From positions 10,882-72,542 of the forward strand of contig CAYJMQ010000001.1 in the NCBI GenBank assembly GCA_964371555.1: DNA of 61,661 bases, read 5' to 3'. This DNA is from an uncultured bacterium. GTDB taxonomy: Bacteria > Bdellovibrionota > JACOXK01 > 2-02-FULL-40-11. Positions within the stretch are counted from its first letter, which is position 1. Every line of letters begins with the position of its first letter. The position numbers and the translations under genes were made by a program. Positions 1 to 61,661 of this stretch are shown in pieces. The notes beneath the pieces are model-generated. The model did no database searches. It had not been told where the DNA came from and was given only the letters and a program-made list of their open reading frames with translations.

Positions 1-391
1 CGCAAACGCGATGGCGCAGAAAGCCGCTATCGCGGCATTGACGACGTTTCAGGATGGGGTTCTTGCGATGGTCAAAGAATTTGACCGGCGGCGTCAGGTC
101 GGTTTGGAGGGTTTTTCTCTTATGAAAGAGGCCAACTGTTTCCGGCCCGAGGGGGCCTTTTATTTCTTTGCCGATTTTTCAAACTATTACCGTCGATCTT
201 ATAAAGGGAACCGAATCAAAAATTCAGAGGATTTATGCGCCTTTCTCCTGGAAGAAGGCCGTGTGGCTGTCATTCCCGGGAAGGAATTTGGATCTGACAA
301 GCACTTAAGATTTTCATTTGCGACCTCCGAAGAGAACATTCGCCAGGCGATGATCCGCGTTCAGGAGACACTGGAAAAACTAAAAAAGTAA
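1..391 (+). CDS. PLP-dependent class I/II aminotransferase (aspartate aminotransferase-like), C-terminal fragment; 5' end outside window
   Basis: Frame is open to the window edge. The C-terminal stretch GRVAVIPGKEFGSDKHLRFSFATSEENIRQAM is typical of AspC-type aminotransferase C-termini. Confidence 0.8.
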   Translation, partial: ANAMAQKAAIAALTTFQDGVLAMVKEFDRRRQVGLEGFSLMKEANCFRPEGAFYFFADFSNYYRRSYKGNRIKNSEDLCAFLLEEGRVAVIPGKEFGSDKHLRFSFATSEENIRQAMIRVQETLEKLKK

Positions 392-398
392 TCCAGTC

Positions 399-427
399 GA
401 CACGCCATTTCGAAGAAATGGTGTGTC
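399..427. terminator. Palindromic hairpin GACACGCCATTTC-GAA-GAAATGGTGTGTC between convergent 3' ends; REP-like, second copy at 41515-41543
   Basis: A stem of about 12 bp was read directly. It lies between the stops at 391 and 438. There is no clear T-run, so terminator function is positional inference only. Confidence 0.45.
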
Positions 428-437
428 AGCTTCATCT

Positions 438-719
438 TCACTCCCCCGGTGTTACTTTCTGGATTTCTTTCAGGTTCAAATAGGTATCTTCTATCGTTTT
501 TTCGGAGGCAGGGGTCGGTCCGCAAATGACATCTCTCAACAGCCCTTGCACCGCGTGAATATCATCTGTTAAGCGCTCTATCGCATAACTTGAAGGGGGG
601 GGGATAGGGGGGACAGGATTTGCCGGCGCCCGGTTCATTTTGGCGATGGCTCGCTCCGTAAAAATAAAGAATAAAAATGAAAAAACAAACAGAAATATTT
701 TTTTATTGAGGTCAGTCAT
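438..719 (-). CDS. Small secreted hypothetical protein (93 aa)
   Basis: N-terminal signal-like segment KKIFLFVFSFLFFIFTERAIA followed by a Pro-rich stretch. No recognised domain. Confidence 0.45.
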   Translation of the reverse strand: MTDLNKKIFLFVFSFLFFIFTERAIAKMNRAPANPVPPIPPPSSYAIERLTDDIHAVQGLLRDVICGPTPASEKTIEDTYLNLKEIQKVTPGE

Positions 720-1012
720 ATCCCCTCATTAAAATTTCATTAAAAATCGAAATCCCCCTTTTAAAGATTTCAAAAAGAACGAACGATACCTACCCATATT
801 CAGGTGCAATCACGATGCCAGGGGAGGTGTTCAAAAATTGAGCTGAGAAATCAAAAGGATAGAAAAAAACTTACAGATTTTGTCACTTTTGATGCTCTGT
901 AAAAGGTGACCAGGTTATAAAGCACATATTTAATAAGTCATTGAAATTTAACAGCTTTCCAGATCTGTCATTTTTAATACACACTGATTAATTTTTTTGC
1001 GCTTTGGCGCTT

Positions 1013-1150
1013 TCAGGAGTGTCGCATAAAACTTCGAAGCAGTTTTAGGGCTTGCTGATCCTCGAGGCACTCTTCCCCTTTGGGGGTTTCAAGAACCATC
1101 GGAATATTTTCAAACCGTCTGTCATTCATCAATAATTGATATGTGAGCGC
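1013..1150 (-). pseudogene. nfo: 3'-terminal remnant of endonuclease IV (nfo); only the last ~45 codons remain
   Basis: The minus-strand frame reads ALTYQLLMNDRRFENIPMVLETPKGEE..*, matching the E. coli Nfo C-terminus [20 protein letters not shown]. It is bounded upstream by an in-frame TAG at 1151-1153. The rest of the gene is missing because dedA starts at 1250. Confidence 0.55.
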
Positions 1151-1167
1151 CTAGCCGCATGGTCTTT

Positions 1168-1203
1168 CCATGAATGTGGCCATGAATGTGGCCATGAATG
1201 GGG
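1168..1203. repeat. 12-bp tandem repeat x3 (CCATGAATGTGG)
   Basis: Direct reading gives two perfect units plus one with a single change. It lies in the noncoding or relic region upstream of dedA. Confidence 0.9.
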
Positions 1204-1249
1204 TGATTTTTCTTTTCATTTTGTTTCCTCTATCTCTATAATACAAACC

Positions 1250-1948
1250 ATGCGTTCAAAAAACATAAAAATAGGGTGGGGATTATTCTTTTTTATTCTC
1301 ATTCTTGCCATCTATTTTTTTACGCCGGCCAAGAATTATTTTTCGCGTGAGAATTTCGATGTTTTAAGAAAAATGGTTGAGGATCAGGGGGCTTATGCCC
1401 CCCTGGTCTTTATTGGCCTTTATGTGGCTGTCGCCATTCTTTGCCTGCCGGGATCGATCCTCACCATTCTTTCCGGCCTTATTTTTGGTGTCTGGGAAGG
1501 GACTCTTTATGTGGTCATCGGGGCGAATTTGGGCGCGTTTGCAACCTTTCTGATTGCGAGGCGCGTCGGGAGACACACCATTGAAAGATTTTTGCAGGGG
1601 CGCCGCCCGCAGGGCCGGCTGCTAAAACTCGATCGAAAGATTGAGGCAGGGGGATTCACTGTGGTTTTATGGCTGAGACTGATTCCTGTGATTCCCTATA
1701 ATCTTTTGAACTACGCGATCGGTCTTACCAAAGTTCGTCTCAAAGATTGTCTATTGGGAAATCTCTTGGGGATGCTCCCCGGTATTTTTGTTTATGTCAG
1801 TCTTGGCAATGCGGCGTCCCAGCTTTCTCTGACCGATCCCCGGGTTTGGACAAAGATCGAGGTGTGGGGTCCCTTTGTGCTTGTTATTCTGCTTTCGCTG
1901 ATTCCCAGGATCATAAAAATATGGAGGAAAGATGCGCCAAAATTATGA
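1250..1948 (+). CDS. DedA / TVP38-TMEM64 (SNARE-associated) family membrane protein
   Basis: Multi-pass membrane protein with the family-typical stretch LRLIPVIPYNLLNYAIGLT. ATG at 1250 was chosen; the upstream TTG at 1136 would add a His/Cys repeat. TATAAT at 1237-1242 suggests a near-leaderless start. Confidence 0.8.
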   Translation: MRSKNIKIGWGLFFFILILAIYFFTPAKNYFSRENFDVLRKMVEDQGAYAPLVFIGLYVAVAILCLPGSILTILSGLIFGVWEGTLYVVIGANLGAFATFLIARRVGRHTIERFLQGRRPQGRLLKLDRKIEAGGFTVVLWLRLIPVIPYNLLNYAIGLTKVRLKDCLLGNLLGMLPGIFVYVSLGNAASQLSLTDPRVWTKIEVWGPFVLVILLSLIPRIIKIWRKDAPKL

Positions 1949-3359
1949 TCTGATTGTGATCGGAGGGGGATCCGCTGGATTGGTCTGCTCGGCAGGCGCT
2001 GCGGCGATCGGGGCGAAAGTGGCGCTGATTGAGAAGAAAAAACTGGGGGGCGATTGTCTCAATACCGGTTGTGTCCCTTCAAAAGCGCTTATTCGATCAG
2101 CCAAGGTTATCCATACGCTAAGATCAGCGGAACAATTTGGAATCCGGGAGTGTCAGTTTGAATTTGATTTTTCAGACATTATGCGGCGTGTTAAAAATGT
2201 GCAGGGGACGATTGAGCCGCACGATTCGCCTGAAAGATTTAAGGGGCTGGGGGTTGATGTCAAATTCGGAAACTATTCTTTCAAGAGCGCTCACGAACTG
2301 ACAAATGGCGAGCATACCCTTTTTGGAAAACGAATTGTCATCGCAACAGGATCTTCTCCGGTTGTCCCTCCCGTCCCTGGCTGTGAAGAAGCGAAATGCC
2401 TGACGAGTGAAAATATTTGGGATATTCAATCGCTGCCAAAGCGATTTGTCATTATAGGCGGGGGTCCGATCGGTTCTGAACTGGCGCACGCTTTTTCAAG
2501 ATTTGGCAGTAAAGTAACCCTGATCGATTTTGCCCCCGGAATTCTGATGCGTGAGGATCCCGACTTGAAAGCGGTGATTGAGTCCCAATTCCAAAAAGAG
2601 GGGATTCAGTGTCGTTTCAGCGCGAAGGTTCAGCGTATTTTGCATGCGGCGACGCATCATATTGTGTCGATAGAAACTTCGGGGAGGGAAGAAAATTTTG
2701 AGTGCGACGCGATTTTTTTAGCCGTTGGAAGAAAGGCGAATACAGGCGGACTTGGGCTTGAGAAAGTTGGGATTGAGATGAATGAGCGGGGCATTGTCAT
2801 AAACGATTATGGTCAGACCTCTTTGAAGCATATCTATGCCTGTGGCGATGTGGCGGGCTCTTATCAGTTTACGCATTTTGCCGATTATCAGGCGAGAAGG
2901 GTTCTTCGAAACGCGCTTTTTCCCGGCAGGGCGAGGGTGGTCACTGATGTGGTCCCCTGGTGCACGTTTACCGATCCGGAACTTGCGCGTGTGGGGCTTT
3001 CAGAAACTGAAGCGAAGCAGAGAAAAATCGCGCATGATGTTTATAAGTACGAAATTTCCGAACTCGATCGGGCTGTTTGCGAGGGAGAAACCGCCGGGCT
3101 TGTAAAGGTGATTACAAAAAAATCTTCAGATAAAATTTTAGGGGCGGCCATTGTCGGGCCTCATGCGGGCGATCTGATTCAGGAACTTGTTTTGGCGCTT
3201 CAAAAAGGGATCGGACTAAAGACCCTTGCTTCGACGATGCATCCCTATCCGACGATGGCAGAGGTCTCAAAAAAGGTGAGCGAAGTCTGGCTGCGGAGCC
3301 TCTTAAAACCGTGGATGATAAAAATCCTTCAGGTTTATTTTCGAATGTTATTTCGTTAA
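1932..3359 (+). CDS. FAD-dependent pyridine nucleotide-disulfide oxidoreductase (dihydrolipoyl dehydrogenase / mercuric reductase-like)
   Basis: N-terminal GxGxxG (IVIGGGSAGL), redox-active disulfide GGDCLNTGCVPSK, second Rossmann motif GGGPIGSE, and a C-terminal dimerisation domain (HPYPTMAE). It overlaps dedA by 17 nt. Confidence 0.9.
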   Translation: MRQNYDLIVIGGGSAGLVCSAGAAAIGAKVALIEKKKLGGDCLNTGCVPSKALIRSAKVIHTLRSAEQFGIRECQFEFDFSDIMRRVKNVQGTIEPHDSPERFKGLGVDVKFGNYSFKSAHELTNGEHTLFGKRIVIATGSSPVVPPVPGCEEAKCLTSENIWDIQSLPKRFVIIGGGPIGSELAHAFSRFGSKVTLIDFAPGILMREDPDLKAVIESQFQKEGIQCRFSAKVQRILHAATHHIVSIETSGREENFECDAIFLAVGRKANTGGLGLEKVGIEMNERGIVINDYGQTSLKHIYACGDVAGSYQFTHFADYQARRVLRNALFPGRARVVTDVVPWCTFTDPELARVGLSETEAKQRKIAHDVYKYEISELDRAVCEGETAGLVKVITKKSSDKILGAAIVGPHAGDLIQELVLALQKGIGLKTLASTMHPYPTMAEVSKKVSEVWLRSLLKPWMIKILQVYFRMLFR

Positions 3360-3772
3360 CCAAAGAATTTTTTATGTTCTATCAAAAGACAACGATCCAT
3401 AACCACATCCATTCCATTGGATATCGCTTTTTGCGCGGCCTGCTCGTGTTCCAACCCGAGCTGCATCCAGACTGCTTTGGCCCCAATTTTAATCGCTTGG
3501 TCAACAATTTCCGGAATGAATTCGACACGGCGGAAGATATCGACAATGTCAATCGGGAATGGGATTTCTGAAAGTGAGGTGTACGCTTTCTCCCCCAGTA
3601 CTTCTTCTGTGTCCGGGCGGACGGGTACAATCTTATACCCTTTGGACTGCAGGTAGCTTGATACCTCATAGCTCGGTTTCGTGGGATCGGGAGAGAGACC
3701 CACAACGGCAATTGTTTTTGTTTGCTCAAGAAGCGCTTTGATTTGTGAGTCTTGGGTCAGTATGCTGGTCAT
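3356..3772 (-). CDS. CoA-binding domain protein (YccU/YneT-like)
   Basis: TIAVVGLSPDPTKPSYEVSSYLQSKGYKIVPVRP is a typical CoA-binding fold N-terminus. Start taken at the internal ATG (MTSILTQ). Confidence 0.75.
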   Translation of the reverse strand: MTSILTQDSQIKALLEQTKTIAVVGLSPDPTKPSYEVSSYLQSKGYKIVPVRPDTEEVLGEKAYTSLSEIPFPIDIVDIFRRVEFIPEIVDQAIKIGAKAVWMQLGLEHEQAAQKAISNGMDVVMDRCLLIEHKKFFG

Positions 3773-3914
3773 GCGGTAGCTATAGATGCTTTTTAGGATC
3801 AAATGCAACTTCAAAATTTTTCATTTGATTATCGGGGTAAGTCATTGGGGGGCAAATTTTCTTGACAGGAAGGGGGGCAATTGTTACGGAAAATTTTGAG
3901 ATATCTATTTTTTT

Positions 3915-4187
3915 ATGAATAAAATCGAACTGATTTCGAAAATTGCCCGGGAAAATGGAGTGAGCCAGGTTGAAGCGGAAAAGATGATGGTGAGCATCAC
4001 CGATATCATTACAAACTCTCTTAAAAAGGGGGAAAAAGTGGTCTGGACCGGTTTTGGCACTTTTTTGGTGAGCCGAAGGGGCGAACGGAATGGCCGAAAT
4101 CCCCATACCGGTGAGACAATTCGCATTCCTGCCTCCTGTGTCCCCTGGTTTCGGGCAGGGAAAGAGTTTAAAAAGATTGTCAGTTGA
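3915..4187 (+). CDS. hup: HU/IHF-family nucleoid DNA-binding protein
   Basis: 90 aa. MNKIELISKIA...GFGTFLVSRRGERNGRNPHTGETIRIPA is the classic HU arm motif. Confidence 0.9.
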   Translation: MNKIELISKIARENGVSQVEAEKMMVSITDIITNSLKKGEKVVWTGFGTFLVSRRGERNGRNPHTGETIRIPASCVPWFRAGKEFKKIVS

Positions 4188-4950
4188 CCTTGAAGCTCTC
4201 TACCGAAAGTACAATCGCAGAGAATTCGTCCATCCCGATCCCCTCGAATTTCTCTATGCCTTTTCTGATCTTTATGACCGTGAAATTGTGGGTCTGATTG
4301 TTTCTACGCTGGCCTATGGGCGTGTGGAACAGATTTTAAAGAGCTGTCGGGCAGTTCTTAAGGAACTTGGATGCTCTCCGCGTCGCACGCTTGAGCAATT
4401 TTCATCTGTGAAAATTCAAAAAATGACAAAATCTTTTCGGCATCGATTTACAACCGGTGATGATCTATCAGCGCTTCTTCTCGGAATTAAATCAGCTATT
4501 TCCAAATATGGTTCGCTTTATGAGTGTTTTTTGGACGGCTACCGCCGTCATCATTCTAATCTTCTTTTGTCATTGATCTCATTTCAGAAAGAAATAACTG
4601 GCTCTTATAGGCATTGCGGGGTTCGGCTTTTGCCGAGCCCCGCAAAACTGAGCGCCTGCAAACGGCTCCATCTTTTTTTGCGATGGATGGTTCGAAAGGA
4701 CGCGGTTGATCCGGGCGGTTGGGATGAAATTCCCCCCTCGAAGCTTCTCATCCCTCTGGATGTTCATATGCACCGGATTTCTCTTCATCTTGGCTTCACG
4801 AACCGCAAATCGGCCGATTTAGAGACTGTTCTAGAAGTTACGAAAGCATTTTCCGAGATTTCTCCAGACGATCCTGTGAAGTATGATTTTGTACTGACGA
4901 GATTCGGCATTAGAAAAGATTTTAAAGTTGCATCTATTTTTGAAAAATGA
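4177..4950 (+). CDS. TIGR02757 (DUF2400) family protein
   Basis: SACKRLHLFLRWMVRKD...LIPLDVHMHR...DPVKYDFVLTRFG matches the family signature. Start is uncertain: TTG at 4177, or ATG at 4090 which would overlap hup by 98 nt. Confidence 0.7.
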   Translation: MSVDLEALYRKYNRREFVHPDPLEFLYAFSDLYDREIVGLIVSTLAYGRVEQILKSCRAVLKELGCSPRRTLEQFSSVKIQKMTKSFRHRFTTGDDLSALLLGIKSAISKYGSLYECFLDGYRRHHSNLLLSLISFQKEITGSYRHCGVRLLPSPAKLSACKRLHLFLRWMVRKDAVDPGGWDEIPPSKLLIPLDVHMHRISLHLGFTNRKSADLETVLEVTKAFSEISPDDPVKYDFVLTRFGIRKDFKVASIFEK

Positions 4951-4952
4951 TG

Positions 4953-5627
4953 CTAAAAATCATATCTCAATCCGAGACTGACATTATTGATTTGCAATTC
5001 CATATCGTAGGCTAGCCCAACTGCATCCTCTAACTTCAGATCGGAAGAATTGAAATATCGATAGTCCAACAAAATCGTTAATGGCTGAAATATGTTATAG
5101 CCGATACCAGCGCCTATTTGATAGGCAAAAACATGATCATGGTCATCTGTGGCTACGATTTGGAGATTGGGAACGTTTTTGCCATCGTTTGAGACTGTTG
5201 CGCTTCCGATCCCTCCGCCGGCATATGGTTTTAAATCTCCGCCGAGATCAAAGTCGTAGAAGATATTGGCCATAAAACTCAGCGCCGAAATGTGACCGTC
5301 CACCTCAGCGTGTTTGCCATTGAGAAACCCAATATTGCCATCATTAATGATCTCGACCTCATTGTGATCGGCTTTGCGATAGGATATTTCGCCTTCCGTC
5401 CGTATGCCGATTTCAAATCCGTATCCCGCGGATGCAGCAACGATATATCCAAGATCGAAGCTGGACTTTGCCTTGGATCCATCTCCGCTTGTGTCCGTGA
5501 TTGTGGACTCATTCACAGCGCTGGCTCCGCCCAGACCGCTCATATACAAACCTTTTGCATTGCTGGTATTAGAGGTCAAAAGTCCTATGACAATGGCAAT
5601 CAAAAATATTATAAATTGTTTTTTCAT
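4953..5627 (-). CDS. Outer-membrane beta-barrel protein (OmpA-like/OmpW-like porin family)
   Basis: Signal peptide MKKQFIIFLIAIVIGLLTSNTSNA, alternating beta-strand pattern, and C-terminal LGLRYDF ending in Phe. Confidence 0.75.
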   Translation of the reverse strand: MKKQFIIFLIAIVIGLLTSNTSNAKGLYMSGLGGASAVNESTITDTSGDGSKAKSSFDLGYIVAASAGYGFEIGIRTEGEISYRKADHNEVEIINDGNIGFLNGKHAEVDGHISALSFMANIFYDFDLGGDLKPYAGGGIGSATVSNDGKNVPNLQIVATDDHDHVFAYQIGAGIGYNIFQPLTILLDYRYFNSSDLKLEDAVGLAYDMELQINNVSLGLRYDF

Positions 5628-5786
5628 CTTGCTTCTTTCTCCCATGAATTAATGCCGTCCTTTTGCTTTCCTGCGTTTAATTTCAACCAGAAGCTTGTCA
5701 TAGATGATCACCGTGTGTCAATACAAATGACCTTGAAATCACTAGGGACTTGGTGATAAATTTTCTCTCTTGACCCTTTACAGATG

Positions 5787-6695
5787 GTTGATCAGGCATT
5801 AGGAACGATGGAATTTGGGCGGGTGATTAAAAAATGAAAGAAAAGACCATTTCAGAGTTAGCAAAAGAATTATATGAGGCAATGACGGATCCTGAAATAG
5901 GAGAAAGACAGTGGAATAGATCAGATGACGAAGATAAAAAAATTGAAGAGTTCTGCGCACGTGTTCAAGATAAGAAAAAAATATCTGACGCATTTATTGA
6001 GATGTATTTTCAGTATCGGCGGCCTCTCTATTATTTTAATCTTTTTTATTTTCTGAAGAAATATGCCAATTGGAAAGATTTTATAGAACGTATCCGGAAT
6101 GAATATCACACGCTTATCAATGCGTTTGATAAAGAAAAACCGAACGAAAAAAATGACGTGCTCATTGATGAAGATTGGGATATCTTAAAACATGAGGAAA
6201 ACTTACCCTATCCTTCTGAATTATTTAAATCGCGTGTGGAGTATTTTTTGCAAAAACAAGATTACAAGAAAGCAGACGGCTATCTTTCTCTTTTTTATGA
6301 GAAGGGCAAAGAGGGGGCTGAATATATTTCAGAGAATGTTAGGATTTTTTTTAAGAAATACGAAGAACTTAAAAAAGCAGGGGAAACCGATGATCAGAAT
6401 ATATTTGGTCTTATCTGTGGTTTACTGCGTGGGCTTATGTATGATGGTTCTGCCAAGTGGAGTATATCTTTATTTCGAGAGTTTATTTCGAAAGATTTAC
6501 GGTTTCTTTCTGAGGCCAGGCAGCTTATGGCAAAAGTTATAGGGCGACTCGATGACCTACATCCCCTGGATCCAATGAGAGAAAAGCCATTTTTTTTAGA
6601 ATCAGACAAAGAAATTCTCAAAGCCTTCTTCAAAGAAATATCTTTGCATGGTGTGAAGAAATAGCAGCGTTTGAACGGATGAATCCTGCAACGCC
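5787..6695 (+). repeat. Direct repeat R1 (partner R2 at 6857-7782)
   Basis: Shared left edge TTGATCAGGCATTAGGAACGATGG and shared right edge GATGAATCCTGCAACGCC. 6206-6695 is identical to 7293-7782 by eye, and the 5' part is diverged. Confidence 0.9.
5834..6664 (+). CDS. Hypothetical protein, paralogue 1 (276 aa)
   Basis: Long ORF with no recognised domain. The C-terminal ~150 aa are identical to the 6903-7751 product. Confidence 0.7.
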   Translation: MKEKTISELAKELYEAMTDPEIGERQWNRSDDEDKKIEEFCARVQDKKKISDAFIEMYFQYRRPLYYFNLFYFLKKYANWKDFIERIRNEYHTLINAFDKEKPNEKNDVLIDEDWDILKHEENLPYPSELFKSRVEYFLQKQDYKKADGYLSLFYEKGKEGAEYISENVRIFFKKYEELKKAGETDDQNIFGLICGLLRGLMYDGSAKWSISLFREFISKDLRFLSEARQLMAKVIGRLDDLHPLDPMREKPFFLESDKEILKAFFKEISLHGVKK

Positions 6696-6856
6696 CATTA
6701 AAAGCGACTACCCTAACTTTCATGGAGATGGACTCACCTCCGGAAAAGCTCGGGAGTGGGATATCCAAAATTTGGATTATATTCAATATAAGGGAGAGTA
6801 CCACCTTTTTCCAGAGGGGTTTGTGGACCAATTTGACGAGGTTGATAAAATTCCTT

Positions 6857-7782
6857 TTGATCAGGCATTAGGAACGATGGAATTTGGACGGGTGATAAAG
6901 AAATGACAAAGAAGATGAGCCAAACTTTAGCAGATGAATTATATGAAGCCATAAAAACACCTGGAACTCAGTGGGATTTATCATCAAATCGAGATAAGGC
7001 GATTGAGGATTTCTGTGAACGTATTCAAGATAAACAAAAGATCTCCAAGGCATTTATTGAAATGTATTTACAGCGCAGACGGTCTATAGATCTAGATAAT
7101 AGAGCCTTGGATTTTTATTGTAATATTTTTTATTACATTAAAAAGTATGGAAACTGGGCAGAGTTTATAAAACGAATTGAAAAAGAATATAACACGCTTA
7201 TCAATGCGTTTGATAAAGAAAAACTGAACGAAAAAAATGACGTGCTCATTGATGAAGATTGGCATACTTTGAAAGCTGGGGGCATTCACTCTCCCTATCC
7301 TTCTGAATTATTTAAATCGCGTGTGGAGTATTTTTTGCAAAAACAAGATTACAAGAAAGCAGACGGCTATCTTTCTCTTTTTTATGAGAAGGGCAAAGAG
7401 GGGGCTGAATATATTTCAGAGAATGTTAGGATTTTTTTTAAGAAATACGAAGAACTTAAAAAAGCAGGGGAAACCGATGATCAGAATATATTTGGTCTTA
7501 TCTGTGGTTTACTGCGTGGGCTTATGTATGATGGTTCTGCCAAGTGGAGTATATCTTTATTTCGAGAGTTTATTTCGAAAGATTTACGGTTTCTTTCTGA
7601 GGCCAGGCAGCTTATGGCAAAAGTTATAGGGCGACTCGATGACCTACATCCCCTGGATCCAATGAGAGAAAAGCCATTTTTTTTAGAATCAGACAAAGAA
7701 ATTCTCAAAGCCTTCTTCAAAGAAATATCTTTGCATGGTGTGAAGAAATAGCAGCGTTTGAACGGATGAATCCTGCAACGCC
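6857..7782 (+). repeat. Direct repeat R2 (partner R1 at 5787-6695)
   Basis: See R1. It ends 32 nt from the 3' end of tRNA-Val. Confidence 0.9.
6903..7751 (+). CDS. Hypothetical protein, paralogue 2 (282 aa)
   Basis: Paralogue of 5834-6664 with a divergent N-terminal half and an identical C-terminal half. Confidence 0.7.
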   Translation: MTKKMSQTLADELYEAIKTPGTQWDLSSNRDKAIEDFCERIQDKQKISKAFIEMYLQRRRSIDLDNRALDFYCNIFYYIKKYGNWAEFIKRIEKEYNTLINAFDKEKLNEKNDVLIDEDWHTLKAGGIHSPYPSELFKSRVEYFLQKQDYKKADGYLSLFYEKGKEGAEYISENVRIFFKKYEELKKAGETDDQNIFGLICGLLRGLMYDGSAKWSISLFREFISKDLRFLSEARQLMAKVIGRLDDLHPLDPMREKPFFLESDKEILKAFFKEISLHGVKK

Positions 7783-7814
7783 TGCAAGAAGGCTGGTATT
7801 GGCCCTCCATCGGT

Positions 7815-7890
7815 TGGTAGGCGGAGAGGGACTCGAACCCACGACCCTCGCCTTGTAAGGGCGATGCTCTACCAACTGAGCTATCCGCCT
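7815..7890 (-). tRNA. tRNA-Val (anticodon TAC), CCA encoded
   Basis: The reverse complement folds as a 76-nt cloverleaf. Elements are acceptor AGGCGGA/TCCGCCT, D arm GCTC-AGTTGGTA-GAGC, anticodon arm TCGCC-CTTACAA-GGCGA, T arm GTGGG-TTCGAGT-CCCTC (one U-U mismatch) and terminal ACCA. Confidence 0.9.
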
Positions 7891-8019
7891 AAGGATAATA
7901 TTTCATATTGCGTGCCTCCTGTACTATTTTTAAATGAGAATGACAATGGTTTAAAAACAAGTGAGTCTTTTAATCCCGTTCCCAAAGCTGTTTTTAACAC
8001 ACTTACCGTCGGATATTTT

Positions 8020-8035
8020 ACACAATACGTTGTGT
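8020..8035 (+). promoter_or_regulatory. Candidate NrdR box (ACACAATACGTTGTGT)
   Basis: 16-bp palindrome matching about 14/16 positions of the published NrdR-box consensus acaCwAtATaTwGtgt, upstream of nrdJ. A weaker second site, ACACTACCTATTGATT, lies at 8061-8076. Confidence 0.4.
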
Positions 8036-8084
8036 TTTTTATTTAAAAAATAAGAAAAAGACACTACCTATTGATTATTTCCAT

Positions 8085-8113
8085 TGACACTCCTTTTCAA
8101 AATCCTTTACTAT
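8085..8113 (+). promoter_or_regulatory. Sigma70-like promoter TTGACA-N17-TACTAT for nrdJ
   Basis: The hexamers TTGACA (8085-8090) and TACTAT (8108-8113) are separated by 17 nt. The downstream end of the -10 lies 66 nt upstream of the GTG start. Confidence 0.5.
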
Positions 8114-8169
8114 TTTTATAGGAATATGGTTATTAAAAGCATTTTATAGGAATGTGGTTATTAAAAGCA
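8114..8169 (+). repeat. 28-bp tandem duplication (TTTTATAGGAATRTGGTTATTAAAAGCA x2) making up the nrdJ leader
   Basis: Two adjacent units differing at 1 nt. The array ends 10 nt before the GTG start, just upstream of the GGGGGA Shine-Dalgarno. Confidence 0.9.
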
Positions 8170-8179
8170 GGGGGACAGC

Positions 8180-11100
8180 GTGAAAATCAGACGAAAATTC
8201 ACGAAAAACATAAAGAGTCCGTATGACGGGATAACATTTGTAGAGCGTAGGTCGGAGCTCAAAAATCCCGATGGGTCGCTTGTCTGCCTGGCAGATCATG
8301 TGACTATCCCCGATTTTTGGTCGCAGGTTGCGACGGATATTCTGGTGCAAAAATATTTTAGGAAAGCAGGGCTTCGTTCAGCCCCCAAAAAATCGCTTTA
8401 TGGTTCTAAAGATGCCGATATGGAGACAGATGCGAGGCAGGTGTTTCATCGTTTGAGCGGTTGTTGGACCGACTGGGGGAAAAAATATGGCTATTTCGAT
8501 TCCGAAAATGACACAAAGAATTTCTATGATGAAATTTCTTATATGTTGGTTCATCAAATCGCGGCCCCCAATAGCCCTCAATGGTTTAATACAGGGATCT
8601 ACTGGGCATACGGCATTGAAGGGAAGGGGCAGGGGCACTATTATGTCGATCCGAAGACAGAGAAGCTGAAGCTCTCGGGTTCAGCCTATCAACGTCCACA
8701 GCCCCACGCCTGTTTTATTCAGTCGATTAAAGACGATCTCGTGAATGAAGGGGGGATCATGGATTTGTGGACGCGCGAGGCCCGCCTTTTTAAATATGGT
8801 TCGGGGACTGGGACAAACTTCAGCGCGATTCGTGCGGCGGGGGAAAAACTATCGGGCGGGGGCGTTTCTTCGGGGCTTATGTCTTTTTTGTCGATCGGGG
8901 ATCGCGCGGCCGGGGCGATCAAAAGCGGGGGAACAACACGACGCGCGGCCAAGATGGTCTGTCTCAATTTGGATCACCCCGACATCGTCGAGTTTATAGA
9001 ATGGAAAGCGCGTGAGGAGCAAAAAGTGGTGGCGCTTGTTGCGGGGTCGCGAACTACCAAAGAAGCGCTCACGAAGATTTTAAAAGCCTGCGTGTTACAG
9101 AGAGAAAGGCTGGGTCAGAAGGCATATAACCTTAAAGAGAACCCATTGCTCCTGGAGGCGGTGCGTGAGGCAAGTCGTTTTAAAATCCCTCTCAACTATG
9201 CCTATCGCGCCATTCAGCTTGCCGAGCAGGGTTTCACAGAAATTGAATTTATCGAGCTCGATGTCGACTGGAACTCCGAGGCCTATCGAACCGTCGGGGG
9301 ACAAAATTCAAATAACTCTGTTCGGATCCCCAATTCCTTTTTTGAAGCGGTCGAAAAGGATGCTGATTGGCATCTTACGTCGCGAACCGATGGAAAGACA
9401 TTAAAGACGATTAAGGCGCGCGAGCTCTGGGAGAAAATCTGCCATGCCGCCTGGTCTTCGGCCGATCCCGGCATACAATATGACACGATTATCAACGAGT
9501 GGCATACCTGTCCGCAAGATGGGAGGATTAATGCCTCCAATCCCTGTTCAGAATATATGTTCTTAGACGATACGGCCTGCAACCTCGCCTCGATCAATCT
9601 TCTTAAATTTTACGATGCCGAAAGAGGGATTTTTGATATCGACTCGTTCAAACATGCCTGTCATCTCTGGACGATCGTTTTGGAGATCTCTGTTTTAATG
9701 GCGCAATTTCCAAGTAAAGAGATCGCCAGTAAAAGCTTTGTATTCCGGACGCTGGGGCTGGGGTTTGCGAATCTTGGGGCGCTTCTCATGTGTATGGGGA
9801 TCCCCTACGACAGCGAAGAGGGGCGTGCGATTGCGGCCTGTTTAACATCGATCATGTGTGGAGAGTCATACGCCACAAGCGGCGCCATGGCCAAAGAGCT
9901 TGGGGCGTTTGGCGGCTATGAAAGAAATAAAAAGAATATGCTTCGCGTCATTCGAAACCACAGAGGAGCGGCCCATAACGCTCCGAAGGATGAATACGAA
10001 GGGCTCTCCGTTACTCCCCAGGGAATTCGCGCCGCGCATGCCCCTGAATATTTTGTTTCCGCAGCGCTTGATGCGTGGGATCGCGCCCTGGAAGCGGGAG
10101 AGAAATATGGCTACCGGAACGCGCAGGTGACAGTCATTGCGCCGACCGGCACGATTGGTCTTGTGATGGATTGCGACACAACAGGGGTTGAGCCCGATTT
10201 TGCTCTTGTGAAATTTAAGAAACTCGCGGGGGGCGGCTATTTTAAAATTATCAATCAGTCGGTTCCGGCGGCGTTAAAGCGCCTCGGTTATTCGACCAGA
10301 GAAATAGAAGAGATTGTCAGCTATATAAAGGGGCATGGGACGCTCAAAGGGGCGCCCTTTATTAATCATGAAACCCTTCGGGCGATGGGATTTACAGATG
10401 AAGCGCTCGAAAAACTTGAAGCGTATCTCCCGTCTGTTTTTAGAATCGACTTTGCATTCAATAAACATCTCTTGGGGGGGGCTTTTTGTCGTGAACTTCT
10501 GCATTTAACGGATGAAGATCTGGGGCGATGGAATTTTAATATGCTTGGGGCGCTCGGGTTCAAAAAAGAGGAGATCGAGGCAGCCAACGATTATTGCTGT
10601 GGGACGATGACCGTCGAAGGGGCGCCGCATCTCAAAGAAGAGCACTACCCGATTTTTGACTGCGCGAATAAATGCGGTAAATATGGGAAGCGCTTCATTG
10701 AATATCAGGGGCATATCAAAATGATGGGGGCTGTTCAGCCGTTTATTTCAGGGGCGATCAGCAAAACCATCAACATGCCGCACGAGGCAACGGTCGCAGA
10801 TATTAAGAAGGCTTATTATGACTCCTGGCAGCTCATGATCAAAGCGAACGCCCTCTACCGCGACGGCTCAAAACTCTCTCAGCCTCTCAATGCTGTTGCC
10901 GAAGATGCGGCAGAGATCATTCTTGCGGCTTCACAAGAGGAAAAAATTGAAAAGATCGCGGAAAAAGTTGTCACCCGTTATATTTCCAAAAAGCGCCCGC
11001 TCCCCCCGCGTCGATCGGGATATACGCAAAAAGCGGAGATTGGGGGCCTTAAGGTTTATCTGAGAACGGGTGAATACGAAGATGGGACGCTCGGTGAAAT

Positions 11101-11731
11101 CTTTCTCGATATGCATAAAGAGGGGGCGGCGTTTCGAAGTCTCATGAACTGTTTTGCGATTGCAGTTTCGATGGGGCTTCAATACGGGGTTCCGCTCGAA
11201 GAATTCATCAATCAGTTTGCATTTACACGCTTTGATCCTTCGGGAGTTGTGAACGAACATGATCATATTAAGATGGCAACCAGTATTGTCGACTACATTT
11301 TTAGAGAGCTTGCGATGACTTATCTCGGTCGGTACGATCTTGTTCAAATTCCACCCAAGGATTCAGAGCATTTGAAACCGAAGACACTCCCTCACCATGT
11401 GAGTCAGCAAAATCAAAAGCGAAAAGCAGAGGAGGGATTTACGTTTGTTCTTCCGCCGGCGACGGATGAAGGGGGCGCTTCTCTAGAAATTGGAGGAATG
11501 GGTGAAATTGGGGGAATTAGGAGAATTGGGGAAAATGGAGGAAATGGCGCAGAGAATGGGGCAAATGGACATGAAGCAGGGAGCGGTCATATTGGATTCT
11601 CTCTTCAGAGAATGGCGCTGCTTCAGGGATACGAAGGGGATTCGTGCGGGGAGTGCGGGCAATTTACAATGGTAAGAAACGGGTCATGTTTAAAATGCGC
11701 CTCCTGTGGAACGACGTCCGGGTGTTCATAG
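8180..11731 (+). CDS. nrdJ: Adenosylcobalamin-dependent ribonucleotide reductase, class II (long form)
   Basis: 1183 aa with a GTG start. Active-site region [22 protein letters not shown] and C-terminal Cys-rich tail DSCGECG...CLKCASCG. Confidence 0.92.
11487..11570 (+). repeat. Degenerate short tandem units (GGnGAAATTGGGG-like) encoding a Gly/Asn/Glu-rich linker in the NrdJ tail
   Basis: Encodes [28 protein letters not shown] between the catalytic body and the Cys-rich tail. Confidence 0.6.
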
Positions 11732-11771
11732 CTTTTGTTGGATATGGTTTTTGCCGATAAGGAGGTAGCGT

Positions 11772-12518
11772 ATGGGGCCTTTTTTTCTAATGGTATTGTT
11801 ATTATTTCTTTCCGCCTGTGGTGTCGTGGCAAACGCGGGGGAAGAAGAAACGCCATTTAATGGAAATGCTGTCGAAGCGATTGTTCCGATCACATTCCCT
11901 CCGGAAGGGAATAGCGGTAACGGGGATAGTCCCACCCAGTATTGTTCAGCGGATGAAAATGGTCAATTTTCAGACCGTGTCCAGGTTTCAAAAGGCTCTG
12001 AGAGTGGTTTTGTCTGGGCGGAAGGGGGCGCCTGTATTTTCAGGTCGATTCGCGAGGTGTGGGGAGTCTCTCATAACCACCCCCTGATGGTGTGGGATGG
12101 GGTCGATAGCTCGACTTTCACTGAACGGTCTGACCGGCCAGACGGGGTTTCTCACTTTTATGAAATTAACTATTTTGTCGATGAAATCATCGATGTCGAC
12201 TGGACGATGAATTGGTATCACAGTGTCCGGCAGGGGGCATTTGATCAGCCCCTTCAGGTTTTAATCAATTACAAAAAGGTTAAAGGGACCCGTTTTATCC
12301 CCTATTGGGAAGGCTCGATTATTCTTCACCAGGTGACCCCTGGCATTATCTCAATCTCCATGCGCAATCAGATCCGTGCAAGCCGTACAGACGAAGATGA
12401 TGCCGCAAATACCATCCGCGATGTTGTTCAGAAGCTTCGCACCGGTCCTCCCAACTGGGAGCCGTTGCAGCCAAGGGAGTGGATAAATCCGTTCAGCTTT
12501 TTTGCCCATGTAAAATAG
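11772..12518 (+). CDS. Hypothetical lipoprotein
   Basis: Lipobox LLLFLSAC after a hydrophobic N-terminus. No confident domain. Confidence 0.6.
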   Translation: MGPFFLMVLLLFLSACGVVANAGEEETPFNGNAVEAIVPITFPPEGNSGNGDSPTQYCSADENGQFSDRVQVSKGSESGFVWAEGGACIFRSIREVWGVSHNHPLMVWDGVDSSTFTERSDRPDGVSHFYEINYFVDEIIDVDWTMNWYHSVRQGAFDQPLQVLINYKKVKGTRFIPYWEGSIILHQVTPGIISISMRNQIRASRTDEDDAANTIRDVVQKLRTGPPNWEPLQPREWINPFSFFAHVK

Positions 12519-13095
12519 AAACTTTCTCGGATTGCCATCTGTTTTTTGTGAGTGTATGCACCGATCGCTGTCCTTTTCGATACTCGTCTAAATGAATTTC
12601 ATAAATATCCCACTTAAAAGGTCTGCAGAAGACAACCCCCAAATTGGGCGCTCGTTTTTGTATGTCTATTTCTTCAGGGAGTTCTGAGTCGAGCGACAGG
12701 TGTTTGGCATCGAGCCAATAGGCGGTCCTCACTTCGGAGCGGATTTTGAGCCACATCTCATCCAGAAGCTCTTTGAATGTCTGGTTTTTCGGTTCGATAA
12801 GTTCTGCTTCTGCCTGAAAGCGGAATTGGATTTCCCGCGATGTGTCGTAATAGCAGCCTGAAAGATGAGCGTGTTTTTTAAGTTCATGCCATTTGTCGGA
12901 TTTAAGATGGGTGCTGAAGGCAATCACATCGGGCTCTTTTAAATAATGGAGATGCAGGGTCCGAAGGGTCGGTTGTTTTCCTTTGGAAAGGGTTGCGATT
13001 TGACCATAGGCAGGGCGCTGGTTATCACCGAATGTCTCCGCGATGATTTTATAATATAAAGAAGGGGCCATTTGGGTTTTCATCCATTTCCCCAT
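12493..13095 (-). CDS. Pyridoxamine 5'-phosphate oxidase-like FMN-binding protein (Alr4036-type)
   Basis: The pattern QIATLSKGKQPTLRTLHLHY...FSTHLKSDKWHELKK...YYDTSREIQFRFQAEAELI resembles the PNPOx split-barrel family. It has a convergent 26-nt overlap with the previous CDS. Confidence 0.55.
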   Translation of the reverse strand: MGKWMKTQMAPSLYYKIIAETFGDNQRPAYGQIATLSKGKQPTLRTLHLHYLKEPDVIAFSTHLKSDKWHELKKHAHLSGCYYDTSREIQFRFQAEAELIEPKNQTFKELLDEMWLKIRSEVRTAYWLDAKHLSLDSELPEEIDIQKRAPNLGVVFCRPFKWDIYEIHLDEYRKGQRSVHTLTKNRWQSEKVSILHGQKS

Positions 13096-13183
13096 ACCAG
13101 CTCTTTTTTAGAAAAGCCATCAAATTTCAGACTTGATTGGGGAGGGTATTTTGCAGTATGGTGCCAGCTATCGGGTGAGGGAC

Positions 13184-13981
13184 ATGCTAAAAAAACTTGT
13201 TTTATGGGTCATATTTTTAACCCCTTTCGCTCAAGCGGCGGAGCAGACGCCCAAAGAGCTGGTCGGTGTGGGGATCGACGAGCATCTGGGGGGGGCGGTT
13301 TCCCTCGATCTCACTTTTAAAAATGCGCTGGGGGAGATGGAGCCGTTAAAGAACTTCTTTGATGGCAAACACCCTGTTGTCTTAAATCTCGTCTATTACC
13401 GCTGTCCGAATGTCTGCCATTATCTTTTGGATGGTTTTACAAGCTCAGTCATGAAACTGCCGTGGGTGGTTGGAAAGCAGTTTCAGGTGGTGACGGTGAG
13501 CATCAATCCGGAGGAAACCGAAGAAGACGCGAAAAAGAAAAGACAACAAATCCTCCATCGTTACCGGCATAAGTCTGCTGTCAGCGGCTGGCACTTTTTG
13601 ACAGGTGAAGAAAAAAATATCCGGAAACTGGCAGAAGAAGCCGGATTTCGCTATCAATACGATCCGGAACGAAAAGAGTACGCGCATCCCTCTGTTATTT
13701 TTGTTTTAACGCCGGATGGAAAAATTTCCCGTTATCTTTACGGCATTCAATTCAATCGTTTGGATCTGAAGCTTGCGCTTCTCGAGGCGGCTGGCGGGAA
13801 GATTGGCAATGTCATTGACAGGCTTCTTCTCTATTGTTATCACTTCGACCCGAAAAACCGGAAATATGCGCTCATGGCAGTCAATTCGATGAAAATTGCG
13901 GGATCAATCACAGTGCTTGGTTTGGTTTTGTTGGTTTCCTTTTTATTTTTATCCCGAAAAAATAAGAAAAAATTGATCTGA
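13184..13981 (+). CDS. SCO1/SenC copper chaperone for cytochrome oxidase assembly
   Basis: Thioredoxin-like fold with CPNVCH (CxxxC) and a downstream His. Signal peptide MLKKLVLWVIFLTPFAQA. Lies immediately upstream of ctaC. Confidence 0.85.
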   Translation: MLKKLVLWVIFLTPFAQAAEQTPKELVGVGIDEHLGGAVSLDLTFKNALGEMEPLKNFFDGKHPVVLNLVYYRCPNVCHYLLDGFTSSVMKLPWVVGKQFQVVTVSINPEETEEDAKKKRQQILHRYRHKSAVSGWHFLTGEEKNIRKLAEEAGFRYQYDPERKEYAHPSVIFVLTPDGKISRYLYGIQFNRLDLKLALLEAAGGKIGNVIDRLLLYCYHFDPKNRKYALMAVNSMKIAGSITVLGLVLLVSFLFLSRKNKKKLI

Positions 13982-14925
13982 TGTTTGGACTTCCACAGGC
14001 TTCCACGATCGCGCAAAATATCGATGCCCTTTATCGGTTTATTTTTGGGGCGGCTTTCCTGAGCTTTGGCATTATTGTGTCTGGAATGATCTTTTTCATT
14101 TTTCGATATCGAAGAAGATCTCAGGATTCCGATAAAAAGACTCCCTATATTACAGGACATCTTCCAACAGAATTCAGTGTTGCCGGGGTTTTGTTGATTC
14201 TTGTCATGGTTATTTTTCTTTGGGGATGGATCGATTATAGAAAAATCATCCGCTCGCCGGATGATGCGCTGGAAATCAATGTGGTTGGAAAGCAGTGGCT
14301 TTGGGATATCTGGTATACGAATGGAAGGCAGCTGACAAACGAGCTCGTTGTCCCCAAAGATCGGCCGGTGAAGCTTCTCATGAGCTCTCAGGATGTGATT
14401 CATAGTTTTTTTATTCCTGCCTTTCGGTTGAAACAGGATGTTCTTCCGGGGCGATATACAACCCTTTGGTTTCAGGCGACAGAATCGGGCGAACATCAGG
14501 CGCTTTGCGCCGAATATTGTGGAACCGCGCATTCGCAGATGCTTGCAAAGGTGAAAGTGCTTGAGCCCGCCGAGTTTGAGTCGTGGCAGGCGGCATGGAA
14601 ACCGCTTGAAGCTAAAAAACCAAAGGAAGGTGTGAGTCTTTTGGATCTCGGTCAGGAGCTTTTTACAAAAAAAGGGTGCAACGCCTGTCATACGGTGACA
14701 GACCAAAAATTGATTGGACCCGGAATGAAAGGAATTTTTGGAAAAACCTCTGAATTGGCCGATGGAACAAAAGTGAAAGTCGATGAAAATTATATACGGG
14801 AGTCGCTCATGGATCCACAGGTGAAGCTCGCCAAAGGATATCCTCCGGTGATGCCGACTTTCCGGGGAACTTTAACGGATGATGAAGTGAATGCTCTGGT
14901 TGTTTATTTAAAAAGTTTAAAGTAA
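13981..14925 (+). CDS. ctaC: Cytochrome c oxidase subunit II with fused cytochrome c domain (caa3-type)
   Basis: CuA site HSFFIPAF...CAEYCGTAHSQM and C-terminal heme-c motif CNACH. Confidence 0.92.
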   Translation: MFGLPQASTIAQNIDALYRFIFGAAFLSFGIIVSGMIFFIFRYRRRSQDSDKKTPYITGHLPTEFSVAGVLLILVMVIFLWGWIDYRKIIRSPDDALEINVVGKQWLWDIWYTNGRQLTNELVVPKDRPVKLLMSSQDVIHSFFIPAFRLKQDVLPGRYTTLWFQATESGEHQALCAEYCGTAHSQMLAKVKVLEPAEFESWQAAWKPLEAKKPKEGVSLLDLGQELFTKKGCNACHTVTDQKLIGPGMKGIFGKTSELADGTKVKVDENYIRESLMDPQVKLAKGYPPVMPTFRGTLTDDEVNALVVYLKSLK

Positions 14926-14936
14926 GGGAATAGCTT

Positions 14937-16526
14937 ATGGCGCTTGTTCATCATGAAAAAAATTATCTTGAGGAAGGGGGGATCTTTTCGTGGTTTACCA
15001 CTCTCGATCATAAGCGGATCGGCGTGATGTATCTGGCGACAACGCTCTTCTTTTTTATGATCGGCGGGCTGTTTGCGGTTTTGCTGAGACTTGAACTTTT
15101 TAGACCCGGCCCCCTCTTTTCACCCGATCTTTACAATAAATTTTTTACCTTCCACGGCGCGATCATGATTTTTATGTTTATTATCCCCATTATCCCCGCG
15201 GCGCTTGGAAACTTTTTCCTTCCGATTCAGATTGGGGCAAAGGATGTCGCTTTTCCGCGTTTGAATCTTTTCAGCTATTACCTCTTTGTCGGCGGGGCGC
15301 TCCTCGCGGGGGCCGCCCTTTTTACCGGCGGCGTCGATACCGGCTGGACGTTCTATGCCCCTTATAGCATTCGCACGCAGACGAGTGTGATTTTGGTGAC
15401 GCTCGGTGTCTTTGTGATGGGGTTTTCCTCGATTCTAACCGGGCTTAATTTCATTGTGACGGTTCACAAGCTCAGGGCGCCAGGCATGACGTTTCATCAT
15501 ATGCCTCTCTTTATCTGGGCGATTTATGCGACGGCGATCATTCAGGTTCTGGCAACCCCTGTGATTGGAATTACAACGCTCCTTTTGGTGATGGAGCGGG
15601 TTCTTGGCATTGGAATTTTTGATCCAAAATTGGGGGGGGATCCTGTTTTATTTCAACATTTCTTTTGGTTCTATTCGCATCCTGCTGTCTATATTATGAT
15701 TCTTCCCGGGATGGGAATTATCAGTGAAGTGATTACCGTTTTTTCCAGGAAGCATATCTTTGGATATAAAGCGATCGCCTATTCGAGCCTTGCGATTGCA
15801 TTCATCAGCTTTTTGGTCTGGGGACATCATATGTTTGTGAGTGGCCAATCGGCGCTTGCCAATCTCCTTTTTTCATTCCTGACGATGTTTGTTGCGGTGC
15901 CGACCGCGATCAAGATTTTTAACTGGACGGCGACACTCTACCGGGGTTCCATCTGGCTTCAGACGCCGATGCTCTATGTGCTCTCTTTTATTTTCTTATT
16001 TACGATTGGGGGGCTTACCGGGCTTTTTTTGGCAGCCATTTCTGTCGATGTCCATCTTCATGATACCTATTTTGTTGTTGCCCATTTCCACTATGTGATG
16101 ATGGGGGGGACGGTCATGGGGCTGCTTGCCGGGCTTCATTATTGGTGGCCTAAGATGTTTGGCCGGATGTATCCGGAAATATGGGGGAAAATTTCGTGCG
16201 CGCTGATCTTTATCGGTTTTAATGTGACCTTTTTTCCACAGTTTTTTCTGGGGCAGCGCGGCATGCCGAGACGGTATAACGACTATTTAGAACACTATAC
16301 CGATCTTAATATGCTTTCATCCATTGGGTCGTGGTTTATTACCGCGGGATTTGTCATTATGGCAGTCTATTTTATCTGGTCTCTCAGGCGGGGTTCGATT
16401 GCCGCTCAAAATCCGTGGGGTGGGAAGACTCTTGAATGGCAGATTGAATCTCCTCCGACGGTTCACAATTTTCACAAAACACCTGAGATAGCGGCGGGTC
16501 CCTATGAATATGGAGTAAAGGAATGA
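14937..16526 (+). CDS. ctaD: Cytochrome c oxidase subunit I
   Basis: 529 aa with 12+ TM segments. Motifs [17 protein letters not shown] and GHHMF. Confidence 0.95.
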
Positions 16527-17161
16527 ATGGCGCAAGGCATGTCATTGCCAGTCATTTTGAAACAGCGGAACAGGCTTATGGCTCGGCAAAGCTTGGGGTC
16601 TGGCTCTTCCTTGTGACGGAGATTCTTCTCTTCGGCGGACTCTTTGTGGCTTATATTGTGTTCCGGTCGCTCTATCCGGAGATGTTTGACGAGGCGTCAA
16701 AGTTTTTAAACCGATCGATGGGGGCGATTAACACCGTGGTTCTCATTTGCAGCAGTTTTACAATGGCGATGGCTGTGAATAAAACCCAGCATGACAATAA
16801 AAAATCTGCAGTCCGGTATTTGACGATTACCTTACTCTGTGGCGCGGCGTTTATGGCGATTAAATATTTTGAGTATATGCACAAGATCCATGAAGGGCTT
16901 TTGCCAGGGGCGCATTTTTCTTTTGAAACGATTGCGCATCCCAAAGCGCCGCTTTTTTTCTCCCTCTATTTTATGATGACCGGCCTTCATGGACTTCATG
17001 TGCTTGCCGGGATGGGGCTTATCTTTTGGGTACTTCTTCGATTACGGCGGGGAGATTTCAATCATGAGTATAATACACCGGTGGAATTGACAGGAATTTA
17101 TTGGCACCTGGTAGATCTGATCTGGATCTATCTCTTTCCACTGCTTTATTTAATTGGGTGA
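16523..17161 (+). CDS. ctaE: Cytochrome c oxidase subunit III
   Basis: Typical subunit III TM pattern ([17 protein letters not shown]) and a 4-nt overlap with ctaD. Confidence 0.9.
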
Positions 17162-17165
17162 GGGG

Positions 17166-17441
17166 ATGCAAAACGGCGTCGATCATAGACACGAATATTT
17201 CAATGTATGGATGTCTCTTCTGGGGCTGACCGTTGCGACGGTTGCCGTTTCATACCTGGAGTTAGGGGTTCTTAATATTTTCGTCGCAATGGCGATTGCG
17301 TCGGTGAAAGCGGTGTTTGTCTGTCTCTATTTCATGCATCTCAAATATGATAATCGGGTCAATCAGGTTGTTTTTATTTCAGCGTTTTTATTTTTGTTTA
17401 TTTTTGCGGGACTCACGCTGAGTGATGTTCTTTTTAGATAA
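17166..17441 (+). CDS. Cytochrome c oxidase subunit IV (small membrane subunit)
   Basis: About 90 aa with 3 TM segments, in the expected operon position. GTG at 17154 is an alternative start. Confidence 0.7.
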   Translation: MQNGVDHRHEYFNVWMSLLGLTVATVAVSYLELGVLNIFVAMAIASVKAVFVCLYFMHLKYDNRVNQVVFISAFLFLFIFAGLTLSDVLFR

Positions 17442-17458
17442 CCGCAAGCTCATTTTTT

Positions 17459-18322
17459 ATGATTAAACTCCTTCGCTTAAATATTGTCCTCACCTTCCTC
17501 CTCATCATCTGGGGGGGCGTTGTCAGAAATTTTGATGCGGGGCTCGCGTGTCCAGACTGGCCGCTCTGTCATGGCAAGGTCATTCCCCCGCTGGATCCTC
17601 TTGTCTTAATTGAGTGGGGGCATAGGCTGCTTGCTGCGGTTGTTGGGTTGCTGACGCTTGTGGTTTCATTTTCTTATCGAAAGAAATTTGGTTTCATTGC
17701 GTTTCTGCCGCTTTTGCTTGTTATTTTTCAGGCGCTTCTTGGGGGGGCAACGGTCAAAGGGATGTTACATCCAAAATGGGTTTCACTGCACCTCGCTTTT
17801 GGGCTTCTCTATTTTGCAAGTCTGCTCTGGATTTTGCTTGAAGCGCGGCAAGCCTCTTTTCAAAGAAAATGGTCGGGCGGCTGGCTTTTCTGTCTGTTTG
17901 CGACACTTCTTGTTTATGGACAGGCAGTTTTGGGAGGGGGAGTTGCATCGAGTGGGGCCGGGCTTGCCTGCCCCGATTTCCCGACCTGCTATGGGGCATG
18001 GCTGCCTGAATTAAAAGGAGGGGTTGCCCTTCAGTTTTTTCATCGCGTGGGGGCATTTTTGGTGACCCTTGTTTCGGTTCTTTTGTTTTGGTTTTCTTAT
18101 CTTTTTAATGGGGTAAATGGGGTGAATGGGTGGGGATACGATTTCAGGAAAATGTCATTTTTGATTCTCATATTGACATTCATTCAGGTTGGACTGGGAA
18201 TTTCAAATGTGATCTTTAGACTCCCCGAATTCTTAAGTATTTTACATTTGGTTTTTGCGACACTCCTTTTTGCGAATTTCTTTATACTGACATATAAGGT
18301 GAAACATGCGCGCGTATCTTAG
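17459..18322 (+). CDS. ctaA: Heme A synthase (COX15/CtaA)
   Basis: Eight TM segments, paired Cys motifs CPDWPLC and CPDFPTC, and conserved His residues. Confidence 0.85.
   Translation: MIKLLRLNIVLTFLLIIWGGVVRNFDAGLACPDWPLCHGKVIPPLDPLVLIEWGHRLLAAVVGLLTLVVSFSYRKKFGFIAFLPLLLVIFQALLGGATVKGMLHPKWVSLHLAFGLLYFASLLWILLEARQASFQRKWSGGWLFCLFATLLVYGQAVLGGGVASSGAGLACPDFPTCYGAWLPELKGGVALQFFHRVGAFLVTLVSVLLFWFSYLFNGVNGVNGWGYDFRKMSFLILILTFIQVGLGISNVIFRLPEFLSILHLVFATLLFANFFILTYKVKHARVS
18107..18133 (+). repeat. 9-bp tandem repeat x3 inside ctaA (encodes NGVNGVNGW)
   Basis: AATGGGGTA AATGGGGTG AATGGGTGG, read directly. Confidence 0.85.
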
Positions 18323-19154
18323 TTTGGTAAAACCCCGGATTAGTCTCCTTTTTGCGATAACAGGATTGACCGCAATATTGGTTCACGGAGGGCCTCATCC
18401 TTTTCGTTTTTTTATGATTGTTTTGGGGATTTTTCTTGTTGGCGGGGCGGCGAACGCCTTTAATCAATATCTTGAGAGGGATATCGATAGCCGGATGTCA
18501 AGAACAGCATCCCGGCGGCCGCTTCCGCTTGGCCTGATTTCACCAGGGAAGGCTTTAATATTTAGCTGCTTCATCAGCTTCCTGGGGGTAGGATTGCTCT
18601 TTAAATTTGGGGGGGCGCTTTCTTCTCTTTTGGGACTCGGAACGATCCTCTTTTATAGTTTTTTCTACACGCTCTGGTTAAAACCGAAAACCCCTTACAA
18701 TATTGTAATCGGCGGGATTGCAGGCGCCATGGGGCCTCTCATTGGATGGGCTGCAGTGGCGGGGACGATTGAGCTCACTCCATTTTTGATGTTTTTAATC
18801 ATCTTTTTTTGGACTCCCCCCCATTTTTGGGCGCTTGCGCTCTATCATCAGGATGATTACAAAAAAGTTGGACTGCCAATGCTTCCGGTTGTGCGGGGCG
18901 AAGAAATCACCCGGAGACAAATTCTTCTTTATTCATTTACATTGATCCCCCTTTCGGCTTCGCTCTACTTTGTATCAGATGTATTGAATATGATTTATTT
19001 GTCATCGGCATTGGCGCTTGGCGGACTTTTTATTTGGTTTGCGTTTGTCGTCTATCAGAAGAAGACAGTTCAGGCATATCAGCGCCTCTTTCGCTATTCA
19101 ATAGGTTACATGACGCTTCTTTATCTTGCGATGATGCTTGACACGCTCCTGTAA
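18306..19154 (+). CDS. ctaB: Protoheme IX farnesyltransferase (heme O synthase)
   Basis: UbiA-family motif NQYLERDIDSRMSRTASRP, multi-TM, adjacent to ctaA. Confidence 0.9.
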   Translation: MRAYLSLVKPRISLLFAITGLTAILVHGGPHPFRFFMIVLGIFLVGGAANAFNQYLERDIDSRMSRTASRRPLPLGLISPGKALIFSCFISFLGVGLLFKFGGALSSLLGLGTILFYSFFYTLWLKPKTPYNIVIGGIAGAMGPLIGWAAVAGTIELTPFLMFLIIFFWTPPHFWALALYHQDDYKKVGLPMLPVVRGEEITRRQILLYSFTLIPLSASLYFVSDVLNMIYLSSALALGGLFIWFAFVVYQKKTVQAYQRLFRYSIGYMTLLYLAMMLDTLL

Positions 19155-19315
19155 GTCTGTTTTCAGCTATCACAACTGTCTAACAAAATTTGTCACATTT
19201 GGGGCAGAGTGGGCTCGGGCTTTGGCTTGGGACGGGTCTTCAAGCCCATTTTATTGCAAAAAATAAGCCCGGGGCTGGCATTGATGTTGCACCTTAGTAT
19301 GGTATGAGGTGGTCT

Positions 19316-20053
19316 ATGCCGTTTCGGACGATTTCATTATTTCTATTGCCGCTGTCTCTTCTTTGGGCCGGTTGCGGCGAGAATGCGGAGAGTTTCCCAA
19401 GTTTTGAAGAAGCATTGGAAAAGGTCTTTGTTACCGGATCGAAAAAAGAAGAGAGTTCGTCTTCCTCTGGCGATCTTTCGAAGGAGACGGTTGAAAAGCT
19501 CAATCTTCACGTGGATGACGAAGCAGCCGTTATTTCAAACCTGACGACTTTAAAAGATAAAGATTTTAATATTGCTGATGAACAAAAGAATGCGCTGATT
19601 TCTCTAAATTATGTAACAACCATTGTTCGGAGATCGGAACTTTTACCCAAAGACAAGCAGTCTCCCTGTCAATGCCATTATGCCGCTTCTACCTTTAAAT
19701 TGGCTGCTCAAGTTCTTGGGGATTATCTCCTGAAGCTCCAAAAGCAAAATCTTTCAGTTTTGGCCAAAGAAGATCTCGATAAATTTCAGGAGCTTTATGA
19801 TCAATTTTCTCTTGGAAAAGAAATTTTGGAAGAGCTTTCAAAAGCCGATGTTTTAAGACTTCCGATGGCAAAGGATAGCAAAGAGAGAGAAGAACTCGAA
19901 GAAATTAAAAAGATTGCGGCGGAGGCGCTTAAAAAACTTTCTTTGGCAGGGGCTTCCGAATCTGCCAAACCTTCTGGAACTAAAAAAGAGAACGATAGAG
20001 ACAGAAAAAGAGAATCCCCCCAAAATGATGATTCAGGCGCTTCGAGAGAATAA
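19316..20053 (+). CDS. Hypothetical lipoprotein, Ser/Glu/Lys-rich
   Basis: Signal plus lipobox LSLLWAGC, with a charged low-complexity C-terminus. ATG at 19304 is an alternative start. Confidence 0.55.
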   Translation: MPFRTISLFLLPLSLLWAGCGENAESFPSFEEALEKVFVTGSKKEESSSSSGDLSKETVEKLNLHVDDEAAVISNLTTLKDKDFNIADEQKNALISLNYVTTIVRRSELLPKDKQSPCQCHYAASTFKLAAQVLGDYLLKLQKQNLSVLAKEDLDKFQELYDQFSLGKEILEELSKADVLRLPMAKDSKEREELEEIKKIAAEALKKLSLAGASESAKPSGTKKENDRDRKRESPQNDDSGASRE

Positions 20054-20094
20054 AGTGAAGCGTTTGGCACTCTCCTTGCAAATGCTGCCTCACA

Positions 20095-22284
20095 ATGTTT
20101 CGAAGATTTCCGAGACGGCATCTTTTTTTGACGGTTTTTCTTTGTCTGGGGATTGTTCGAGGCTTGATTTGGAAGCCACATTCTCCTACAGGCTATTTTG
20201 ATTCTCCACATCGTATCTGCGGGGCAGTCGGATTTCCGTCCGACAGTATTCTAAAAGAATTAACCCTAAAAGAATTAACCATTGATGAAAAAAAGATCTG
20301 GGGGCATCTTGAGATTTTCCTGTCTTCAAAAATAAAGAATCATCGAAAAATTCGCCCCGTTGGCACACGGATCTGCTTTTCAGGGATCGTCCGTGAGGTC
20401 CGAAACTTTGGTATTCCGGCTGAATTTGATATGCGGCGAAAAATGCTCTCAAAAAAAATCTGGGGGAGGGTTTTTTTGGGACGCAAAGATTCGATTCAAA
20501 TTCAAAAAAACTCCGCTTTTTATCCTGTTGAGATCCTGAGGGAGCAGTTTTTTCACTATCTGGATCGATTCCAGTCTGGGGGGAGGCTTCTTAAGATGGT
20601 TGTTTTGGGAATACCTGCGATGACACGTGAGCAGCGCGATGATTTTATCGCGACCGGCCTCTTGCACGCTGTGGTGATTTCCGGTCAAAATATCGCGCTC
20701 CTTTTTTTCTTTTCCTTTTCGCTTCTTTATTGGCTTTTTTCGAGATCCGAATACATTCTCCTTCATTGGCCACTGCAGAGGATTCTTGTTTTCTTATCTT
20801 CAGCCATTCTTTTCTTTTTCTATTTTTTCTCGGGAGGGGAAATTCCAATTCTCAGGGCGAGTCTTATGGCCTTTTCTTCATTGATCGCGCTCTTAAGTTC
20901 GAGGCCCCAAAATGGACTCTATGCGTTGTCTGTGGCGACGGCGCTGATTTTAAATTTTATCCCCTCTTCGGCTCTGGATCCCTCCTTTCAACTCTCTTTT
21001 ATTTCTGTATTGGGGCTCTGCCTGACCCGTTTTTTTATTTCAGATATTCAAAAGAATCTCTGGAAAATGATATTCTTTTCCACGCTGATCTGCACAATCG
21101 TAACAGCCCCGATCGTGATTTATTATTTTCACAGGTTTTCTCTTATTGGAATTGCCGCAAATCTGGTTGTTACACCGCTCATGAGTTTTTTGATTCTTCC
21201 GGGTTCTTTTCTTATTACTTTTTTTTATTTTATTTCTGAACCTGTTTGTCATGTTTTAATGATGATTTTTGAGCCCCTGGCGCGATGGCTATTTTCTTTT
21301 ATCCATCTCCTTGCTTCTTTTCCTTTGAGCTCCGTGATTGTAAGGCCCCCTTCATTGCCCAGCCTTTGTCTCGTCTATGTCGGAATGGCGCTTCTTTTTT
21401 TCCAAAAGAAAAAGTTCTCATCAAAAAATTGGCTAACCGCTGTTTTGGCAGGTCTCTTTTTATTTTTTTTGTTTCCCGATCGGATGGGAGTTTTTTTCAA
21501 AAATGGGGGAGATCTTAAAATCTCTTTTCTAAGTGTTGGGCAGGGCGATTCAACACTCATAGAATTTCCTGATGGGGGGACGATGCTGGTCGATGCCGGC
21601 GGGATTCATCCTCATTTTGATATCGGCGAAAGACTTTTGGCTCCCTATCTTTGGAAAAAGGGGATCCGAACCATCGATGTATTGATTTTGACCCATTCGG
21701 ATTTTGACCATACGGATGGGGCGAGATTTTTGATCGATCATTTTGATGTAAAAGAAATGTGGATTTCGCAATGGAGAGGCGGAATTCATTACGAACATAT
21801 TTTGGAACTTTCAGAAATAAAAAATATCCCGGTTTATTTGATTTCAAAAGAGACAGGCATAAAGATTTTTAAAGGGGTTGAATTTCAATTTTTGAATCCA
21901 AAAAATGTATTTGAAAAAGCGACCGATAATCACCAATCGATTGTATTCAAATGCAGATACAAAAATTTTTCTGTCCTGTTTACAGCCGATATTGAAAAGG
22001 ATGTGGAAGAGGAGATCTCGTATTTCCCGCTTCAAAGCACTGTCTTAAAGGTTCCTCATCATGGCTCGAAAACGTCGAGCAGTCTCTCATTTTTACGCTC
22101 CGTAAAACCAAAATTTGCCGTTATCAGTTCAGGCTACGCGAATCGTTTTGGACATCCGCATGATGAGGTACTGCGGCGATACCGGGAGCTCGGTATCCCC
22201 CTCTTTCGGACCGATCAGGAGGGGACATTGGAAATTCGAACCGATGGTTCGTCGAGCTATTTCTTGAAGAAACCACATGTCTGA
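20095..22284 (+). CDS. comEC: DNA internalisation-related competence protein ComEC/Rec2
   Basis: Polytopic competence domain followed by a metallo-beta-lactamase domain (LILTHSDFDHTDG ... VPHHGSKTS). Confidence 0.85.
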   Translation: MFRRFPRRHLFLTVFLCLGIVRGLIWKPHSPTGYFDSPHRICGAVGFPSDSILKELTLKELTIDEKKIWGHLEIFLSSKIKNHRKIRPVGTRICFSGIVREVRNFGIPAEFDMRRKMLSKKIWGRVFLGRKDSIQIQKNSAFYPVEILREQFFHYLDRFQSGGRLLKMVVLGIPAMTREQRDDFIATGLLHAVVISGQNIALLFFFSFSLLYWLFSRSEYILLHWPLQRILVFLSSAILFFFYFFSGGEIPILRASLMAFSSLIALLSSRPQNGLYALSVATALILNFIPSSALDPSFQLSFISVLGLCLTRFFISDIQKNLWKMIFFSTLICTIVTAPIVIYYFHRFSLIGIAANLVVTPLMSFLILPGSFLITFFYFISEPVCHVLMMIFEPLARWLFSFIHLLASFPLSSVIVRPPSLPSLCLVYVGMALLFFQKKKFSSKNWLTAVLAGLFLFFLFPDRMGVFFKNGGDLKISFLSVGQGDSTLIEFPDGGTMLVDAGGIHPHFDIGERLLAPYLWKKGIRTIDVLILTHSDFDHTDGARFLIDHFDVKEMWISQWRGGIHYEHILELSEIKNIPVYLISKETGIKIFKGVEFQFLNPKNVFEKATDNHQSIVFKCRYKNFSVLFTADIEKDVEEEISYFPLQSTVLKVPHHGSKTSSSLSFLRSVKPKFAVISSGYANRFGHPHDEVLRRYRELGIPLFRTDQEGTLEIRTDGSSSYFLKKPHV
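20251..20280 (+). repeat. 15-bp perfect tandem duplication inside comEC (encodes KELTLKELT)
   Basis: CTAAAAGAATTAACC x2, read directly. Confidence 0.9.
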
Positions 22285-22400
22285 TTCTTTATCGTTGTGC
22301 AGGGTTTATACACTTAATAAGCTTATAACCCTTTAAAATAATTACATTTTGTCCTGGTATTGATTTTGCAGTAGGCGTTCCTGTTAAAGGGGAATGGGAA

Positions 22401-23969
22401 ATGAACAAAAGGATTCTGGTCCTGTTTTTGGCTGCATGGCTTGTTTTTGCGATCGGATGTTCGAAAGAAGCAGATAAAAGGGATTCGTCAACAAATATAC
22501 CGGCCGGATCATTCAGCAGTGGCAATGGCAGCAGTGGCAATAGCGCAGATGAAGATTGGGGCTTAGAGACAGAGGCATGGAATTGCCAAGATTCTTTAAA
22601 GATTTTTTCGTATCTCGAGAAAGTTCATCTGAACGGTGAAAGAATCAAATCGGAAAAATGGATATTGGTGCGTGAAGCGCTTCGAAAGATTTTAGATAAA
22701 AGAAGAATCCCGACTCCGCTTATTTCAGTGTCTGAAAAAAGGGTATCTTATATAAACTTTATTCCTCCTGCGCTCCGCAGGTGTCAATTATTTCTGGATC
22801 AGATTGAAGATGAGAAAAAATATTGCGCAACGGTTGAAAAAATTGCTTCAGAGATTGAAACCGACGGTGTCCCTCCCTTCACACCCCTTACAAAAGAAGA
22901 GCTTCTTCGTTTGATTCACAAGGGAATCTTAAGATATTTTATTGCAAGCCTCGATCCCCATTCCTGGATGAACGAATGGATTGAATTTCAATCAAGAAAA
23001 GCGGGCATATTTTTTGATGTGGATCCGAACGAAAATGTTTTTCGTTCTCCTCCAAATATTAAAGATAACCCGGTTTTTAATTTACCCGCCCAAGATTCTT
23101 TGCATGCCCGTTTCTTTGGAGACGAAAATGAAATTTTATATATAGAACTTTTGCGATTTAATGAAACTTCGTCCGTCTCTTTTAAGAAAGAATATGAAAC
23201 CTTTGTCTCTCTTTCAGATAAAAGAAAAGGGTTGATCATCGATCTGCGCAGAAACGTTGGAGGGAGCGTTGCGGCCGTGGCAGAACTTTCGGATCTCTTT
23301 TTAAAGGAAGGACCCACACTTGTGATGAGGGAAAAAAAAGATGAGAACGAATGGGAAAATCATATCCGCTATGCGCAGATTGGAAATGAGCTAAATGGAA
23401 TCGATCGGCTTCCCATTGTTATCTTAATCAGTCGTTTCTCCGCTTCCGCGTCGGAGATATTTGCTTCGATCATGAAAGAATATCATGCTGCCGTCATTAT
23501 CGGCGAGCGTTCATTTGGAAAAGGGACGGGGCAGATCAACGGCCCGCTCACCGCGTTTCCATTGGGGGTGAAATCGCGCTCGGTTCTTTCAGTGACGACA
23601 GATTATACCTACTCTCCAAGCGGCAGGCCTCTTCAGCTGGAAGGGGTAGAACCGGATATTTATGTTTATGACCATGACTATCGTGATTGCCTTGAAAAGT
23701 GCCCCGCAGACCGACCGCACGAGCGTTGGATCGATCGCCAATTATTACCGAGCTGCTGTGAAAAGGCTTTTTTTGACGCGCATTATGAAAGAAATTTAAG
23801 AAACACCGTCCCCGTTCCTTTACCGCAGTCGACCTCTTTTAAAGAGCCCCCCTTTTCCACGATGAATTCATGGTGGCTCGATTTAAAACAAAAACTTGAA
23901 AAATATTTTTCTGATCTGAAAGGGGAATTTAGGCTCGGTTTACTCCTCGATTTTTTTTCTTCCTTCTAG
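22401..23969 (+). CDS. S41-family (C-terminal processing/tail-specific) peptidase-like lipoprotein
   Basis: Lipobox VFAIGC. S41 core motifs LIIDLRRNVGGS, the Ser in SRFSASASEIFA, and the Lys in ERSFGKGTGQ. Confidence 0.75.
   Translation: MNKRILVLFLAAWLVFAIGCSKEADKRDSSTNIPAGSFSSGNGSSGNSADEDWGLETEAWNCQDSLKIFSYLEKVHLNGERIKSEKWILVREALRKILDKRRIPTPLISVSEKRVSYINFIPPALRRCQLFLDQIEDEKKYCATVEKIASEIETDGVPPFTPLTKEELLRLIHKGILRYFIASLDPHSWMNEWIEFQSRKAGIFFDVDPNENVFRSPPNIKDNPVFNLPAQDSLHARFFGDENEILYIELLRFNETSSVSFKKEYETFVSLSDKRKGLIIDLRRNVGGSVAAVAELSDLFLKEGPTLVMREKKDENEWENHIRYAQIGNELNGIDRLPIVILISRFSASASEIFASIMKEYHAAVIIGERSFGKGTGQINGPLTAFPLGVKSRSVLSVTTDYTYSPSGRPLQLEGVEPDIYVYDHDYRDCLEKCPADRPHERWIDRQLLPSCCEKAFFDAHYERNLRNTVPVPLPQSTSFKEPPFSTMNSWWLDLKQKLEKYFSDLKGEFRLGLLLDFFSSF
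22514..22543 (+). repeat. 15-bp tandem duplication inside the S41 gene (encodes SSGNGSSGN)
   Basis: CAGCAGTGGCAATGG CAGCAGTGGCAATAG. Confidence 0.9.
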
Positions 23970-24009
23970 TTTCCCTTCGTGATAATCGTCAAAAGCTATT
24001 AGGGATTTA

Positions 24010-24048
24010 GATCCTTCGCTGCGGGCTTTGCCCTGCGCTCAGGATGAC
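24010..24048. repeat. Solo arm related to the inner arm of the 98-bp MITE (GTCATCCTGAGCGCAGGGCAAAGCCCGCAGCGAAGGATC on the minus strand)
   Basis: Shares the GTCATyCTGAGCGC...hairpin...GCGAAGrATC architecture with 32801-32829. Intergenic, upstream of hisS. Confidence 0.55.
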
Positions 24049-24059
24049 AGGGAGTATTC

Positions 24060-25316
24060 ATGCCATACGAAAGTGTAAGAGGGATGAACGATGTGATCCC
24101 TCCAGAATCATCTTTTTGGGGTGAGTTGCAGTTAAAGGCGCGTCGGTTATTTGAGAGTTTTGGGTTCTCTGAAATCATAACCCCCGTTGTGGAACGCACC
24201 GATCTTTTTACGCAGAGCGTTGGCCAAACCACCGATATTATCGAAAAACAGATGTATACGTTTGAAGACAAAAAGGGGGAGCGCTTATCTTTGCGTCCCG
24301 AAGGGACGGCGCCTGTCGTTCGGGCATATCTTGAACATCAGCTTTATCATCCCGATCCTTACAAAAAACTCTATTATTGGGGACCGATGTATCGATATGA
24401 GAGAACGCAGAAAGGACGATACCGCCAGTTTTATCAATTTGGGGTCGAAGTATTTGGCGCCCCTTCCCCGCGTATTGACGCAGAAACGATTTATATGGTG
24501 ACACAATATTATAAAGAAGTCGGTGTAAAATCGTTTGAGGTTCAGATCAATTCAATGGGATGCCAAACATGCCGCCCCCCCTATCGTGAGATGTTGCTCT
24601 CTTATCTCAGGCCGCTCTCATCCGAGCTTTGCGCGGATTGCCAGAGACGGCTTGAAAAAAATCCGCTTCGGACACTCGATTGCAAGGAAGAGCGCTGCCG
24701 TGTTTCGACAAAAAAAGCTCCCAAAATAGTCGATCATCTCTGTCAGTCTTGTAAAGATCATTTTCAAGGATTGAAAGAGGCGCTTCATCAATTGAATGTG
24801 GAAAATGTCATGAATCCGAATATTGTCCGCGGGCTAGATTATTATGTGCGCACCGCATTTGAAATTGTATCGTCTGATTTGGGATCGCAAGACGCGCTTG
24901 GCGGAGGGGGGCGATACGATGGGCTTGTAAAGGCGCTGGGGGGGGCGGATATCCCCGCATTTGGTTTTGCGGGAGGGATTGAGCGGCTTGTGATGGTGCT
25001 ATCGAGAGATTTATCTTCGTCAATCGATCTTTATGTGGCGGCGCTTGGCCCAAAGGCAGAGGCTTTTTCATTTGCGCTGACGAATAAATTGCGAATGCAG
25101 GGGATCCGAACCGAGATCGATTACAACGATTTTCCTCTCAAACAACAGATGAAAAAAGGGGATCGCTTCAACGCGCGGTTTGTATTAATCATCGGCGATC
25201 AGGAGATGGAGGCGGGGGAGGCGATTTTGCGAAATATGTCAACCAAAGAACAGCTGAAAATTCCTTTTGGCGAACTTCGGCAAGCAATTCCGGAGAAAGT
25301 AAAGAGATCATCATGA
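24060..25316 (+). CDS. hisS: Histidine--tRNA ligase
   Basis: Class II aaRS motifs (RLSLRPEGTAPVVR; MYRYERTQKGRYRQFYQFGVE) and a C-terminal anticodon-binding domain. Confidence 0.95.
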   Translation: MPYESVRGMNDVIPPESSFWGELQLKARRLFESFGFSEIITPVVERTDLFTQSVGQTTDIIEKQMYTFEDKKGERLSLRPEGTAPVVRAYLEHQLYHPDPYKKLYYWGPMYRYERTQKGRYRQFYQFGVEVFGAPSPRIDAETIYMVTQYYKEVGVKSFEVQINSMGCQTCRPPYREMLLSYLRPLSSELCADCQRRLEKNPLRTLDCKEERCRVSTKKAPKIVDHLCQSCKDHFQGLKEALHQLNVENVMNPNIVRGLDYYVRTAFEIVSSDLGSQDALGGGGRYDGLVKALGGADIPAFGFAGGIERLVMVLSRDLSSSIDLYVAALGPKAEAFSFALTNKLRMQGIRTEIDYNDFPLKQQMKKGDRFNARFVLIIGDQEMEAGEAILRNMSTKEQLKIPFGELRQAIPEKVKRSS

Positions 25317-27079
25317 ATTTAAAACGCACACAGTCCTGTGGCGACTTAACGATAAAAGATGTGGGTCGGAATGTGATTCTTTCGGGGTGGGTTGCGCGTC
25401 GGAGAGACCATGGGGGGGTGATCTTTATCGATCTTCGGGATCGCTATGGAATTACACAGGTGGTTTTTAATCCGAAGGTGAATCCATCTGTTCACAAAAT
25501 GGCGGATGCGCTTCGAAATGAATATGTGATTTCGGTGAGTGGAAAAGTCGCCACGAGGCCTGAGCGGATGGAAAATCCCAAAATGAAGACGGGCGAAATT
25601 GAGGTGACTGTCGATGCCCTTGAAATTTTAAACAGCTCCAAAGCGCTCCCATTTTTGATTGAAGAAGAGGCGGATGTGGCTTCAGAAAGCGTGAGATTAA
25701 AATATCGCTATTTGGATTTGAGACGAAAAAAACTTGCGCGCAATTTGATTTTGAGGCATCGGGTGGCTCAAACCGTTCGCCAATATCTTGTGAAAAACGA
25801 TTTTTTGGAATTAGAAACCCCGTTTCTTATCAAAAGCACGCCAGAGGGGGCGAGGGATTATCTTGTTCCGAGCCGTTTGAATCCGGGGCATTTTTACGCG
25901 CTTCCCCAGTCCCCACAGATTTTTAAACAGCTTTTTATGGTTTCCGGCTTTGAGCGATATTTTCAGATTGCCCGCTGTTTCCGCGACGAAGATTTACGGG
26001 CCGATCGCCAGCCTGAATTTACCCAGATTGATATTGAGATGTCTTTTGTCGATTCGGATGACGTCATGCGGCTGATCGAGGGGATGATGGCTCAAATTTT
26101 TATGACTGAGAAAAATATCGATCTGAAAGTTCCTTTTCAGAGATTGACATATCAGGAAGCGATCGATCGCTACGGCGTTGATAAACCCGATCTCCGGTTT
26201 GGTTTGGAACTTAAAGAAATTACAGACCTTGTAAAAGATGTCGAATTTAAGGTTTTTTCTTACGCAGCCCAGGAAGGGGGGGTGGTAAAGGCGCTCAGGG
26301 TTCCAAACTCTTCTCTTTCCAGGAAGGATTTTGATGAGCTTGAGAAACAGGCGGCTATTTATGGGGCCAAGGGGCTTGCGTGGGTAAAAATTGAGGATCG
26401 TTTATGGAAATCGCCGATTACAAAGTATTTTAAAGAGGCCGAAATCAAAAAGATCAATGAAAAATTAGGCGCAGGCGAAGGGGATGCGCTGCTTTTCATT
26501 GCGGATACTGAATCAGACGTTGTCAATGCCTCCCTTGGGAATCTTCGGGTTCACCTTGGGAAAAAATTGAAATTGATCCCAGCCGATGAAGTGAAGTTTT
26601 GCTGGGTCTATCAGTTTCCATTGTTTGAAATCGATCCCGAAGAAAATCGACTTGTTTCAAAACATCATCCCTTCACACGTCCGAGATGCGAGGATATCGC
26701 GCATCTGTCCAAAAAACCGCAAGAGGTTCTCTCAGATGCGTATGATCTGGTTTTAAATGGCGTGGAAATCGGGGGTGGAAGTATCCGGATTCATGAAAAA
26801 GAGATCCAGGACGCGGTTTTTAAGATTTTAAAGATTGAAAAAGAAGAGGCCGCGGAAAAATTTGGATTTTTGTTAGAGGCGCTTCAGTTCGGGGCTCCCC
26901 CCCATGGCGGGATTGCGCTCGGTTTTGACCGGCTGATTGCCTTTTTGTGCGGCTCTGAGTCGATTCGGGATGTGATGGCGTTTCCCAAGACCCAAAAAGC
27001 GCAGTGTATGATGAGTCAGTCCCCCGGGCGGGTCGATGAAAAACAGCTCAAAGAACTTCATTTGAAGGTGACCAAGTGA
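25313..27079 (+). CDS. aspS: Aspartate--tRNA ligase
   Basis: N-terminal OB fold (GWVARRRDHGGVIFIDLRD), motif FYALPQSPQIFKQ, RCFRDEDLRADRQPEFTQID, and GGSIRIH. 4-nt overlap with hisS. Confidence 0.95.
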   Translation: MNLKRTQSCGDLTIKDVGRNVILSGWVARRRDHGGVIFIDLRDRYGITQVVFNPKVNPSVHKMADALRNEYVISVSGKVATRPERMENPKMKTGEIEVTVDALEILNSSKALPFLIEEEADVASESVRLKYRYLDLRRKKLARNLILRHRVAQTVRQYLVKNDFLELETPFLIKSTPEGARDYLVPSRLNPGHFYALPQSPQIFKQLFMVSGFERYFQIARCFRDEDLRADRQPEFTQIDIEMSFVDSDDVMRLIEGMMAQIFMTEKNIDLKVPFQRLTYQEAIDRYGVDKPDLRFGLELKEITDLVKDVEFKVFSYAAQEGGVVKALRVPNSSLSRKDFDELEKQAAIYGAKGLAWVKIEDRLWKSPITKYFKEAEIKKINEKLGAGEGDALLFIADTESDVVNASLGNLRVHLGKKLKLIPADEVKFCWVYQFPLFEIDPEENRLVSKHHPFTRPRCEDIAHLSKKPQEVLSDAYDLVLNGVEIGGGSIRIHEKEIQDAVFKILKIEKEEAAEKFGFLLEALQFGAPPHGGIALGFDRLIAFLCGSESIRDVMAFPKTQKAQCMMSQSPGRVDEKQLKELHLKVTK

Positions 27080-27119
27080 GGGTGATTTGGCTTCGTCTCA
27101 ACCCAAAAGCGGGTTAGCT

Positions 27120-28787
27120 ATGTCAGAGACATTTGACGTCATTATTATTGGCGGTGGAATTAACGGGACTGGAGTTGCCAGAGACTGAGCGCTTCGCGGG
27201 TTAAAAACATTACTGATTGAAAAGAAAGATTTGTGCGGCGGAACCTCCGGCTCTTCTTCGGGAATGATTCATGGCGGGCTTCGTTATCTTCTTTATGATG
27301 TAAAGACAACGAAGATTTCATCGAAAGACAGCGGTTATATTCAAAAAATCGCCCCTTTTTTATTATTCCGGATCCCTTTTTTATTTCTGATTCATGGGAA
27401 AGAAGGGCCAAATGTGGAGTTTCTTGAAACCTTTTTTGAAATTTATGATCGTTATTCAAAATTAAAAAATGCGAAGCTGCATACCAGACTGAATCAAGAG
27501 GAGGTTCATCGCCTCGAACCTGGCCTGGCTTCTGACATTACAGGGGCAATCACATTTGATGAATGGGGGGTCGACCCCTATCGTTTATGCCTGCTTAACG
27601 CGAAAGATGCCGTACGCTCGGGGGGAGAAGTTTTGCTTCATACGGAAGTCGTAGATCTCTTATTCTCTCAGGATGGGAAGGAGAAAAGAGTCAGCGGTGT
27701 TCGTGTTCGCACCCGAGACAGAGGGTATAAAGATTATTTTGGAAAGGTTGTTTTAAATATTTCAGGTCCATGGATTTCAAAAATTTGCAAGATGGCCGGG
27801 GTTGATCTCAGGCTGAGGCCCGGCAAAGGAATTCATATTGTCTTTGATCGGCGGATTTCAAACATTGCGTTAATGACGCAGACGATCGACCGCCGGTCGG
27901 TTTTTCTCCTTCCTTATGAGAATACTTCGATCATTGGAACAACAGATGACGATTTTTATGGGGATCCGGATCATCTGGAGGTGACGCAGGATGAGGTGGA
28001 ATATCTGTTTCAGGCGATTGAACGGGTATTTCCGGATATTCGTAAATACCGGGTCATAGCGACTTATGCCGGTATCCGTCCAACGCTTTATGAATGGGGG
28101 AAGCTCGAAGACGAGCTTTCCCGCGAACATAAAATTTTTGATCACAGTACAGAGGGGGTGGAAGGTTTTTTAACGATGGCTGGCGGGAAGCTTGCAAGTT
28201 ATCGTCTAATGAGTGAAGAACTGACGGATGTTGTTTGTAAAAAATTGAATCTCAGGAAAAAATGTGAAACGCATCAACGGCCGCTTCCCGGGGGTGAGGA
28301 TTTGATTTCGGCTGACGAACTCAAAGCGATGGCAGCGCGCGCCGGAATCTCTCTTTATGCGCTCTCCCGTCTCTATTTTCGTCATGGGGGGGGGATTCGT
28401 GATATTTTTTGTTTTATTGAGGAGCATCCGTCGTAACGTCGTCTGATTTGTGCGGCCGGGCCGGTTCTCGGAGCAGAGATGCGTTATGTGATTTCAAAAG
28501 AGTGGGCTGAGTCACTCGATGATATTGGAAGAAGAACACGACTGGGGTGGGGAGGCTGTCAGGGGGGCGATTGCGTCTGGCCGGCGGCGCTCATTTTAAA
28601 GGAAATGCTGGGTAAAGATCCTGTGAAGGAGGCCTCCATTTTTTTACAAAAACGTTGGAAATCTCTGATCCCTTGTTTCGAAGGAGATGCCGTCGCGCAG
28701 GAAGAGCTTAAATTTCAATGGCTTCATCTTTCTCAGCTTCCGGCTCAGCTTCCGGCACATCTGCCGGTCTCAGAGGTAAGACCATGA
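27120..28787 (+). pseudogene. glpA: Anaerobic glycerol-3-phosphate dehydrogenase subunit A (GlpA-like), single frame interrupted by TGA (27186-27188) and TAA (28434-28436)
   Basis: MSETFDVIIIGGGINGTGVARD-TGA-ALRGLKTLLIEKKDLCGGTSGSSSGMIHGGLRY aligns with E. coli GlpA DVIIIGGGATGAGIARDCALRGL. After the TAA the same frame continues into the BFD-like domain RRTRLGWGGCQGGDC. There are no frameshifts. Functional status is unresolved. Confidence 0.75.
28734..28769 (+). repeat. 12-bp tandem repeat x3 in the glpA tail (encodes QLPAQLPAHLPV)
   Basis: CAGCTTCCGGCT CAGCTTCCGGCA CATCTGCCGGTC. Confidence 0.85.
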
Positions 28788-30004
28788 AAGTTGATCTTTG
28801 TGTGATTGGAGGGGGGCTTTCAGGGACTCTGTCTGCCGTTCATGCCGGATCGAAGGGGAAGCGGGTGGTTTTGGTCCGGAGTGGATGGGGGGGGACAGCG
28901 CTTTCCTCTGGGGCGTTCGATGTGGCAGATACATCTCATGAGGGTTTTGAGATCAGGGATCATATAGAACAGATTAAAAAAGAGTATCCCGACCACCCCT
29001 ATCATTTTCTGAATTTTGAAAATTTGAGCCCTGCTTTTGAGCTTTTAAAAAAGGTGTTTCCATTCCGGATCCTGGGATCGTATCGTGAAAATCATCTCTT
29101 TCTTTCACAAATGGGGCGTTGGCTCAGGCGCGCGTTTGCGATGGAATCCCAATCTTTTGATTTTAAGGTTTCTGGCCGGAGAAAGGCTCTCGTCATCGGT
29201 TTTTCACCAATGATCCCAGCCCCTCTTCTTCAGTCTGAACTCTGTATATCGGAATCAGTTCCGTGGCATCGCAATGAAGTCAATCTTCTCCCCCAGACGA
29301 TGGCAAAGTTTCTCGATCGGCCCGAGGAGCTTCAAAATCTTGCCAAACATATTAAATCAAAAATAAAATCGCATTTCTTCCAGGCGCTTCTGGTTCCGCC
29401 GGTCATTGGTCTTGATTATTTTAGTGAACGGCGGCGTGAGCTCGAATCCCTGATGGGATGCCCCGTCTATGAAACATTGGGGGGGAGCAATTCAGTTCCC
29501 GGTATCCGGTTTCAGAGGGGGCTCGTGGAAGCCCTCCGCTCTCAAAATATTGCCGTTATAAATGGAAGGGCTGAAAAAGTGAGAAAAGAAAAGAAAAAAA
29601 TTTTGGCAATCGGGGGATATGAAGACAGCGGAGATCTTTTTGAAATTGAAGCTTCTTCTTTTGTTTTGGCAACGGGGAAGTTTCTGTCAAGGGGGATTCG
29701 TATCAAAAGAAGTGGGCGCATTTTTCAGGAACCCCTCTTTCATCTCCCTTTATTTTATAGGGGAACGCCGGTTTCCGAGATGAGTCCAGGCTCTTTGTTA
29801 AGAGATGACTTTTTTGAAAAACAGCCTTTTTTGGAGGTTGGTGTAAAAACAAATCGTCGGCTTCTTCCACTGGACGACAGCGGAGAAATTGTTTATGAGA
29901 ATCTTCGTGTGTGTGGAACACTGCTTTATGGCTTTGATCCTTATGGGGGGGAGAGCCGGTTTGGCGTTTCCATGCTTTCGGGCTATCAGGCGGGGGAAGC
30001 ATAA
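28784..30004 (+). CDS. glpB: Anaerobic glycerol-3-phosphate dehydrogenase subunit B
   Basis: MKVDLCVIGGGLSGTLSAV...ALSSGAFDV parallels the E. coli GlpB N-terminus. ATGA overlap with the glpA stop. Confidence 0.8.
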   Translation: MKVDLCVIGGGLSGTLSAVHAGSKGKRVVLVRSGWGGTALSSGAFDVADTSHEGFEIRDHIEQIKKEYPDHPYHFLNFENLSPAFELLKKVFPFRILGSYRENHLFLSQMGRWLRRAFAMESQSFDFKVSGRRKALVIGFSPMIPAPLLQSELCISESVPWHRNEVNLLPQTMAKFLDRPEELQNLAKHIKSKIKSHFFQALLVPPVIGLDYFSERRRELESLMGCPVYETLGGSNSVPGIRFQRGLVEALRSQNIAVINGRAEKVRKEKKKILAIGGYEDSGDLFEIEASSFVLATGKFLSRGIRIKRSGRIFQEPLFHLPLFYRGTPVSEMSPGSLLRDDFFEKQPFLEVGVKTNRRLLPLDDSGEIVYENLRVCGTLLYGFDPYGGESRFGVSMLSGYQAGEA

Positions 30005-30016
30005 CCCAGAGGAATA

Positions 30017-30042
30017 ATCCAGAAGAACTATCCAGAAGAACT
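30017..30042. repeat. 13-bp perfect tandem duplication (ATCCAGAAGAACT x2), intergenic
   Basis: Read directly. Ends 3 nt before the ATG at 30046. Confidence 0.9.
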
Positions 30043-30045
30043 ATA

Positions 30046-30462
30046 ATGAAGAGCACTCTCAAATGGCTTTACGCCAAATTCAATCTTGCGGTCGCCTTTC
30101 TTTTGCATCTTTTTTTTAAGCGATGGTTTCGAAAGCGCGGGCTTAAAGAATTTTTGGCATTTTATTCGAAAGATCATGTATTTGCGCTGACTGGCGGCGA
30201 GCGAAAAAATAACCACGCATTTGGAAACTGTATCTATTGCGGGCTTTGTGTGAGCGAGTGCCGTGAAGTCAACCCGGGTTTTTACGAAACATTTGCAACG
30301 CCGGCTGGCATTGCCTTTTCCTATTCGCGGTCGTTGCCTGAGATTTCAATGAACACTGATTTTCTTTCCTATTGCCCTGACTGCGCGGCTTGCGAAAGGG
30401 TTTGTCCGATGGGGGTTCCATTGAATCAAATTGTGGGATTTGTGAAGCATCATGCGGGATAA
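30046..30462 (+). CDS. Small 2x[4Fe-4S] ferredoxin-type protein with hydrophobic N-terminus (GlpC/GlcF N-terminal-like, lacks CCG domains)
   Basis: CIYCGLCVSEC and CPDCAACERVCP cluster motifs. N-terminal segment FNLAVAFLLHLFF. Confidence 0.75.
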   Translation: MKSTLKWLYAKFNLAVAFLLHLFFKRWFRKRGLKEFLAFYSKDHVFALTGGERKNNHAFGNCIYCGLCVSECREVNPGFYETFATPAGIAFSYSRSLPEISMNTDFLSYCPDCAACERVCPMGVPLNQIVGFVKHHAG

Positions 30463-31855
30463 AATTTTAAGTCAGCTGGAATCCCTATTTCCAGAGAAAA
30501 TTTCTCCAAAAATTTCAATTAACGAGAAAGATCTGCTTCTGCACGCCGGCGATCTGTGGCCGCGAAAATTAATCCGTCAAAGGCTAGGGGAAAAGATTGA
30601 ACTCCCGCTGGCGGTGGTTCGTCCTTCATCGACGGAGGATGTTCAAAAAATCGTTCAGTGGGCAAACAGGGAAAAAATCGCGCTGATCCCTTATGGAGGG
30701 GGAACGGGGGTCTGCGGCGGGACGCTCCCTGTCGTTCAAAGTGTCGCGGTCGATCTCAAGGAACTCAATAAAATTAAAGAAATCAATCTCGACTCGCTCT
30801 ATGTGACTTCTGAAGCGGGAATTTTGGGAGGGGAGTTGGAAAAACGGCTCAATGAAAAAGGGGTTTCGCTCTGTCACTTTCCAACCGCTTATGCGATTTC
30901 AACACTGGGCGGCTGGATTTCAACGCGCGCATCGGGGCAGATGTCTACCGCTTACGGATCGATCGAAAATATGGTGTTGGCCCTAAAGGGGGTGCTTCCG
31001 ACCGGGGAGCGCATCGAGACAAAACTTGTTCCGAGATCTGCTGCCGGATTTTCAGTAAAAGACCTTTTTATCGGGGGTGAGGGAACGATGGGAATTGTGA
31101 CCGAGGCAACCTGCCAGGTGCACAGACTCCCTTCGCTCCAGGAGTTTCTTTCATTTTCAGTCGGCTCGGTTCGGGAGGGGCTGGAGGCAATCCGGAAACT
31201 GATTCAAAAAGGAATACGCCCCGCTGTGGTTCGCTTTTATGATGAGATGGATACTCAACTTGCGCTTTCTGAAATGGGACTTGACACATCGGGAAATCTT
31301 TTGGTCTTTGTTTTCCAGGGAGAAAAAGAAATAGTCCAATTCCAGAGGGTGCAGACAGAAAAAGAAATATCGGCTGTCGGTAAAAATCTTGGAGAAAAAC
31401 CTGCCCGCCATTGGTGGGATCATCGTTTTGATTTGGATCATCATAAGTTAACGCAGATTCTTTCGCAGGAAGGGATGATACTTGACACCATAGAAGTTGC
31501 GGCGACATGGAGCAATCTCCAAGGGCTCTATGAATCGATGAAGAAGGCGATGTCTGAAGCGGGGGTTGCAATCCTCGCTCATTTTTCGCATTTCTATCAT
31601 ACCGGAGGATCGATCTATTTTACCTTTTTTGGAAATTTCCCTGATAAGGAGACATTAGAAAAATACGATCTTGTCTGGGAAAGGGCGATGGAGGCATGCC
31701 TTGCGGCAAAAGGCACGATTAGTCATCATCATGGCATTGGCCTTTTGCGCAAAAAATGGATTAAACGTGAACTGGAAAGCGGCTGGGATCTGATGGATAA
31801 AATTAAAAAGACGCTCGATCCCAACCATGTTCTTAATCCCCAAAAAATCGTATGA
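30452..31855 (+). CDS. FAD-linked oxidase (PCMH-type), alkyl-dihydroxyacetonephosphate synthase-like
   Basis: FAD_binding_4-like N-terminus (LAVVRPSSTEDVQKIVQWANREKIALIPYGGGTGV). The C-terminus GTISHHHGIGLLRKKWIK closely resembles the eukaryotic AGPS stretch SISHHHGVGKLRKQWL (recalled from memory) rather than the GEHGIG of GlcD/D-LDH. Confidence 0.7.
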   Translation: MRDKILSQLESLFPEKISPKISINEKDLLLHAGDLWPRKLIRQRLGEKIELPLAVVRPSSTEDVQKIVQWANREKIALIPYGGGTGVCGGTLPVVQSVAVDLKELNKIKEINLDSLYVTSEAGILGGELEKRLNEKGVSLCHFPTAYAISTLGGWISTRASGQMSTAYGSIENMVLALKGVLPTGERIETKLVPRSAAGFSVKDLFIGGEGTMGIVTEATCQVHRLPSLQEFLSFSVGSVREGLEAIRKLIQKGIRPAVVRFYDEMDTQLALSEMGLDTSGNLLVFVFQGEKEIVQFQRVQTEKEISAVGKNLGEKPARHWWDHRFDLDHHKLTQILSQEGMILDTIEVAATWSNLQGLYESMKKAMSEAGVAILAHFSHFYHTGGSIYFTFFGNFPDKETLEKYDLVWERAMEACLAAKGTISHHHGIGLLRKKWIKRELESGWDLMDKIKKTLDPNHVLNPQKIV

Positions 31856-32784
31856 ATTCCACGGTTGTGATTGTGAATCCAAAGGCGGGCTCTTTGGGGG
31901 AAGCTATGGGCCGCGCTGGAAAGAAATGGAGGGATATAGCCAAAAAGTGTGATTTTTTTGGCCCGTATGAAGAAATCTATTCGAAACGGATCGGCCATAT
32001 TGAGGAGTTGACCCGGGAATGTCTGAAAAAGGGGGCTCAAAGAATTGTCATTGCGGGGGGGGATGGTTCGTTATCGGAAGCGCTCAACGGTTTTTTTGAA
32101 AATGACAAGCCGATTCGTGACGATGCTGTTTTAGGTTCGGTTCCGCTGGGGACCGGATCTGATTTTTTAAAAACCTTTGGTATCTCCAATGTCGATCAGG
32201 CGGTGGAAGCGCTTAAAAAAAATCGCATTACCTCCATAGATATCGGTGAAATCAGATCTCTGCATCAGCCCCGAAAGAGGCTTTTTTTAAATATCGCAAG
32301 TTTTGGTTGTTCGGGAGAGGTGGTGCGAAAAGTAAATGCGTTATCCCCGCTTCAAAAAAAGTTATTAGGGGGGGGGCTTTCTTATTTTTGGGCAACGCTT
32401 TCTACATTTCTAACCTATAAAAATTCGCTGATAGAATTGGAAATTGAGGGGAAAGGAAAGAGCGGATTTAAGACCAGCAATATCTTTGTCTGTAATGGAA
32501 AATATTGTGGAGGGGGGATGCTTTGGGGACCGAATGCCGATATCAGTGATCGTCTGTTTGATCTTACGATTGTCAAAGAAATTTCAAAATTGAGAGGGTT
32601 CTATGAGATGGGAAAAATCTATAAAGGTCGTGTTCTCGAGATTGATGCTGTGGAGCAAATTCGCTGCCAAGAATTTGTTGCGATGTCAGATGAACATGTG
32701 ACTATCGAAGCGGACGGCGATCTCTTTGGGACTTTACCCGCGCTTTTCCGGATTTATCCTCATAAGATCAAATTCAATATCTAG
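31852..32784 (+). CDS. Diacylglycerol kinase-family lipid kinase (YegS/BmrU-like)
   Basis: N-terminal VVIVNPKAGS and the DAGK catalytic motif RIVIAGGDGSLSEALNG. ATGA overlap with the upstream gene. Confidence 0.85.
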   Translation: MNSTVVIVNPKAGSLGEAMGRAGKKWRDIAKKCDFFGPYEEIYSKRIGHIEELTRECLKKGAQRIVIAGGDGSLSEALNGFFENDKPIRDDAVLGSVPLGTGSDFLKTFGISNVDQAVEALKKNRITSIDIGEIRSLHQPRKRLFLNIASFGCSGEVVRKVNALSPLQKKLLGGGLSYFWATLSTFLTYKNSLIELEIEGKGKSGFKTSNIFVCNGKYCGGGMLWGPNADISDRLFDLTIVKEISKLRGFYEMGKIYKGRVLEIDAVEQIRCQEFVAMSDEHVTIEADGDLFGTLPALFRIYPHKIKFNI

Positions 32785-32882
32785 ATTCTGCTGAAAAAGT
32801 GTCATTCTGAGCGCAAAGCGCGAAGAATCCCAGCGGAGATGCTTCGGGACTTCGTCCCTCAGCATGACTTTTTCAGCAGAAT
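32785..32882. mobile_element. 98-bp hairpin MITE, copy A, flanked by direct repeats TATCTAG (32778-32784 / 32884-32890)
   Basis: Terminal inverted repeats ATTCTGCTGAAAAAGT / ACTTTTTCAGCAGAAT and inner imperfect arms GTCATTCTGAG / CTCAGCATGAC. A near-identical second copy is at 59741-59838. Confidence 0.8.
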
Positions 32883-33015
32883 CTATCTAGAGATATTAAA
32901 GAAAGATTAAAAAAGGAAATTTGTGCTTTCATGTTTTTAAAAATGGGTTACAATTCTCTTTAGGACGTTAGTCTGGTCATTGAGTTAAACAGTGGAACGT
33001 GGGTGGAAGAGAGAA

Positions 33016-33657
33016 GTGATTTTTTCACATATCATAATAAAAAAGACATTTAAAATCTTAAGCGCCAGTGGTGTGGCGGTGTTTCTCTTTAGCTGCGGAG
33101 GAGGCGGAGGGCCGGGCGACATTCCTCAAACGGCGCCGTCTATAGCCGTTGAAACACCACAGAAGACCGTCCTGTCAGTGGCTGTTGAAGGATTGGCGGC
33201 CAACGAAAAGAGGACGGTATTTTTCTCTGATGCGCAAGGCAATAAAATTGCAGAGGCTCAAACATTTGATGGAAAGGCATCCATTGAAGCCTTTCTTCGG
33301 CAAAGTGAAAGCGGTTTCTTTCGGGTAAGGATTCAAAGAGAAGGACTCCCCGATCTGGATACTGCTGTTCAAGTTCAAGCAGGGCAGCAGGGTATTGCTG
33401 TTCAAGTAACACCTGCCACCACCCTTGCGAGTCTTTTGGGGAGAACATTCAATGCCTCAGGACAGGAAGGCCTGCAGAGAGCAATTCGCTGTTACGGCGA
33501 GATTATTAAAACATTAGCTCGACCATCAGTTGAAAATGCCCTTTTGGAATTGGAAAATTTGCCGAAAAGTCCGGATTTAAATACGCTTAAAGGAGGAACC
33601 AGTGCGCTTCAGGAAGTTTTGCGCCAGGTGTTTGCTCGGATCAATACTTGTCCTTAA
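33016..33657 (+). CDS. Hypothetical lipoprotein (cargo X, gene 1)
   Basis: A GTG at 33016 gives MIFSHIIIKKTFKILSASGVAVFLFSCGGGGG, i.e. signal plus lipobox. The longest ORF starts at 32992. No recognised domain. Confidence 0.6.
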   Translation: MIFSHIIIKKTFKILSASGVAVFLFSCGGGGGPGDIPQTAPSIAVETPQKTVLSVAVEGLAANEKRTVFFSDAQGNKIAEAQTFDGKASIEAFLRQSESGFFRVRIQREGLPDLDTAVQVQAGQQGIAVQVTPATTLASLLGRTFNASGQEGLQRAIRCYGEIIKTLARPSVENALLELENLPKSPDLNTLKGGTSALQEVLRQVFARINTCP

Positions 33658-34942
33658 TCAGTTTGAGCAGGAGAGCCTGGCACAGGAAGTTAAGCTATGC
33701 GACCCAGTGACACTTTTAAGTCAGGTCGACGTTTCCCCTCTTTCTGATTTGAACCTTGGAAGTGACCGAAGATTACTCAAAATTCTTGATGACTTTGATT
33801 TTGATGGAAAAGCAATGTTGCTCAAAGAAAAAATCAATTTTCAAGATGGGTGTTCTGTGGAAATCGATCTGACTGTTCTGGGAATAGAGCTTTTTTCAAT
33901 TGAGAAAAATTTAAAAACGGGACAAGAAACGGAGATCAAGTATCCGCTTCTTGCACCAGGGTTCAACGGCGAGATTACCAGGTTGGTATTTACGGGACTG
34001 ATGTATGAAGCGGATGACGAAAATATCCTTGAAGGAGATCGGCATACAGACACGGCGAAGGATATGTTGGCTGATTTCATTAAGGGAGCGCGTGAGCTTT
34101 TTCCATCCCGGGATCCGCAAAGTCCCACAAACTTTGTTTGTAATAGCGTTATCATCTCAGCCGCCCGTGATAAAGTTTCCTTTACCAAATCATTTATTGC
34201 GCGTGATGTCGCAGGAAATTCCGCGCTAAAAAAAACCGTGCAGCTGAATTTAATCTTAAGCGGCTTTATAAGATGCTGCTGTCCAATCTCAGAAAAACTT
34301 CTGGGATTGAATGAGGGGGCATGCAGTGTGATCACGACTTCCCGGCTGATGACAGAAAATGGCCTGACTTCAGGAAGAAGCTTTATTCCCGATACTCAAA
34401 TGGAGAAGATCTCGTCGCGGCGTCTTCTCGGTCAAAATTTATTCAACACCCTTTCGGATAGCGTTAAGACGCAGATCAGTCAGAACAGCGAAATCAATTT
34501 CTTGGTCAAGAAGCGGTTTGGAACGTCGGATTTGAATGTTCATCCATTGGTGAGCGGTTTTGAAGTGCAGATGAATGAAAAGAGATCGTTCCTCAATCCT
34601 CTTCTTTCAGATCTTCCGATGGCAGATCTTCTGACAGCTGAAATCAAGGCATTTATCTTTTTTAAGCCAGCGGAATTTTCTATAAAGGGAGCGATCGCCT
34701 CGGGAGGAGCGAGAACCTCGAATTTGCCAACGGAAAAAGAAACCTTTCTTTTTACGGTCATGGGACGCCGGGGCATTGAAGGGATCGGCATCGTGGTCCG
34801 CGACATCAATAGAATAGTTACGACCACAGTCCTCTTTTTTGATGATCAGGCGTCGGCGCTTATTTTGGCCGAACAGCCATTCGATGTTTCTTTAGGTCTC
34901 TTCCCCGCTGTCGCCTTTGACTGCGGTGGGATCGATCGATAA
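33602..34942 (+). CDS. Hypothetical protein, 446 aa (cargo X, gene 2)
   Basis: Long uninterrupted ORF with no recognised domain. Start uncertain because it overlaps gene 1 by 56 nt. Confidence 0.6.
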   Translation: MRFRKFCARCLLGSILVLNQFEQESLAQEVKLCDPVTLLSQVDVSPLSDLNLGSDRRLLKILDDFDFDGKAMLLKEKINFQDGCSVEIDLTVLGIELFSIEKNLKTGQETEIKYPLLAPGFNGEITRLVFTGLMYEADDENILEGDRHTDTAKDMLADFIKGARELFPSRDPQSPTNFVCNSVIISAARDKVSFTKSFIARDVAGNSALKKTVQLNLILSGFIRCCCPISEKLLGLNEGACSVITTSRLMTENGLTSGRSFIPDTQMEKISSRRLLGQNLFNTLSDSVKTQISQNSEINFLVKKRFGTSDLNVHPLVSGFEVQMNEKRSFLNPLLSDLPMADLLTAEIKAFIFFKPAEFSIKGAIASGGARTSNLPTEKETFLFTVMGRRGIEGIGIVVRDINRIVTTTVLFFDDQASALILAEQPFDVSLGLFPAVAFDCGGIDR

Positions 34943-34943
34943 A

Positions 34944-34997
34944 CGAAACTTGAGATATTGACCTGCTAAAAATACCACCCGGCGCCGAGTCCTCCAT
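34944..34997. repeat. B': exact 54-bp copy of 37033-37086 (3' ends of the ATP-grasp and OMP genes)
   Basis: CGAAACTTGAGATATTGACCTGCTAAAAATACCACCCGGCGCCGAGTCCTCCAT is identical at both loci by eye. Confidence 0.9.
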
Positions 34998-35061
34998 GCG
35001 GACGGCGATCTCTTTGGGACTTTAACCCGCGCTTTTCCGGATTTATCCTCATAAGATCAAA
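34998..35061. repeat. A': copy of 32710-32772 (3' end of the lipid kinase CDS) with one extra A
   Basis: GCGGACGGCGATCTCTTTGGGACTTTA(A)CCCGCGCTTTTCCGGATTTATCCTCATAAGATCAAA. It abuts B' with no spacer. Confidence 0.9.
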
Positions 35062-35172
35062 GTCTGGTGCTAAAGAAGGATATGTCTTCAAACGAGAGCA
35101 CTTTTAGATTTGCCTTTCCTAACAGTGGAAAATTCTTTTCAGGGTTGACCCATATGTGATATCAATATCGCC

Positions 35173-35769
35173 ATGACCAAAGACATCCAGATACAGGCAG
35201 AAGTTTTGTCGGAACAGGTGTGTCAGTTTACGGTGGATCAGCCTCTTTATCCCGCTGGTACGGCATATTTTGCAAATAAAGAGGCCGCGAAAGGCTCACC
35301 CCTTGCGGAGGCATTATTTGATTTAGAGGGGGTCGCATCACTTGTTGTTTTGGAGAATGTTTTAAAAGTAACACGAAATCAGTTTGATGATTGGCGTCTA
35401 TTGGCTCAAAAAATAGGAACGGTCATTCGCGAGCAAATTCGCTCGGGTAGAGCGCTTATCTCGCCAGATTTAAAAAAGAATCTCCCTTCAGAAAAAGTCA
35501 TCAAAGAAAAAGTACAAAAATTATTTAATGGGGAGATCAATCCAGCTGTTGCGATGCATGGCGGCTCTGTTGAGTTAGTCGATGTTAAAGAAAACATCGT
35601 CTATGTGCGTCTCGGCGGGGGGTGTCAGGGATGCGGCATGGCCGATGTGACGCTCAAGCAGGGAATCGAACATGCGATTCGCAAAGTTGTCCCTGAAATT
35701 GGAGATATTTTGGATGTTACCGATCATGCCGGCGGGAGAAATCCGTATTATTCTCCCCAAAAGAAATGA
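35173..35769 (+). CDS. Nfu/NifU-like Fe-S cluster protein (Nfu_N + NifU C-terminal domain)
   Basis: C-terminal domain VAMHGGSVELVDV...LGGGCQGCGMADVTLKQGIE with the CxxC motif. Confidence 0.75.
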   Translation: MTKDIQIQAEVLSEQVCQFTVDQPLYPAGTAYFANKEAAKGSPLAEALFDLEGVASLVVLENVLKVTRNQFDDWRLLAQKIGTVIREQIRSGRALISPDLKKNLPSEKVIKEKVQKLFNGEINPAVAMHGGSVELVDVKENIVYVRLGGGCQGCGMADVTLKQGIEHAIRKVVPEIGDILDVTDHAGGRNPYYSPQKK

Positions 35770-37058
35770 ACGAAAGAATTTTACTCCTGATTTCTACCAC
35801 AAGCTACCGAACACATGCCTTTGTTGCGGCTGCCAGTCGATTGGGGCTTTCGATGACTGTCTGTTCTGAACGGCCGAGTACTTTGCAGGCGAAGAATCCG
35901 CAAGGTTTTATCACAGCAGATTTTTTAAATCCTGAATCATTGACAAAAGTGGTTTTTGAATTTTCAAAAAAATATCCGATTGACGCTGTGATGGGTGTGG
36001 ATGATCAGACAGTCATTCCAGCCGCTCAGATTGCGGAGGTGTTGTCGTTAAAGCACAACCCAGTTTCTGCTGTTTATGCGACACGAAACAAGTATGAAAT
36101 GCGCAAACGGTTGGAAGGACATCTCCCTAGTCCCCGTTTTGGGCTCTTCACATTTTATGATGATGCCGCAAAAGTCGCTTCCTCGTTAGGTTTCCCCTGT
36201 GTCATTAAGCCGCTGTCATTGTCTCAAAGTCGTGGTGTGATGAGAGCGGATGATTTAGAAGATCTGAAAGGTAAAATCGCCCGATTGAAGAAAATTCTTT
36301 CCGATTCGTCGCCAGGTGTGGGCGAATGTTTTGAGAGTTATCTTGTTGAAGAATTTATTCCGGGAAAAGAGATAGCTGTGGAGGGATTGCTGATAAATGG
36401 AGAGCTTCGTATTCTTGCCATTTTTGATAAGCCTGATTCCCTGGATGGCCCCTATTTTGAAGAGACGATATATTTAACCCCAACTGAGCTCTCTCTTTCC
36501 ATCCAGGAACAAATTTCTGAAATAACTTCAAAAATTGTTTCCTTACTTGGCCTTTTTGAAGGGCCGATCCATGCAGAGTTTCGTCTGAATGAAAAGGGTA
36601 TCTATCTGATTGAGATAGCAGCGCGATCGATGGGCGGATTTTGTTCGAGCGTGTTGCGATTTGTGAAAAGTAAAGAAGAAGATCCTATCTCTTTGGAGGA
36701 GCTGATCTTTAGACAAAAACTTGGGAGGCAAAAACTTGGAATGGAAACGGAAGGGTATGAAAGAGAGAAAGATGCTGCGGGTGTTTTGATGATTCCTATT
36801 TCCAAAAGAGGGATTTTAAGGGGTGTTCATGGGAAAGAAACTGCAAGGGCTGTTCCAGGCATTGTTGATATGATCATCTCACTCAAGGAAGGAGAAGAAC
36901 TTATTCCACTTCCCGAGGGGGGACGATATCTTGGCTTTATATTTGCCCGTGGGAGAGCCCGTGGGAAAGCCCATGGGAAAGCCCATGGGAAAGAAAGAAG
37001 AGCGGTAGAACTTGCGCTTCGAGAAGCCCATTCGAAACTTGAGATATTGACCTGCTAA
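35766..37058 (+). CDS. ATP-grasp domain enzyme (carboxylate-amine ligase-like), substrate unknown
   Basis: The pattern NKYEMRKRLE...FPCVIKPLSLSQSRGV...LVEEFIPGKEIAVEG...IEIAARSMGG is typical of ATP-grasp folds. ATGA overlap with the nfu-like gene. Confidence 0.75.
   Translation: MNERILLLISTTSYRTHAFVAAASRLGLSMTVCSERPSTLQAKNPQGFITADFLNPESLTKVVFEFSKKYPIDAVMGVDDQTVIPAAQIAEVLSLKHNPVSAVYATRNKYEMRKRLEGHLPSPRFGLFTFYDDAAKVASSLGFPCVIKPLSLSQSRGVMRADDLEDLKGKIARLKKILSDSSPGVGECFESYLVEEFIPGKEIAVEGLLINGELRILAIFDKPDSLDGPYFEETIYLTPTELSLSIQEQISEITSKIVSLLGLFEGPIHAEFRLNEKGIYLIEIAARSMGGFCSSVLRFVKSKEEDPISLEELIFRQKLGRQKLGMETEGYEREKDAAGVLMIPISKRGILRGVHGKETARAVPGIVDMIISLKEGEELIPLPEGGRYLGFIFARGRARGKAHGKAHGKERRAVELALREAHSKLEILTC
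36711..36740 (+). repeat. 15-bp tandem duplication inside the ATP-grasp gene (encodes RQKLGRQKLG)
   Basis: AGACAAAAACTTGGG AGGCAAAAACTTGGA. Confidence 0.85.
36945..36992 (+). repeat. 12-bp tandem repeat x4 inside the ATP-grasp gene (encodes ARGRARGKAHGKAHGK)
   Basis: GCCCGTGGGAGA GCCCGTGGGAAA GCCCATGGGAAA GCCCATGGGAAA. Confidence 0.9.
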
Positions 37059-37612
37059 AAATACCACCCGGCGCCGAGTCCTCCATATGGGACCGCTTTC
37101 ACATTGGAAAGTGAGAGAAGAAAGCTAAATTCCGCAAAGATTGCAAGGCCGGAATCAGAGAGATAATGAGCGCCTATGGAAAGCGGGAGAATGACAATTC
37201 CATTTTTAAGTTTTGTTCCATCGTCTTTTACCATTCCCAGTTTTATTGCCTGTTCAGATTTCTGCGCGATTTTTTCACCGGAAGCGGCGCTTCTCCAATA
37301 AGCGAGACCGGAACCGAGGTAAGGTGTAAAGGGTTGATCGAGCACAAGATATTTGGCTTGGGCGGTATATGTATCGAAATGGATTCCCGATCCCAAACCG
37401 ATTCCCGCATTTACAAGCGAATACCAGTTGAAATCGGCTGTAAGGCCAATAATCCCTAAGGGGCCGCCGACCATCGTTCCAACGCCGAATGTGTAATCAT
37501 CGCGTGGGTTAAACGACAGCTGGGGTTCTTTAGAGTCTTGAGAATCTGCGGCGAAGGTGTGGAGTGCGATTGTAAAAAGGGATAGGAACAAAACGATTTT
37601 TAAATTTTCCAT
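37055..37612 (-). CDS. Small outer-membrane beta-barrel protein
   Basis: Signal peptide MENLKIVLFLSLFTIALHTFA, Gly/aromatic-rich strands, and C-terminal GAGWYF. Confidence 0.7.
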   Translation of the reverse strand: MENLKIVLFLSLFTIALHTFAADSQDSKEPQLSFNPRDDYTFGVGTMVGGPLGIIGLTADFNWYSLVNAGIGLGSGIHFDTYTAQAKYLVLDQPFTPYLGSGLAYWRSAASGEKIAQKSEQAIKLGMVKDDGTKLKNGIVILPLSIGAHYLSDSGLAIFAEFSFLLSLSNVKAVPYGGLGAGWYF

Positions 37613-37702
37613 TAAGATGTCTTTTTATAACATTTTGTTTTACAGGGGAGCAAGCCATTTTCCTCTGGAAAATGATTTTCGGCTTAGGTATAAGAAAACG
37701 AT

Positions 37703-38623
37703 ATGAAAAAACAACTGGCGGTTTTCTTTTTCTGTTCTTCAGCGCTCATGCTTTCCTCCTGCTCTTTTAAATCTATCGCATTGAATATCACCGCGGATCT
37801 CTTTGAAGAGGGGCAGTCGGCGTTTGAAGAAGAGAGTGATCTTCAATTGGCCGAGCAATCGATGGGGGCGAATTTAAAGGTGCTTGAAGCGCTTCTTAAG
37901 TCATCTCCTGATCATGAGGGATTGCTTGTCCTTCTTTCAAAAAGCTATGGGGGGTATTCGTTTGCGTTTGTTGAGGATGCTTATGATGAATTAAAAACAG
38001 AAAATGAAACCAGGGCCGGTTTTCATAAAGAGCGCGCAAGCCGCTTCTATCTGCGCGCAAGGAATTTTTCTTTTAGGGTTCTTAAAGAGGATGCCGATTT
38101 TAAAAATGCGTTAGAGAGAGATTTTTCCACTTTTGCCACTTTTGAAAGATCTCTTGCGAATTTTGACCGTGACGATGTGCCGGCACTTTTTTGGACCGCC
38201 TACAATTGGGGGAACTGGATTAATCTCAATCTTCATTCACCTGCTGCGATTGCCGATGCCCCGAGGGTTGAACGTCTGATGAATCGTGTTTTGGATCTCG
38301 ATGAAAACTATTTCTTTGCGGGTCCGCATATTTTTTATGGAGTCTATTATGGCGGACGCCCCCCTATGCTGGGTGGAAATCCTTCAAAAGCGAGGAATCA
38401 TTTTGAAAAGGCGTTAAAACTTGCCAAAAGAAAGATCCTGATCACGCAGGTTCTTTACGCGCAGTATTATGCGCTTCCCACCGGAAATGAAGAGCTCTTT
38501 GAAGGATTATTGGGCGAAGTTATCAAGGCCGACGATCAGATCTATCCTGAACAGAATTTAATCACGCAGCTTGCCAAGAAAAAAGCGAGAAGACTTCTTG
38601 CAAGAAAGAGTGATTTATTTTAA
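37703..38623 (+). CDS. TRAP transporter TatT-component-like TPR lipoprotein
   Basis: Lipobox ALMLSSC and helical-repeat composition. Lies immediately upstream of the dctP-like gene, as in the TPR-protein-associated TRAP transporters described in Treponema. Confidence 0.6.
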   Translation: MKKQLAVFFFCSSALMLSSCSFKSIALNITADLFEEGQSAFEEESDLQLAEQSMGANLKVLEALLKSSPDHEGLLVLLSKSYGGYSFAFVEDAYDELKTENETRAGFHKERASRFYLRARNFSFRVLKEDADFKNALERDFSTFATFERSLANFDRDDVPALFWTAYNWGNWINLNLHSPAAIADAPRVERLMNRVLDLDENYFFAGPHIFYGVYYGGRPPMLGGNPSKARNHFEKALKLAKRKILITQVLYAQYYALPTGNEELFEGLLGEVIKADDQIYPEQNLITQLAKKKARRLLARKSDLF

Positions 38624-38647
38624 CAGAATAAGGGTGACAGGAGGCAA

Positions 38648-39694
38648 ATGAAGGTGAAGCAGTTTCTGAAACTGAAGGCATTGTTTCTGATCTTTTTAGA
38701 TCTTTGGCTTATGTTGATGTCTCAAGACCTTTTGGCGCTGCATAAAGCAAAATCCCAGAAAATCAAACTTTCGATTTTAGCCCCTGAAGGCTCTACCTGG
38801 ATGAACATTATGCATGAGTTCAACAAAGAGCTCAAAGAACGGACAAACGGAGGGCTGGAGTTTAAAATTTATGCGGGGGGGGTGTCGGGTGACGAGTCGG
38901 ATGTCATACGAAAAATGAGGATTGGTCAGATTCACGCGGGGGGATTTACGGGAGTCGGGCTTGGTCAGATTGTTTCTGATGTGCGCGTTCTTGAGCTTCC
39001 TTTTATTTTCCGTGAGGCGGATGAAGTCGATTTTGTAACCTCTGTTTTAAAAAAAGAGTTTGAAAAAAAATTTGAAGAGAAGGGATTTATTTTTTTGGGA
39101 TGGGCTGAGGCCGGGTTTGTAAATATTTTTTCTACAAAGCCTTTGAAAACAGCCAAAGATCTTCAAAAGGCCAAGATGTGGGCATGGGAGGGGGATCCCC
39201 TTGTGAAAGCCCTTTGCAAAGAGTTTGATATTGTTCCCGTGCCGCTTTCCATCACAGATGTCTTAACCTCGCTTCAGACAGGTTTGATCGATTCGTTTTA
39301 CGCCCCCCCCCTTGCCGCGATCGCGCTTCAGTGGTTTACGAAGGTAAAGTATATGACACAACCGTATCTGGCCAATGCGACGGGCGCTATGGTGATGACA
39401 AAGAAATTTCATGATCAGATTCCAAAGCAGAACCAACAAATTTTAAAAGAAGTGGCCGATAAATATTCAAAAAGAATCATTGAGGCGACACGAAAAGATA
39501 ACCAGGAGTCGTATCAGCAGCTTAAAAAACAGGGGATCGAATTTGTGACAATCGCGCCGAACGAACTTGAAGAGATGACAAAGACGAGCTTGAAAGTGCA
39601 GAGCGCGTTGATTGATCGTCTCTACCCCAAAGAACTTTTAGAGAAAGTCCTTTCAAAAATCCGGGAATATCGAAAAAGCAAAGTTCAATCATGA
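38648..39694 (+). CDS. dctP: TRAP transporter substrate-binding protein (DctP family)
   Basis: About 350 aa periplasmic protein with a DctP-type N-terminus (KLSILAPEGSTWMN), followed by the Q and M genes. Confidence 0.8.
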   Translation: MKVKQFLKLKALFLIFLDLWLMLMSQDLLALHKAKSQKIKLSILAPEGSTWMNIMHEFNKELKERTNGGLEFKIYAGGVSGDESDVIRKMRIGQIHAGGFTGVGLGQIVSDVRVLELPFIFREADEVDFVTSVLKKEFEKKFEEKGFIFLGWAEAGFVNIFSTKPLKTAKDLQKAKMWAWEGDPLVKALCKEFDIVPVPLSITDVLTSLQTGLIDSFYAPPLAAIALQWFTKVKYMTQPYLANATGAMVMTKKFHDQIPKQNQQILKEVADKYSKRIIEATRKDNQESYQQLKKQGIEFVTIAPNELEEMTKTSLKVQSALIDRLYPKELLEKVLSKIREYRKSKVQS

Positions 39695-40191
39695 AGTGGA
39701 CAAAGGCTCTTAATGATAGAATTTCCAGGGTTGAAAGTGTTCTGCTTGTGACCATTGTGCTTTTTATGATTGTGCTTTCGTTTCTTCAGGTGGTTCTCCG
39801 GAATTTTTTTTCCGGTGGTATTACCTGGGCCGATGTTTGTCTTAGAAATCTTGTGCTTTGGGTCGGTTTTATAGGGGCGTCACTCGCAACAAAGGAAAAT
39901 CGGCATATTACGGTCGATGTGGTTACAAAGTTTGTTTCCCCGCTTTTACGGGAAATTGCGGATCTCCTTGCGAGCGCCGTCTCTGTCATCATCGGTTTTA
40001 TCTTCGTCTATGCGTCTGTCCGTTTTGTGATTTCAGAATACAAGGCAGAGACGATCGCATTCTTGGGGATCCCTTTCTGGGTTGTTCAGATGATTATCCC
40101 ATTTGGCTTTTCAATGATTACTTTCCGTTTTGTGCTGAAGGTCATTGAGGATATCGAAGATCTGAGAATCCAATTGAAAGGCTCCAGGTGA
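39691..40191 (+). CDS. dctQ: TRAP transporter small permease (DctQ family)
   Basis: 166 aa with 4 TM segments and 4-nt overlaps on both sides. Confidence 0.8.
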   Translation: MKWTKALNDRISRVESVLLVTIVLFMIVLSFLQVVLRNFFSGGITWADVCLRNLVLWVGFIGASLATKENRHITVDVVTKFVSPLLREIADLLASAVSVIIGFIFVYASVRFVISEYKAETIAFLGIPFWVVQMIIPFGFSMITFRFVLKVIEDIEDLRIQLKGSR

Positions 40192-41468
40192 TATTTCTCC
40201 TTGTGGGAGTTTCTCTTGTTCTTCTGGCGCTATTGGGCGCCCCCCTTTTTGCTGTCATTGGGGCAGCCGCCTTTTTTGCATTCCATTGGGTCGAGATTGA
40301 TATCTCCGCGGTGATCATTGAAATGTATCGCATCGCTTCGGCGCCGATGCTCCTTACGATTCCCCTTTTTACCTTTGCCGGATATGTCATGTCTGAAAGT
40401 GGAACCCCGAAGCGATTTGTAGAGCTTGCAAAAGCGATTGTCGGCTGGATGCCAGGGGGCATTGCGATTGTTTCGCTCCTTACATGCGCTTTTTTTACAG
40501 CCTTCACGGGCGCCTCTGGCGTGACGATTATTGCCCTGGGGGGATTTCTTTATCCGATTCTTATCTCTGAAAGATATTCTGAGAAATTCAGCCTCGGTCT
40601 TGTGACAACCTGCGGGAGTTTGGGGCTTCTCTTTCCGCCGTCGCTTCCGTTGATTTTATATGGATTGGTAGCCCAGGTCAGTATTGATCAGCTTTTTGTT
40701 GCCGGTATTTTTCCGGGCATACTTTTAATTATTCTTCTTTCTCTCTACAGCATGAAAAAGGGGATCTCTTTTCATGTGAAGAGGTCGCCTTTTGTCTTTA
40801 AAGAACTGATTCGAACATTTCGCGCGGCGATCTGGGAAGTCCCTCTCCCTTTCCTGATTTTGGGAGGGATTTACAGCGGCTTTATTACCGCAACGGAGGC
40901 TGCCGCGTTTGCCGCTTTTTATGTTCTCATTGTAGAGGCGTTTATCTATCAAGACGTCAGTTTAACATCGGATCTTCCAAGAATTATTCGGGAGAGCATG
41001 GTTTTAGTCGGCTCGATTCTCATTATTTTGGGATCAGCCCTGGGTCTGACCAATTATCTGATCGATGAGCAGATTCCGATGAAGATTCTCGAATTCATGA
41101 AGGTGTACGTCTCTGACAAAATCACATTTCTTATTGTGCTCAATATCTTTCTTCTGATTGTTGGATGTATTATGGATATTTTTTCCGCTATTGTCGTTGT
41201 GGTTCCGATGATTGTTCCGGTTGCGAGAGTTTTTGAGGTCGATCCGATTCATCTTGCGATTATTTTTCTGACGAATCTCGAGATTGGCTACCTGACCCCT
41301 CCGGTCGGGATCAATCTCTTTATTTCGTCGATGCGATTTCGAAAGCCCGTAACTTCTCTCTACCGTGTGTCTTTTCCGTTCCTGATGGTGCTGCTTCTTG
41401 CGCTTATCATTATTACTTATGTCCCGGATCTGTCGCTTTCGCTCGTGCGGTGGCTGGGGTTAAGGTAG
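40188..41468 (+). CDS. dctM: TRAP transporter large permease (DctM family)
   Basis: 426 aa polytopic protein with typical DctM segments (FTGASGVTIIALG; PPVGINLF). Confidence 0.9.
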   Translation: MIFLLVGVSLVLLALLGAPLFAVIGAAAFFAFHWVEIDISAVIIEMYRIASAPMLLTIPLFTFAGYVMSESGTPKRFVELAKAIVGWMPGGIAIVSLLTCAFFTAFTGASGVTIIALGGFLYPILISERYSEKFSLGLVTTCGSLGLLFPPSLPLILYGLVAQVSIDQLFVAGIFPGILLIILLSLYSMKKGISFHVKRSPFVFKELIRTFRAAIWEVPLPFLILGGIYSGFITATEAAAFAAFYVLIVEAFIYQDVSLTSDLPRIIRESMVLVGSILIILGSALGLTNYLIDEQIPMKILEFMKVYVSDKITFLIVLNIFLLIVGCIMDIFSAIVVVVPMIVPVARVFEVDPIHLAIIFLTNLEIGYLTPPVGINLFISSMRFRKPVTSLYRVSFPFLMVLLLALIIITYVPDLSLSLVRWLGLR

Positions 41469-41514
41469 TAAGCTTTTTTCCATTCGGGAAAAAAGCGCGC
41501 AGTATAAATTATAA

Positions 41515-41543
41515 GACAAACCATTTCGAAGAAATGGTTTGTC
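41515..41543. terminator. Palindromic hairpin GACAAACCATTTC-GAA-GAAATGGTTTGTC; second member of the REP-like family (see 399-427)
   Basis: Lies between the convergent dctM and livF 3' ends. Has the same core as copy 1 in opposite orientation, with paired substitutions that keep the stem. Confidence 0.5.
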
Positions 41544-41549
41544 GACCTT

Positions 41550-42266
41550 TTATTCCCCCAAATACGCCTTCTTAACTTCTGGATTATCCAACAAATCGCC
41601 TGCCTTTCCTTCAAGCACAATTTTTCCAGTCTCCAGCACATACGCCTTATGAGCGATATGGAGCGCTTTGTTTGCGTTCTGTTCAACCAAAAGAATTGTC
41701 GTTCCGTCCTGATTGATCATCTGAATGACTTTAAAGATCTGGGTAATAATTTGTGGCGCCAGCCCCAGTGAGGGCTCATCAAGCAGCAAAAGTTTGGGGC
41801 GGGCCATGAGCGCTCTTGAAATCGTAAGCATTTGCTGTTCACCCCCCGAGAGGGTGCCTCCCAATTGTTTTCTTCGCTGTTTTAAAATCGGAAAAAGTTC
41901 AAAAACATATTCTTTGTCTTTCCTTATTCCTTCTTTCCCCTTCCTGACATAAGCCCCCATTTCGAGATTGTCTTCAACAGAGAGATTCGAAAAAATTCCC
42001 CGTCCCTCGGGGGACTGCGAGATCCCCGCGCGAACAATCAGATGGGGTTTAAGAACGCAAATGTCTTTTCCATCGAAAAAAATTTTTCCTGTCCTGGGCC
42101 TGAGAATTCCAGAAACAGTCCGAAGGGTTGTGCTCTTGCCAGCCCCGTTGGAACCGATCAGCGTAACAATTTCTCCCTGATTGACGGAGATTGAAATTCC
42201 TTTTAAAGCGGTGATCTCGCCATAAGCGACGACGATATTCTCTATTTTTAATATCTCGACCGCCAT
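41550..42266 (-). CDS. livF: Branched-chain amino acid ABC transporter ATP-binding protein LivF
   Basis: Walker A GSNGAGKST, signature LSGGEQQ, and C-terminal EVKKAYLGE. Start at MAVEILKIE. The longer ORF to 42374 overlaps livG. Confidence 0.9.
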   Translation of the reverse strand: MAVEILKIENIVVAYGEITALKGISISVNQGEIVTLIGSNGAGKSTTLRTVSGILRPRTGKIFFDGKDICVLKPHLIVRAGISQSPEGRGIFSNLSVEDNLEMGAYVRKGKEGIRKDKEYVFELFPILKQRRKQLGGTLSGGEQQMLTISRALMARPKLLLLDEPSLGLAPQIITQIFKVIQMINQDGTTILLVEQNANKALHIAHKAYVLETGKIVLEGKAGDLLDNPEVKKAYLGE

Positions 42267-42268
42267 TT

Positions 42269-43030
42269 CTATTCTCCCAGATAAGCCTTGATCACAAGCG
42301 GATTTGACTGAATTTCCTTTGGACGGCCGCTGGCAATCGTTTCTCCATGATCCAGCACAAGAATTCGTTCGCAAATTCCCATGACGAGCTTCATATCGTG
42401 TTCAATCAGCAAAATGGTTAAATCAAATTTTTGGCGGATCTCTTGAATGGTTTTCATGAGCTCTTCTGTTTCTTTATGATTGAGTCCGGCCGCCGGTTCA
42501 TCTAAAAGAAGAATCTTTGGTTTCGTTGCGAGCGCGCGAAGAATTTCCAGTTTTCTTTGGTCGCCATAAGGAAGATTTTTTGACAAGAAATCAGCCTTTC
42601 CCTCGAGATGGAAGATTTTTAGGAGCCTTATCGCGTCGTTTCGAATTTCTTCTTCCTCGGATTTAAAGCGCTGCAATTTAGCCGCCATTGCGAAGATGCT
42701 ATGCTTCATATGAATGTGATGTCCGAGCCTGATGTTATCGATCACGGAAAGGTTTTTAAAGAGACGGATGTTTTGAAAAGTTCTTGCAATGCCGCGCGCC
42801 GTAATATGATGGGGTTTAAGTTCATTCAGAATCTCGGTATTGAGTGAAATTTCCCCGCAAGATGGGCGCAAGACCCCTGTCAGCATATTGAAAACGGTTG
42901 TTTTTCCGGCGCCGTTTGGGCCAATGAGTCCGACAAGTTCGTGTTCTCTCAAGTCTAAATTGAAATTTGAGACGGCGACAAGCCCTGCGAATCTCATGGT
43001 AAGGGACTCTGTCTTAAGGAGTGTCGTCAT
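42269..43030 (-). CDS. livG: Branched-chain amino acid ABC transporter ATP-binding protein LivG
   Basis: Walker A GPNGAGKTT, LPYGDQRKLEI, and C-terminal VIKAYLGE. Confidence 0.9.
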   Translation of the reverse strand: MTTLLKTESLTMRFAGLVAVSNFNLDLREHELVGLIGPNGAGKTTVFNMLTGVLRPSCGEISLNTEILNELKPHHITARGIARTFQNIRLFKNLSVIDNIRLGHHIHMKHSIFAMAAKLQRFKSEEEEIRNDAIRLLKIFHLEGKADFLSKNLPYGDQRKLEILRALATKPKILLLDEPAAGLNHKETEELMKTIQEIRQKFDLTILLIEHDMKLVMGICERILVLDHGETIASGRPKEIQSNPLVIKAYLGE

Positions 43031-44058
43031 CTCAATCCCTTTCGTTTAAACGGCCAGATATCGTAAAATTCCTTTTGACCCAAAAGCCCTGCCGGACGGG
43101 TGAGCATGAGGGCGATGAGAAGGAGCGGGTAGATGACCATCCGAACGTCGATTTTCGTCAGCTCCTGAAGCGGGCGGAGGGCTTCCGGCAGAATCGTTGT
43201 GATGATGGCTGCCACAACAGATCCTGTGATCGATCCCATTCCGCCGAGAATCACAATAATAATCGCTTCAAATGATTTTATAAATGTGAACGAGCTCGGA
43301 TTTAAATAAACGAGAAAGTGAGCCAGCAGTCCGCCGGATATTCCCGCGAAAAAAGAACTAAAAATAAAGGCTTTCACCTTGTAGGCGGTAACATTGATTC
43401 CTATCGATTCGGCCGCTATCTCGTCTTCGCGAATCGAAAGAAGCGCCCTGCCATGGTATGATTTAAGCATCCGAAAACAGGTGATCACAAGAACCGCGGC
43501 AAAAAAATAGATCCAGAAAAAGTTAGCCCACGGGGGGATGCCGGTAAACCCTCTCGCCCCTCCCAAAAAATCCATATTGAGAATCATCACACGGATGATT
43601 TCACCAAACCCGAGAGTGACAATTCCCAGGTAATCCCCGCGAAGTTTTAGCGAAGGGAGTCCTACGAGATAACCGGCTATGGCAGCCATAAAGCCGCCGA
43701 TTAAGACGGAGATAACAAAAAGGGATTGCTGAGCCGCCATGGCTATCATGCTCCCCTCTGTTGTCAGAGATGACATAAGGGGACTGAATAAATAGAAGCT
43801 CAGCGCGGCTGAAGTATAGGCGCCGATAGCCATGAATCCGGCATGCCCCATCGAAAATTGTCCGGTCAGGCCGTTAATGACATTGAGACTGACCCCCATA
43901 ATGATATTGATGCCGCAATAAATGAGAATCATATAAAGGTAGGGATTGAGAATGGTTGGAAGGGTCTGATTTGCGATCAGAAGAGCCGAACATATAACAA
44001 AAAATAGAAGGGACTGTCTCGCCATCCGCTTAAACCTTTTCAGCTGTTGTTTTTCCAA
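43027..44058 (-). CDS. livM: Branched-chain amino acid ABC transporter permease LivM
   Basis: Polytopic LivM-type permease. An alternative start at 44025 (MARQSLL) would avoid the 29-nt overlap with livH. Confidence 0.85.
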   Translation of the reverse strand: MEKQQLKRFKRMARQSLLFFVICSALLIANQTLPTILNPYLYMILIYCGINIIMGVSLNVINGLTGQFSMGHAGFMAIGAYTSAALSFYLFSPLMSSLTTEGSMIAMAAQQSLFVISVLIGGFMAAIAGYLVGLPSLKLRGDYLGIVTLGFGEIIRVMILNMDFLGGARGFTGIPPWANFFWIYFFAAVLVITCFRMLKSYHGRALLSIREDEIAAESIGINVTAYKVKAFIFSSFFAGISGGLLAHFLVYLNPSSFTFIKSFEAIIIVILGGMGSITGSVVAAIITTILPEALRPLQELTKIDVRMVIYPLLLIALMLTRPAGLLGQKEFYDIWPFKRKGLR

Positions 44059-44932
44059 AAATTCCCGCGGGTCTTACAAGAAGAATCAGAATCAAAAGAC
44101 AGAATGCGAGCGCGTCCCGATAGGTTGAAGAAAAATAGCCGACCACCATTTCTTCTGAAAGTCCCATAATCAGGGCGCCAACAATGGCGCCCGGAATATT
44201 TCCGATGCCGCCGAAAACAGCCGCAACAAACGCTTTAAGACCAAATAAAAGCCCCATCAGCGGGTCGATACGCGGATAGGCGAGTCCGACTAAAATCCCC
44301 GCCGCCGCGGCGAGCGATGATCCCAAAACAAATGTAAATGCGATAATCCGGTCGACATCAATTCCCATAAGCGACGCGTTCTCATGACTAAAAGAGACCG
44401 ACCGCATCGCTTTTCCGACCTTTGTTCGATAGATGATAAATTGTAAAATCATCATGAGGCTCAAAGAGACCGAAACCACAATGACCTGATAGTTGCTGAT
44501 TTCAATATTGCCGAAGCTTAAGAGCGTTGTTCTTTGAATGAGCTCAGGAAAAACTTTGGGATCTGCGCCAAAAATCAACTGCCCCCCATTTTCAAGAAGG
44601 AGCGAAACGCCGATTGCGGTAATCAGGAGATTCAGTCTCGGTTGTTTCCGCAATGGCCGATAGGCGAATCGTTCAATCGTCATTCCGAGAAGCGCGCAGG
44701 CTGCCATCGCAAGAATAAGAATAAGGAGCAATGTGAGGAGAGAAGGGGAGTGCAGCAATCCCAGCCAGTGGGCAAAAAAGAATCCAAAGAAAGCCCCCAT
44801 CATATAAACATCGCCATGCGCGAAATTAATGAGGTTTAGAATTCCATAGACCATTGTGTATCCAATGGCCACCAGTCCATAGATACTCCCCAGCGAAACC
44901 CCGTTTATGATGTGCTGAAGAAATTCTTCCAA
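44030..44932 (-). CDS. livH: Branched-chain amino acid ABC transporter permease LivH
   Basis: N-terminus MEEFLQHIINGVSLGSIYGLVAIGYTMVYGIL is typical of LivH. Confidence 0.9.
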   Translation of the reverse strand: MEEFLQHIINGVSLGSIYGLVAIGYTMVYGILNLINFAHGDVYMMGAFFGFFFAHWLGLLHSPSLLTLLLILILAMAACALLGMTIERFAYRPLRKQPRLNLLITAIGVSLLLENGGQLIFGADPKVFPELIQRTTLLSFGNIEISNYQVIVVSVSLSLMMILQFIIYRTKVGKAMRSVSFSHENASLMGIDVDRIIAFTFVLGSSLAAAAGILVGLAYPRIDPLMGLLFGLKAFVAAVFGGIGNIPGAIVGALIMGLSEEMVVGYFSSTYRDALAFCLLILILLVRPAGIFGKTTAEKV

Positions 44933-44953
44933 GGGTTTGCTGGTTCCTTATGC

Positions 44954-46099
44954 TTATGGATTCACAGTCTCGACGTATTTGAATTGCCCGTTTTTTACAA
45001 CCAAAACAACGGCCGCTTTTTCCGCATCGCGATTTTCATTGAGGCTAATGACTCCTGAGACCGCCTGGAAATTTTTGGTTTGTGAAAGCGCATCCCGGAT
45101 TTCTTTCGATGTCTGATTTTTTGTCCGTTTCAGCGCGTCGATCAAGACCAATGCGGCATCATATCCCATGGCTGCCAGTCCATCCGGAACTTTACCGTAG
45201 GCTTTTTTGAATTTTTCAACGAATTCAACCACGCGCGGCTCTTTGCTTTCAGAAGTGTAGTGGTTGCTGAAGTATGAGTTTTCCAATGCGGCGCCGCCGA
45301 TTTCAGAAAGTCTTTCAGAGTCCCATCCATCTCCGCCGAGAAGCGGCATTTTGAGACCGAGTTCCCTTGCCTGTCTGGCAATGAGACCCACCTCTGTGTA
45401 ATACCCCGGGATAAAAATCCCATCGACTTTCTTTGTGCGAATGGCTGTCAGCTGTGCTTTAAAATCGACATCCCCGCCTGTGTAAGAGAGATCGGAAACC
45501 ACTTTTCCTCCCAGCTCTTCAAATGTTTTTGTGAAAAACTCTGAGAGTCCAACACTGTAATCGCTCTTTACATCTGTTAGATTCGCGACTTTTCTCATTT
45601 TTAGCGTGTTATAAGCAAAGTTTGCCATCACCTTCCCCTGGAAAGGATCTATGAAACAGGTTCTGAAAATATAGTCGCCGACCTGAGTAACTTTAGGATT
45701 TGTGGAAGAGGGGCTAAGCATCGGGACCTGATATCTCTGTGCGATTGGAGCGCCTGCCAGTGAACGGGAGCTTGCGACTTCCCCTAAAAGGGCAACCGCT
45801 TTATCACTGGTAATTAATTTGGTAACGGCGGCCGCGGCCTCTTCTGGTTTTCCCTGATCATCAACGGTAACGACTTTGATTTTCTTGCCATTAATGCCCC
45901 CTTGTTCATTGACTTCGTTTACCGCAAGGATGATTCCTTCGTGTGTCGATATTCCAAAGGTTGCCTCTGATCCTGTCAGTGAACCAAACTCACCTACTTT
46001 GATGACATTTTGATCTGCTTTTTTCGTGCAGCCAAAAATGAGAATGCTTAAAAAGACTGGAATATAAACCAATTTTCCAAATGATAATTGATGTTTCAT
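44954..46099 (-). CDS. livK: Branched-chain amino acid ABC transporter substrate-binding lipoprotein (LivK/LivJ family)
   Basis: Start at MKHQLSFGKLVYIPVFLSILIFGC (lipobox), preceded by GGAGGA. Type I periplasmic-binding fold (IKVGEFGSLTGSEATFG). Confidence 0.85.
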   Translation of the reverse strand: MKHQLSFGKLVYIPVFLSILIFGCTKKADQNVIKVGEFGSLTGSEATFGISTHEGIILAVNEVNEQGGINGKKIKVVTVDDQGKPEEAAAAVTKLITSDKAVALLGEVASSRSLAGAPIAQRYQVPMLSPSSTNPKVTQVGDYIFRTCFIDPFQGKVMANFAYNTLKMRKVANLTDVKSDYSVGLSEFFTKTFEELGGKVVSDLSYTGGDVDFKAQLTAIRTKKVDGIFIPGYYTEVGLIARQARELGLKMPLLGGDGWDSERLSEIGGAALENSYFSNHYTSESKEPRVVEFVEKFKKAYGKVPDGLAAMGYDAALVLIDALKRTKNQTSKEIRDALSQTKNFQAVSGVISLNENRDAEKAAVVLVVKNGQFKYVETVNP

Positions 46100-46203
46100 T
46101 TTTATTCTCCTCCTGTGGGGTGCGGGGAACTTAGCAAAAAGGGATGGAGAAGTCAAATTTGCCTTGATTTGGAATGAGTATGTTGTTAAAGGCAATTCGA
46201 TAT

Positions 46204-47466
46204 ATGAACGCGCGGCAATATCAAAAGCTGACCCCTCCAAAATACGGCGAAAAAATCGAGGTCATCTCCATCTCAAAACGTATCGTTCCGGATCGCCCCG
46301 TCATTCCCTTCATTGAAGGGGATGGAACGGGGCCTGACATCTGGCGGGCGGCCCATCCTGTCTGGGAAGCGGCTTTAAAAAAGGCGTATGCCGGAAAAAA
46401 AGAGATAGTCTGGTTTGAAATTTTTGCCGGTGAAAAAGCAAAAGCCAAATATAATGACTGGCTCCCTGCGGATACACTGCTTGCCATCGAGGAATATGGT
46501 CTTGCGATCAAGGGGCCGCTCACAACGCCTGTCGGTGGCGGCTTCAGGAGTCTCAATGTCTCTCTTCGCCAGATTTTTGATCTCTATGCCTGTATTCGTC
46601 CTGTGCGCTATTTTTCAGGGGTGCCTGCCCCTGTAAAACATCCGGAGGCGTTAAATATCGTCATTTTCCGGGAGAATACGGAAGATGTTTACGCGGGTAT
46701 CGAGTGGAAAGCCGAAACGGAAGAAGCGAAAAAAGTCATACAATTTTTAACTGAGCAGATGAAAGTAAAAATTCGTCCCGATTCCGGGATCGGTATAAAA
46801 CCGATTTCTAAATTTGGCAGTCAAAGGCTTGTGAGGCGCGCGATTCAATATGCCATTGATCATGAAAGAGAGAGTGTAACGCTGGTTCATAAAGGAAATA
46901 TCATGAAATATACCGAAGGGGCGTTCAAAGAGTGGGGATATGAGCTGGCAAAAGAAGAATTTGCGGATAAAACCATTACAGAAGATATGCTGGTCAATGA
47001 ATTTAGGGAATTTAGGGGGGTTCGACCTCGCAACAAAGTTATTATCAAAGATCGCATAGCAGATTCGATGCTCCAGCAGCTGCTTCTGAGACCCGCTGAG
47101 TATAGCGTGATGGCGCTCCCCAATCTGAATGGCGATTATCTTTCGGATGCGGCGGTGGCACAGGTCGGCGGATTAGGACTTGCCCCCGGGGGGAACATCG
47201 GCGACAAATGCGCGATATTTGAAGCGACACACGGCACAGCCCCAAAATATGCGGGGCAAGACAAAGTGAATCCAGGGTCTTTGCTTCTTTCGGGTGTGAT
47301 GATGTTTGAGTATTTGGGGTGGCATGAGGCGGCGGATTTAATTGTCAAGGCTCTGGAAAAAACGATTTCTCAAAAACGTGTGACGTATGATCTTCATAGG
47401 ATCATGACAGGGGCAAAGCTGTTAAAGTGTTCTGAATTTGGGAAAGCAATCATCGATAATTTGTGA
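46204..47466 (+). CDS. icd: Isocitrate dehydrogenase (NADP-dependent)
   Basis: [26 protein letters not shown] and [10 protein letters not shown] motifs. ATGs at 46174 and 46180 are alternative starts. Confidence 0.92.
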
Positions 47467-47475
47467 GGGGAGAAA

Positions 47476-48408
47476 ATGTTAAAAAGAAATAAAGTAACGG
47501 TTGTCGGCGCCGGGAATGTCGGCGCAACAGCCGCGCATCTGATTGTTGAAAAGGGATTGGCCGATGTGGCGCTCGTAGATGTGGTGGAGGGGATTCCGCA
47601 AGGGAAGGGGCTCGATATTTATGAATCGACTCCTGTTTCTGGCTGCGATTGCCGGGTGATTGGAACCAATAGCTATGAGCAGACAAAAGATTCTCAAGTT
47701 GTTGTCATCACGGCAGGCTCGCCCCGGAAGCCGGGGATGAGTCGGGATGATCTTTTAGAGATCAACACAAAAATTGTAAAAGCGGTTACAGAGCAGGTTG
47801 CCAAATATTCCCCGGATGCCATTTTGGTTGTTGTTTCAAATCCACTCGATGCGATGGCGTATGTGGCAAAGACAGTCAGTCGATTCCCTTCCCATCGTGT
47901 GGTTGGGATGGCAGGGATTTTGGATACAGCCCGCTTCCGAACATTCATTTCTGAAGCGCTTGAAGTCTCTGTGAAGGATGTGGCAACGCTTGTATTGGGG
48001 GGGCACGGGGATGAGATGGTGCCGCTCCCCCGCTTGACGACCGTTGGGGGGGTTCCGCTTAAAGAGCTTCTTTCGGAGAAAAAAATTGAGGAATTGATTG
48101 TACGAACCCGAAATGGGGGGGGAGAAATTGTGAGTCTTTTAAAAACGGGGAGCGCTTATTATGCCCCGGCGGCTTCTGTCTGTGAAATGGTTGAGGCGAT
48201 TTTAAAAGATCAGAAGAGAATTTTGCCATGCGCCGCTTATTTAAATGGGGAATATGGCGCCAAGGGGATCTATTTGGGGGTTCCTGTGAAATTGGGCGCG
48301 AAAGGGGTGGAGAAAATTATTGAACTGAAACTCGAAGGGGGGGAGAGCAAAGCGCTGATGAAGTCAATTCAGGGGGTGCAGGAGCTGATTTCTAAGATTC
48401 ATATATGA
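47476..48408 (+). CDS. mdh: Malate dehydrogenase (LDH-like type)
   Basis: [29 protein letters not shown] and GGHGDEMVP motifs. Confidence 0.92.
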
Positions 48409-49580
48409 AAATTCACGAGTACCAGGCAAAAGAATTGTTTTCACAGTACGGTATTTCTATTCCTCCGGGACATATTGCCGCAACCCCGGATCAGGCAGAA
48501 AAAATTGCGAAGGAATTGGGGGGAAAGCTCTGGGTGATTAAAGCGCAGGTCCATGCCGGCGGACGCGGGAAGGCTGGGGGGGTGAGGCTCGCCCGCTCGA
48601 TTTCAGAGGTTCGGGAGCTTTCCGAAGTTATAGTCGGCATGACATTGGTGAGCCATCAGACCGGAAACGAAGGGAAAAAAGTTAGAAAGGTTCTCGTTGA
48701 GAAAGGGTGCGACATTAAAAAGGAGTATTATCTGGCGATTCTTCTTGATCGCGCCGAGGAAAAAATAGTGGCGATCGCGAGTTCTCAAGGGGGGATAGAT
48801 ATTGAAAAGGTTGCGGAAAAATCGCCTGACAGGATTTTTAGGGAATATGCCGATTCCCTGGAGGGTTTTCATCCGGCCCAGATTGAAGGACTCGCGAACA
48901 AACTTGGTTTTATCGGAAAAACAGCGGCTCAATTTGAGCAGATTGTCAGCGCGCTTTATAAAATTTTTATTGAAAAAGATGCCGCACTTCTTGAAATCAA
49001 TCCGTTGATTTTGACATCTTCAGGCGACCTTATGGCGCTCGATGCGAAAGTTAATTTCGATGACAATGGCCTTTTTCGCCATCCGGAAATTGAGCGGCTG
49101 CGCGATTTTGATGAAGAAGATCCAAGAGAGGTTGAGGCATCGAAGTTTAATTTAAATTATATCCGTCTCAATGGGGAAATTGGCTGCATGGTGAATGGCG
49201 CTGGGCTTGCCATGGCAACGATGGATATCATCAAGCTTGCCGGCGGAGAGCCCGCGAATTTTCTCGATGTCGGCGGGGGGGCGAGTCAGGAAAAGGTGAA
49301 GGAGGCGTTTAAACTCCTTTTGTCGGATAAAAATGTGAAAGCGGTTCTGGTGAATATCTTTGGCGGCATCATGCGCTGCGATGTGATTGCCCGCGGGATT
49401 TTGGAGGCCGCGAAACAAGTTGAAATGAACGTTCCATTGGTTGTGCGCCTGGAGGGGACAAATGTGGAAGAGGGGCGAAGGCTTCTCAAAGAGTCAGGAT
49501 TAAAAATTATAACAGCCTCGACGATGAAAGACGGCGCTCAAAAAGCGGTGTCGGAGTCGGCCGGTGGTCTATTAAGATGA
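48405..49580 (+). CDS. sucC: Succinate--CoA ligase subunit beta
   Basis: [17 protein letters not shown] and the ATP-grasp plus ligase-CoA domains. Confidence 0.95.
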
Positions 49581-50458
49581 GTATTCTCGTAAATAAAAAT
49601 ACACGGCTTTTGGTTCAGGGACTGACGGGGAAGGAGGGGACCTTTCATGCGCGTCAATGTCTGGCGTATGGAACAAAAGTTGTTGCGGGGGTAACGCCGG
49701 GCAAAGGGGGGAGCGATGTGGATGGGATTCCGGTTTTTAGCACGGTCAAAGAAGCGGTTTCTGCCACAGAGGCGAATGTCTCGGTAATCTTTGTTCCGCC
49801 GCGCTTTGCGCCCGCGGCGATCGAAGAAGCGATTGCGGCTGATCTCGATCTCGTCGTCTGTATCACGGAAGGAATCCCGGCGCTTGACATGCTTAAAATT
49901 AAACAGCGGCTGAAAAAACAAAAAAAGACAAGACTCATCGGTCCGAATTGTCCCGGAATTATTACACCGGGGGAATGTAAAATCGGAATTATGCCGGGGC
50001 ATATTCATAAACGAGGCAAGATCGGGGTCATTTCCCGGAGTGGAACCTTAACTTATGAAGTGGTTGATCAATTAACGCGGCTGGGGCTGGGACAATCGAC
50101 CTGCATCGGGATTGGCGGGGATCCGATTATTGGGAGTCAGTTTGTCGATCTGCTCCCTCTTTTTGAAAAGGATCCTGAAACAGCGGCTGTTGTTCTCATC
50201 GGTGAAATTGGAGGGAGCGCGGAAGAAGAGGCGGCAGATTATATTAAAAAAAGTTTTTCAAAACCGGTCATCGGTTTTATTGCGGGACTCACGGCTCCGG
50301 AAGGGAAGCGGATGGGGCATGCGGGAGCGATCGTTTCTGGAGGAAAAGGGACGGCAACAGATAAGATTGCGGCGTTCAAGCGTGCCGGGGTTGTCGTTTC
50401 GAGAAATCCTGCCGATATTGGAGAGACGGCGGCAAATGTCATAAGGGGATCATCATGA
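49577..50458 (+). CDS. sucD: Succinate--CoA ligase subunit alpha
   Basis: [22 protein letters not shown], and the phosphohistidine loop MGHAGAIV. Confidence 0.95.
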
Positions 50459-50874
50459 TCGAACGAACACTCGCCATTATTAAACCTGACGCGGTTGAGA
50501 GAAAACTAATCGGAAAAATTATTTCCCGCTACGAAGAGGAAGGTTTTAAAATTGTCGATTTAAAAAAACAGCGCCTGACAGCCGATGATGCCCGCGATTT
50601 TTATATCGAGCATAAAGGAAAGCCATTTTACGAGAGCCTTGTAAAATACATGACCTCAGGTTCTGTGATTCTCATGGTATTGGAAAAAGAGAACGCGATT
50701 CAAAAAAACCGGGAGGTCATGGGCGCTACGGATCCAAAGTCCGCCGCCCCGGGGACCATTCGAAAAGAATATGGATTGAGTATTGAAAAGAATTCCGTGC
50801 ACGGTTCAGATTCCCCTTCCTCCGCGGCGAGAGAAATTGAGTTTTTCTCACCGCAGCATCGGACCTGCACTTAA
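50455..50874 (+). CDS. ndk: Nucleoside diphosphate kinase
   Basis: [12 protein letters not shown] and NSVHGSDS (active-site His). Confidence 0.95.
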
Positions 50875-50892
50875 ACTGCAATAAGTAAAAAT

Positions 50893-51255
50893 ATGGTTCA
50901 GATATATAGCGGCATAGTTTTGACGATGATATTTGTCGGTGTTCTGTTTCGCAGAAAACGTAAGATTCATATCCCGATCATGGTCATGAGCTTTGTTCTG
51001 GATCTTTCTTCCGTCTTCTATTTGGAATTGGCTAGAAATGTTATTTTTAAAGCGTACGACAATGTTTCCAAAGAGTTGATGCAAATTCATCTCTTTTTCG
51101 CGGTGGTAACGCTTGTTGGCTATGGAATCGCAATGTATACCGGACGAAAAATCGCCAAAGGGGCTCCTATTTCAGCCCTGCACCGGATCAATGCCTTTTG
51201 TTTCCTTACGGCACGAACCGGCGTATTTGTAACCAGCTTTTGGATTTTGGAATAA
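50893..51255 (+). CDS. Small integral membrane protein (possibly DUF420-like)
   Basis: 120 aa with 3-4 TM segments and spaced His residues. Assignment is weak. Confidence 0.4.
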   Translation: MVQIYSGIVLTMIFVGVLFRRKRKIHIPIMVMSFVLDLSSVFYLELARNVIFKAYDNVSKELMQIHLFFAVVTLVGYGIAMYTGRKIAKGAPISALHRINAFCFLTARTGVFVTSFWILE

Positions 51256-51266
51256 CTGTTTCGGAT

Positions 51267-52661
51267 TTATTCTGCCGGTACCACTCCAAAATATCGCCCC
51301 ATCCAGTAAGCCACGAGATAATCCATCCCGGCATAGACCTGCTCTTCACCCGTTCGGGGGGGCGGCGATGAGAGAACGGCCCGCCAGGGGCTGCTCTTCC
51401 AGTAATTGGAATTCATTGGGCGATTGGCAAGCGGTTGAATCTGATCGGTATCGTCACGCGCCATCCAGAGTTCGTACTTTTCAATTGGAAAGTCACGCAG
51501 ATCTTCAATAATGGGGGCCATGCGCGGCGTTTCAACGGGACTAATGGTGGCGATATAGGGAATCGAAAACATCGGGTTTCTTTCGTATCGCATAAATTTC
51601 CACATCCCTTCCATCCCTCGTCGAATTGACTTCATATACTCTCGCCGTGGCTCCTGAAAAAAGAGTGAGAGATAGGCCAATCCCAAAGCCTGCATGTCAG
51701 AAAAACTCGGTTTGTCAAAATCAGGTCCCCGTTTGTCTCCGACAAATCGCTTAATGCTTTGTCCGAGAAGTTCAAGCGACCAGCCAATGGTTCGATACCA
51801 CGACTTAATCTCTTTTCGATAAACATCGGCCAACTCCCGATCAAAAAACTGGGCTGAGACAAGCATGTGGAGCACAAGCATTTGATTAAAACCATTGGCA
51901 ATCTGGGGTCCAAGATCTCCAAACTCTGTCCTTTGTCCGTTCCAATCGATTATCTGATAATTGTTTTTGGCCAGTCGACGAACCAGCGGGAGCAAGAGAT
52001 CGAGAAGTTTTTGTTTTGTTGCGGGATGAAGCGCTATCTTTCCCTGACGCTCCAGCGCCAATGGGATTGCGGCGCCAAACGCGGCCAGATTGAGATGATC
52101 CTTCGCGACCCCGTTTCTAAACCATGTGCCACGAGGCCCCTGCATCCAGAATTTCGTCGGCCGGGACTGTTCGGTATCCATCCAGGAAAGTCTGGCCCCT
52201 CTGTAATCAGGCATCGCGGAGCGGGCCAGGAGACCCGGGATTCCAGTCGTTTCGTAAATTTTAAGGAGTCCTTCCGTGAGCAGACGAATCTTGTCATCCT
52301 GATCAATGCCGGTTACTGCTTCTTTGAAGGCATAGGCGGCAATCAAATACCCTTGCCAGGCCGGCAGATCAGCCACATCGTGACTCTTTTGATATCTTGG
52401 CGTGTCACTCCATGGAAAGAAAGAGGTGTAGAGAAGGAGCCCGTCTTTTGTGACATGCCGTAAAGTATTTTTTTCTATCAATGCTTCTTTTCGAAGAAGA
52501 TGTGGATCGGTTACAAACCACGGTCTCTTCGGCGCTGTCCGTGGTCCCGCAAAACTGACTGCCGCCTGAGATATAAGAAGAGAGATAATGAGACATATCC
52601 TGAGATGTAACCTGAGATATAACCTGAGATATAAGATGAAGAACCGGAAACGAATACCCAT
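51267..52661 (-). CDS. Hypothetical secreted protein (~464 aa)
   Basis: Start at MGIRFRFF, preceded by GGAGG. Long N-terminal signal-like region containing the YLRL repeat, then AVSFA. No recognised domain. The longest ORF extends to 52715. Confidence 0.6.
   Translation of the reverse strand: MGIRFRFFILYLRLYLRLHLRICLIISLLISQAAVSFAGPRTAPKRPWFVTDPHLLRKEALIEKNTLRHVTKDGLLLYTSFFPWSDTPRYQKSHDVADLPAWQGYLIAAYAFKEAVTGIDQDDKIRLLTEGLLKIYETTGIPGLLARSAMPDYRGARLSWMDTEQSRPTKFWMQGPRGTWFRNGVAKDHLNLAAFGAAIPLALERQGKIALHPATKQKLLDLLLPLVRRLAKNNYQIIDWNGQRTEFGDLGPQIANGFNQMLVLHMLVSAQFFDRELADVYRKEIKSWYRTIGWSLELLGQSIKRFVGDKRGPDFDKPSFSDMQALGLAYLSLFFQEPRREYMKSIRRGMEGMWKFMRYERNPMFSIPYIATISPVETPRMAPIIEDLRDFPIEKYELWMARDDTDQIQPLANRPMNSNYWKSSPWRAVLSSPPPRTGEEQVYAGMDYLVAYWMGRYFGVVPAE
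52599..52634 (-). repeat. 12-bp tandem repeat x3 inside the signal-peptide region (encodes YLRLYLRLHLRI on the minus strand)
   Basis: Plus strand reads CCTGAGATGTAA CCTGAGATATAA CCTGAGATATAA. A further dispersed unit lies at 52565-52576. Confidence 0.9.
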
Positions 52662-52779
52662 ATGAATCCTCCCCATTTTTGCAATACCAATGATGTTGTC
52701 TTTCGAGTATGGCATAAGCGAAAAATTAATTCAAAAATTTTTATCCGCGCAGTATATTACGCTCAAAATCCCCTTGACC

Positions 52780-52809
52780 CAAAATACTCTTGAACAAAAT
52801 ACTCTTGAC
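52780..52809. repeat. 15-bp tandem duplication (CAAAATACTCTTGAA / CAAAATACTCTTGAC) in a divergent promoter region
   Basis: Read directly. Each unit ends in a TTGAA/TTGAC -35-like motif. Confidence 0.85.
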
Positions 52810-52903
52810 AAAGAAATGAATTAAAATAAAAGGCTAAAGATCAAATCATAGCCATGAAAATGGAAGGCTAAGATTTGTAAAACCGATTACATTAGGAGGA
52901 TAT

Positions 52904-53272
52904 ATGAAATACCTTTTTTCTATCGTATGTGCATCTTTAGTACTGATCGCGAATGTTTGGGCCGCCGAAGAGTTAAGTTCGCCCGAAGCTTCAAAAGAGC
53001 TTGTGAAGTACGTGAAAAAAAATCTCAGGGAAATTGAAAGAGACGGCGTCCGGGAATTGAGAGCCGAGACTGTGAGCATAGACAAAGATTCCGTGGAATG
53101 TTTAGGCGTAAATTCTATGACTCTAGATCATGTGGTGGTGGGCACATGTCTTGCCCACGGAAATTTGGATGATCAAAATGTTGACTCTGTGGTTGCCATT
53201 ACCGTTTCACAAGATGATCCAAGTTATGCGCAACGGACGAGTTACCTTCGGGTTCTCACGACTGAAGAGTAA
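52904..53272 (+). CDS. Small secreted hypothetical protein (122 aa)
   Basis: Signal peptide MKYLFSIVCASLVLIANVWA and an upstream GGAGGA. Confidence 0.55.
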   Translation: MKYLFSIVCASLVLIANVWAAEELSSPEASKELVKYVKKNLREIERDGVRELRAETVSIDKDSVECLGVNSMTLDHVVVGTCLAHGNLDDQNVDSVVAITVSQDDPSYAQRTSYLRVLTTEE

Positions 53273-53281
53273 CAATTCCGC

Positions 53282-54391
53282 TTAAAAAAATTCTTTGATC
53301 TTTTGAATCACATATTCCTGCTGAGCGCTGCTTATTTGGGGAAAAATAGGGAGTGAGAGAGATCGGCGGCAGACCTCTTCTGCGATGGGAAAATCAATGG
53401 CGCGGTGTTTTTCTTTATAGCAATCCAGAAAAGGGAGCGGCGTTGGGAAGTAATTTGCGGTTTGAATTCCATGGCTCTTCAGATAATTTTGAACGGTTTC
53501 TTTCTCATCCATAAGAGTCACATAAGCGTGGAAGATATGGTATTGATTTGCCGCTTTGCCTGGGGGGGAGATCTTTTGAATCAGATTTTCTCTTTCCAGC
53601 AGTTTCGTATATAAAGATGCCTTTTCACCCCTTTTTTCGTTCCATTCCCGTAGATACGGAAGTTTCACATTGAGAATCGCCGCCAGAAGTTCAGGGAGTC
53701 TCGCGTTCATCCCGATCTTTTTGTGCCGGTAGCTCTTCGGGTATTCGCCATGGGTCCGATAGTCGCGCGCGGCCAAAAAATCGGTTTTATTTTTAAGAAA
53801 AAGCATCCCCCCATCGCCATAAGTTCCAAGATTTTTGGAGGGGTAAAAACTTAAGACCCCCATGTCTCCAATCGAGCCGCATTTTTTTCCTTTATATTCA
53901 GCTCCGATCGCCTGGCAGGCATCTTCGATGACGCAGAGATTCTTTTTTTTTGCGATTTCCATAATGGGATCCATGTCTGCCGATTGTCCAAAAATATGAA
54001 CGGGCATAATCGCTCTCGTTTTGGGAGTGATCGCCTGTTCGATTTTTTTTGGATCGATACAAAACGTATCGGGCAGAATGTCAACAAAGACCGGCGTCGC
54101 TTTTAAAAATGAGATGGCTTCAGCGGTTGCGAAAAAAGAGAAGGCCGAAGTAATGACTTCATCTCCCGGCTGAATATCAATCGTGAGCAGAGCCAAAAGA
54201 AGCGCGTCGGTTCCGCACGAAACCGCGAGCGCATAAGGCGATTCACAAAATTCAGCGGCTGTTTTTTCGAGTTTTTCGCCTTCAGGACCCAAAACGAAAA
54301 TACCGCTTTCCAAAACCCTGATGATCGCAGGATCTATTTCTTTCTTAAGTTGCCGATATTCGGCTTTTAAATCGAGCAGGGGGACGTTCAT
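53282..54391 (-). CDS. DegT/DnrJ/EryC1/StrS-family sugar aminotransferase
   Basis: PLP fold-type I sugar aminotransferase pattern ([21 protein letters not shown]; [11 protein letters not shown] with the PLP Lys). Confidence 0.85.
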
Positions 54392-55326
54392 TGCAATATT
54401 TTCCGTTTAAAATAGGGGAGTGAAAGTTTCAATCCTTCTTCAAGACTGATTTTCGGTTTCCATTTGAGAAGCCTCTTTGCAAGCGCAATATCCGGCCTGC
54501 GAACCTTTGGATCATCCTCGGGGAGCGGCCGGTAGACACAACGACTGCCGCTTTCGGTCGTTTGAATAATTTTTTCGGCCATATCCTGAACCGTGAGTTC
54601 GTTTGGGTTTCCAAGATTTACCGGACAATGATAATCTGACAAAAAGAGACGCCAAATTCCTTCAATCAGATCACTCACATAGCAGAAGCTTCTTGTTTGG
54701 GTTCCATTTCCAAAGATCGTAAGATCTTCGCCTTTGAGGGCCTGGGTCATAAAGGTGGGAATGACACGACCGTCGTTCAGCCGCTGTCTGGGGCCGTAGG
54801 TATTAAAAATCCGCACGATCCGTGTTTCAATGTTGTGTGCGCGGTGATAGGCCATCGTCATGGCTTCGAGAAAGCGTTTGGCTTCATCATAGCAGCTTCT
54901 CGGGCCTATGGGATTTACATTCCCCCAGTCTTCTTCCTTTTGCGGATGGCTGAGCGGATCCCCGTAGACTTCTGATGTGGATGCGACCAAAACGCGAGCG
55001 CCTTTGGCTTTTGCGACACCCAAAACATTATGCGTTCCCAGCGCCCCGGCTTTCAGCGTTTGAATTGGAATTTTTTGATAGTCGACCGGACTGGCCGGAG
55101 AGGCGAAGTGAAAGATCGCGTGGAGGCGGCCTTCAATCGAAATATATTTTGTAATATCATGCTCCATGAACTCAAAAGAGGGATGATTTTTCAGGTGATC
55201 AATATTTTCATGGCGACCGGTGATGAAATTATCGATACAAATGACCGAATATTCCCTTTTGATAAGGGTGTCGCAGAGATGGGAACCCAGAAATCCCGCC
55301 CCCCCCGTTACCAGCGCCCGTTTCAT
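54388..55326 (-). CDS. UDP-glucuronate decarboxylase (UXS-like SDR)
   Basis: [31 protein letters not shown] and YDEAKR (SDR YxxxK). Lies between ugd and the aminotransferase with 4-nt overlaps. Confidence 0.8.
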
Positions 55327-56624
55327 AAAAGGCCCACCCCCTCATAAATGAATCCTTCCTCTTTCATCTGTTTGGGTGAAAAGAGATTTCGCCCGTCAAA
55401 AACGACAGGTTTCGCAAGCAGGCTTTTCATTTTATGAAAATCAGGTTTTCTGAATTCATTCCATTCCGTGAGTATCAAAAGAAGCTCGGCGCCGCGCAGG
55501 CATTCATAACGATCGATGTAGTAATCGAGATGATCTTCAAAAATCGATTTTGCGCTGGCAAGTGCGATAGGGTCATAGACATGAATTTTGACCTCGTGGT
55601 TTAGAAGTTTTCGGATAACAGCAAGCGAAGGGGCATCTCTCATATCGTCCGTATTGGGCTTGAAAGAAAGCCCCCAGATGGCGACGGTTTTTCCGGCAAG
55701 TTTTCCCTGAAAATATCTGTATGTTTTTTGAAACAGTATCTCTTTTTGTTTTTCATTTGTCTCTTCCACGGCTTGAAGAATCCTGAGCGGGGTTTGGCGC
55801 GAATAACCCATTGCAATCAACGCGCGAACGTCTTTTCCAAAACAGCTCCCTCCATAACCGGTGCCGGGGTAGAGAAATTTTGAGCCGATACGCGAATCGG
55901 TCATCAGGACTTTTCTGATCGATTCAATATCAGAAGGAATAGCTTCACAGAGATTTGCGATTTCATTGATAAAGGAAATTCGCATTGCAAGATAGGCATT
56001 GCATGCGTATTTTGAGAATTCAGCGCTTGCGTTGTCCATGACAAGGATAGGATTTCCGGAGCGGATAAAGGGATCATAAAGTTCTTTCATCAGCTCAATC
56101 GCATGTTCATTCTGTGTGCCGATAACAACGCGTTCGGGTTTTAGGAAGTCAGACACAGCCGATCCCTCTTTGAGAAATTCCGGGTTTGAGACAATTGAAA
56201 AATCGTATTTTGTTTTTTCACGGATGATTTTTTCGATTTGGTGAAAGGTTCCGATCGGGACGGTGCTTTTGATAACGATCGTTTTGGGTTCATTCATCGC
56301 TCGAGCGATGGCCGTTGCCGCTGAGATGACATATTTGAGATCGGAAGCGCCGTCTTCCGCGGTCGGGGTGCCGACGGCAATAAAGATTATTCTGGAATGT
56401 TGAATGTGCTTGGCGCCATCGGTTGTGAATTTTAACCGTTTGTTTTTTAAATTCCGCTGCACAAGCTCTTCCAGGCCGGGTTCATAAAAAGGGACAATCC
56501 CGTGGCTTAATTTTTCGATCCGGTTTGCGTCGATATCGATACAAACCACCTCATTTCCCATTTCAGCAAAGCAGGTTCCGGTAACGAGGCCCACGTAGCC
56601 GGTGCCGATGACAGAGATTTCCAT
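55323..56624 (-). CDS. ugd: UDP-glucose 6-dehydrogenase
   Basis: [16 protein letters not shown] and the catalytic Cys region [10 protein letters not shown]. Confidence 0.92.
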
Positions 56625-56688
56625 ATCCGCTTTTTAAATGATTCAAGTTCAGTTTGCAATTAAGAATCTGTTGTCATAATGTTTTTTC

Positions 56689-57654
56689 ATGAAAAACGCC
56701 CTATTCCAAATCCTAAAATTTTCCTTTGCGACAGCTATTTTTGCCTGGTTTGTATCGGAAGGAAAAATCGATTTCCCAAAAATCAGAGAGGCTCTCTTTC
56801 ATTCTCCCTGGATCTTGTTTTCAGTTGTCATGGGATTTGGGACGCTCTTTATCGTTACATGGCGATGGTGGCTTCTTATCCGGTCTCAGGGAATACGGCT
56901 TTCATTTGCCAAGGCATTCCAGCTGGTTCTCATAGGGCAATTTTTCAATATCGTTATTCCGGGGACCATCAGCGGGGATGTTGTGAAGGCCTATTACCTC
57001 GCGCGCAATGAGGAGAAAAAAATGATCGCTGGATTTTCGGTTCTGATGGATCGCCTGATTGGGCTTTTTGTGTTGATTGGAGTAACCTCTGCATCCGTTC
57101 TTATAAATGCCTCTTCACTGACGACACCTGAATTGAAAACCCTTGGCATAGGCATTGTTGTTTTATCCATTGTTTCTTTTTTGGGAATTTTGTTTTTCTT
57201 TGTAAAGAGTGATTTCAGACTCCCCTCCCTCGTTCCTTCTTTTTTTCACCGTGTCGCGGAAGTGATATGGGCGTATCGGGGGCACCGTCGTACTCTTCTT
57301 TTAGCCGCAATTTTAACGGTTTTTAATTACTTCTTTAATGTTTTGTTGTTTTATGGGGTTGCCCAATCGCTCGGAGAGAATTTTTTGACCTTTCCCCAAT
57401 ATTTATTTCTGATTCCGGTAGGGCTCTTTGTGATGGTGATTCCGATTGCGCCCGCGGGGCTGGGGGTGGGGCAGGGGGTTTTTCTCAAGCTTTTTGAATG
57501 GGCGTACGGCAGGCCTGTAACCATTGGAGCCGATATGGTGACGTTAGGCCAGATGGTGATTGTGCTCTGGGCAATAGTGGGCGGCGTTCTTTATTTATTC
57601 TATAAGCAGAAGAAGCTGGTTCCGATCCCTCAGGAAGGGGTCATGGCTTCATGA
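56689..57654 (+). CDS. Flippase-like / lysylphosphatidylglycerol-synthase-TM-region family membrane protein (UPF0104)
   Basis: About 320 aa with 8 TM segments and the family-typical segment GTISGDVVKAYYL. Confidence 0.65.
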   Translation: MKNALFQILKFSFATAIFAWFVSEGKIDFPKIREALFHSPWILFSVVMGFGTLFIVTWRWWLLIRSQGIRLSFAKAFQLVLIGQFFNIVIPGTISGDVVKAYYLARNEEKKMIAGFSVLMDRLIGLFVLIGVTSASVLINASSLTTPELKTLGIGIVVLSIVSFLGILFFFVKSDFRLPSLVPSFFHRVAEVIWAYRGHRRTLLLAAILTVFNYFFNVLLFYGVAQSLGENFLTFPQYLFLIPVGLFVMVIPIAPAGLGVGQGVFLKLFEWAYGRPVTIGADMVTLGQMVIVLWAIVGGVLYLFYKQKKLVPIPQEGVMAS

Positions 57655-59024
57655 GTTCAACACGAAATATTCAGATTTTTCACGATACGATTGTGCGTCT
57701 TTTGCATCGCGGGGCGGCAAAAAATATTGAAAAGATTTTGGAAAAGGCGCATGCGGCTGATCTTGCGCAGGTCATCCGGTCACTCGATGATCTGAAAGAC
57801 AAACAGGCTGTTTTTGGACTCATTGCAGTTGAGGGGAAAAAAGCGGAGGTGCTGCAGGTTTTAGATCCAAATGAGGCTATTTCACTTCTTGAAAATCTGG
57901 AAGAAGACAAAATTATTGAGATCTTTCAGCAGATGTCCTCTGACCGTGTGACCGATATTATGGGGTATCTTCCGGAAGAAGTATCGCAGGCGCTTCTCAA
58001 ACGCATGGAGCCCAAAGGCTCGGAAGTCATTGAGGAACTCATGCGCTATCCGGAGGATACAGCGGGTGGGATTATGACCACCGAATTTTGCGCGCTGCAG
58101 GAGGAGACAACCGTTGAACAGGCGATCCGAAGGCTTCAGACGGAAATGGATCTCGACCATATTTTTTATGTGTATGTTGTGAATGAGGTGGAACAACTTG
58201 TGGGTGTTTTATCCCTCCGGAAATTGCTTCAGGTAAAACCCGAAACGAAAATTAAAGAAATGATGATTACAGACGTTATCAGTGTGAGAGCCGATACCGA
58301 TCAGGAGGAGGTCGCCAAAGTGGTTGCGCGGTATAACCTCCTGGCATTGCCGGTTGTTGACGAGAACAATAAGCTTATTGGAATTGTGACCGTTGATGAT
58401 GTTGTTGATGTCATTCGGGATGAAGCGACAGAAGACATTTTAAAAATGGGAGGGGTGGGTGAAGCTCAAGTGCTTGAGCCGTCGATTTTTAAATCGGCAA
58501 GGATCCGGCTCCCCTGGCTTTTCATCAGCCTGCTCGGTGGAATCATCGCGTTTAAAGTTGTGAATGCTTTCCATCTGACGCTGGAAAAATCGATCATATT
58601 GGTCTGCTTTATCCCGCTGATTGTTGGAATGACCGGAAATGTGGCGACTCAGACGGCAACGATTGTCGTGCGGGGTCTTTCGACGGGGAAAATCCGGTCG
58701 AAACAGATCGGCTGGATTCTCTGGAAAGAATTAAAAGTAGGGCTGCTCTTGGGCGGCCTCTATGGCCTGATTGCCGGAACCTTTGCCAGCATTCAGCCGG
58801 GGAATTCATTTGAATACCTGGGGCTTGCGATTGGGGGGGGGCTTACGATTGCCATGATAGTGGCCGCGGTTTTCGGTTCTTTTTTACCGATGATTTTTGA
58901 GCGTTTTAAAATCGATCCCGCCTTTGCGACCGGCCCCTTTGTGACGACGATTGTCGATGTGATTGGAATTTTTATTTATTTTGAGCTCGCTTCATTGATC
59001 CATGGGATCCATGGCGCTTTTTAA
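57651..59024 (+). CDS. mgtE: Magnesium transporter MgtE
   Basis: MgtE N-domain, tandem CBS domains (GGIMTTEF...; LPVVDENNKLIGIVTVDDVVDV), and a C-terminal TM domain (PFVTTIVDVIG). Confidence 0.92.
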   Translation: MSSTRNIQIFHDTIVRLLHRGAAKNIEKILEKAHAADLAQVIRSLDDLKDKQAVFGLIAVEGKKAEVLQVLDPNEAISLLENLEEDKIIEIFQQMSSDRVTDIMGYLPEEVSQALLKRMEPKGSEVIEELMRYPEDTAGGIMTTEFCALQEETTVEQAIRRLQTEMDLDHIFYVYVVNEVEQLVGVLSLRKLLQVKPETKIKEMMITDVISVRADTDQEEVAKVVARYNLLALPVVDENNKLIGIVTVDDVVDVIRDEATEDILKMGGVGEAQVLEPSIFKSARIRLPWLFISLLGGIIAFKVVNAFHLTLEKSIILVCFIPLIVGMTGNVATQTATIVVRGLSTGKIRSKQIGWILWKELKVGLLLGGLYGLIAGTFASIQPGNSFEYLGLAIGGGLTIAMIVAAVFGSFLPMIFERFKIDPAFATGPFVTTIVDVIGIFIYFELASLIHGIHGAF

Positions 59025-59766
59025 CAAAACGCGCGCCTTGATTTTCAAAGCAGTTTCTTATCGTGAATATGACAAACGTGTGGATCTGCTCACGCGTGAT
59101 TATGGCAAAATCACTGTTGTTGCCCCTGCCGCCCAAAGAAGCCGAAAGCGTTTTTCCTCCGCGCTTGATACCCTCACTCATATTTCCGCCCATTACCGTG
59201 AAAAGCATGGTTATGGGATGGCACGCCTTGAAGAGATGACGGTGCTTGATGCTTTTTGTGTCCTCAAGAAGGACATAAAAAAAATTTCGTACGCAAGTTA
59301 TTTTTTGGAAATTGTCTGGCAGGCGATACGTGAGCCATCCCCCCCGCTCTTTGATTTTTTATTTTTTTTCCTCAAAGCCCTTGAAAAAACCCATCGTGAA
59401 GATTGGCTTGCCCGTTTCTTTGAAGCGAGAATTTTGCCAAAGATCGGTTATTTGCCAATGCTTCGCCAATGTGTGAAATGCAATGTGCCGAAAGGGGCTG
59501 TATCCGGGGAGATCTTATTCTCTGTTTCTTCCGGCGGTATTCTTTGCGCCGCATGCGCCGGGACAACCGGTGAGAGGGGGAGCCGGATTTCATCTCAGGC
59601 AATTCTCTTTTTGGACCGGATGATTTCTGAAGCAAAAATGTTTCCATTGAATGAAAAGATTTCAACAGAGCTCAAAGGTTTTCTCCCCTCTTTTCTTTTT
59701 CATCATCTGGAGAAAGAACCGAAATCGTATCCCTTTATAGATTCTGCTGAAAAAGTGTCTGTCTGA
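59011..59766 (+). CDS. recO: DNA repair protein RecO (C-terminal 8 codons supplied by MITE copy B)
   Basis: N-terminal OB region (ALIFKAVSYREYDKRVDLLTRDYGKI) and Cys motif CVKCNVP...CAACAG. The ORF runs into the element at 59741. Confidence 0.85.
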   Translation: MALFNKTRALIFKAVSYREYDKRVDLLTRDYGKITVVAPAAQRSRKRFSSALDTLTHISAHYREKHGYGMARLEEMTVLDAFCVLKKDIKKISYASYFLEIVWQAIREPSPPLFDFLFFFLKALEKTHREDWLARFFEARILPKIGYLPMLRQCVKCNVPKGAVSGEILFSVSSGGILCAACAGTTGERGSRISSQAILFLDRMISEAKMFPLNEKISTELKGFLPSFLFHHLEKEPKSYPFIDSAEKVSV

Positions 59767-59838
59767 GCGCAAAGCGCGAAGAATCCCAGCGGAGATGCTT
59801 CGGGACTTCGTCCCTCAGCATGACTTTTTCAGCAGAAT
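59741..59838. mobile_element. 98-bp hairpin MITE, copy B, flanked by 8-bp direct repeats CTTTATAG (59733-59740 / 59839-59846)
   Basis: Same termini and core as copy A with 2-3 substitutions. Inserted between the convergent recO and gmhB genes. Confidence 0.85.
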
Positions 59839-59840
59839 CT

Positions 59841-60413
59841 TTATAGAGTCTCTGGCTGGCGGATAATCCACTCTGCCGCCTCAAGAATATTTTCTGCGAC
59901 GTGGTCGGGCCATTCATTAGGATCAGGGGCATCAACAGAGGTTTCCAGCGAAGAGAGCGTTTCTCTGCCAGCCCCTGTAAGCACCAAAATGGTTTTACAT
60001 CCTCCATTTTTTCCGGCGCGGATGTCAAACATCCGGTCTCCGATAAAAAAGGATTTCTGAAGGGCAATCTGATGCTCGCGAACCGCGCGTTTGAGGAGCC
60101 CGACGTTTGGTTTTCTGCAGGGACATGGATCAGTCGGATGATGCGGGCAATAATAGATGGAATCGAGGAACGCCTTTTTTTTGCCAAGTTTTTCCTTAAG
60201 TTTTTCATTGATCCTGATCAGATCTTCTTCTTTAAGAAGCCCCCGCGCGACGCACGATTGGTTTGTGACAACGATGGTTTTAAATTGATGCCGGTTGAGA
60301 AGTTTAATCGCCTCAAACGCTTCTTTAAAGATTCTCAGTCGTCTGATATCGGTAAGATAATTCGGCTCTTCATGATTAATCGTTCCATCCCGATCGAGAA
60401 AAACAGCTTTCAT
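59841..60413 (-). CDS. gmhB: D-glycero-D-manno-heptose 1,7-bisphosphate phosphatase (HAD-IIIA, GmhB-like)
   Basis: AVFLDRDGTIN, VVTNQS, the Zn-site CPHHPTDPCPCRKP, and GDRMFD. Confidence 0.85.
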   Translation of the reverse strand: MKAVFLDRDGTINHEEPNYLTDIRRLRIFKEAFEAIKLLNRHQFKTIVVTNQSCVARGLLKEEDLIRINEKLKEKLGKKKAFLDSIYYCPHHPTDPCPCRKPNVGLLKRAVREHQIALQKSFFIGDRMFDIRAGKNGGCKTILVLTGAGRETLSSLETSVDAPDPNEWPDHVAENILEAAEWIIRQPETL

Positions 60414-60536
60414 TGCGGGGGAGATTAAACAAAGGGGGGGACGAAGTCAAATGGATGGGGGGGGGGAAGATTTTTGTTGCATTTGGAACTGGGGGGGATA
60501 ATTTCTCCTATATTAATTAACCGAAGGAGGGTTATC

Positions 60537-61232
60537 ATGATAATAAAACTAAAGAGTGCTTTCGTAGCGCTCAGTATTTTTACGGTTGCTGTATTTATGA
60601 GTAACAGCGCCGTTGCCGCTTCCATATGCGAGTCGCTGGAAGAGTGTCAGTTAGTTGGATCTTATCTCCAGGAGCAACTCGCTCAACAAGGATCTGAGGT
60701 CATCCGCGCTTATCTTCGCTCCCAACTCACTCAGGTCGAAGCGAGACTTCAGGAGCTTCTTCAACCGCCCGAAACACGTACGACCACAACTGGAGCTGTT
60801 TTTACGCGTGATACGAGTAATGCTTCTCTCGGCGAAGCCTGGCGTGATCCAGATGGCCTCATTTGGGGGGATATTGTGAAGGAAGATGAATCAGTGCGAT
60901 ACATGGTTCATAGTTCTCAGCATATGAAAGAATTTGGTCGCCCTTTGCCAGAAGGTACACTCGGTGCGAAAGAATACTGCAAAAGCATTGGCGCGCGTTT
61001 GCCTTCGAAAGAGGAATTCATCCGACTTCGGGAATATATGGGGGCGCAATCTGGAACGCATGAGGGGTATAGCGCTCAGGTTTTGCCAAATCTCTCGGGC
61101 TATTGGTTTTGGTCGTCGTCGGTCGATCAATTCACTCTCGGTGAGGCTTACCGCTTCGAGGGTCGTAGTGGCGAAATCTACGGCACCAACCGCGGCCACG
61201 GTGGTGCGGTCCTCTGCGTTGTTAGTCGCTAG
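60537..61232 (+). CDS. Secreted DUF1566 (Lcl C-terminal domain) protein
   Basis: GAAGGAGG Shine-Dalgarno and signal peptide MIIKLKSAFVALSIFTVAVFMSNSAVAA. DUF1566-like motifs GLIWGD, ARLPSKEEFIRL, YWFWSSS and AVLCVVSR. Confidence 0.7.
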   Translation: MIIKLKSAFVALSIFTVAVFMSNSAVAASICESLEECQLVGSYLQEQLAQQGSEVIRAYLRSQLTQVEARLQELLQPPETRTTTTGAVFTRDTSNASLGEAWRDPDGLIWGDIVKEDESVRYMVHSSQHMKEFGRPLPEGTLGAKEYCKSIGARLPSKEEFIRLREYMGAQSGTHEGYSAQVLPNLSGYWFWSSSVDQFTLGEAYRFEGRSGEIYGTNRGHGGAVLCVVSR

Positions 61233-61278
61233 GCGTGGTGGTGTTTAGTTTCCCGATTTGATCATTGGTACAGAGGGG

Positions 61279-61298
61279 GTGGGCACGAAAGTGCCCAC
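61279..61298. terminator. GC-rich hairpin GTGGGCAC-GAAA-GTGCCCAC followed by TTT
   Basis: 8-bp perfect stem with a GNRA loop, 47 nt after the DUF1566 stop. The T-run is short. Confidence 0.5.
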
Positions 61299-61554
61299 TT
61301 TCGGAATAGAAGAGCGTCTCCCAATGTTTCGTAATCAGGAAAACTGATAATCGTTGTTCCCGCATATTTCTTAGACGGGCGTGAAAGAACTCGAAATGCA
61401 CGATTAAATGCTTTCTTTGTAGATTCCACGATCCGGTCTTTCCGTTTTTTAGTGGGAGAATTGCGGTTCTTTGTAAGATGGGTCAGATGGCAACGCCGTA
61501 TCAGGTTTCTTTGATGCTGGATCTAGATAAGGCGACGGTTTATAGGGGAGTATT

Positions 61555-61661
61555 CTACGCCTTGTTACCCGCTTTAAATTTAAAAGTTGCTTCCGCTCTC
61601 CATCTGTTGTGTTCGCCACAAAGAATCCGTAAGTTTTCTTCCGATGATTTCCCCCCAAGCG
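61555..61661 (-). CDS. HNH endonuclease, C-terminal fragment (5' part outside window)
   Basis: The minus-strand frame open to the window edge reads ..SSEENLRILCGEHNRWRAEATFKFKAGNKA*. NLxxLCxxHNxxxAE is a recurrent HNH C-terminal signature. It competes with the overlapping listed ORF 61449-61658. Confidence 0.5.
   Translation of the reverse strand, partial: LGGKSSEENLRILCGEHNRWRAEATFKFKAGNKA

Follow-up and report, generated by a model that had tools for sequence, protein, structure and literature searches.

The 1.93-Mb genome studied here (G000), from an uncultured groundwater bacterium, carries tandem duplications of 9-15 bases (mode 12), in 2-4 copies, at about five times the rate, or retention, of its relatives. 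Purifying selection weeds out the duplications that break reading frames, and a large share of the arrays differ from random slippage in that the duplicated block starts with CC (usually CCA) and stops immediately short of A-W-N-G-A (W being A or T; mostly AAAGA). We give roughly even odds to the reading that these young, genome-wide, frame-filtered arrays are made in part by a sequence-directed break, extension and rejoining, with TopA as the candidate for the nick. Hereafter, the window is the whole 61,661-nucleotide stretch of this genome that was analysed, and a slash in a motif marks an array or block boundary.

Density, youth and reading-frame filter

Perfect tandem duplications with a period of at least 10 number 111 in G000 (57.5/Mb), as against 12.5/Mb in its congener (G001), 7.5/Mb in a family member, and 12/Mb in 12 pooled relatives, all the genomes compared being draft metagenome-assembled genomes and the relatives being sampled at 60-400 kb each. 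None was found in a 200-kb sample of E. coli. The elevated array density claimed in the first-pass annotation therefore holds. With the REP-type arrays set aside, the densities are 50.2/Mb in G000 and 11.0/Mb in the relatives. Moreover, the excess is similar in coding DNA (41.3/Mb vs 8.3/Mb in relatives, 5.0x) and in noncoding DNA (207/Mb vs 49/Mb, 4.2x), which points to the supply of mutations, not to a loosened constraint on proteins, as its source. TRF returned 216 arrays with a score of at least 50 and 120 with a score of at least 60, far above the ~9 and ~1, respectively, obtained from order-1/3/5 Markov simulations. Compared with the genome as a whole, the window is only slightly enriched (11 arrays of score at least 50 for 6.9 expected, and 7 perfect arrays for 3.5 expected), and the Poisson-like counts per 20-kb bin (mean 2.25, variance 1.97) mark the trait as genome-wide, with no hotspot in the window.

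Selection against frameshifts, which had been proposed from the window, is evident genome-wide: by a crude custom caller based on ORFs and codon usage, the period is a multiple of three in 56 of 62 perfect arrays in coding sequence and in 19 of 39 noncoding ones (Fisher P=5e-6). The period counts, for which gene calls are not needed, have the same shape, with 52 arrays of period 12 beside 6 of period 11 and 7 of period 13, and 16 of period 15 beside 5 of period 14 and none of period 16. In the relatives, such periods are found in 12 of 15 coding arrays vs 1 of 9 outside coding sequence. The surviving genic arrays are those whose units add repeats of 3-5 residues to loops, linkers, tails, and signal peptides.

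Where G000 DNA aligns with that of G001, about 20 of 28 G000 arrays are absent or collapsed in the congener, several of them having zero copies there, while G001 has only about 4 arrays of its own among 15.

A junction signature at the array boundaries

The 5-mer immediately 3' of the array is AAAGA 32 times, for 1.38 expected (P=3e-32). Other enriched flanks are ATAGA (8 vs 0.37 expected), ATCGA (8 vs 0.74 expected), and ATTGA. Taken as NAWGA, the motif stands at one end of 50 of 179 arrays (~28%) and at both ends of none of the 97 arrays of period at least 10 tested for this. When the repeat phase is anchored on the flank, the unit begins with CC in 43 of these 50 (P=4e-46) and with CCA in 28, so that the block boundaries on the complementary strand read 5'-TCWTN/(N7-13)(T)GG/. 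The signature is found in coding as well as noncoding DNA and has no gene-strand bias (the coding strand reads AAAGA in 14 cases and TCTTT in 10, a further 11 being noncoding), nor is there any relation of motif orientation to the local GC-skew sign (15/14 and 11/10). Genome-wide, CC placed 9-14 nt upstream of AAAGA is only weakly enriched (+5%, z about 3).

The same boundaries also delimit single, non-duplicated blocks. Bounded by CC.../AAAGA, these account for 19 of the 124 blocks extra in G000 (1.55 expected) and 11 of the 77 extra in G001 (0.95 expected), or ~15% of the indels of at least 9 nt between the two congeners in both directions. That some three in ten arrays share a common junction points to a site-directed mutation process over plain copying slippage.

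Arrays of the window

All 12 arrays listed in the first-pass annotation were recovered by TRF and direct reading at the same coordinates and with the same unit and copy number, and their units are perfect or differ by 1-3 bases. With coding status taken from Pfam domains and ORFs, the arrays at 18107, 20251, 22514, 28734, 36711, 36945, and 52599 and that of the NrdJ tail lie in coding sequence with periods of 9, 12, and 15, in keeping with the earlier claim of multiples of three within genes; those at 1168 (period 12), 8114 (28), 30017 (13), and 52780 (15) are noncoding. For eight of the 12, a comparison was possible with the closest relatives (~89-90% nucleotide or 92-95% protein identity), in which all eight are absent or shorter, which makes them young. 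The arrays below were identified by TRF and direct reading unless other sources are named.

Among the noncoding arrays, that at 1168..1203 (12 nt x3, unstranded; CCATGAATGTGG twice, then CCATGAATGGGG) precedes by ~50 nt the probable ATG at 1250 of a gene with a DedA/VTT domain (VTT via Pfam). Its left flank ...GGTCTTT/ is /AAAGA on the opposite strand, the array is motif-positive (C1:12049), and its counterpart in G001 is one diverged copy only. At 8114..8169 (plus strand), 28 nt x2 with 1 mismatch form part of the nrdJ 5' leader, downstream of a promoter-like TTGACA-N17-TACTAT site and ahead of the GTG start at 8180; the junction ...TACTAT/ is a near-variant with no match to the motif, and L115, a related contig of 90% nucleotide identity, has a single copy and a 28-nt gap. 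The intergenic array between glpB and a ferredoxin gene spans 30004..30044 (13 nt x3, unstranded), with an older CCAGAGGAATAAT followed by two perfect copies of CCAGAAGAACTAT and the right flank /AATGAAGA; it is motif-positive (C1:40898), and G001 has the first copy only, with a 26-nt gap. In the divergent promoter region from 52715 to 52904, three units of 15-16 nt at 52764..52810 (unstranded) each hold a TTGAC -35-like hexamer and are followed by /AAAGAAAT; no alignable counterpart was found in the relatives.

In coding sequence, the degenerate 9/18/27-nt array at 11487..11570 (plus strand; TRF) encodes part of the Gly-rich linker that precedes the C-terminal Cys-rich tail of the class II ribonucleotide reductase NrdJ. 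Here, L115 is without 45+9 nt and G001 without 36+9+9 nt, and the protein alignment has 15+3-residue gaps in a 95% identical homologue. In CtaA (COX15-CtaA family), the 9 nt x3 at 18107..18133 (plus strand; TRF, direct reading, Pfam) follow the left flank ...TTATCTTTTT/ and are 1 unit fewer in G001, with a 9-nt gap. The perfect 15 nt x2 (LKELT LKELT) of ComEC at 20251..20280 (plus strand; TRF, direct reading, Pfam) have no junction microhomology, have ATTGA, an enriched A-W-N-G-A 5-mer, as right flank, and are exactly 1 copy in G001. At 22514..22543 (plus strand; direct reading, Pfam), close to the N-terminal end of an S41 peptidase, 15 nt x2 with 1 mismatch have the left flank ...GGATCATT/, which is /AATGA on the opposite strand, where the unit begins with CC (CCATTGCCACTGCTG); in G001 the divergence of this region is too high for alignment. 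The glpA C-terminal tail, itself diverged in G001, holds 12 nt x3 (2 perfect and 1 diverged) at 28734..28769 (plus strand), directly preceding the glpB start at 28784, with ...TCATCTTT/ as left flank (motif-positive, C1:39613).

Two arrays share one ATP-grasp/L-amino-acid-ligase-like gene, for which no orthologue was found in G001 or the other relatives. These are 15 nt x2 with 3 mismatches at 36711..36740 (plus strand; direct reading, Pfam; left flank ...GATCTTT/) and, near the C-terminus, 12 nt x4 (ARGR ARGK AHGK AHGK) at 36945..36993 (plus strand), whose right flank is /AAAGAAGA and whose anchored unit is CCCATGGGAAAG (motif-positive, C1:47843). On the minus strand at 52599..52634, 12 nt x3 (LYLR LYLR LHLR) separate the n-region from the h-region in the signal peptide of a secreted protein of 450 aa; read on the plus strand, the unit is CCTGAGATATAA with right flank /GATGAAGA (motif-positive, C1:63489), and an additional dispersed copy lies at 52569-52580. 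This block is missing in six homologues at 92-93% identity, the DNA having also been compared with contig L114. Besides the arrays of the first-pass annotation, there is a perfect 9 nt x2 at 38127..38144 (unstranded; C1:49008; unit CCACTTTTG, right flank /AAAGATCTC), and a further perfect 9 nt x2 of GATCCATGG at 58997..59014 (unstranded; TRF; C1:69878), which on the opposite strand has the unit CCATGGATC and the flank /AATGAAGC.

Candidate mechanisms and known systems

In the mechanism that we put forward, a sequence-directed strand break would set one boundary at TCWTN/, the 3'-OH would be extended over roughly one turn of the helix, displacing the strand ahead, and the displaced 5' end would be rejoined instead of trimmed, leaving a tandem copy; once two copies are present, further gain or loss would be easy. 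A nick at 5'-TCWTN/ would put C at position -4, where all bacterial topoisomerase I enzymes prefer cytosine (PMC6101483). We therefore offer TopA, speculatively, as the leading candidate for the nick, an enzyme with this preference that keeps the 5' end covalently bound and the 3'-OH free. In the work on yeast rad27/FEN1 mutants (PMC13493898), a short non-repeated block beside a nick is likewise duplicated by flap rejoining, un-trimmed flaps give direct duplications, a type IA topoisomerase held covalently on a flap is a recognised situation, and protein-linked flaps of Topo III from strand displacement are a recognised intermediate. The passages available of that study (PMC13493898) concern yeast mutants and describe no sequence-specific anchor, whereas in G000 polA is present with its 5'-nuclease region and the junction is sequence-specific.

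The topA gene is present. Against the choice of a specific enzyme, however, the single TopA is 94% identical to that of the congener, and P471L is its only unique substitution at a conserved column, no more than in a control genome. As there is no C at -4 at the CC boundary, a topoisomerase site leaves that boundary unexplained. Against the generality of the break-and-rejoin mechanism, the strict flank motif is found in only ~28% of arrays, and the remainder may arise otherwise. Moreover, in at least one three-way comparison CCCCCTACT precedes ATCGA with no template within 15 kb, which suggests that this block was inserted de novo, contrary to a copy-the-neighbour model. The several arrays with zero copies in G001 likewise count against the mechanism.

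The first-pass annotation had proposed a raised rate of slippage or microhomology-mediated duplication. While the raised rate stands, neither microhomology as a rule nor generic slippage does: no extra matching base is found at the junction of 45 of 111 arrays, and ordinary copying followed by frame selection, in which the motif would reflect only polymerase pausing or a stability preference, predicts neither the fixed 5-mer flank, nor the CC-started units, nor the single blocks with the same boundaries. Loss of mismatch repair, of recJ, or of another obvious repair function is not the cause either, the suggested gene inventory having shown mutS, mutL, and recJ, likewise xseA and polA, to be intact, and to our knowledge MutS does not handle 9-15-nt loops. 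Ordinary slippage is nevertheless a possible, if improbable, explanation of the whole. It is consistent with the frame filter, with arrays being young, and with their expansion to 3-4 copies; the strict motif is missing from 72% of arrays; and the partial extra copy of at least 3 nt in 44 of 111 could be the microhomology used. The same process and filter are, moreover, documented in other systems (PMC8639346).

We consider it unlikely that the arrays stem from an enzyme, whether a sequence-specific endonuclease or transposase-like, that cuts the two strands in a stagger, at /CC on one and at TCWTN/ on the other, 9-15 bp apart, with fill-in and rejoining giving a target-site duplication without an insert and repeated hits building arrays. 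Two sequence-defined boundaries, a narrow length range around ~12 bp, strand independence, and multi-copy arrays with a single AAAGA end and multiplied CC starts speak for it, the last being what such an enzyme would predict. However, a variable stagger is atypical of these enzymes, the de novo blocks stay unexplained, and a search of the assembly for reverse transcriptases and Y1 transposases gave none.

Quite unlikely, too, is an error of Okazaki-fragment maturation at primase start sites, whereby a fragment would start with the AAAGA strand and a block as long as a primer (~10-13 nt) by the junction would be duplicated or lost through mishandled flaps. Noncoding units of 10-14 nt match the length of bacterial primers, but known primase recognition is of triplets, shorter than the conserved 5-mer; a lagging-strand process should also be biased with GC skew, which the motif is not, and the 5'-nuclease region of polA is present. 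In its favour are, again, the duplications from mishandled flaps seen in rad27 yeast (PMC13493898). Very improbable, finally, is drift of mildly harmful insertions under relaxed selection or in a small population, or an assembly artefact: although glpA has two in-frame stop codons and insertions are more numerous and longer in G000 than in G001 (124 vs 77 events, 2442 vs 1134 nt), the noncoding excess is as large as the coding one and the noncoding/coding density ratio matches that of the relatives, which means an unaltered selective sieve, while an artefact could yield no bias to multiples of three (12 and 15 far above 11, 13, 14, and 16) and the junction motif recurs in indels of a second, independently assembled genome.

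Lineage-specific, dense tandem duplications of 11-21 nt, in frame in housekeeping genes and of any period in intergenic DNA, are known from Ehrlichia ruminantium and, as VNTRs, from Yersinia pestis, and the arrays here are alike. Contingency loci, as in Haemophilus and Neisseria, consist of many copies of 1-8-nt units, turn genes on and off through frameshifts, and are concentrated in genes for surface structures. Their tract lengths change by slippage, and two of our arrays lie in a promoter or leader (8114, 52764); in contrast, the arrays here have 9-15-nt units in 2-4 copies, preserve the frame, and are distributed evenly across housekeeping genes. Microhomology-mediated tandem duplications (MTDs; PMC8639346) are similarly short, genome-wide, and reversible, with essential-gene survivors enriched for multiples of three, though in E. 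coli they were detected at 1/20 of the yeast frequency; they are defined by a microhomology pair at their ends, whereas the ends here are two different fixed words.

Close parallels are also found with the Borg elements of Methanoperedens (PMC9879509), which also have many young, mostly perfect repeats of independent origin at unrelated loci, with A- and C-enriched units, all ORF repeats being multiples of three and intergenic ones mostly not, as a genome-specific trait nearly missing from relatives. There, too, short peptide repeats often fall in secreted proteins, and a central repeat part of unexplained origin may be compared with the zero-copy arrays here. However, in Borgs the copies are more numerous, the units are longer, and the carrier is an archaeal extrachromosomal element, whereas ours are mostly 2-4 copies of 9-15 nt in a bacterial chromosome, and the passages available describe partial flanking repeats but no fixed flanking word or unit start like the CC.../AAAGA junction (PMC9879509). 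No published report of that junction signature was found. A high repeat density is thus a known kind of trait, and the junction signature is the new result.

Tandem arrays of the window and their counterparts in relatives

The first-pass annotation listed twelve short tandem arrays in the window, and both TRF and direct reading of the sequence show all of them to be real, with the periods and copy numbers it described. Using Pfam matches and a map of open reading frames to assign coding status, we found that every array within a gene does, as was claimed, have a period divisible by three (3n). These are the arrays in CtaA (start at 18107), ComEC (20251), an S41 peptidase (22514), the glpA tail (28734), an ATP-grasp protein (36711 and 36945), a signal peptide (52599), and the NrdJ tail (11487). 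The two arrays with periods of 28 nt (nrdJ leader, 8114) and 13 nt (30017) both lie outside genes, as do a 15-nt array in a promoter region (52780) and a 12-nt array situated 5' of a probable ATG at 1250 (1168). Elsewhere in the window, TRF detects a matching degenerate 12-nt repeat consensus at 6607-6644 and 7694-7731. The two sites correspond in their position within neighbouring genes that are similar in length (5834-6664 and 6903-7751). Since these genes look like paralogues, this repeat would predate the gene duplication.

Comparable window arrays are shorter or missing in relatives, in agreement with the young age proposed in the first-pass annotation. In the congener G001, which shares ~86-91% nucleotide identity with this genome, the CtaA array has one unit fewer, the ComEC unit is present as a single copy, and the arrays at 30017 and 1168 each have one copy versus three. 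Moreover, the 28-mer of the nrdJ leader (8114) is single-copy in a related contig, the NrdJ tail (11487) is shorter by 54 nt in two relatives, and the signal-peptide block (52599) is lacking in six homologues at 92-93% identity. For the arrays at 22514 and 28734, the G001 counterparts are too diverged for comparison, and no orthologue of the ATP-grasp arrays (36711 and 36945) was found in the relatives searched. In alignable DNA of a 400-kb G001 sample, about 20 of 28 arrays of this genome are absent or at zero to one copy. Among 15 arrays of G001 itself, about 10 are old, imperfect, and length-conserved, and only about four are G001-specific. Array copy number therefore differs between species of the genus. 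When proteins are clustered at 90% identity, CtaA, ComEC, the S41 peptidase, and ATP-grasp each fall into a cluster whose sole member is the sequence of this genome, and a search of the protein collection for strain-level variants returned no same-species sequences.

The glpA gene has an in-frame TGA at codon 23 (27186-27188) and an in-frame TAA at codon 438 (28434-28436), the respective residues being Cys and Tyr in 93%-identical homologues. As the frame is otherwise intact, the gene may have become a pseudogene recently or the stops may be sequencing errors; for the TGA alone, recoding is a further possibility. The stretch at 32589-37056, which includes the ATP-grasp gene with its two arrays, has no counterpart in G001 and resembles an insert that was acquired or is mobile; a close orthologue of the ATP-grasp protein is absent among 30 relatives. 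Directly after a lipid-kinase gene (32781-32890) sits a palindromic MITE-like element of ~110 nt with terminal inverted repeats CTAGATTCTGCTGAAAAAGTGTCAT...ATGACTTTTTCAGCAGAATCTA, for which BLAST gave 38 hits spread over 26 contigs here. The core, GTCATYCYGAG, is found 107 times in this genome and 43 times in 0.4 Mb of G001, and elsewhere the element forms tandem arrays of its own (14 of the 111 perfect arrays in the genome). Just upstream of the 1168 array, ~700 nt on G001 contig C34 lie between sequences that are contiguous at window 1134-1139, and this difference is either an insertion in G001 or a deletion here.

Genome-wide abundance and reading-frame bias

The source genome is a draft of 1.93 Mb in 91 contigs (44.6% GC), in which TRF returned 216 arrays scoring at least 50 and 120 scoring at least 60, versus about nine and one, respectively, in Markov simulations of order 1, 3, and 5. 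The window itself holds 11 TRF arrays where the density of the whole genome predicts 6.9, and it is ruled out as a hotspot by the Poisson-like array counts per 20-kb bin, whose variance near the mean shows that the duplications are genome-wide and evenly spread.

As a threshold-free measure, we counted perfect tandem duplications with at least two copies and a period of at least 10, excluding low-complexity units. This gave 111 in the 1.93 Mb of this genome (57.5/Mb), 5 in 0.4 Mb of the congener G001 (12.5/Mb; P=7e-6), 3 in 0.4 Mb of the family member G004 (7.5/Mb; P=2e-7), 24 in 2.0 Mb of twelve relatives pooled (12/Mb), and 0 in 200 kb of E. coli K-12, with the relatives sampled at 60-400 kb each and, like this genome, represented by draft metagenome assemblies. 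The elevated array density put forward in the first-pass annotation is thereby borne out. Three other relatives (G003, G017, and G013) have intermediate densities in small samples. The excess persists once the 14 REP/MITE-type arrays are removed (50.2/Mb vs 11.0/Mb in relatives), and it is of similar size in coding DNA (5.0-fold; 41.3 vs 8.3/Mb) and noncoding DNA (4.2-fold; 207 vs 49/Mb), which argues that arrays arise more often or are lost more slowly here, and not that proteins are under weaker constraint.

Selection against frameshifts, as had been suggested, is apparent from the perfect arrays, which are 3n in 56 of 62 cases within CDSs versus 19 of 39 outside them (Fisher P=5e-6). Likewise, TRF arrays in gene cores are 3n in 100 of 111 cases according to our home-made and crude gene calls, and periods of 12 and 15 far exceed those of 11, 13, 14, and 16 without any reliance on such calls. 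Because an assembly artefact would be blind to reading frame, the 3n bias rules out this origin. Relatives follow the same rule, as expected where purifying selection screens out frame-breaking lengths, and such a sieve on tandem duplications is well documented (PMC6749651, PMC8639346, PMC9879509). On contig C15 of this genome (24796-24823), we noticed a perfect 14-nt duplication in a called gene that differs from G001 by 15 nt (14+1), where one extra junction base appears to restore the frame.

Dense short tandem duplications that are 3n within genes are a trait of a known kind, for which Ehrlichia and Yersinia serve as examples, and the 5-fold excess seen here is modest next to known repeat-rich examples. 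Borg elements also carry dense short tandem repeats that are 3n in genes, and their published description mentions partial repeats at the flanks, enrichment in A and C, and a repeat core whose origin is unexplained, all of which resemble features of this genome (PMC9879509). Phase-variable contingency loci, which have 1-8-nt units in many copies that shift frames or promoters in surface genes, do not account for arrays that preserve the frame, consist of two to four copies of 9-15 nt, occur in CtaA, ComEC, NrdJ, and others, and are spread over the genome.

A junction signature at arrays and single blocks

To characterize the array boundaries, we used 179 perfect non-REP arrays with a period of at least 9, where the flank word was tested without prior choice after a listing of flanks had shown recurrence. 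Foremost, AAAGA follows directly after the array end in 32 cases against 1.38 expected (P=3e-32), then come ATAGA (8 vs 0.37 expected) and ATCGA (8 vs 0.74 expected), and the next enriched flanks are ATTGA, AATGA, and GATGA. The word N-A-W-G-A is found at one end in 50 of the 179 arrays and at both ends in none of the 97 with a period of at least 10. With the phase set by the flank, units start with CC in 43 of these 50 arrays (5.8% expected; P=4e-46) and with CCA in 28, the junction layout being 5'-(CC N7-13)n|AAAGA, or 5'-TCTTT|(N7-13 GG)n on the other strand. This structure, or a close variant, is present in 10 of the 12 window arrays. AAAGA is oriented along the coding strand in 14 cases and the template strand in 10, with 11 in noncoding DNA, and has no relation to local GC skew; no link with the replication or transcription strand was found. 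A strand-independent motif in both coding and noncoding DNA is a DNA-level rather than a protein-level feature.

In relatives, the junction flank is present in 5 of 55 arrays, and arrays bearing the motif are ~10-fold denser here (25.9 vs 2.5/Mb), those free of it 2.7-fold denser. Genome-wide, CC situated 9-14 nt 5' of AAAGA is raised by only about 5% here, with no clear signal in relatives, and this weak build-up suggests that potential sites are plentiful and mostly unmutated, with few being hit. Only occasionally could the flank be an old unit copy that has since diverged, given an identity of 0.32 vs 0.26 for random pairs and values of at least 0.6 in 5 of 50 arrays. Of the 111 arrays, 45 have no partial extra copy at the junction, 22 have one of 1-2 nt, and 44 have one of at least 3 nt, so the microhomology picture is a mixture; in arrays with the motif, the two boundaries differ from each other. 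A nearby template is rejected as the source of units, as a separate copy within 150 nt exists for only about 5 of 111 arrays. Among the few units with a nearby dispersed copy is that of the signal peptide, CCTGAGATATAA, an exact copy of which lies at window 52569-52580, 18 nt from the array start (52599) and 27 nt from the perfect run at 52608, in a different frame (LISQ).

The same boundaries delimit single blocks among the mostly unpolarised differences of at least 9 nt between this genome and G001 (332 kb aligned). Of the 124 additional blocks in this genome, 19 (1.55 expected) are CC-N7-10 blocks directly 5' of N-A-W-G-A, as are 11 (0.95 expected) of the 77 additional blocks in G001; they amount to ~15% of such indels and are not copied from adjoining sequence. 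These shared ends indicate that the same boundaries govern single-block gain or loss in both lineages, and arrays with zero copies in G001 can be explained by loss in one lineage with expansion in the other, or by de novo gain. In a three-way comparison of the window, G001, and a third population, a 9-nt block, CCCCCTACT, stands before ATCGA only in the related contig L115, and a search for its template within 15 kb found none; parsimony favours an insertion. Taken over the whole alignment, insertions are more numerous and longer here than in G001 (124 vs 77 events, 2442 vs 1134 nt), and the majority are not recognisable tandem duplications.

These events have boundaries set by sequence, fall within a narrow length range, are independent of strand, and involve gain and loss in two lineages.

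Candidate origins and wider meaning

We give moderate odds to a site-anchored, break-dependent origin of the duplications, whereby a directed break at 5'-TCWTN| would be followed by short strand-displacement synthesis from its 3'-OH, and the displaced 5' end would then be rejoined. In yeast, protein-linked flaps are known intermediates and flap-derived direct duplications known outcomes (PMC13493898). Several points count against such a break-extend-rejoin route: it does not account for the CC boundary or predict de novo blocks, TopA looks ordinary here, and neither a reverse transcriptase (RVT_1, PF00078) nor an IS200/RAYT-type Y1 transposase (Y1_Tnp, PF01797) gave a match in the 96.7%-complete assembly. 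With regard to a transposon or retroelement footprint, for which a fixed length would be expected, the duplication length is variable (9-15 nt), and the enzyme search comprised RVT_1 and Y1_Tnp.

TopA is a candidate for the breaking enzyme, albeit one with low odds. The seven most enriched flanks that show a real excess (AAAGA, ATAGA, ATCGA, ATTGA, AATGA, GATGA, and GAAGA) have G at +4, hence C at -4 on the other strand, and every bacterial topoisomerase I prefers a C at this position when it cleaves (PMC6101483). Also in its favour, the 5' end stays attached to such an enzyme after cleavage, and a 3'-OH is left. The protein is 94% identical to that of the congener, and its sole unique change at a conserved column is P471L. 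TopA thus has no striking substitution and is encoded by a single gene, as in relatives; no second type IA topoisomerase was found in this genome.

Loss of repair genes is rejected, as mutS (946 bits, intact 827-aa frame), mutL (intact, 568 aa), recJ, xseA, and polA (aligning to E. coli Pol I residues 9-928) are all present with frames that, judged from sequence, are open, and none contains an array. The inventory of mutS, mutL, and recJ raised in the first-pass annotation therefore finds all three intact, and xseA, polA, and a single topA are intact too, as in relatives. Mismatch-repair-deficient microsatellite instability is rejected on these grounds and by its typical units of 1-4 nt versus 9-15 nt here, loops of which are beyond the reach of MutS. 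A lost flap nuclease or ssDNA exonuclease (Pol I 5'-nuclease, RecJ, ExoVII) likewise appears improbable with polA, recJ, and xseA present. In the congener, the mutS match (G001:C11:26755-29094) holds one in-frame TAG, with mutS of this genome intact, which is the opposite of what mismatch-repair loss would lead one to expect.

In the literature consulted on such duplications, we found neither block ends marked by a conserved junction word nor single-block indels with matching ends. Our broadest reading is tentative and, as a whole, rather doubtful: a previously undescribed enzyme-directed process in this genus of uncultured Bdellovibrionota-like bacteria may insert, delete, and tandemly amplify 9-15 nt blocks at defined words, with a CC start and AAAGA directly 3', at least some blocks being de novo and not copies of neighbours. 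Either in this form or in variants that are specific to a lineage and use different anchor words, it could also lie behind the 'ruler-like' 11-17-nt tandem duplications that await an explanation in Borg elements, Ehrlichia, Yersinia, and several further lineages.

Bursts of in-frame short duplications are known from several unrelated prokaryotic lineages and Borg elements, with no mechanism established. Through them, essential proteins keep gaining small disordered peptide segments, and promoters and leaders are altered. The junction signature (P about 1e-32 and 1e-46) makes the vague idea of 'hyper-slippage' testable, as it pinpoints the exact phosphodiester bonds involved, predicts at-risk sites in any genome, and can be searched for in all other repeat-rich genomes. 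If confirmed only here, it would be a curiosity of a single genus; if a separate anchor word exists for every repeat-rich lineage, it would point to nick-anchored insertion mutagenesis as a general class of events that has been overlooked in prokaryotes.

Follow-up and report, generated by a model that had tools for sequence, protein, structure and literature searches.

Alkyldihydroxyacetonephosphate synthase (AGPS) carries out a redox-neutral reaction with an Arg/Tyr/His-His-His set of residues and resolves its flavin adduct with a fatty alcohol. The enzyme follows a ping-pong mechanism in which the fatty acid leaves before the alcohol binds, Arg447 is reported to be important for catalysis, and the part that forms and gates the lipid channel is described as an extra domain confined to AGPS (PMC3509576). 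In myxobacteria, the AGPS gene shares its operon with a gene for a FAR-acyltransferase fusion (PMC13012113). Here we describe an operon in which a short relative of AGPS is joined to counterparts of GlpABC, the anaerobic glycerol-3-phosphate dehydrogenase.

Architecture and conservation of the operon

Five co-oriented, tightly coupled genes occupy positions 27120–32784 of the window, the whole 61,661-nucleotide stretch of DNA that was analysed (Table 1). Their coordinates bear out the close packing of the original prediction: the ATG of glpB overlaps the glpA stop as ATGA, 41 nt separate glpB from the ferredoxin gene, the ferredoxin and flavoprotein genes overlap by 11 nt, and the kinase start forms a second ATGA overlap. 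Conservation of gene order, proposed there as a check, holds in all relatives recovered (54–100% identity). The order is identical in L001, L002, L007 and L091–L094, where most of the 4- or 11-nt overlaps are kept as well, so the arrangement goes beyond chance. An independent assembly (L005) contains the downstream genes, with the ferredoxin, flavoprotein and kinase N-terminus 100% identical and the GlpB C-terminus 99% identical. The four genes after glpA are under purifying selection, with dN/dS values against the nearest relative of 0.13–0.28 (glpB 0.16 against L006, ferredoxin 0.18, flavoprotein 0.13).

Table 1 Features of the five-gene operon, in window coordinates
Feature	Position	Strand	Remarks
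glpA-like gene (FAD-dependent glycerol-3-phosphate dehydrogenase large subunit)	27120..28787	+	Pfam DAO; two in-frame stops
In-frame TGA, glpA codon 23	27186..27188	+	Replaces conserved Cys of ARDCALRG
In-frame TAA in glpA	28434..28436	+	Ahead of C-terminal DAO_C/BFD-like part; TGG (Trp) in L001
glpB-like gene, 406 aa	28784..30004	+	FAD_binding_2; TIGR03378
138-aa 2x[4Fe-4S] protein, GlpC-N-terminal/HdrC/SdhB type	30046..30462	+	Fer4_8, Fer4_17
Short-form AGPS-like FAD (PCMH) flavoprotein, 467 aa	30452..31855	+	FAD_binding_4 + FAD-oxidase_C; SHHHGIG loop
YegS/Rv2252/BmrU-family lipid kinase, 310 aa	31852..32784	+	DAGK_cat + YegS_C; TIGR00147

The place of GlpC is taken, as first described, by a 138-aa protein with two CxxCxxCxxxC motifs, in which a domain search found no CCG domain. 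Its hydrophobic and basic N-terminus is conserved, it matches the GlpC N-terminus and SdhB weakly, and a search of 5.8 billion proteins yielded only 21 relatives. In every locus seen, the ferredoxin gene sits between glpB and the flavoprotein gene, and in relatives it overlaps its neighbours by 4–11 nt. Neither the window nor its close relatives contain a CCG protein. Also absent from the window, in line with the original prediction, are the ether-lipid partner genes: tblastn found no homologue of the acyltransferase, FAR, SDR or CarF proteins that true AGPS clusters encode.

The interrupted glpA

The GlpA-like translation carries a DAO domain (1.6e-53) and shares 69% identity with its intact homologue in L001, which has 542 aa. 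Its best NCBIfam model is TIGR03377, with 304 bits for the N-terminal part and 59 bits for the C-terminal part (cut-off 552.8). GlpB scores 139.5 bits against TIGR03378 (cut-off 174). The original prediction had marked GlpA only with an asterisk; the gene has two in-frame stops. Codon 23 is TGT or TGC in five relatives (L001, L091, L092, L094 and L003), and the stop at this position removes all sequence after the GxGxxG motif. No SECIS-like fold lies 3′ of the TGA, where folding of the RNA does not surpass that of shuffled sequences (z = +0.93), and the window contains no tRNA-Sec. The gene is intact in relatives; here it has no frameshift and no extra amino-acid divergence (dN to relatives 0.22–0.23, beside 0.31 for the flavoprotein and 0.44–0.50 for GlpB), and the stops are therefore either very recent, or population variants, or sequence errors. 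This glpA is apparently a recent pseudogene or a sequence error. Given the stop at codon 23, the glpA arm is probably inactive in this genome; the proposal that GlpAB makes DHAP is doubtful here because glpA is interrupted, and for the same reason this organism may not have a fully working operon.

That the whole cluster is decaying and non-functional, with glpA a pseudogene and the other genes relics, nevertheless seems quite improbable. Two nonsense codons, the first so near the start, a TGA with no SECIS-like fold behind it and a lineage without the CCG partner of most others would all fit decay, but the remaining four genes are intact and constrained, glpA itself shows no extra amino-acid divergence, and the downstream genes recur almost unchanged in L005.

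Relationship of the flavoprotein to AGPS

The C-terminus of the flavoprotein reads GTISHHHGIGLLRKKWIK, and the corresponding HHH region is SLSHHHGVGKLRKQWLK in guinea-pig AGPS and SLSHHHGVGYEH in the Dictyostelium enzyme; the AGPS motif given in the original prediction thus proves nearly exact. As for the contrast drawn there with the GEHGIG of GlcD, the GlcD-type enzyme LctD has SGEHGIG at the aligned position, and HHH is invariant in the family of the flavoprotein. In a PDB sequence search, AGPS entries score 247 and 181 bits and all others at most 127 bits, and AGPS tops the fold search (TMq 0.87–0.89). By these similarities the flavoprotein is AGPS-related and not GlcD-like, as originally suggested. 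An ordinary GlcD/D-lactate-type 2-hydroxyacid dehydrogenase, acting for example on D-lactate formed from methylglyoxal in glycerol catabolism, is accordingly a very improbable identity: GlcD is the best NCBIfam model, but its 194 bits fall far under the cut-off of 567.9, and although mouse LDHD comes close to AGPS as a match in size and fold (TMq 0.84, TMt 0.86) and the CCG iron-sulfur partners of relatives are typical of GlcDEF, LDHD, LctD and glycolate oxidase reach about half the AGPS scores in the PDB search, and the GEH of GlcD-type enzymes is HHH here.

Kinship with AGPS does not extend to membership of the characterised group. In a neighbour-joining (NJ) tree, the short form falls outside the clade of eukaryotic and bacterial long-form AGPS (100/100 bootstraps). 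R352, Y508 and HHH are present in 120–121 of 121 short forms, whereas R447 and D237 occur in none of them and in 120/120 long forms; in the flavoprotein of the window, Arg447 is replaced by Lys and Asp237 by Thr. Short forms also lack the N-terminal WxGWG region and a 20-residue long-form insert. The family is common in archaea, Asgard lineages included, and to our knowledge none of its members has been characterised.

These observations bear on the ether-lipid module of the original prediction, in which the flavoprotein would be a true alkyl-DHAP synthase: DHAP from GlpAB would be converted to acyl-DHAP by an unlinked acyltransferase, the flavoprotein would swap the acyl group for a fatty alcohol, and alkyl(acyl)glycerol would be recycled by the kinase. 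In favour, sequence and fold both match AGPS best, the family keeps R352, Y508 and HHH, its members are named alkyldihydroxyacetonephosphate synthase in IMG, and DagK-family kinases also flank long-form AGPS genes. We nonetheless regard this reading as distinctly unlikely, in view of the position outside the AGPS clade, the loss of R447, D237, the WxGWG region and the insert, the abundance of the family in archaea, the missing partner genes in the window and in short-form loci at large (below), and the usual presence of iron-sulfur partners, which have no role in a redox-neutral exchange.

Genomic neighbourhoods of short and long forms

Partners within 5 kb were compared across 80 short-form loci, all drawn from species representatives in GTDB. 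Of these, 50 have a GlpC/GlcF/TfrB-like CCG iron-sulfur gene, and when the neighbouring ORFs were clustered without bias, 44 of 52 CCG iron-sulfur genes proved to lie downstream on the same strand as the short form. An FGGY kinase accompanies 26/80 loci, DagK 22/80 and a GlpA/GlpD/GlpO-like gene 23/80; in 12 loci a GlpD-type neighbour occurs with no iron-sulfur partner. FGGY and DagK never occur together (0/80; one-sided Fisher p = 3e-5, uncorrected for phylogeny), which suggests that they are two alternative kinases for one pathway step. FGGY neighbours are mostly XylB-like and not GlpK, so the substrate in these lineages may not be a glycerol derivative. In Afipia clevelandensis, a cultured aerobe, the order is LacI regulator, AGPS-like gene, xylulokinase-like kinase and sugar ABC transporter, while Asgard loci read AGPS-like, CCG, FGGY and alpha/beta hydrolase. 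Such a hydrolase follows the cluster in 11 loci (for example Asgard L044). A second, GlcE-like flavoprotein copy is found in 15 loci; in myxobacterial-type loci it is degenerate (~340 aa, HHH lost), giving a GlcD-GlcE-GlcF-like order.

Long-form bacterial AGPS genes adjoin acyltransferase, NAD_binding_4 reductase, SDR and Lipid_desat (CarF) genes. Among 86 short-form loci, no FAR, acyltransferase or CarF gene was found, and SDR gave a single match (L082). Of three true AGPS clusters inspected, two are also flanked by DagK-family kinases, which keeps open a lipid link for the short-form clusters; the gene that follows DagK in L046 looks like a lipid head-group transferase.

A candidate iron-sulfur-coupled dehydrogenase module

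A GlpC/GlcF-like iron-sulfur neighbour is a hallmark of a dehydrogenase, and because this is the usual neighbour of the short form, we tentatively favour, at somewhat less than an even chance, a dehydrogenase module that is coupled to iron-sulfur proteins and acts on a backbone of the glycerol-phosphate/DHAP type, over a cluster for ether-lipid synthesis. The YegS-type kinase, or the FGGY kinase in other lineages, would supply a phosphorylated glycerol-type substrate, free or lipid-bound (monoacyl- or alkyl-glycerol), and the GlpA/GlpB-like and short AGPS-like flavoproteins would be the dehydrogenase subunits. The AGPS-like enzyme may bind a DHAP/glycerol-phosphate-like head group and activate it through Arg352, Tyr508 and His-His-His by proton abstraction followed by flavin N5 chemistry. 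Instead of resolution by a fatty alcohol, electrons of the reduced flavin would exit via iron-sulfur clusters toward the quinone pool, carried in this lineage by the translationally coupled 138-aa protein and in most others by the GlpC/GlcF-like CCG protein. The substrate, the path of the electrons, the assembly of a complex and the kinase's role are what we infer from the genes and their neighbours. As AGPS itself uses the Arg/Tyr/HHH set for a redox-neutral reaction, these residues would fit non-redox chemistry equally well. The lack of a CCG protein in the window and its close relatives, and the 12 loci with a GlpD-type gene but no iron-sulfur partner, also speak against the dehydrogenase reading.

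Another reading, the breakdown of glycerolipid or ether-lipid backbones, we consider unlikely. Here the kinase would phosphorylate 1-acyl- or 1-alkyl-glycerol, a GlpA/B-type enzyme would oxidise C2 to give acyl- or alkyl-DHAP, and the AGPS-like enzyme would run the first AGPS half-reaction with water, cutting C1–O to yield DHAP and a fatty acid or alcohol, with the ferredoxin holding the flavins in the required redox state. The ping-pong order of AGPS, with the acid out before the alcohol is in (PMC3509576), would permit this, and the conservation of the residues that activate C1 of a DHAP moiety, the coupling of the kinase to the flavoprotein gene, the alpha/beta hydrolase in 11 loci and the DagK association shared with true AGPS clusters are consistent with it. 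However, hydrolysis needs no iron-sulfur output module, the FGGY kinases that many lineages have instead of DagK use soluble substrates, and a tunnel for a C16 chain is doubtful, given that the lipid-channel domain is described as AGPS-specific (PMC3509576) and that this protein has neither the N-terminal region nor the inserts.

Comparison with known systems

The proposed dehydrogenase module resembles GlpABC in layout, with an iron-sulfur gene after glpA and glpB, GlpA and GlpB as best family matches, and a ferredoxin matching the N-terminal dicluster part of GlpC. It differs in that both flavoproteins score under the equivalog cut-offs, the GlpC slot holds the ferredoxin half only, with the AGPS-like flavoprotein inserted, GlpA of this lineage lacks one Cys of the BFD C-x-C motif, and glpA is interrupted in the window. 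With GlcDEF glycolate oxidase and iron-sulfur D-lactate dehydrogenases, the flavoprotein is similar in size and fold, and its relatives share the gene order, with a catalytic FAD-linked oxidase subunit, in some cases a degenerate second copy, and a 2x[4Fe-4S]+CCG protein; the window has no second copy and the mini-ferredoxin only.

Four Actinomycetota MAG loci (L022, L023, L032 and L064) carry a short AGPS-like gene followed by a YegS/Rv2252-family kinase, with an adjacent, divergent GlpD-type gene. They match the arrangement that the original prediction gives for M. tuberculosis, a glpD/AGPS-like/dagK neighbourhood at Rv2249c–Rv2252, and differ from the window in the divergent GlpD and in having neither GlpB nor ferredoxin. 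The kinase of the window resembles YegS/DgkB/Rv2252 enzymes in its domains and visible GGDGS motif, and passes the TIGR00147 subfamily cut-off (125 bits against 118.65), but it is only 21–24% identical to the DagK beside long-form AGPS, and an FGGY kinase takes its place in other lineages. Finally, the flavoprotein shares with AGPS/ADPS (2UUU of Dictyostelium, 4BBY of guinea pig, myxobacterial MXAN_1676 and the bacterial long forms) the fold of a PCMH FAD-binding domain and FAD-oxidase_C cap, together with His496/His499 beside the Arg352, Tyr508 and His-His-His positions, whereas it is ~100 residues shorter, has Arg at position 440, mostly Lys in long forms, and belongs to a family that adjoins GlpA/B, iron-sulfur proteins and kinases in place of FAR, acyltransferase, SDR and CarF.

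Operon organization and gene order

The five co-oriented, tightly coupled genes that had been predicted, with a 2x[4Fe-4S] protein lacking CCG (GlpC/GlcF-like iron-sulfur protein) domains in the place of GlpC, are borne out by ORF listing and translation, and the gene order holds up in relatives. The genes immediately before glpA, in the same orientation, are hisS and aspS. A promoter and terminator scan of the region was uninformative, with fewer sites than in shuffles. The first two products fall below the equivalog thresholds of their best models (304+59 bits against a cut-off of 552.8 for GlpA, 139.5 against 174.15 for GlpB). The 138-aa protein, or mini-ferredoxin, aligns with GlpC at positions 5–80 only (NF008369), and its similarity to SdhB and to the dicluster portion at the GlpC N-terminus is weak; no CCG domain was found in it or elsewhere in the 61-kb window (Pfam, tblastn), nor did tblastn find an FGGY kinase there. 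The last gene encodes a predicted YegS/Rv2252/BmrU (DagK-family) lipid kinase by its domains, its GGDG motif (IAGGDGS) and a score above the subfamily cut-off (TIGR00147, 125 bits against 118.65).

Coordinates of the features discussed
Sequence	Feature	Position	Strand	Remarks
Window	Scan for promoters and terminators	23800-33300
Window	Five-gene operon	27120-32784	+
Window	glpA-like	27120-28787	+	DAO; best NCBIfam model GlpA TIGR03377
Window	71-nt segment spanning TGA	27180-27250
Window	TGA in glpA frame	27186-27188
Window	TAA in glpA frame	28434-28436
Window	GlpA C-terminal BFD-like [2Fe-2S] domain	28440-28500
Window	glpB-like	28784-30004	+	Start overlaps glpA stop (ATGA); FAD_binding_2; best model GlpB TIGR03378
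Window	138-aa protein	30046-30462	+	41-nt gap after glpB; Fer4_8/Fer4_17, two CxxCxxCxxxC motifs
Window	Flavoprotein, 467 aa	30452-31855	+	11-nt overlap with preceding gene; FAD_binding_4 (PF01565), FAD-oxidase_C (PF02913)
Window	Kinase, 310 aa	31852-32784	+	ATGA overlap; DAGK_cat (PF00781), YegS_C (PF19279)
Window	221-aa and 446-aa ORFs	32992-34942
Window	NifU/Nfu-like	35173-35769		4-nt overlap with ATP-grasp gene
Window	ATP-grasp (L-amino-acid-ligase-like)	35766-37058
Window	TatT-DctP-DctQ-DctM transporter	37703-41468
L046	Gene after DagK	12013-12882
L082	Afipia operon	6310-15208
L088	DagK-family kinase and CarF/PEDS1-type Lipid_desat gene	1819-2592; 2519-3439
L089	DagK-family kinase	4652-5620

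The order glpA–glpB–ferredoxin–flavoprotein–dagK recurs in the relatives L001/L002 (62% flavoprotein identity), L007, L091 and L092/L093, where the junction overlaps are mostly identical (4 or 11 nt) and, in L001 and L092, hisS–aspS is again upstream. The first four genes recur in the more distant L094/L095. An archaeal-looking contig (L003/L004) carries CCG protein–FGGY kinase–GlpA–GlpB–ferredoxin–flavoprotein–GlpC-like CCG protein, and a Pseudomonadota MAG (L046) carries GlpA–GlpB–ferredoxin–flavoprotein–degenerate second copy–CCG–DagK. Chance does not account for the arrangement. The mini-ferredoxins form a narrow family: a profile search of a large database gave 21 proteins, and a metagenome scan with a four-sequence alignment gave two loci. 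In all loci seen, the mini-ferredoxin gene sits between glpB and the flavoprotein gene.

Directly after the kinase gene, the 221-aa ORF with a lipoprotein-like FLFSCGGG signal and the 446-aa ORF gave no family match, and their position is occupied by different genes in L001 and L092. The NifU/Nfu-like gene precedes that of the ATP-grasp protein, which has a C-terminal basic repeat, RGRARGKAHGKAHGKERR. Some kb beyond the end of the operon comes a TPR-protein-associated TRAP transporter, with the same synteny in L001 and L092, which may reflect general colinearity of related genomes only.

Interruption of glpA

The glpA frame holds two in-frame stops and no frameshift. The TGA stands at the Cys of ARDCALRG, a codon that is TGT or TGC in five relatives, the TAA is aligned with a Trp codon in L001, and glpA is intact in all relatives (533–548 codons). 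Protein divergence is the lowest in the operon (dN 0.22–0.23, against 0.31–0.32 for the flavoprotein and 0.44–0.50 for GlpB). Given the unshifted frame and this low dN, the stops are either very recent changes that make glpA a pseudogene, variants within the population or errors in the sequence. Look-ups by exact sequence, with the 102-aa C-terminal ORF and with both GlpB start variants, found no independent same-species contig across glpA, and the near-identical contigs L005 and L006 begin inside glpB. L005, an independent assembly, spans the C-terminal part of GlpB through the N-terminal part of DagK at 99–100% protein identity. The four genes downstream of glpA are under purifying selection, with dN/dS of 0.13–0.28 against the nearest relative, L006.

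Selenocysteine at the TGA was considered and rejected as unlikely: the segment spanning it has no SECIS-like fold (−11.5 kcal/mol, shuffle mean −13.9, z = +0.93), neither tRNA-Sec nor any other RNA family turned up in the window (Rfam), and the second stop cannot be Sec because it is TAA. In the C-terminal BFD-like domain of GlpA, the C-x-C motif of the window and L001 reads C-A-A or C-A-S, one Cys having been lost in the lineage; L003 retains C-T-C, and both L003 and L094 retain a Pfam Fer2_BFD match. The GlpA 2Fe-2S cluster may have been lost in the window lineage.

Relationship of the flavoprotein to AGPS

A phmmer search of the PDB matched the flavoprotein to alkyl-dihydroxyacetonephosphate synthase (AGPS) of Dictyostelium (2uuu; 2.6e-72, 247 bits) and guinea pig (4bby; 2.5e-52, 181 bits), with D-lactate dehydrogenases, glycolate oxidase and LctD at 110–127 bits. 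AGPS chains make up the top 36 Foldseek matches to its AlphaFold model (pLDDT 83.5; TMq 0.77–0.89), the best at 0.87–0.89 and mouse LDHD close after at 0.84. An SHHHGIG loop is invariant in the family, SGEHGIG stands at that place in the GlcD-type LctD, and the GlcD equivalog TIGR00387 gives 194 bits (cut-off 567.9). By these scores the flavoprotein is clearly AGPS-related, with AGPS as the nearest structure, and the HHH resemblance noted in the original prediction is upheld by sequence scores, fold matches and the conserved loop. Because AGPS scores higher and tops the fold search, and because GEH replaces HHH in LctD, the alternative of a protein nested in the GlcD clade, with HHH common there, falls away.

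Placement within the family gave a different answer. A search seeded with Dictyostelium AGPS gathers the AGPS of eukaryotes together with long forms from bacteria, at a median of 588 aa. The relatives of the window flavoprotein itself are short forms with a median length of 477 aa, and the two match lists have no sequence in common. A neighbor-joining tree (63 sequences, 463 columns, Kimura distances, 100 bootstraps), built with no GlcD outgroup and no maximum-likelihood counterpart, has the eukaryotic and bacterial long forms monophyletic in 100/100 bootstraps and the window flavoprotein outside. Judged from this tree, the flavoprotein is not a member of the AGPS clade proper, while the scores still make it AGPS-related and not GlcD-like.

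Diagnostic positions in 120 long forms, 121 short forms and the window flavoprotein (Dictyostelium numbering)
Feature	Long forms	Short forms	Window
Arg352, Tyr508, His496, His499, HHH	Universal (120/120)	Tyr508 120/121, others 121/121	Present
Arg447	Arg 120/120	Q, L, K or M, never Arg (0/121)	Lys
Asp237	Asp 120/120	S, A, Q or T	Thr
Position 440	Mostly Lys	Arg in all	Arg
N-terminal WxGWG	111/120	0/121	Absent
Insert after window residue 270, median	34 residues	14 residues	Short

The N-terminus is also about 50 residues longer in long forms. PMC3509576, which reviews Razeto et al., gives R352, Y508 and R447 as residues that matter for catalysis in AGPS and describes an extra domain, confined to AGPS, whose gate-keeping helix controls the channel for C16 chains. 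We infer from that description that the N-terminal region and the long-form inserts may form this gating domain. Since position 447 is never Arg, and WxGWG and the insert are absent, the short form would, with the roles given in that review, be without one catalytic residue and a probable lipid-gating region. Taken at the level of sequence, the AGPS resemblance is real, but membership in the AGPS family fails on several features tested.

Neighborhoods of short and long forms

A pattern scan found short forms at at least 589 loci among species-representative genomes. Neighbors within 5 kb were counted at 80 loci of GTDB species representatives, covering Asgard, Thermoproteota, Thermoplasmatota, Actinomycetota, Myxococcota, Binatia, Dormiibacterota, Chloroflexota, Bacillota, Bdellovibrionota and Alphaproteobacteria. 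A GlpC/GlcF/TfrB-like CCG iron-sulfur protein is present at 50/80 loci, an FGGY kinase at 26/80, a GlpA/GlpD/GlpO-like gene at 23/80, a DagK-family kinase at 22/80 and a second AGPS-like copy at 15/80; in myxobacterial-type loci the second copy is ~340 aa long and has lost HHH. Where both flanks extend for at least 3 kb, 46/52 loci have at least one of these partners (GlpB counted, the second copy not), and unbiased clustering of neighboring ORFs placed 44/52 CCG genes downstream on the same strand. FGGY and DagK never occur together next to a short form (one-sided Fisher p = 3e-5, uncorrected for phylogeny), as would be expected of two kinases that substitute for each other at a single step. 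That the FGGY neighbors are all glycerol kinases was rejected, GlpK being confined to Binatia and XylB-like kinases found in Asgard, Chloroflexi and Afipia.

Ten Asgard loci (L024, L027, L030, L031, L041, L044, L056, L057, L075, L085) have the order AGPS-like–GlpC/TfrB-like CCG–XylB-like FGGY, with no GlpA-type gene within 8 kb. An alpha/beta hydrolase is added in 11 loci, for example in the Asgard representative L044, and is downstream in several Asgard loci. The operon of Afipia clevelandensis ATCC 49720 (L082), a cultured aerobe that would be tractable for genetics, consists of a LacI-type regulator, the flavoprotein, a xylulokinase-like kinase that passes the XylB cut-off, and a CUT1-type sugar ABC transporter, contains no iron-sulfur partner, and is an apparent sugar/polyol operon by gene content. 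Four Actinomycetota loci combine flavoprotein–DagK with a divergent GlpD-type gene, an arrangement which we take to be that given for M. tuberculosis in the original prediction. In L046, the gene after DagK is like phosphoinositol dihydroceramide synthase, at 203 bits against a cut-off of 480, a hint at chemistry on lipid head groups in this cluster.

Three bacterial long-form loci were inspected. The partners are an SDR, a PF01553 acyltransferase and a NAD_binding_4 reductase in Silvanigrella aquatica; a NAD_binding_4 reductase, an acyltransferase, DagK and Lipid_desat (CarF/PEDS1 family) in a Bdellovibrionales MAG; and an AMP-binding–ACP–acyltransferase protein, an SDR and DagK in a Sulfotelmatobacter MAG. 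Two long-form clusters, L088 and L089, contain a DagK-family kinase, and L088 also has a CarF/PEDS1-type Lipid_desat; such content suggests that gene sets of the aerobic plasmalogen type are complete in some bacteria other than Myxococcota. As had been noted for DHAP acyltransferase, fatty-acyl reductase (FAR) and alkyl-DHAP reductase, the window has no homologues of the FAR, acyltransferase, SDR or CarF partners, and neither do the 86 short-form loci, where a single SDR match is the exception.

Interpretation

A CCG iron-sulfur partner and a GlcE-like subunit are the signature of FAD-linked dehydrogenases that pass electrons to the quinone pool, and a redox-neutral acyl/alkyl exchange has no use for either. 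We tentatively favor, just short of calling it probable, an operon that encodes an iron-sulfur-coupled dehydrogenase module for a glycerol-phosphate-type backbone. The mini-ferredoxin would stand in for the GlpC-type partner in the window lineage and bridge GlpB and the AGPS-like enzyme, and the lipid kinase would supply the phosphorylated substrate. The short form would not be an ether-lipid synthase, since the gating region and Arg447 are missing, FAR and acyltransferase neighbors are lacking, the family is abundant in archaea and its genes are located in kinase-plus-dehydrogenase operons; it would still handle a DHAP-like alpha-hydroxyketone or polyol-phosphate head group, because the Arg/Tyr/HHH set is conserved.

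The ether-lipid interpretation first proposed has partial support only: the AGPS resemblance survives, and the position outside the AGPS clade, the lack of Arg447 and of the gating region and the missing FAR and acyltransferase neighbors speak against it. Lipid-bound substrates would be conceivable given the DagK link, which is common to true AGPS clusters, and the lipid transferase-like gene after DagK in L046. Because of these two observations we give some weight to a lipid-backbone or ether-cleavage variant of the module, which seems unlikely, and slightly less to true AGPS activity of the short form (acyl-DHAP + fatty alcohol -> alkyl-DHAP), which seems unlikely as well. A broader proposal, and an improbable one, would make short forms with iron-sulfur partners a class of enzymes so far overlooked, found widely across bacteria and archaea with Asgard lineages among them, that uses AGPS-type carbanion/flavin-N5 chemistry on the DHAP/glycerol-phosphate head of free or lipid-bound substrates (e.g. 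oxygen-independent phosphorylation, oxidation, then cleavage of 1-O-alkyl/1-O-acyl glycerol backbones). The same class would be the ancestral stock of eukaryotic and myxobacterial AGPS, via gain of the lipid-gating N-terminal region and Arg447.

Family members carry the IMG label alkyldihydroxyacetonephosphate synthase, and AGPS homologues serve metagenomic studies as an indicator of the potential for ether lipids. Were the short form a dehydrogenase coupled to iron-sulfur proteins rather than a synthase, many AGPS calls in bacteria and archaea would be wrong. The family also offers a testable case of how the redox-neutral AGPS arose from a redox flavoenzyme scaffold, is relevant to where eukaryotic ether-lipid synthesis came from, and may give a role to the conserved actinobacterial glpD/flavoprotein/dagK neighborhood. 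The AGPS phylogeny could not be resolved in a 2026 study (PMC13012113), and our literature search found no work on the short form. The window copy loses value as a model locus, because its glpA is broken and the CCG partner is absent.

Comparison with known systems

The operon combines GlpABC-like, GlcDEF-like and AGPS-like parts, and its flavoprotein family is large and uncharacterised. In GlpABC, GlpC consists of a dicluster ferredoxin domain and two CCG domains, whereas the 138-aa protein of the window has no CCG domains. GlcDEF has a GEHG(I/V)G active-site motif, in which HHH takes the place of GEH in the window flavoprotein, and the order glcD–glcE–glcF is mirrored in myxobacterial-type loci by catalytic subunit, degenerate subunit and CCG protein. 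This GlcDEF-like architecture belongs to the relatives (CCG at 50/80 loci, second copy at 15/80), while the window has the CCG-less 2x[4Fe-4S] protein only. A FAR–acyltransferase fusion accompanies AGPS in MXAN_1676-1675-1674, an operon of M. xanthus (PMC13012113), a partner set that agrees with the three bacterial long-form loci inspected here.

Follow-up and report, generated by a model that had tools for sequence, protein, structure and literature searches.

C-terminal displacement has been described for rhs, cdiA and mafB: a new 3' end is added together with a short conserved stretch, and the old end is shunted downstream, where it persists as a silent orphan (Jackson et al. 2009, PMC2935791). 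The single crossover of a circle has been proposed to explain the retention of the old rhs tip (PMC2935791). Here we describe a locus at the 3' end of a lipid kinase gene, found in a stretch of 61,661 nucleotides (hereafter the window) from an uncultured groundwater bacterium, in which an end piece of the kinase gene (A) and a piece covering the convergent ends of two genes further downstream (B) each occur twice, in the order A - X - B'A' - Y - B. X is a block with two genes for secreted proteins, Y comprises an nfu and an ATP-grasp gene, and B' and A' are the orphan copies. The locus resembles rhs-type displacement in that the kinase body runs into a new, non-homologous 3' end (a unique FNI* after approximately 32772-32775), in that an orphan A' with the ancestral VWC* end lies behind the insert, and in that the ancestral downstream genes (nfu, ATP-grasp and an OMP-like gene) have been kept. 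Unlike rhs, cdiA and mafB, the gene concerned is a housekeeping-type lipid kinase and not a polymorphic toxin; unlike in the rhs type, the new tip measures only three codons, the payload being two separate secreted-protein genes; and unlike in rhs arrays, a single event is seen, whose scar keeps a copy of the far boundary (B'), the would-be closure joint of a fragment.

Homology-facilitated illegitimate recombination was invoked for the orphan T6SS immunity arrays of Vibrio cholerae (Kirchberger et al. 2017, PMC5361080; references 41, 42 and 47 therein). The present locus shares with this process one homologous anchor and one non-homologous joint, and with the V. cholerae arrays the gain of genes beside a conserved gene and the retention of the old downstream genes. 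Joints made in this way usually lie at microhomologies of 3-10 nt and are accompanied by the deletion of recipient DNA; unlike them, the joint found here is almost blunt, lies inside the homologous region and creates duplications of 54 and 63 nt. A ComEC-type gene (20095-22284, with Competence and metallo-beta-lactamase domains) is present in the window, which makes DNA uptake by natural transformation conceivable for this organism.

Campbell-type integration is the classic outcome of circular, non-replicating DNA entering a chromosome via one homology. As in Campbell merodiploids, direct repeats of the homology flank the insert, both "alleles" stand in tandem, and recombination between the repeats could resolve the locus to either of them; unlike in Campbell integrants, the homologies, at 54 and 63 nt, are very short, and the circle would be a self-ligated chromosomal fragment, with no plasmid or integrase element. 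A comparison is also due with misjoined strain haplotypes, in which two alternative contents likewise stand in series with duplicated shared ends. In contrast to such misjoins, the arms seen here are of unequal length, which no single k accommodates, the joint is free of gaps, and one arm carries a private frameshift.

Repeats A and B and the joint of their copies

The kinase gene (31852-32784, plus strand) encodes a 310-aa protein of the YegS/DAGK family (Pfam DAGK_cat, 7e-22; YegS_C, 2e-24) with a derived three-residue tail, FNI. Repeat A (32710-32772, plus strand) comprises the last conserved 21 codons of this live gene and encodes ADGDLFGTLPALFRIYPHKIK. Repeat A' (34998-35061, plus strand) agrees with A at 63 of 63 positions apart from one indel, an additional A at 35024/35025 that changes TTTACCC to TTTAACCC and shifts the frame of this orphaned kinase end. 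Repeat B occupies its native place (37033-37086), the surrounding context of which is kept in L008 and L009, two contigs of close relatives; it holds the final eight codons of the ATP-grasp gene (35766-37058) with their stop and the final ten codons, likewise with the stop, of a convergent 185-aa gene (37055-37612, minus strand). Its orphan copy B' (34944-34997), covering the same overlapping 3' ends, is identical at all 54 positions, and the bases next to the two copies are unlike on both sides (A at 34943 vs T at 37032; G at 34998 vs A at 37087). B' abuts A' with zero spacer, giving a scar of 118 bases in total that joins unrelated sequences; the kinase-A and B-OMP sides are seamless. The exact-match stretches in the repeat arms measure 54, 27 and 36 nt. 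The direct repeats A/A' bracket X plus B' or, equivalently, B'/B bracket A' plus Y. A preliminary description of this DNA, made from the sequence alone, had reported the 54/54 copy of B, the copy of A with one extra base directly behind B', the gene assignments of both source segments (kinase codons for A, the ends of the ATP-grasp gene and of the convergent OMP gene for B) and the resulting topology, and all of these stand. It had further appealed to a Campbell-type integration or a tandem duplication, and logic of this kind does turn out to be the only simple way to a B'|A' joint.

The expected chance count of a 54-nt exact repeat in 61.7 kb is approximately 1e-23. The only other repeats of at least 30 nt in the window are a pair of MITE copies and one pair of tandem paralogues, which excludes a chance origin of the B' and A' repeats. 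There are no shared bases (microhomology of zero) at the crossover point of B'|A'. The sequence normally found 3' of B (37088-37109) has 14 of 22 bases in common with the start of A (32710-32731), for which P is approximately 0.003 as estimated from 20,000 random position pairs; this partial match, which starts 1-2 nt off the crossover point, places a partial homology right at the joint, resembling natural illegitimate joints. The window contains no Ns. An Rfam scan of 30-40 kb yielded nothing, promoter and terminator scans gave background levels, and a hairpin in B/B' falls within the coding end of the OMP-like gene.

No second assembly with the B'|A' joint was found when a contig index was looked up by the kinase, nfu and ATP-grasp proteins of the window, which returned no record; those proteins of the window that are present in the protein collection are each credited to a single 72.5-kb contig. 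Metagenome DNA scans for the conserved core of B and for the 3' end of X2, the second gene of X, gave no matches, and a scan of a genome collection by the kinase gave one close relative only, whose contig stops within the kinase gene about 120 nt before A.

The original kinase end and the conserved core Y

The kinase search returned nine full-length homologues with 50-83% identity. In the alignment all nine end in xW[C/Y/V], and the live kinase of the window is alone in lacking this terminus; P0002 and P0003 terminate in exactly HKIKVWC, the live kinase in ...HKIKFNI. Its new tail, TTC AAT ATC TAG (FNI*, 32773-32784, plus strand), forms the left edge of X, since both the identity to A' and the alignment with the relatives' contigs L008, L009 and L011 stop at approximately 32772-32775. 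An FNI-tailed kinase was not found in any database searched. Directly behind A' lies GTC TGG TGC TAA (VWC*, 35062-35073, plus strand), a relic of the ancestral tail that agrees with L008 and L011 (GTCTGGTGTTGA) at 10 of 12 nucleotides and encodes VWC as in P0002 and P0003. With the extra A ignored, A' and 35062-35073 together encode ...HKIKVWC*, and the L008, L009 and L011 kinase ends, compared as nucleotides, can be aligned across A' as far as 35069-35073. The match to the HKIKVWC ends of the relatives indicates that A' and the bases following it are the original end of the kinase gene. The preliminary description had predicted that A' would close the kinase reading frame as ...VWC*, and this prediction is strongly borne out by the xW[C/Y/V] terminus of all nine homologues. 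The extra A is private to A', being absent from A and, in an alignment of all three, from L008, L009 and L011. Judged by the relatives, the A'-Y-B arrangement is ancestral and the FNI tail derived; in the cell, the kinase would now be without its conserved tryptophan-containing tail.

Y consists of a gene for an Nfu/NifU-like Fe-S scaffold (35173-35769, plus strand; Pfam NifU and Nfu_N; approximately 89-93% nucleotide identity to L008 and L009) and the ATP-grasp gene (plus strand; L-amino-acid-ligase-like; Pfam ATP-grasp_4, ATPgrasp_N and LAL_C2; 87-89% nucleotide identity to L008 and L009). The conserved right flank is the 185-aa gene, the stop of which overlaps that of the ATP-grasp gene; its product has a signal peptide and a C-terminal ...GAGWYF, and its nucleotide sequence is 84% identical to L008 6293-6882. 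It has no Pfam match, and "OMP" is inferred from the C-terminal motif. All three genes are intact in the window and syntenic with L008 and L009, the overall nucleotide identity of these contigs to the window being 82-93%. The order in L008 is kinase - AbiEi/AbiEii - nfu - ATP-grasp - 173-aa gene - OMP-like gene, and that in L009 is kinase - 151-aa gene (other strand) - nfu - ATP-grasp, so that both close relatives read kinase-...-nfu-ATP-grasp, one of the two orders that the preliminary description had envisaged for relatives. By this synteny, Y is conserved content of the near clade. In more distant relatives nfu and ATP-grasp are not at the kinase-adjacent position: one with 50% kinase identity reads kinase - 787-aa redoxin protein - 195-aa gene - TAtT - DctPQM, and another has an unrelated 635-aa gene after the kinase.

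Insertions recur in the stretch right behind the kinase, and the kinase/OMP interval is a recurrent insertion hot spot in this lineage. In L011, a MITE lies approximately 20 nt past the kinase stop. The same two gene boundaries hold a different small insert in every close relative: L008 has inserts at 2190-3772 (the AbiEi/AbiEii pair, after the kinase) and at 5758-6279 (the 173-aa gene, between ATP-grasp and OMP, with a sub-threshold Lcl_C match, E 0.03), and the post-kinase insert of L009 (1086-1541) is the gene of a 151-aa coiled-coil protein. The ATP-grasp gene of the window carries near its C-terminus (36945-36993) an in-frame 12-nt repeat in 4.1 copies (…GKAHGKAHGK…), which the orthologues in L008 and L009 lack and at which the alignments break. 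The end of the Logan contig L009 (3616, corresponding to window position 37085) misses the right end of B by 1 nt, which may be a coincidence or a graph branch; we gave it no weight as a sign of branching, since a SNP or a break in coverage is equally possible.

Block X and its home locus

Relative to the ancestral state, the locus has gained 2,289 nt (32773-35061, equivalently 32710-34997), that is, X with A on its left and B' on its right. The first gene of X, X1 (32992-33657, plus strand), encodes a predicted lipoprotein (…FLFSCGGGG) consisting of an Ig-like beta-sandwich and a helical bundle, with homologues P0109 (85%), P0110 and P0111; the second, X2 (33602-34942, plus strand), encodes a 446-aa secreted protein from a GTG start behind AGGAGG. 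Neither belongs to a Pfam family. The fold matches of the X1 structure model (pLDDT 75) are generic Ig-like domains, and the X2 model (pLDDT 36) is unusable. X1 is a mosaic with a signal peptide similar to that of P0111 and a mature part similar to P0109 (85%), and the lipoprotein gene is thus itself recombinant. The stretch 32992-33120 (residues ~10-45) is nearly identical to the signal-peptide region of P0111 and unlike P0109; over its whole length P0111 shows only 38% identity.

Besides X2 itself, very large protein libraries contain only two relatives of it, P0106 (49-51%) and P0107 (76 aa; 88% over the last 65 residues of X2), to which a truncated X2 gene on the JGI contig L019 can be added. 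The P0106 gene lies on L010, where no genes of the kinase locus were called and where a MITE follows. The 635-aa post-kinase gene of L012, which has the same length as P0106, was considered as an X2 homologue and rejected, BLASTP finding no homology; the equal length is a coincidence. P0107 is encoded on six contigs (L013-L018) from Hainich groundwater assemblies, one of which is in the MAG of the closest kinase relative, and these contigs hold only an X2 remnant, not the full X1-X2 pair. On the two longest (L013 and L014) the remnant follows a 70-aa VapB-like gene, with tRNA-Lys and tRNA-Glu upstream on L013; on L016 and L017 a 127-aa PIN gene is found upstream of it as well. Behind the remnant comes a convergent 163-aa gene, with a Wzy/glycosyltransferase cluster beyond it on the longer contigs. 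L019, which also carries P0109, reads VapB - PIN - X1 - X2 and has 80.6% nucleotide identity to 33136-34849 of the window. Comparison of L013 9926-10231 with L019 639-2602 identifies the 76-aa ORF as the product of an in-frame deletion that fused the first X1 codons to the last 66 X2 codons, as is also the case in L014-L018. On L013 this ORF stands behind a near-consensus TTGACA-N17-TATAAT promoter.

When the window is compared with the home-locus remnant, the homology stops exactly at the X2 stop codon (34942), 1 nt before B'. The tetranucleotide composition of X is native to this genome, which places the donor in the same lineage. X is a strain-specific import, the "home" of X1-X2 in relatives being a different, VapBC-linked locus. 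Protein and contig searches gave no X-only (kinase-X-OMP) allele, the species being barely sampled. The preliminary description had taken X and Y for alternative cargos of one locus; this view has to be amended in that the two are not equivalent, Y being conserved core and X an import with relatives elsewhere (VapBC - X1 - X2), and no X-only allele having been found.

Near the left end of X lies a MITE of 98 nt (32785-32882) with terminal inverted repeats of 19-20 nt and an 8-bp flanking duplication (ATATCTAG / CTATCTAG). A second copy in the window (59741-59838) is 96-98% identical and has a perfect 8-bp duplication, CTTTATAG. The target duplications end in TAG, and the core reads GTCATYCTGAGCG...GAAGRATC, a motif found twice against zero occurrences expected. 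A transposase for the element was not identified. The preliminary description had placed the MITE at the edge of X, which its own 8-bp target duplication contradicts. As the agent of the rearrangement it is ruled out by that duplication and by its position 12 nt inside X; it is a later passenger, neither the edge of X nor the maker of the A boundary. The 63-nt duplication would be implausibly long for the target-site duplication of a transposase, and X has no terminal inverted repeats. MITE-related copies also occur on L010 (3358-3386), L011 (~2265-2298) and L013 (18293-18363), and the Logan contigs of two relatives terminate in such copies; the family is probably abundant in this lineage.

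Proposed history and competing explanations

We propose that the joint is a true scar of recombination, one that belongs to the 3'-end displacement type and was left by the merger of an X and a Y allele, and give this reading a probability of about 0.55. Starting from the repeats, the polarity of the change and the foreign origin of X, we infer an X-only allele and a mechanism of joining as follows. The ancestral locus would have read kinase (...HKIKVWC*) - ~100 nt - nfu - ATP-grasp - convergent OMP-like gene. In a near-identical strain, X, made up of the lipoprotein gene and the secreted-protein gene from the VapBC-linked locus, would have replaced nfu and ATP-grasp over an interval whose ends lie 12 nt ahead of the kinase stop and 26 nt ahead of the ATP-grasp stop. 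B' next to X2 keeps the last 26 nt of the ATP-grasp gene, which shows that Y had once been present in the genome where the X/B joint arose. The X and Y versions would then have merged in one chromosome, one side being joined via homology (on the kinase/A or the B/OMP side) and the other closed by a nearly blunt, non-homologous join in which the B' end meets the A' start. This may have taken place by circularisation of a short linear fragment (A-X-B' or A'-Y-B) followed by a single crossover in A or B, or else by homology-facilitated illegitimate recombination, in which a fragment anchored on one side would have had its free end joined illegitimately. In either case the live kinase would have kept the incoming FNI tail, the old tail (A' with VWC*) would have become a dead fragment, moved downstream by 2,289 nt and later given its frameshifting A, and the cell would hold X as well as nfu and ATP-grasp. 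A more specific form of the circular route, in which the 118-nt B'A' joint is the closure joint of an integrase-free but recombination-proficient circle (a self-ligated chromosomal fragment of one allele) that integrated into the sister allele through one crossover within 54-63 nt, is in our view an unlikely one. Several points count against the merger: neither a kinase-X-OMP allele nor a second assembly of the joint was found, the joint has no true microhomology, and two rare steps are needed, the making of the X allele and the subsequent merging of the alleles.

In an assembly artefact, two co-existing strain haplotypes (kinase-X-OMP and kinase-Y-OMP) could have been placed end to end, so that B' and A' would be what remains of the shared ends of the branch contigs. 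The DNA comes from a metagenome-assembled genome with the locus on a single 72.5-kb NCBI contig, bubble branches placed end to end predict exactly A-X-B'-A'-Y-B, and B', at 54 nt, has the length k-1 for k = 55, a value often set in assemblers, and so gives a mild warning; the essentially blunt joint and the fact that no independent assembly of it turned up in the collections searched also fit. However, such an artefact should have both arms at k or k-1, and the arms measure 54 and 63/64 nt, the latter with only 27 nt before the A' indel, so that no single k fits both. There are no Ns or gap at the joint either. In a de Bruijn graph contig every k-mer over a joint must be present in the reads. 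A simple concatenation would not produce the 14/22 partial homology. The Y haplotype, moreover, would have to bear a frameshifted kinase gene, whereas a frameshift private to A' is what is expected of a dead copy and not of the live kinase of a second strain. We therefore consider a misassembly improbable.

The same topology would result from a tandem duplication if the 2,088-bp A-Y-B unit had been doubled by an illegitimate sister-chromatid join (B|A') and X had later taken the place of almost all of the first copy, between a point 12 nt ahead of the kinase stop and one 26 nt ahead of the ATP-grasp stop, with no X-only strain ever existing. Bacteria commonly show tandem duplications whose junctions have little homology or none; the redundant copy would have been free for overwriting, no intermediate without nfu and ATP-grasp would be required, and the genome has another tandem paralogue pair (5834-7751). 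Against this, a separate double-illegitimate replacement would be required whose extent happened to coincide almost exactly with one unit, crossing over of a homologous donor would have been more likely in the full-length B/OMP flank and would have erased the duplication, and nfu and ATP-grasp are duplicated in no relative, which makes a duplication that came first rather improbable. Neither an X-only allele nor a circle would be needed if everything had happened in one step, template-switching replicative repair having put X at a break in the kinase 3' end, copied B' as a 54-nt filler from 2 kb downstream and re-copied 63 nt as A'. Both short patches originate no more than 4.4 kb from the break, the switch from B to A falls at a partial homology, and the homology of X to the home locus breaks off cleanly with the X2 stop codon; yet templated fillers are poorly precedented in bacteria, being documented mainly in eukaryotic end joining, and the location of the filler exactly at an allelic X/B joint would be left unexplained, so that we see only a small chance for this course of events. 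The variety of the kinase/OMP interval, the content of which differs in every relative examined (AbiEi/AbiEii, the 151-aa gene, a MITE, the 787-aa redoxin protein and the unrelated 635-aa protein), might bring to mind a programmed cassette or switch in which a site-specific recombinase would recognise A and B and exchange or stack the cargos of this interval. Such a system is very improbable, because no integrase, transposase or recombinase is found among the genes scanned at 20.1-44.9 kb (those at 38648-41468 being identified solely by synteny with a relative's DctP/Q contig), A and B have no common motif save the weak 14/22 patch, the breakpoints vary between relatives, and the boundaries of A and B lie inside coding sequence.

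On the preferred reading, the merger of two alleles, the scar is a neat but unexceptional trace of genes gained horizontally and not a new kind of system. If real, it would be a clean natural example, from an uncultured groundwater bacterium, of gene gain at a conserved 3' end without loss, with all three breakpoints readable to the base and the ancestral state recoverable from relatives, and it would carry the displaced-3'-end pattern beyond the toxin loci in which it is known, to a metabolic gene of an ordinary kind. Should the circle be real, the joint would provide direct sequence evidence for a circular intermediate hitherto only hypothesised for 3'-end displacement (PMC2935791). The locus may also serve as a test case for telling true merodiploid joints from strain-mixture misassemblies in MAGs. 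Recombination between the short direct repeats could delete X plus B', restoring the old state, or A' plus Y, leaving an X-only locus. The scan found no terminator-like site on the plus strand between X2 and nfu, which suggests that X may read through into nfu. Elsewhere in the window, 5834-6664 and 6903-7751 are tandem paralogous genes (276 and 282 aa) with no Pfam match; 6201-6500 and 7288-7587 are 99% identical over 300 nt and the neighbouring parts 82-90%, a pattern that looks like recent gene conversion.
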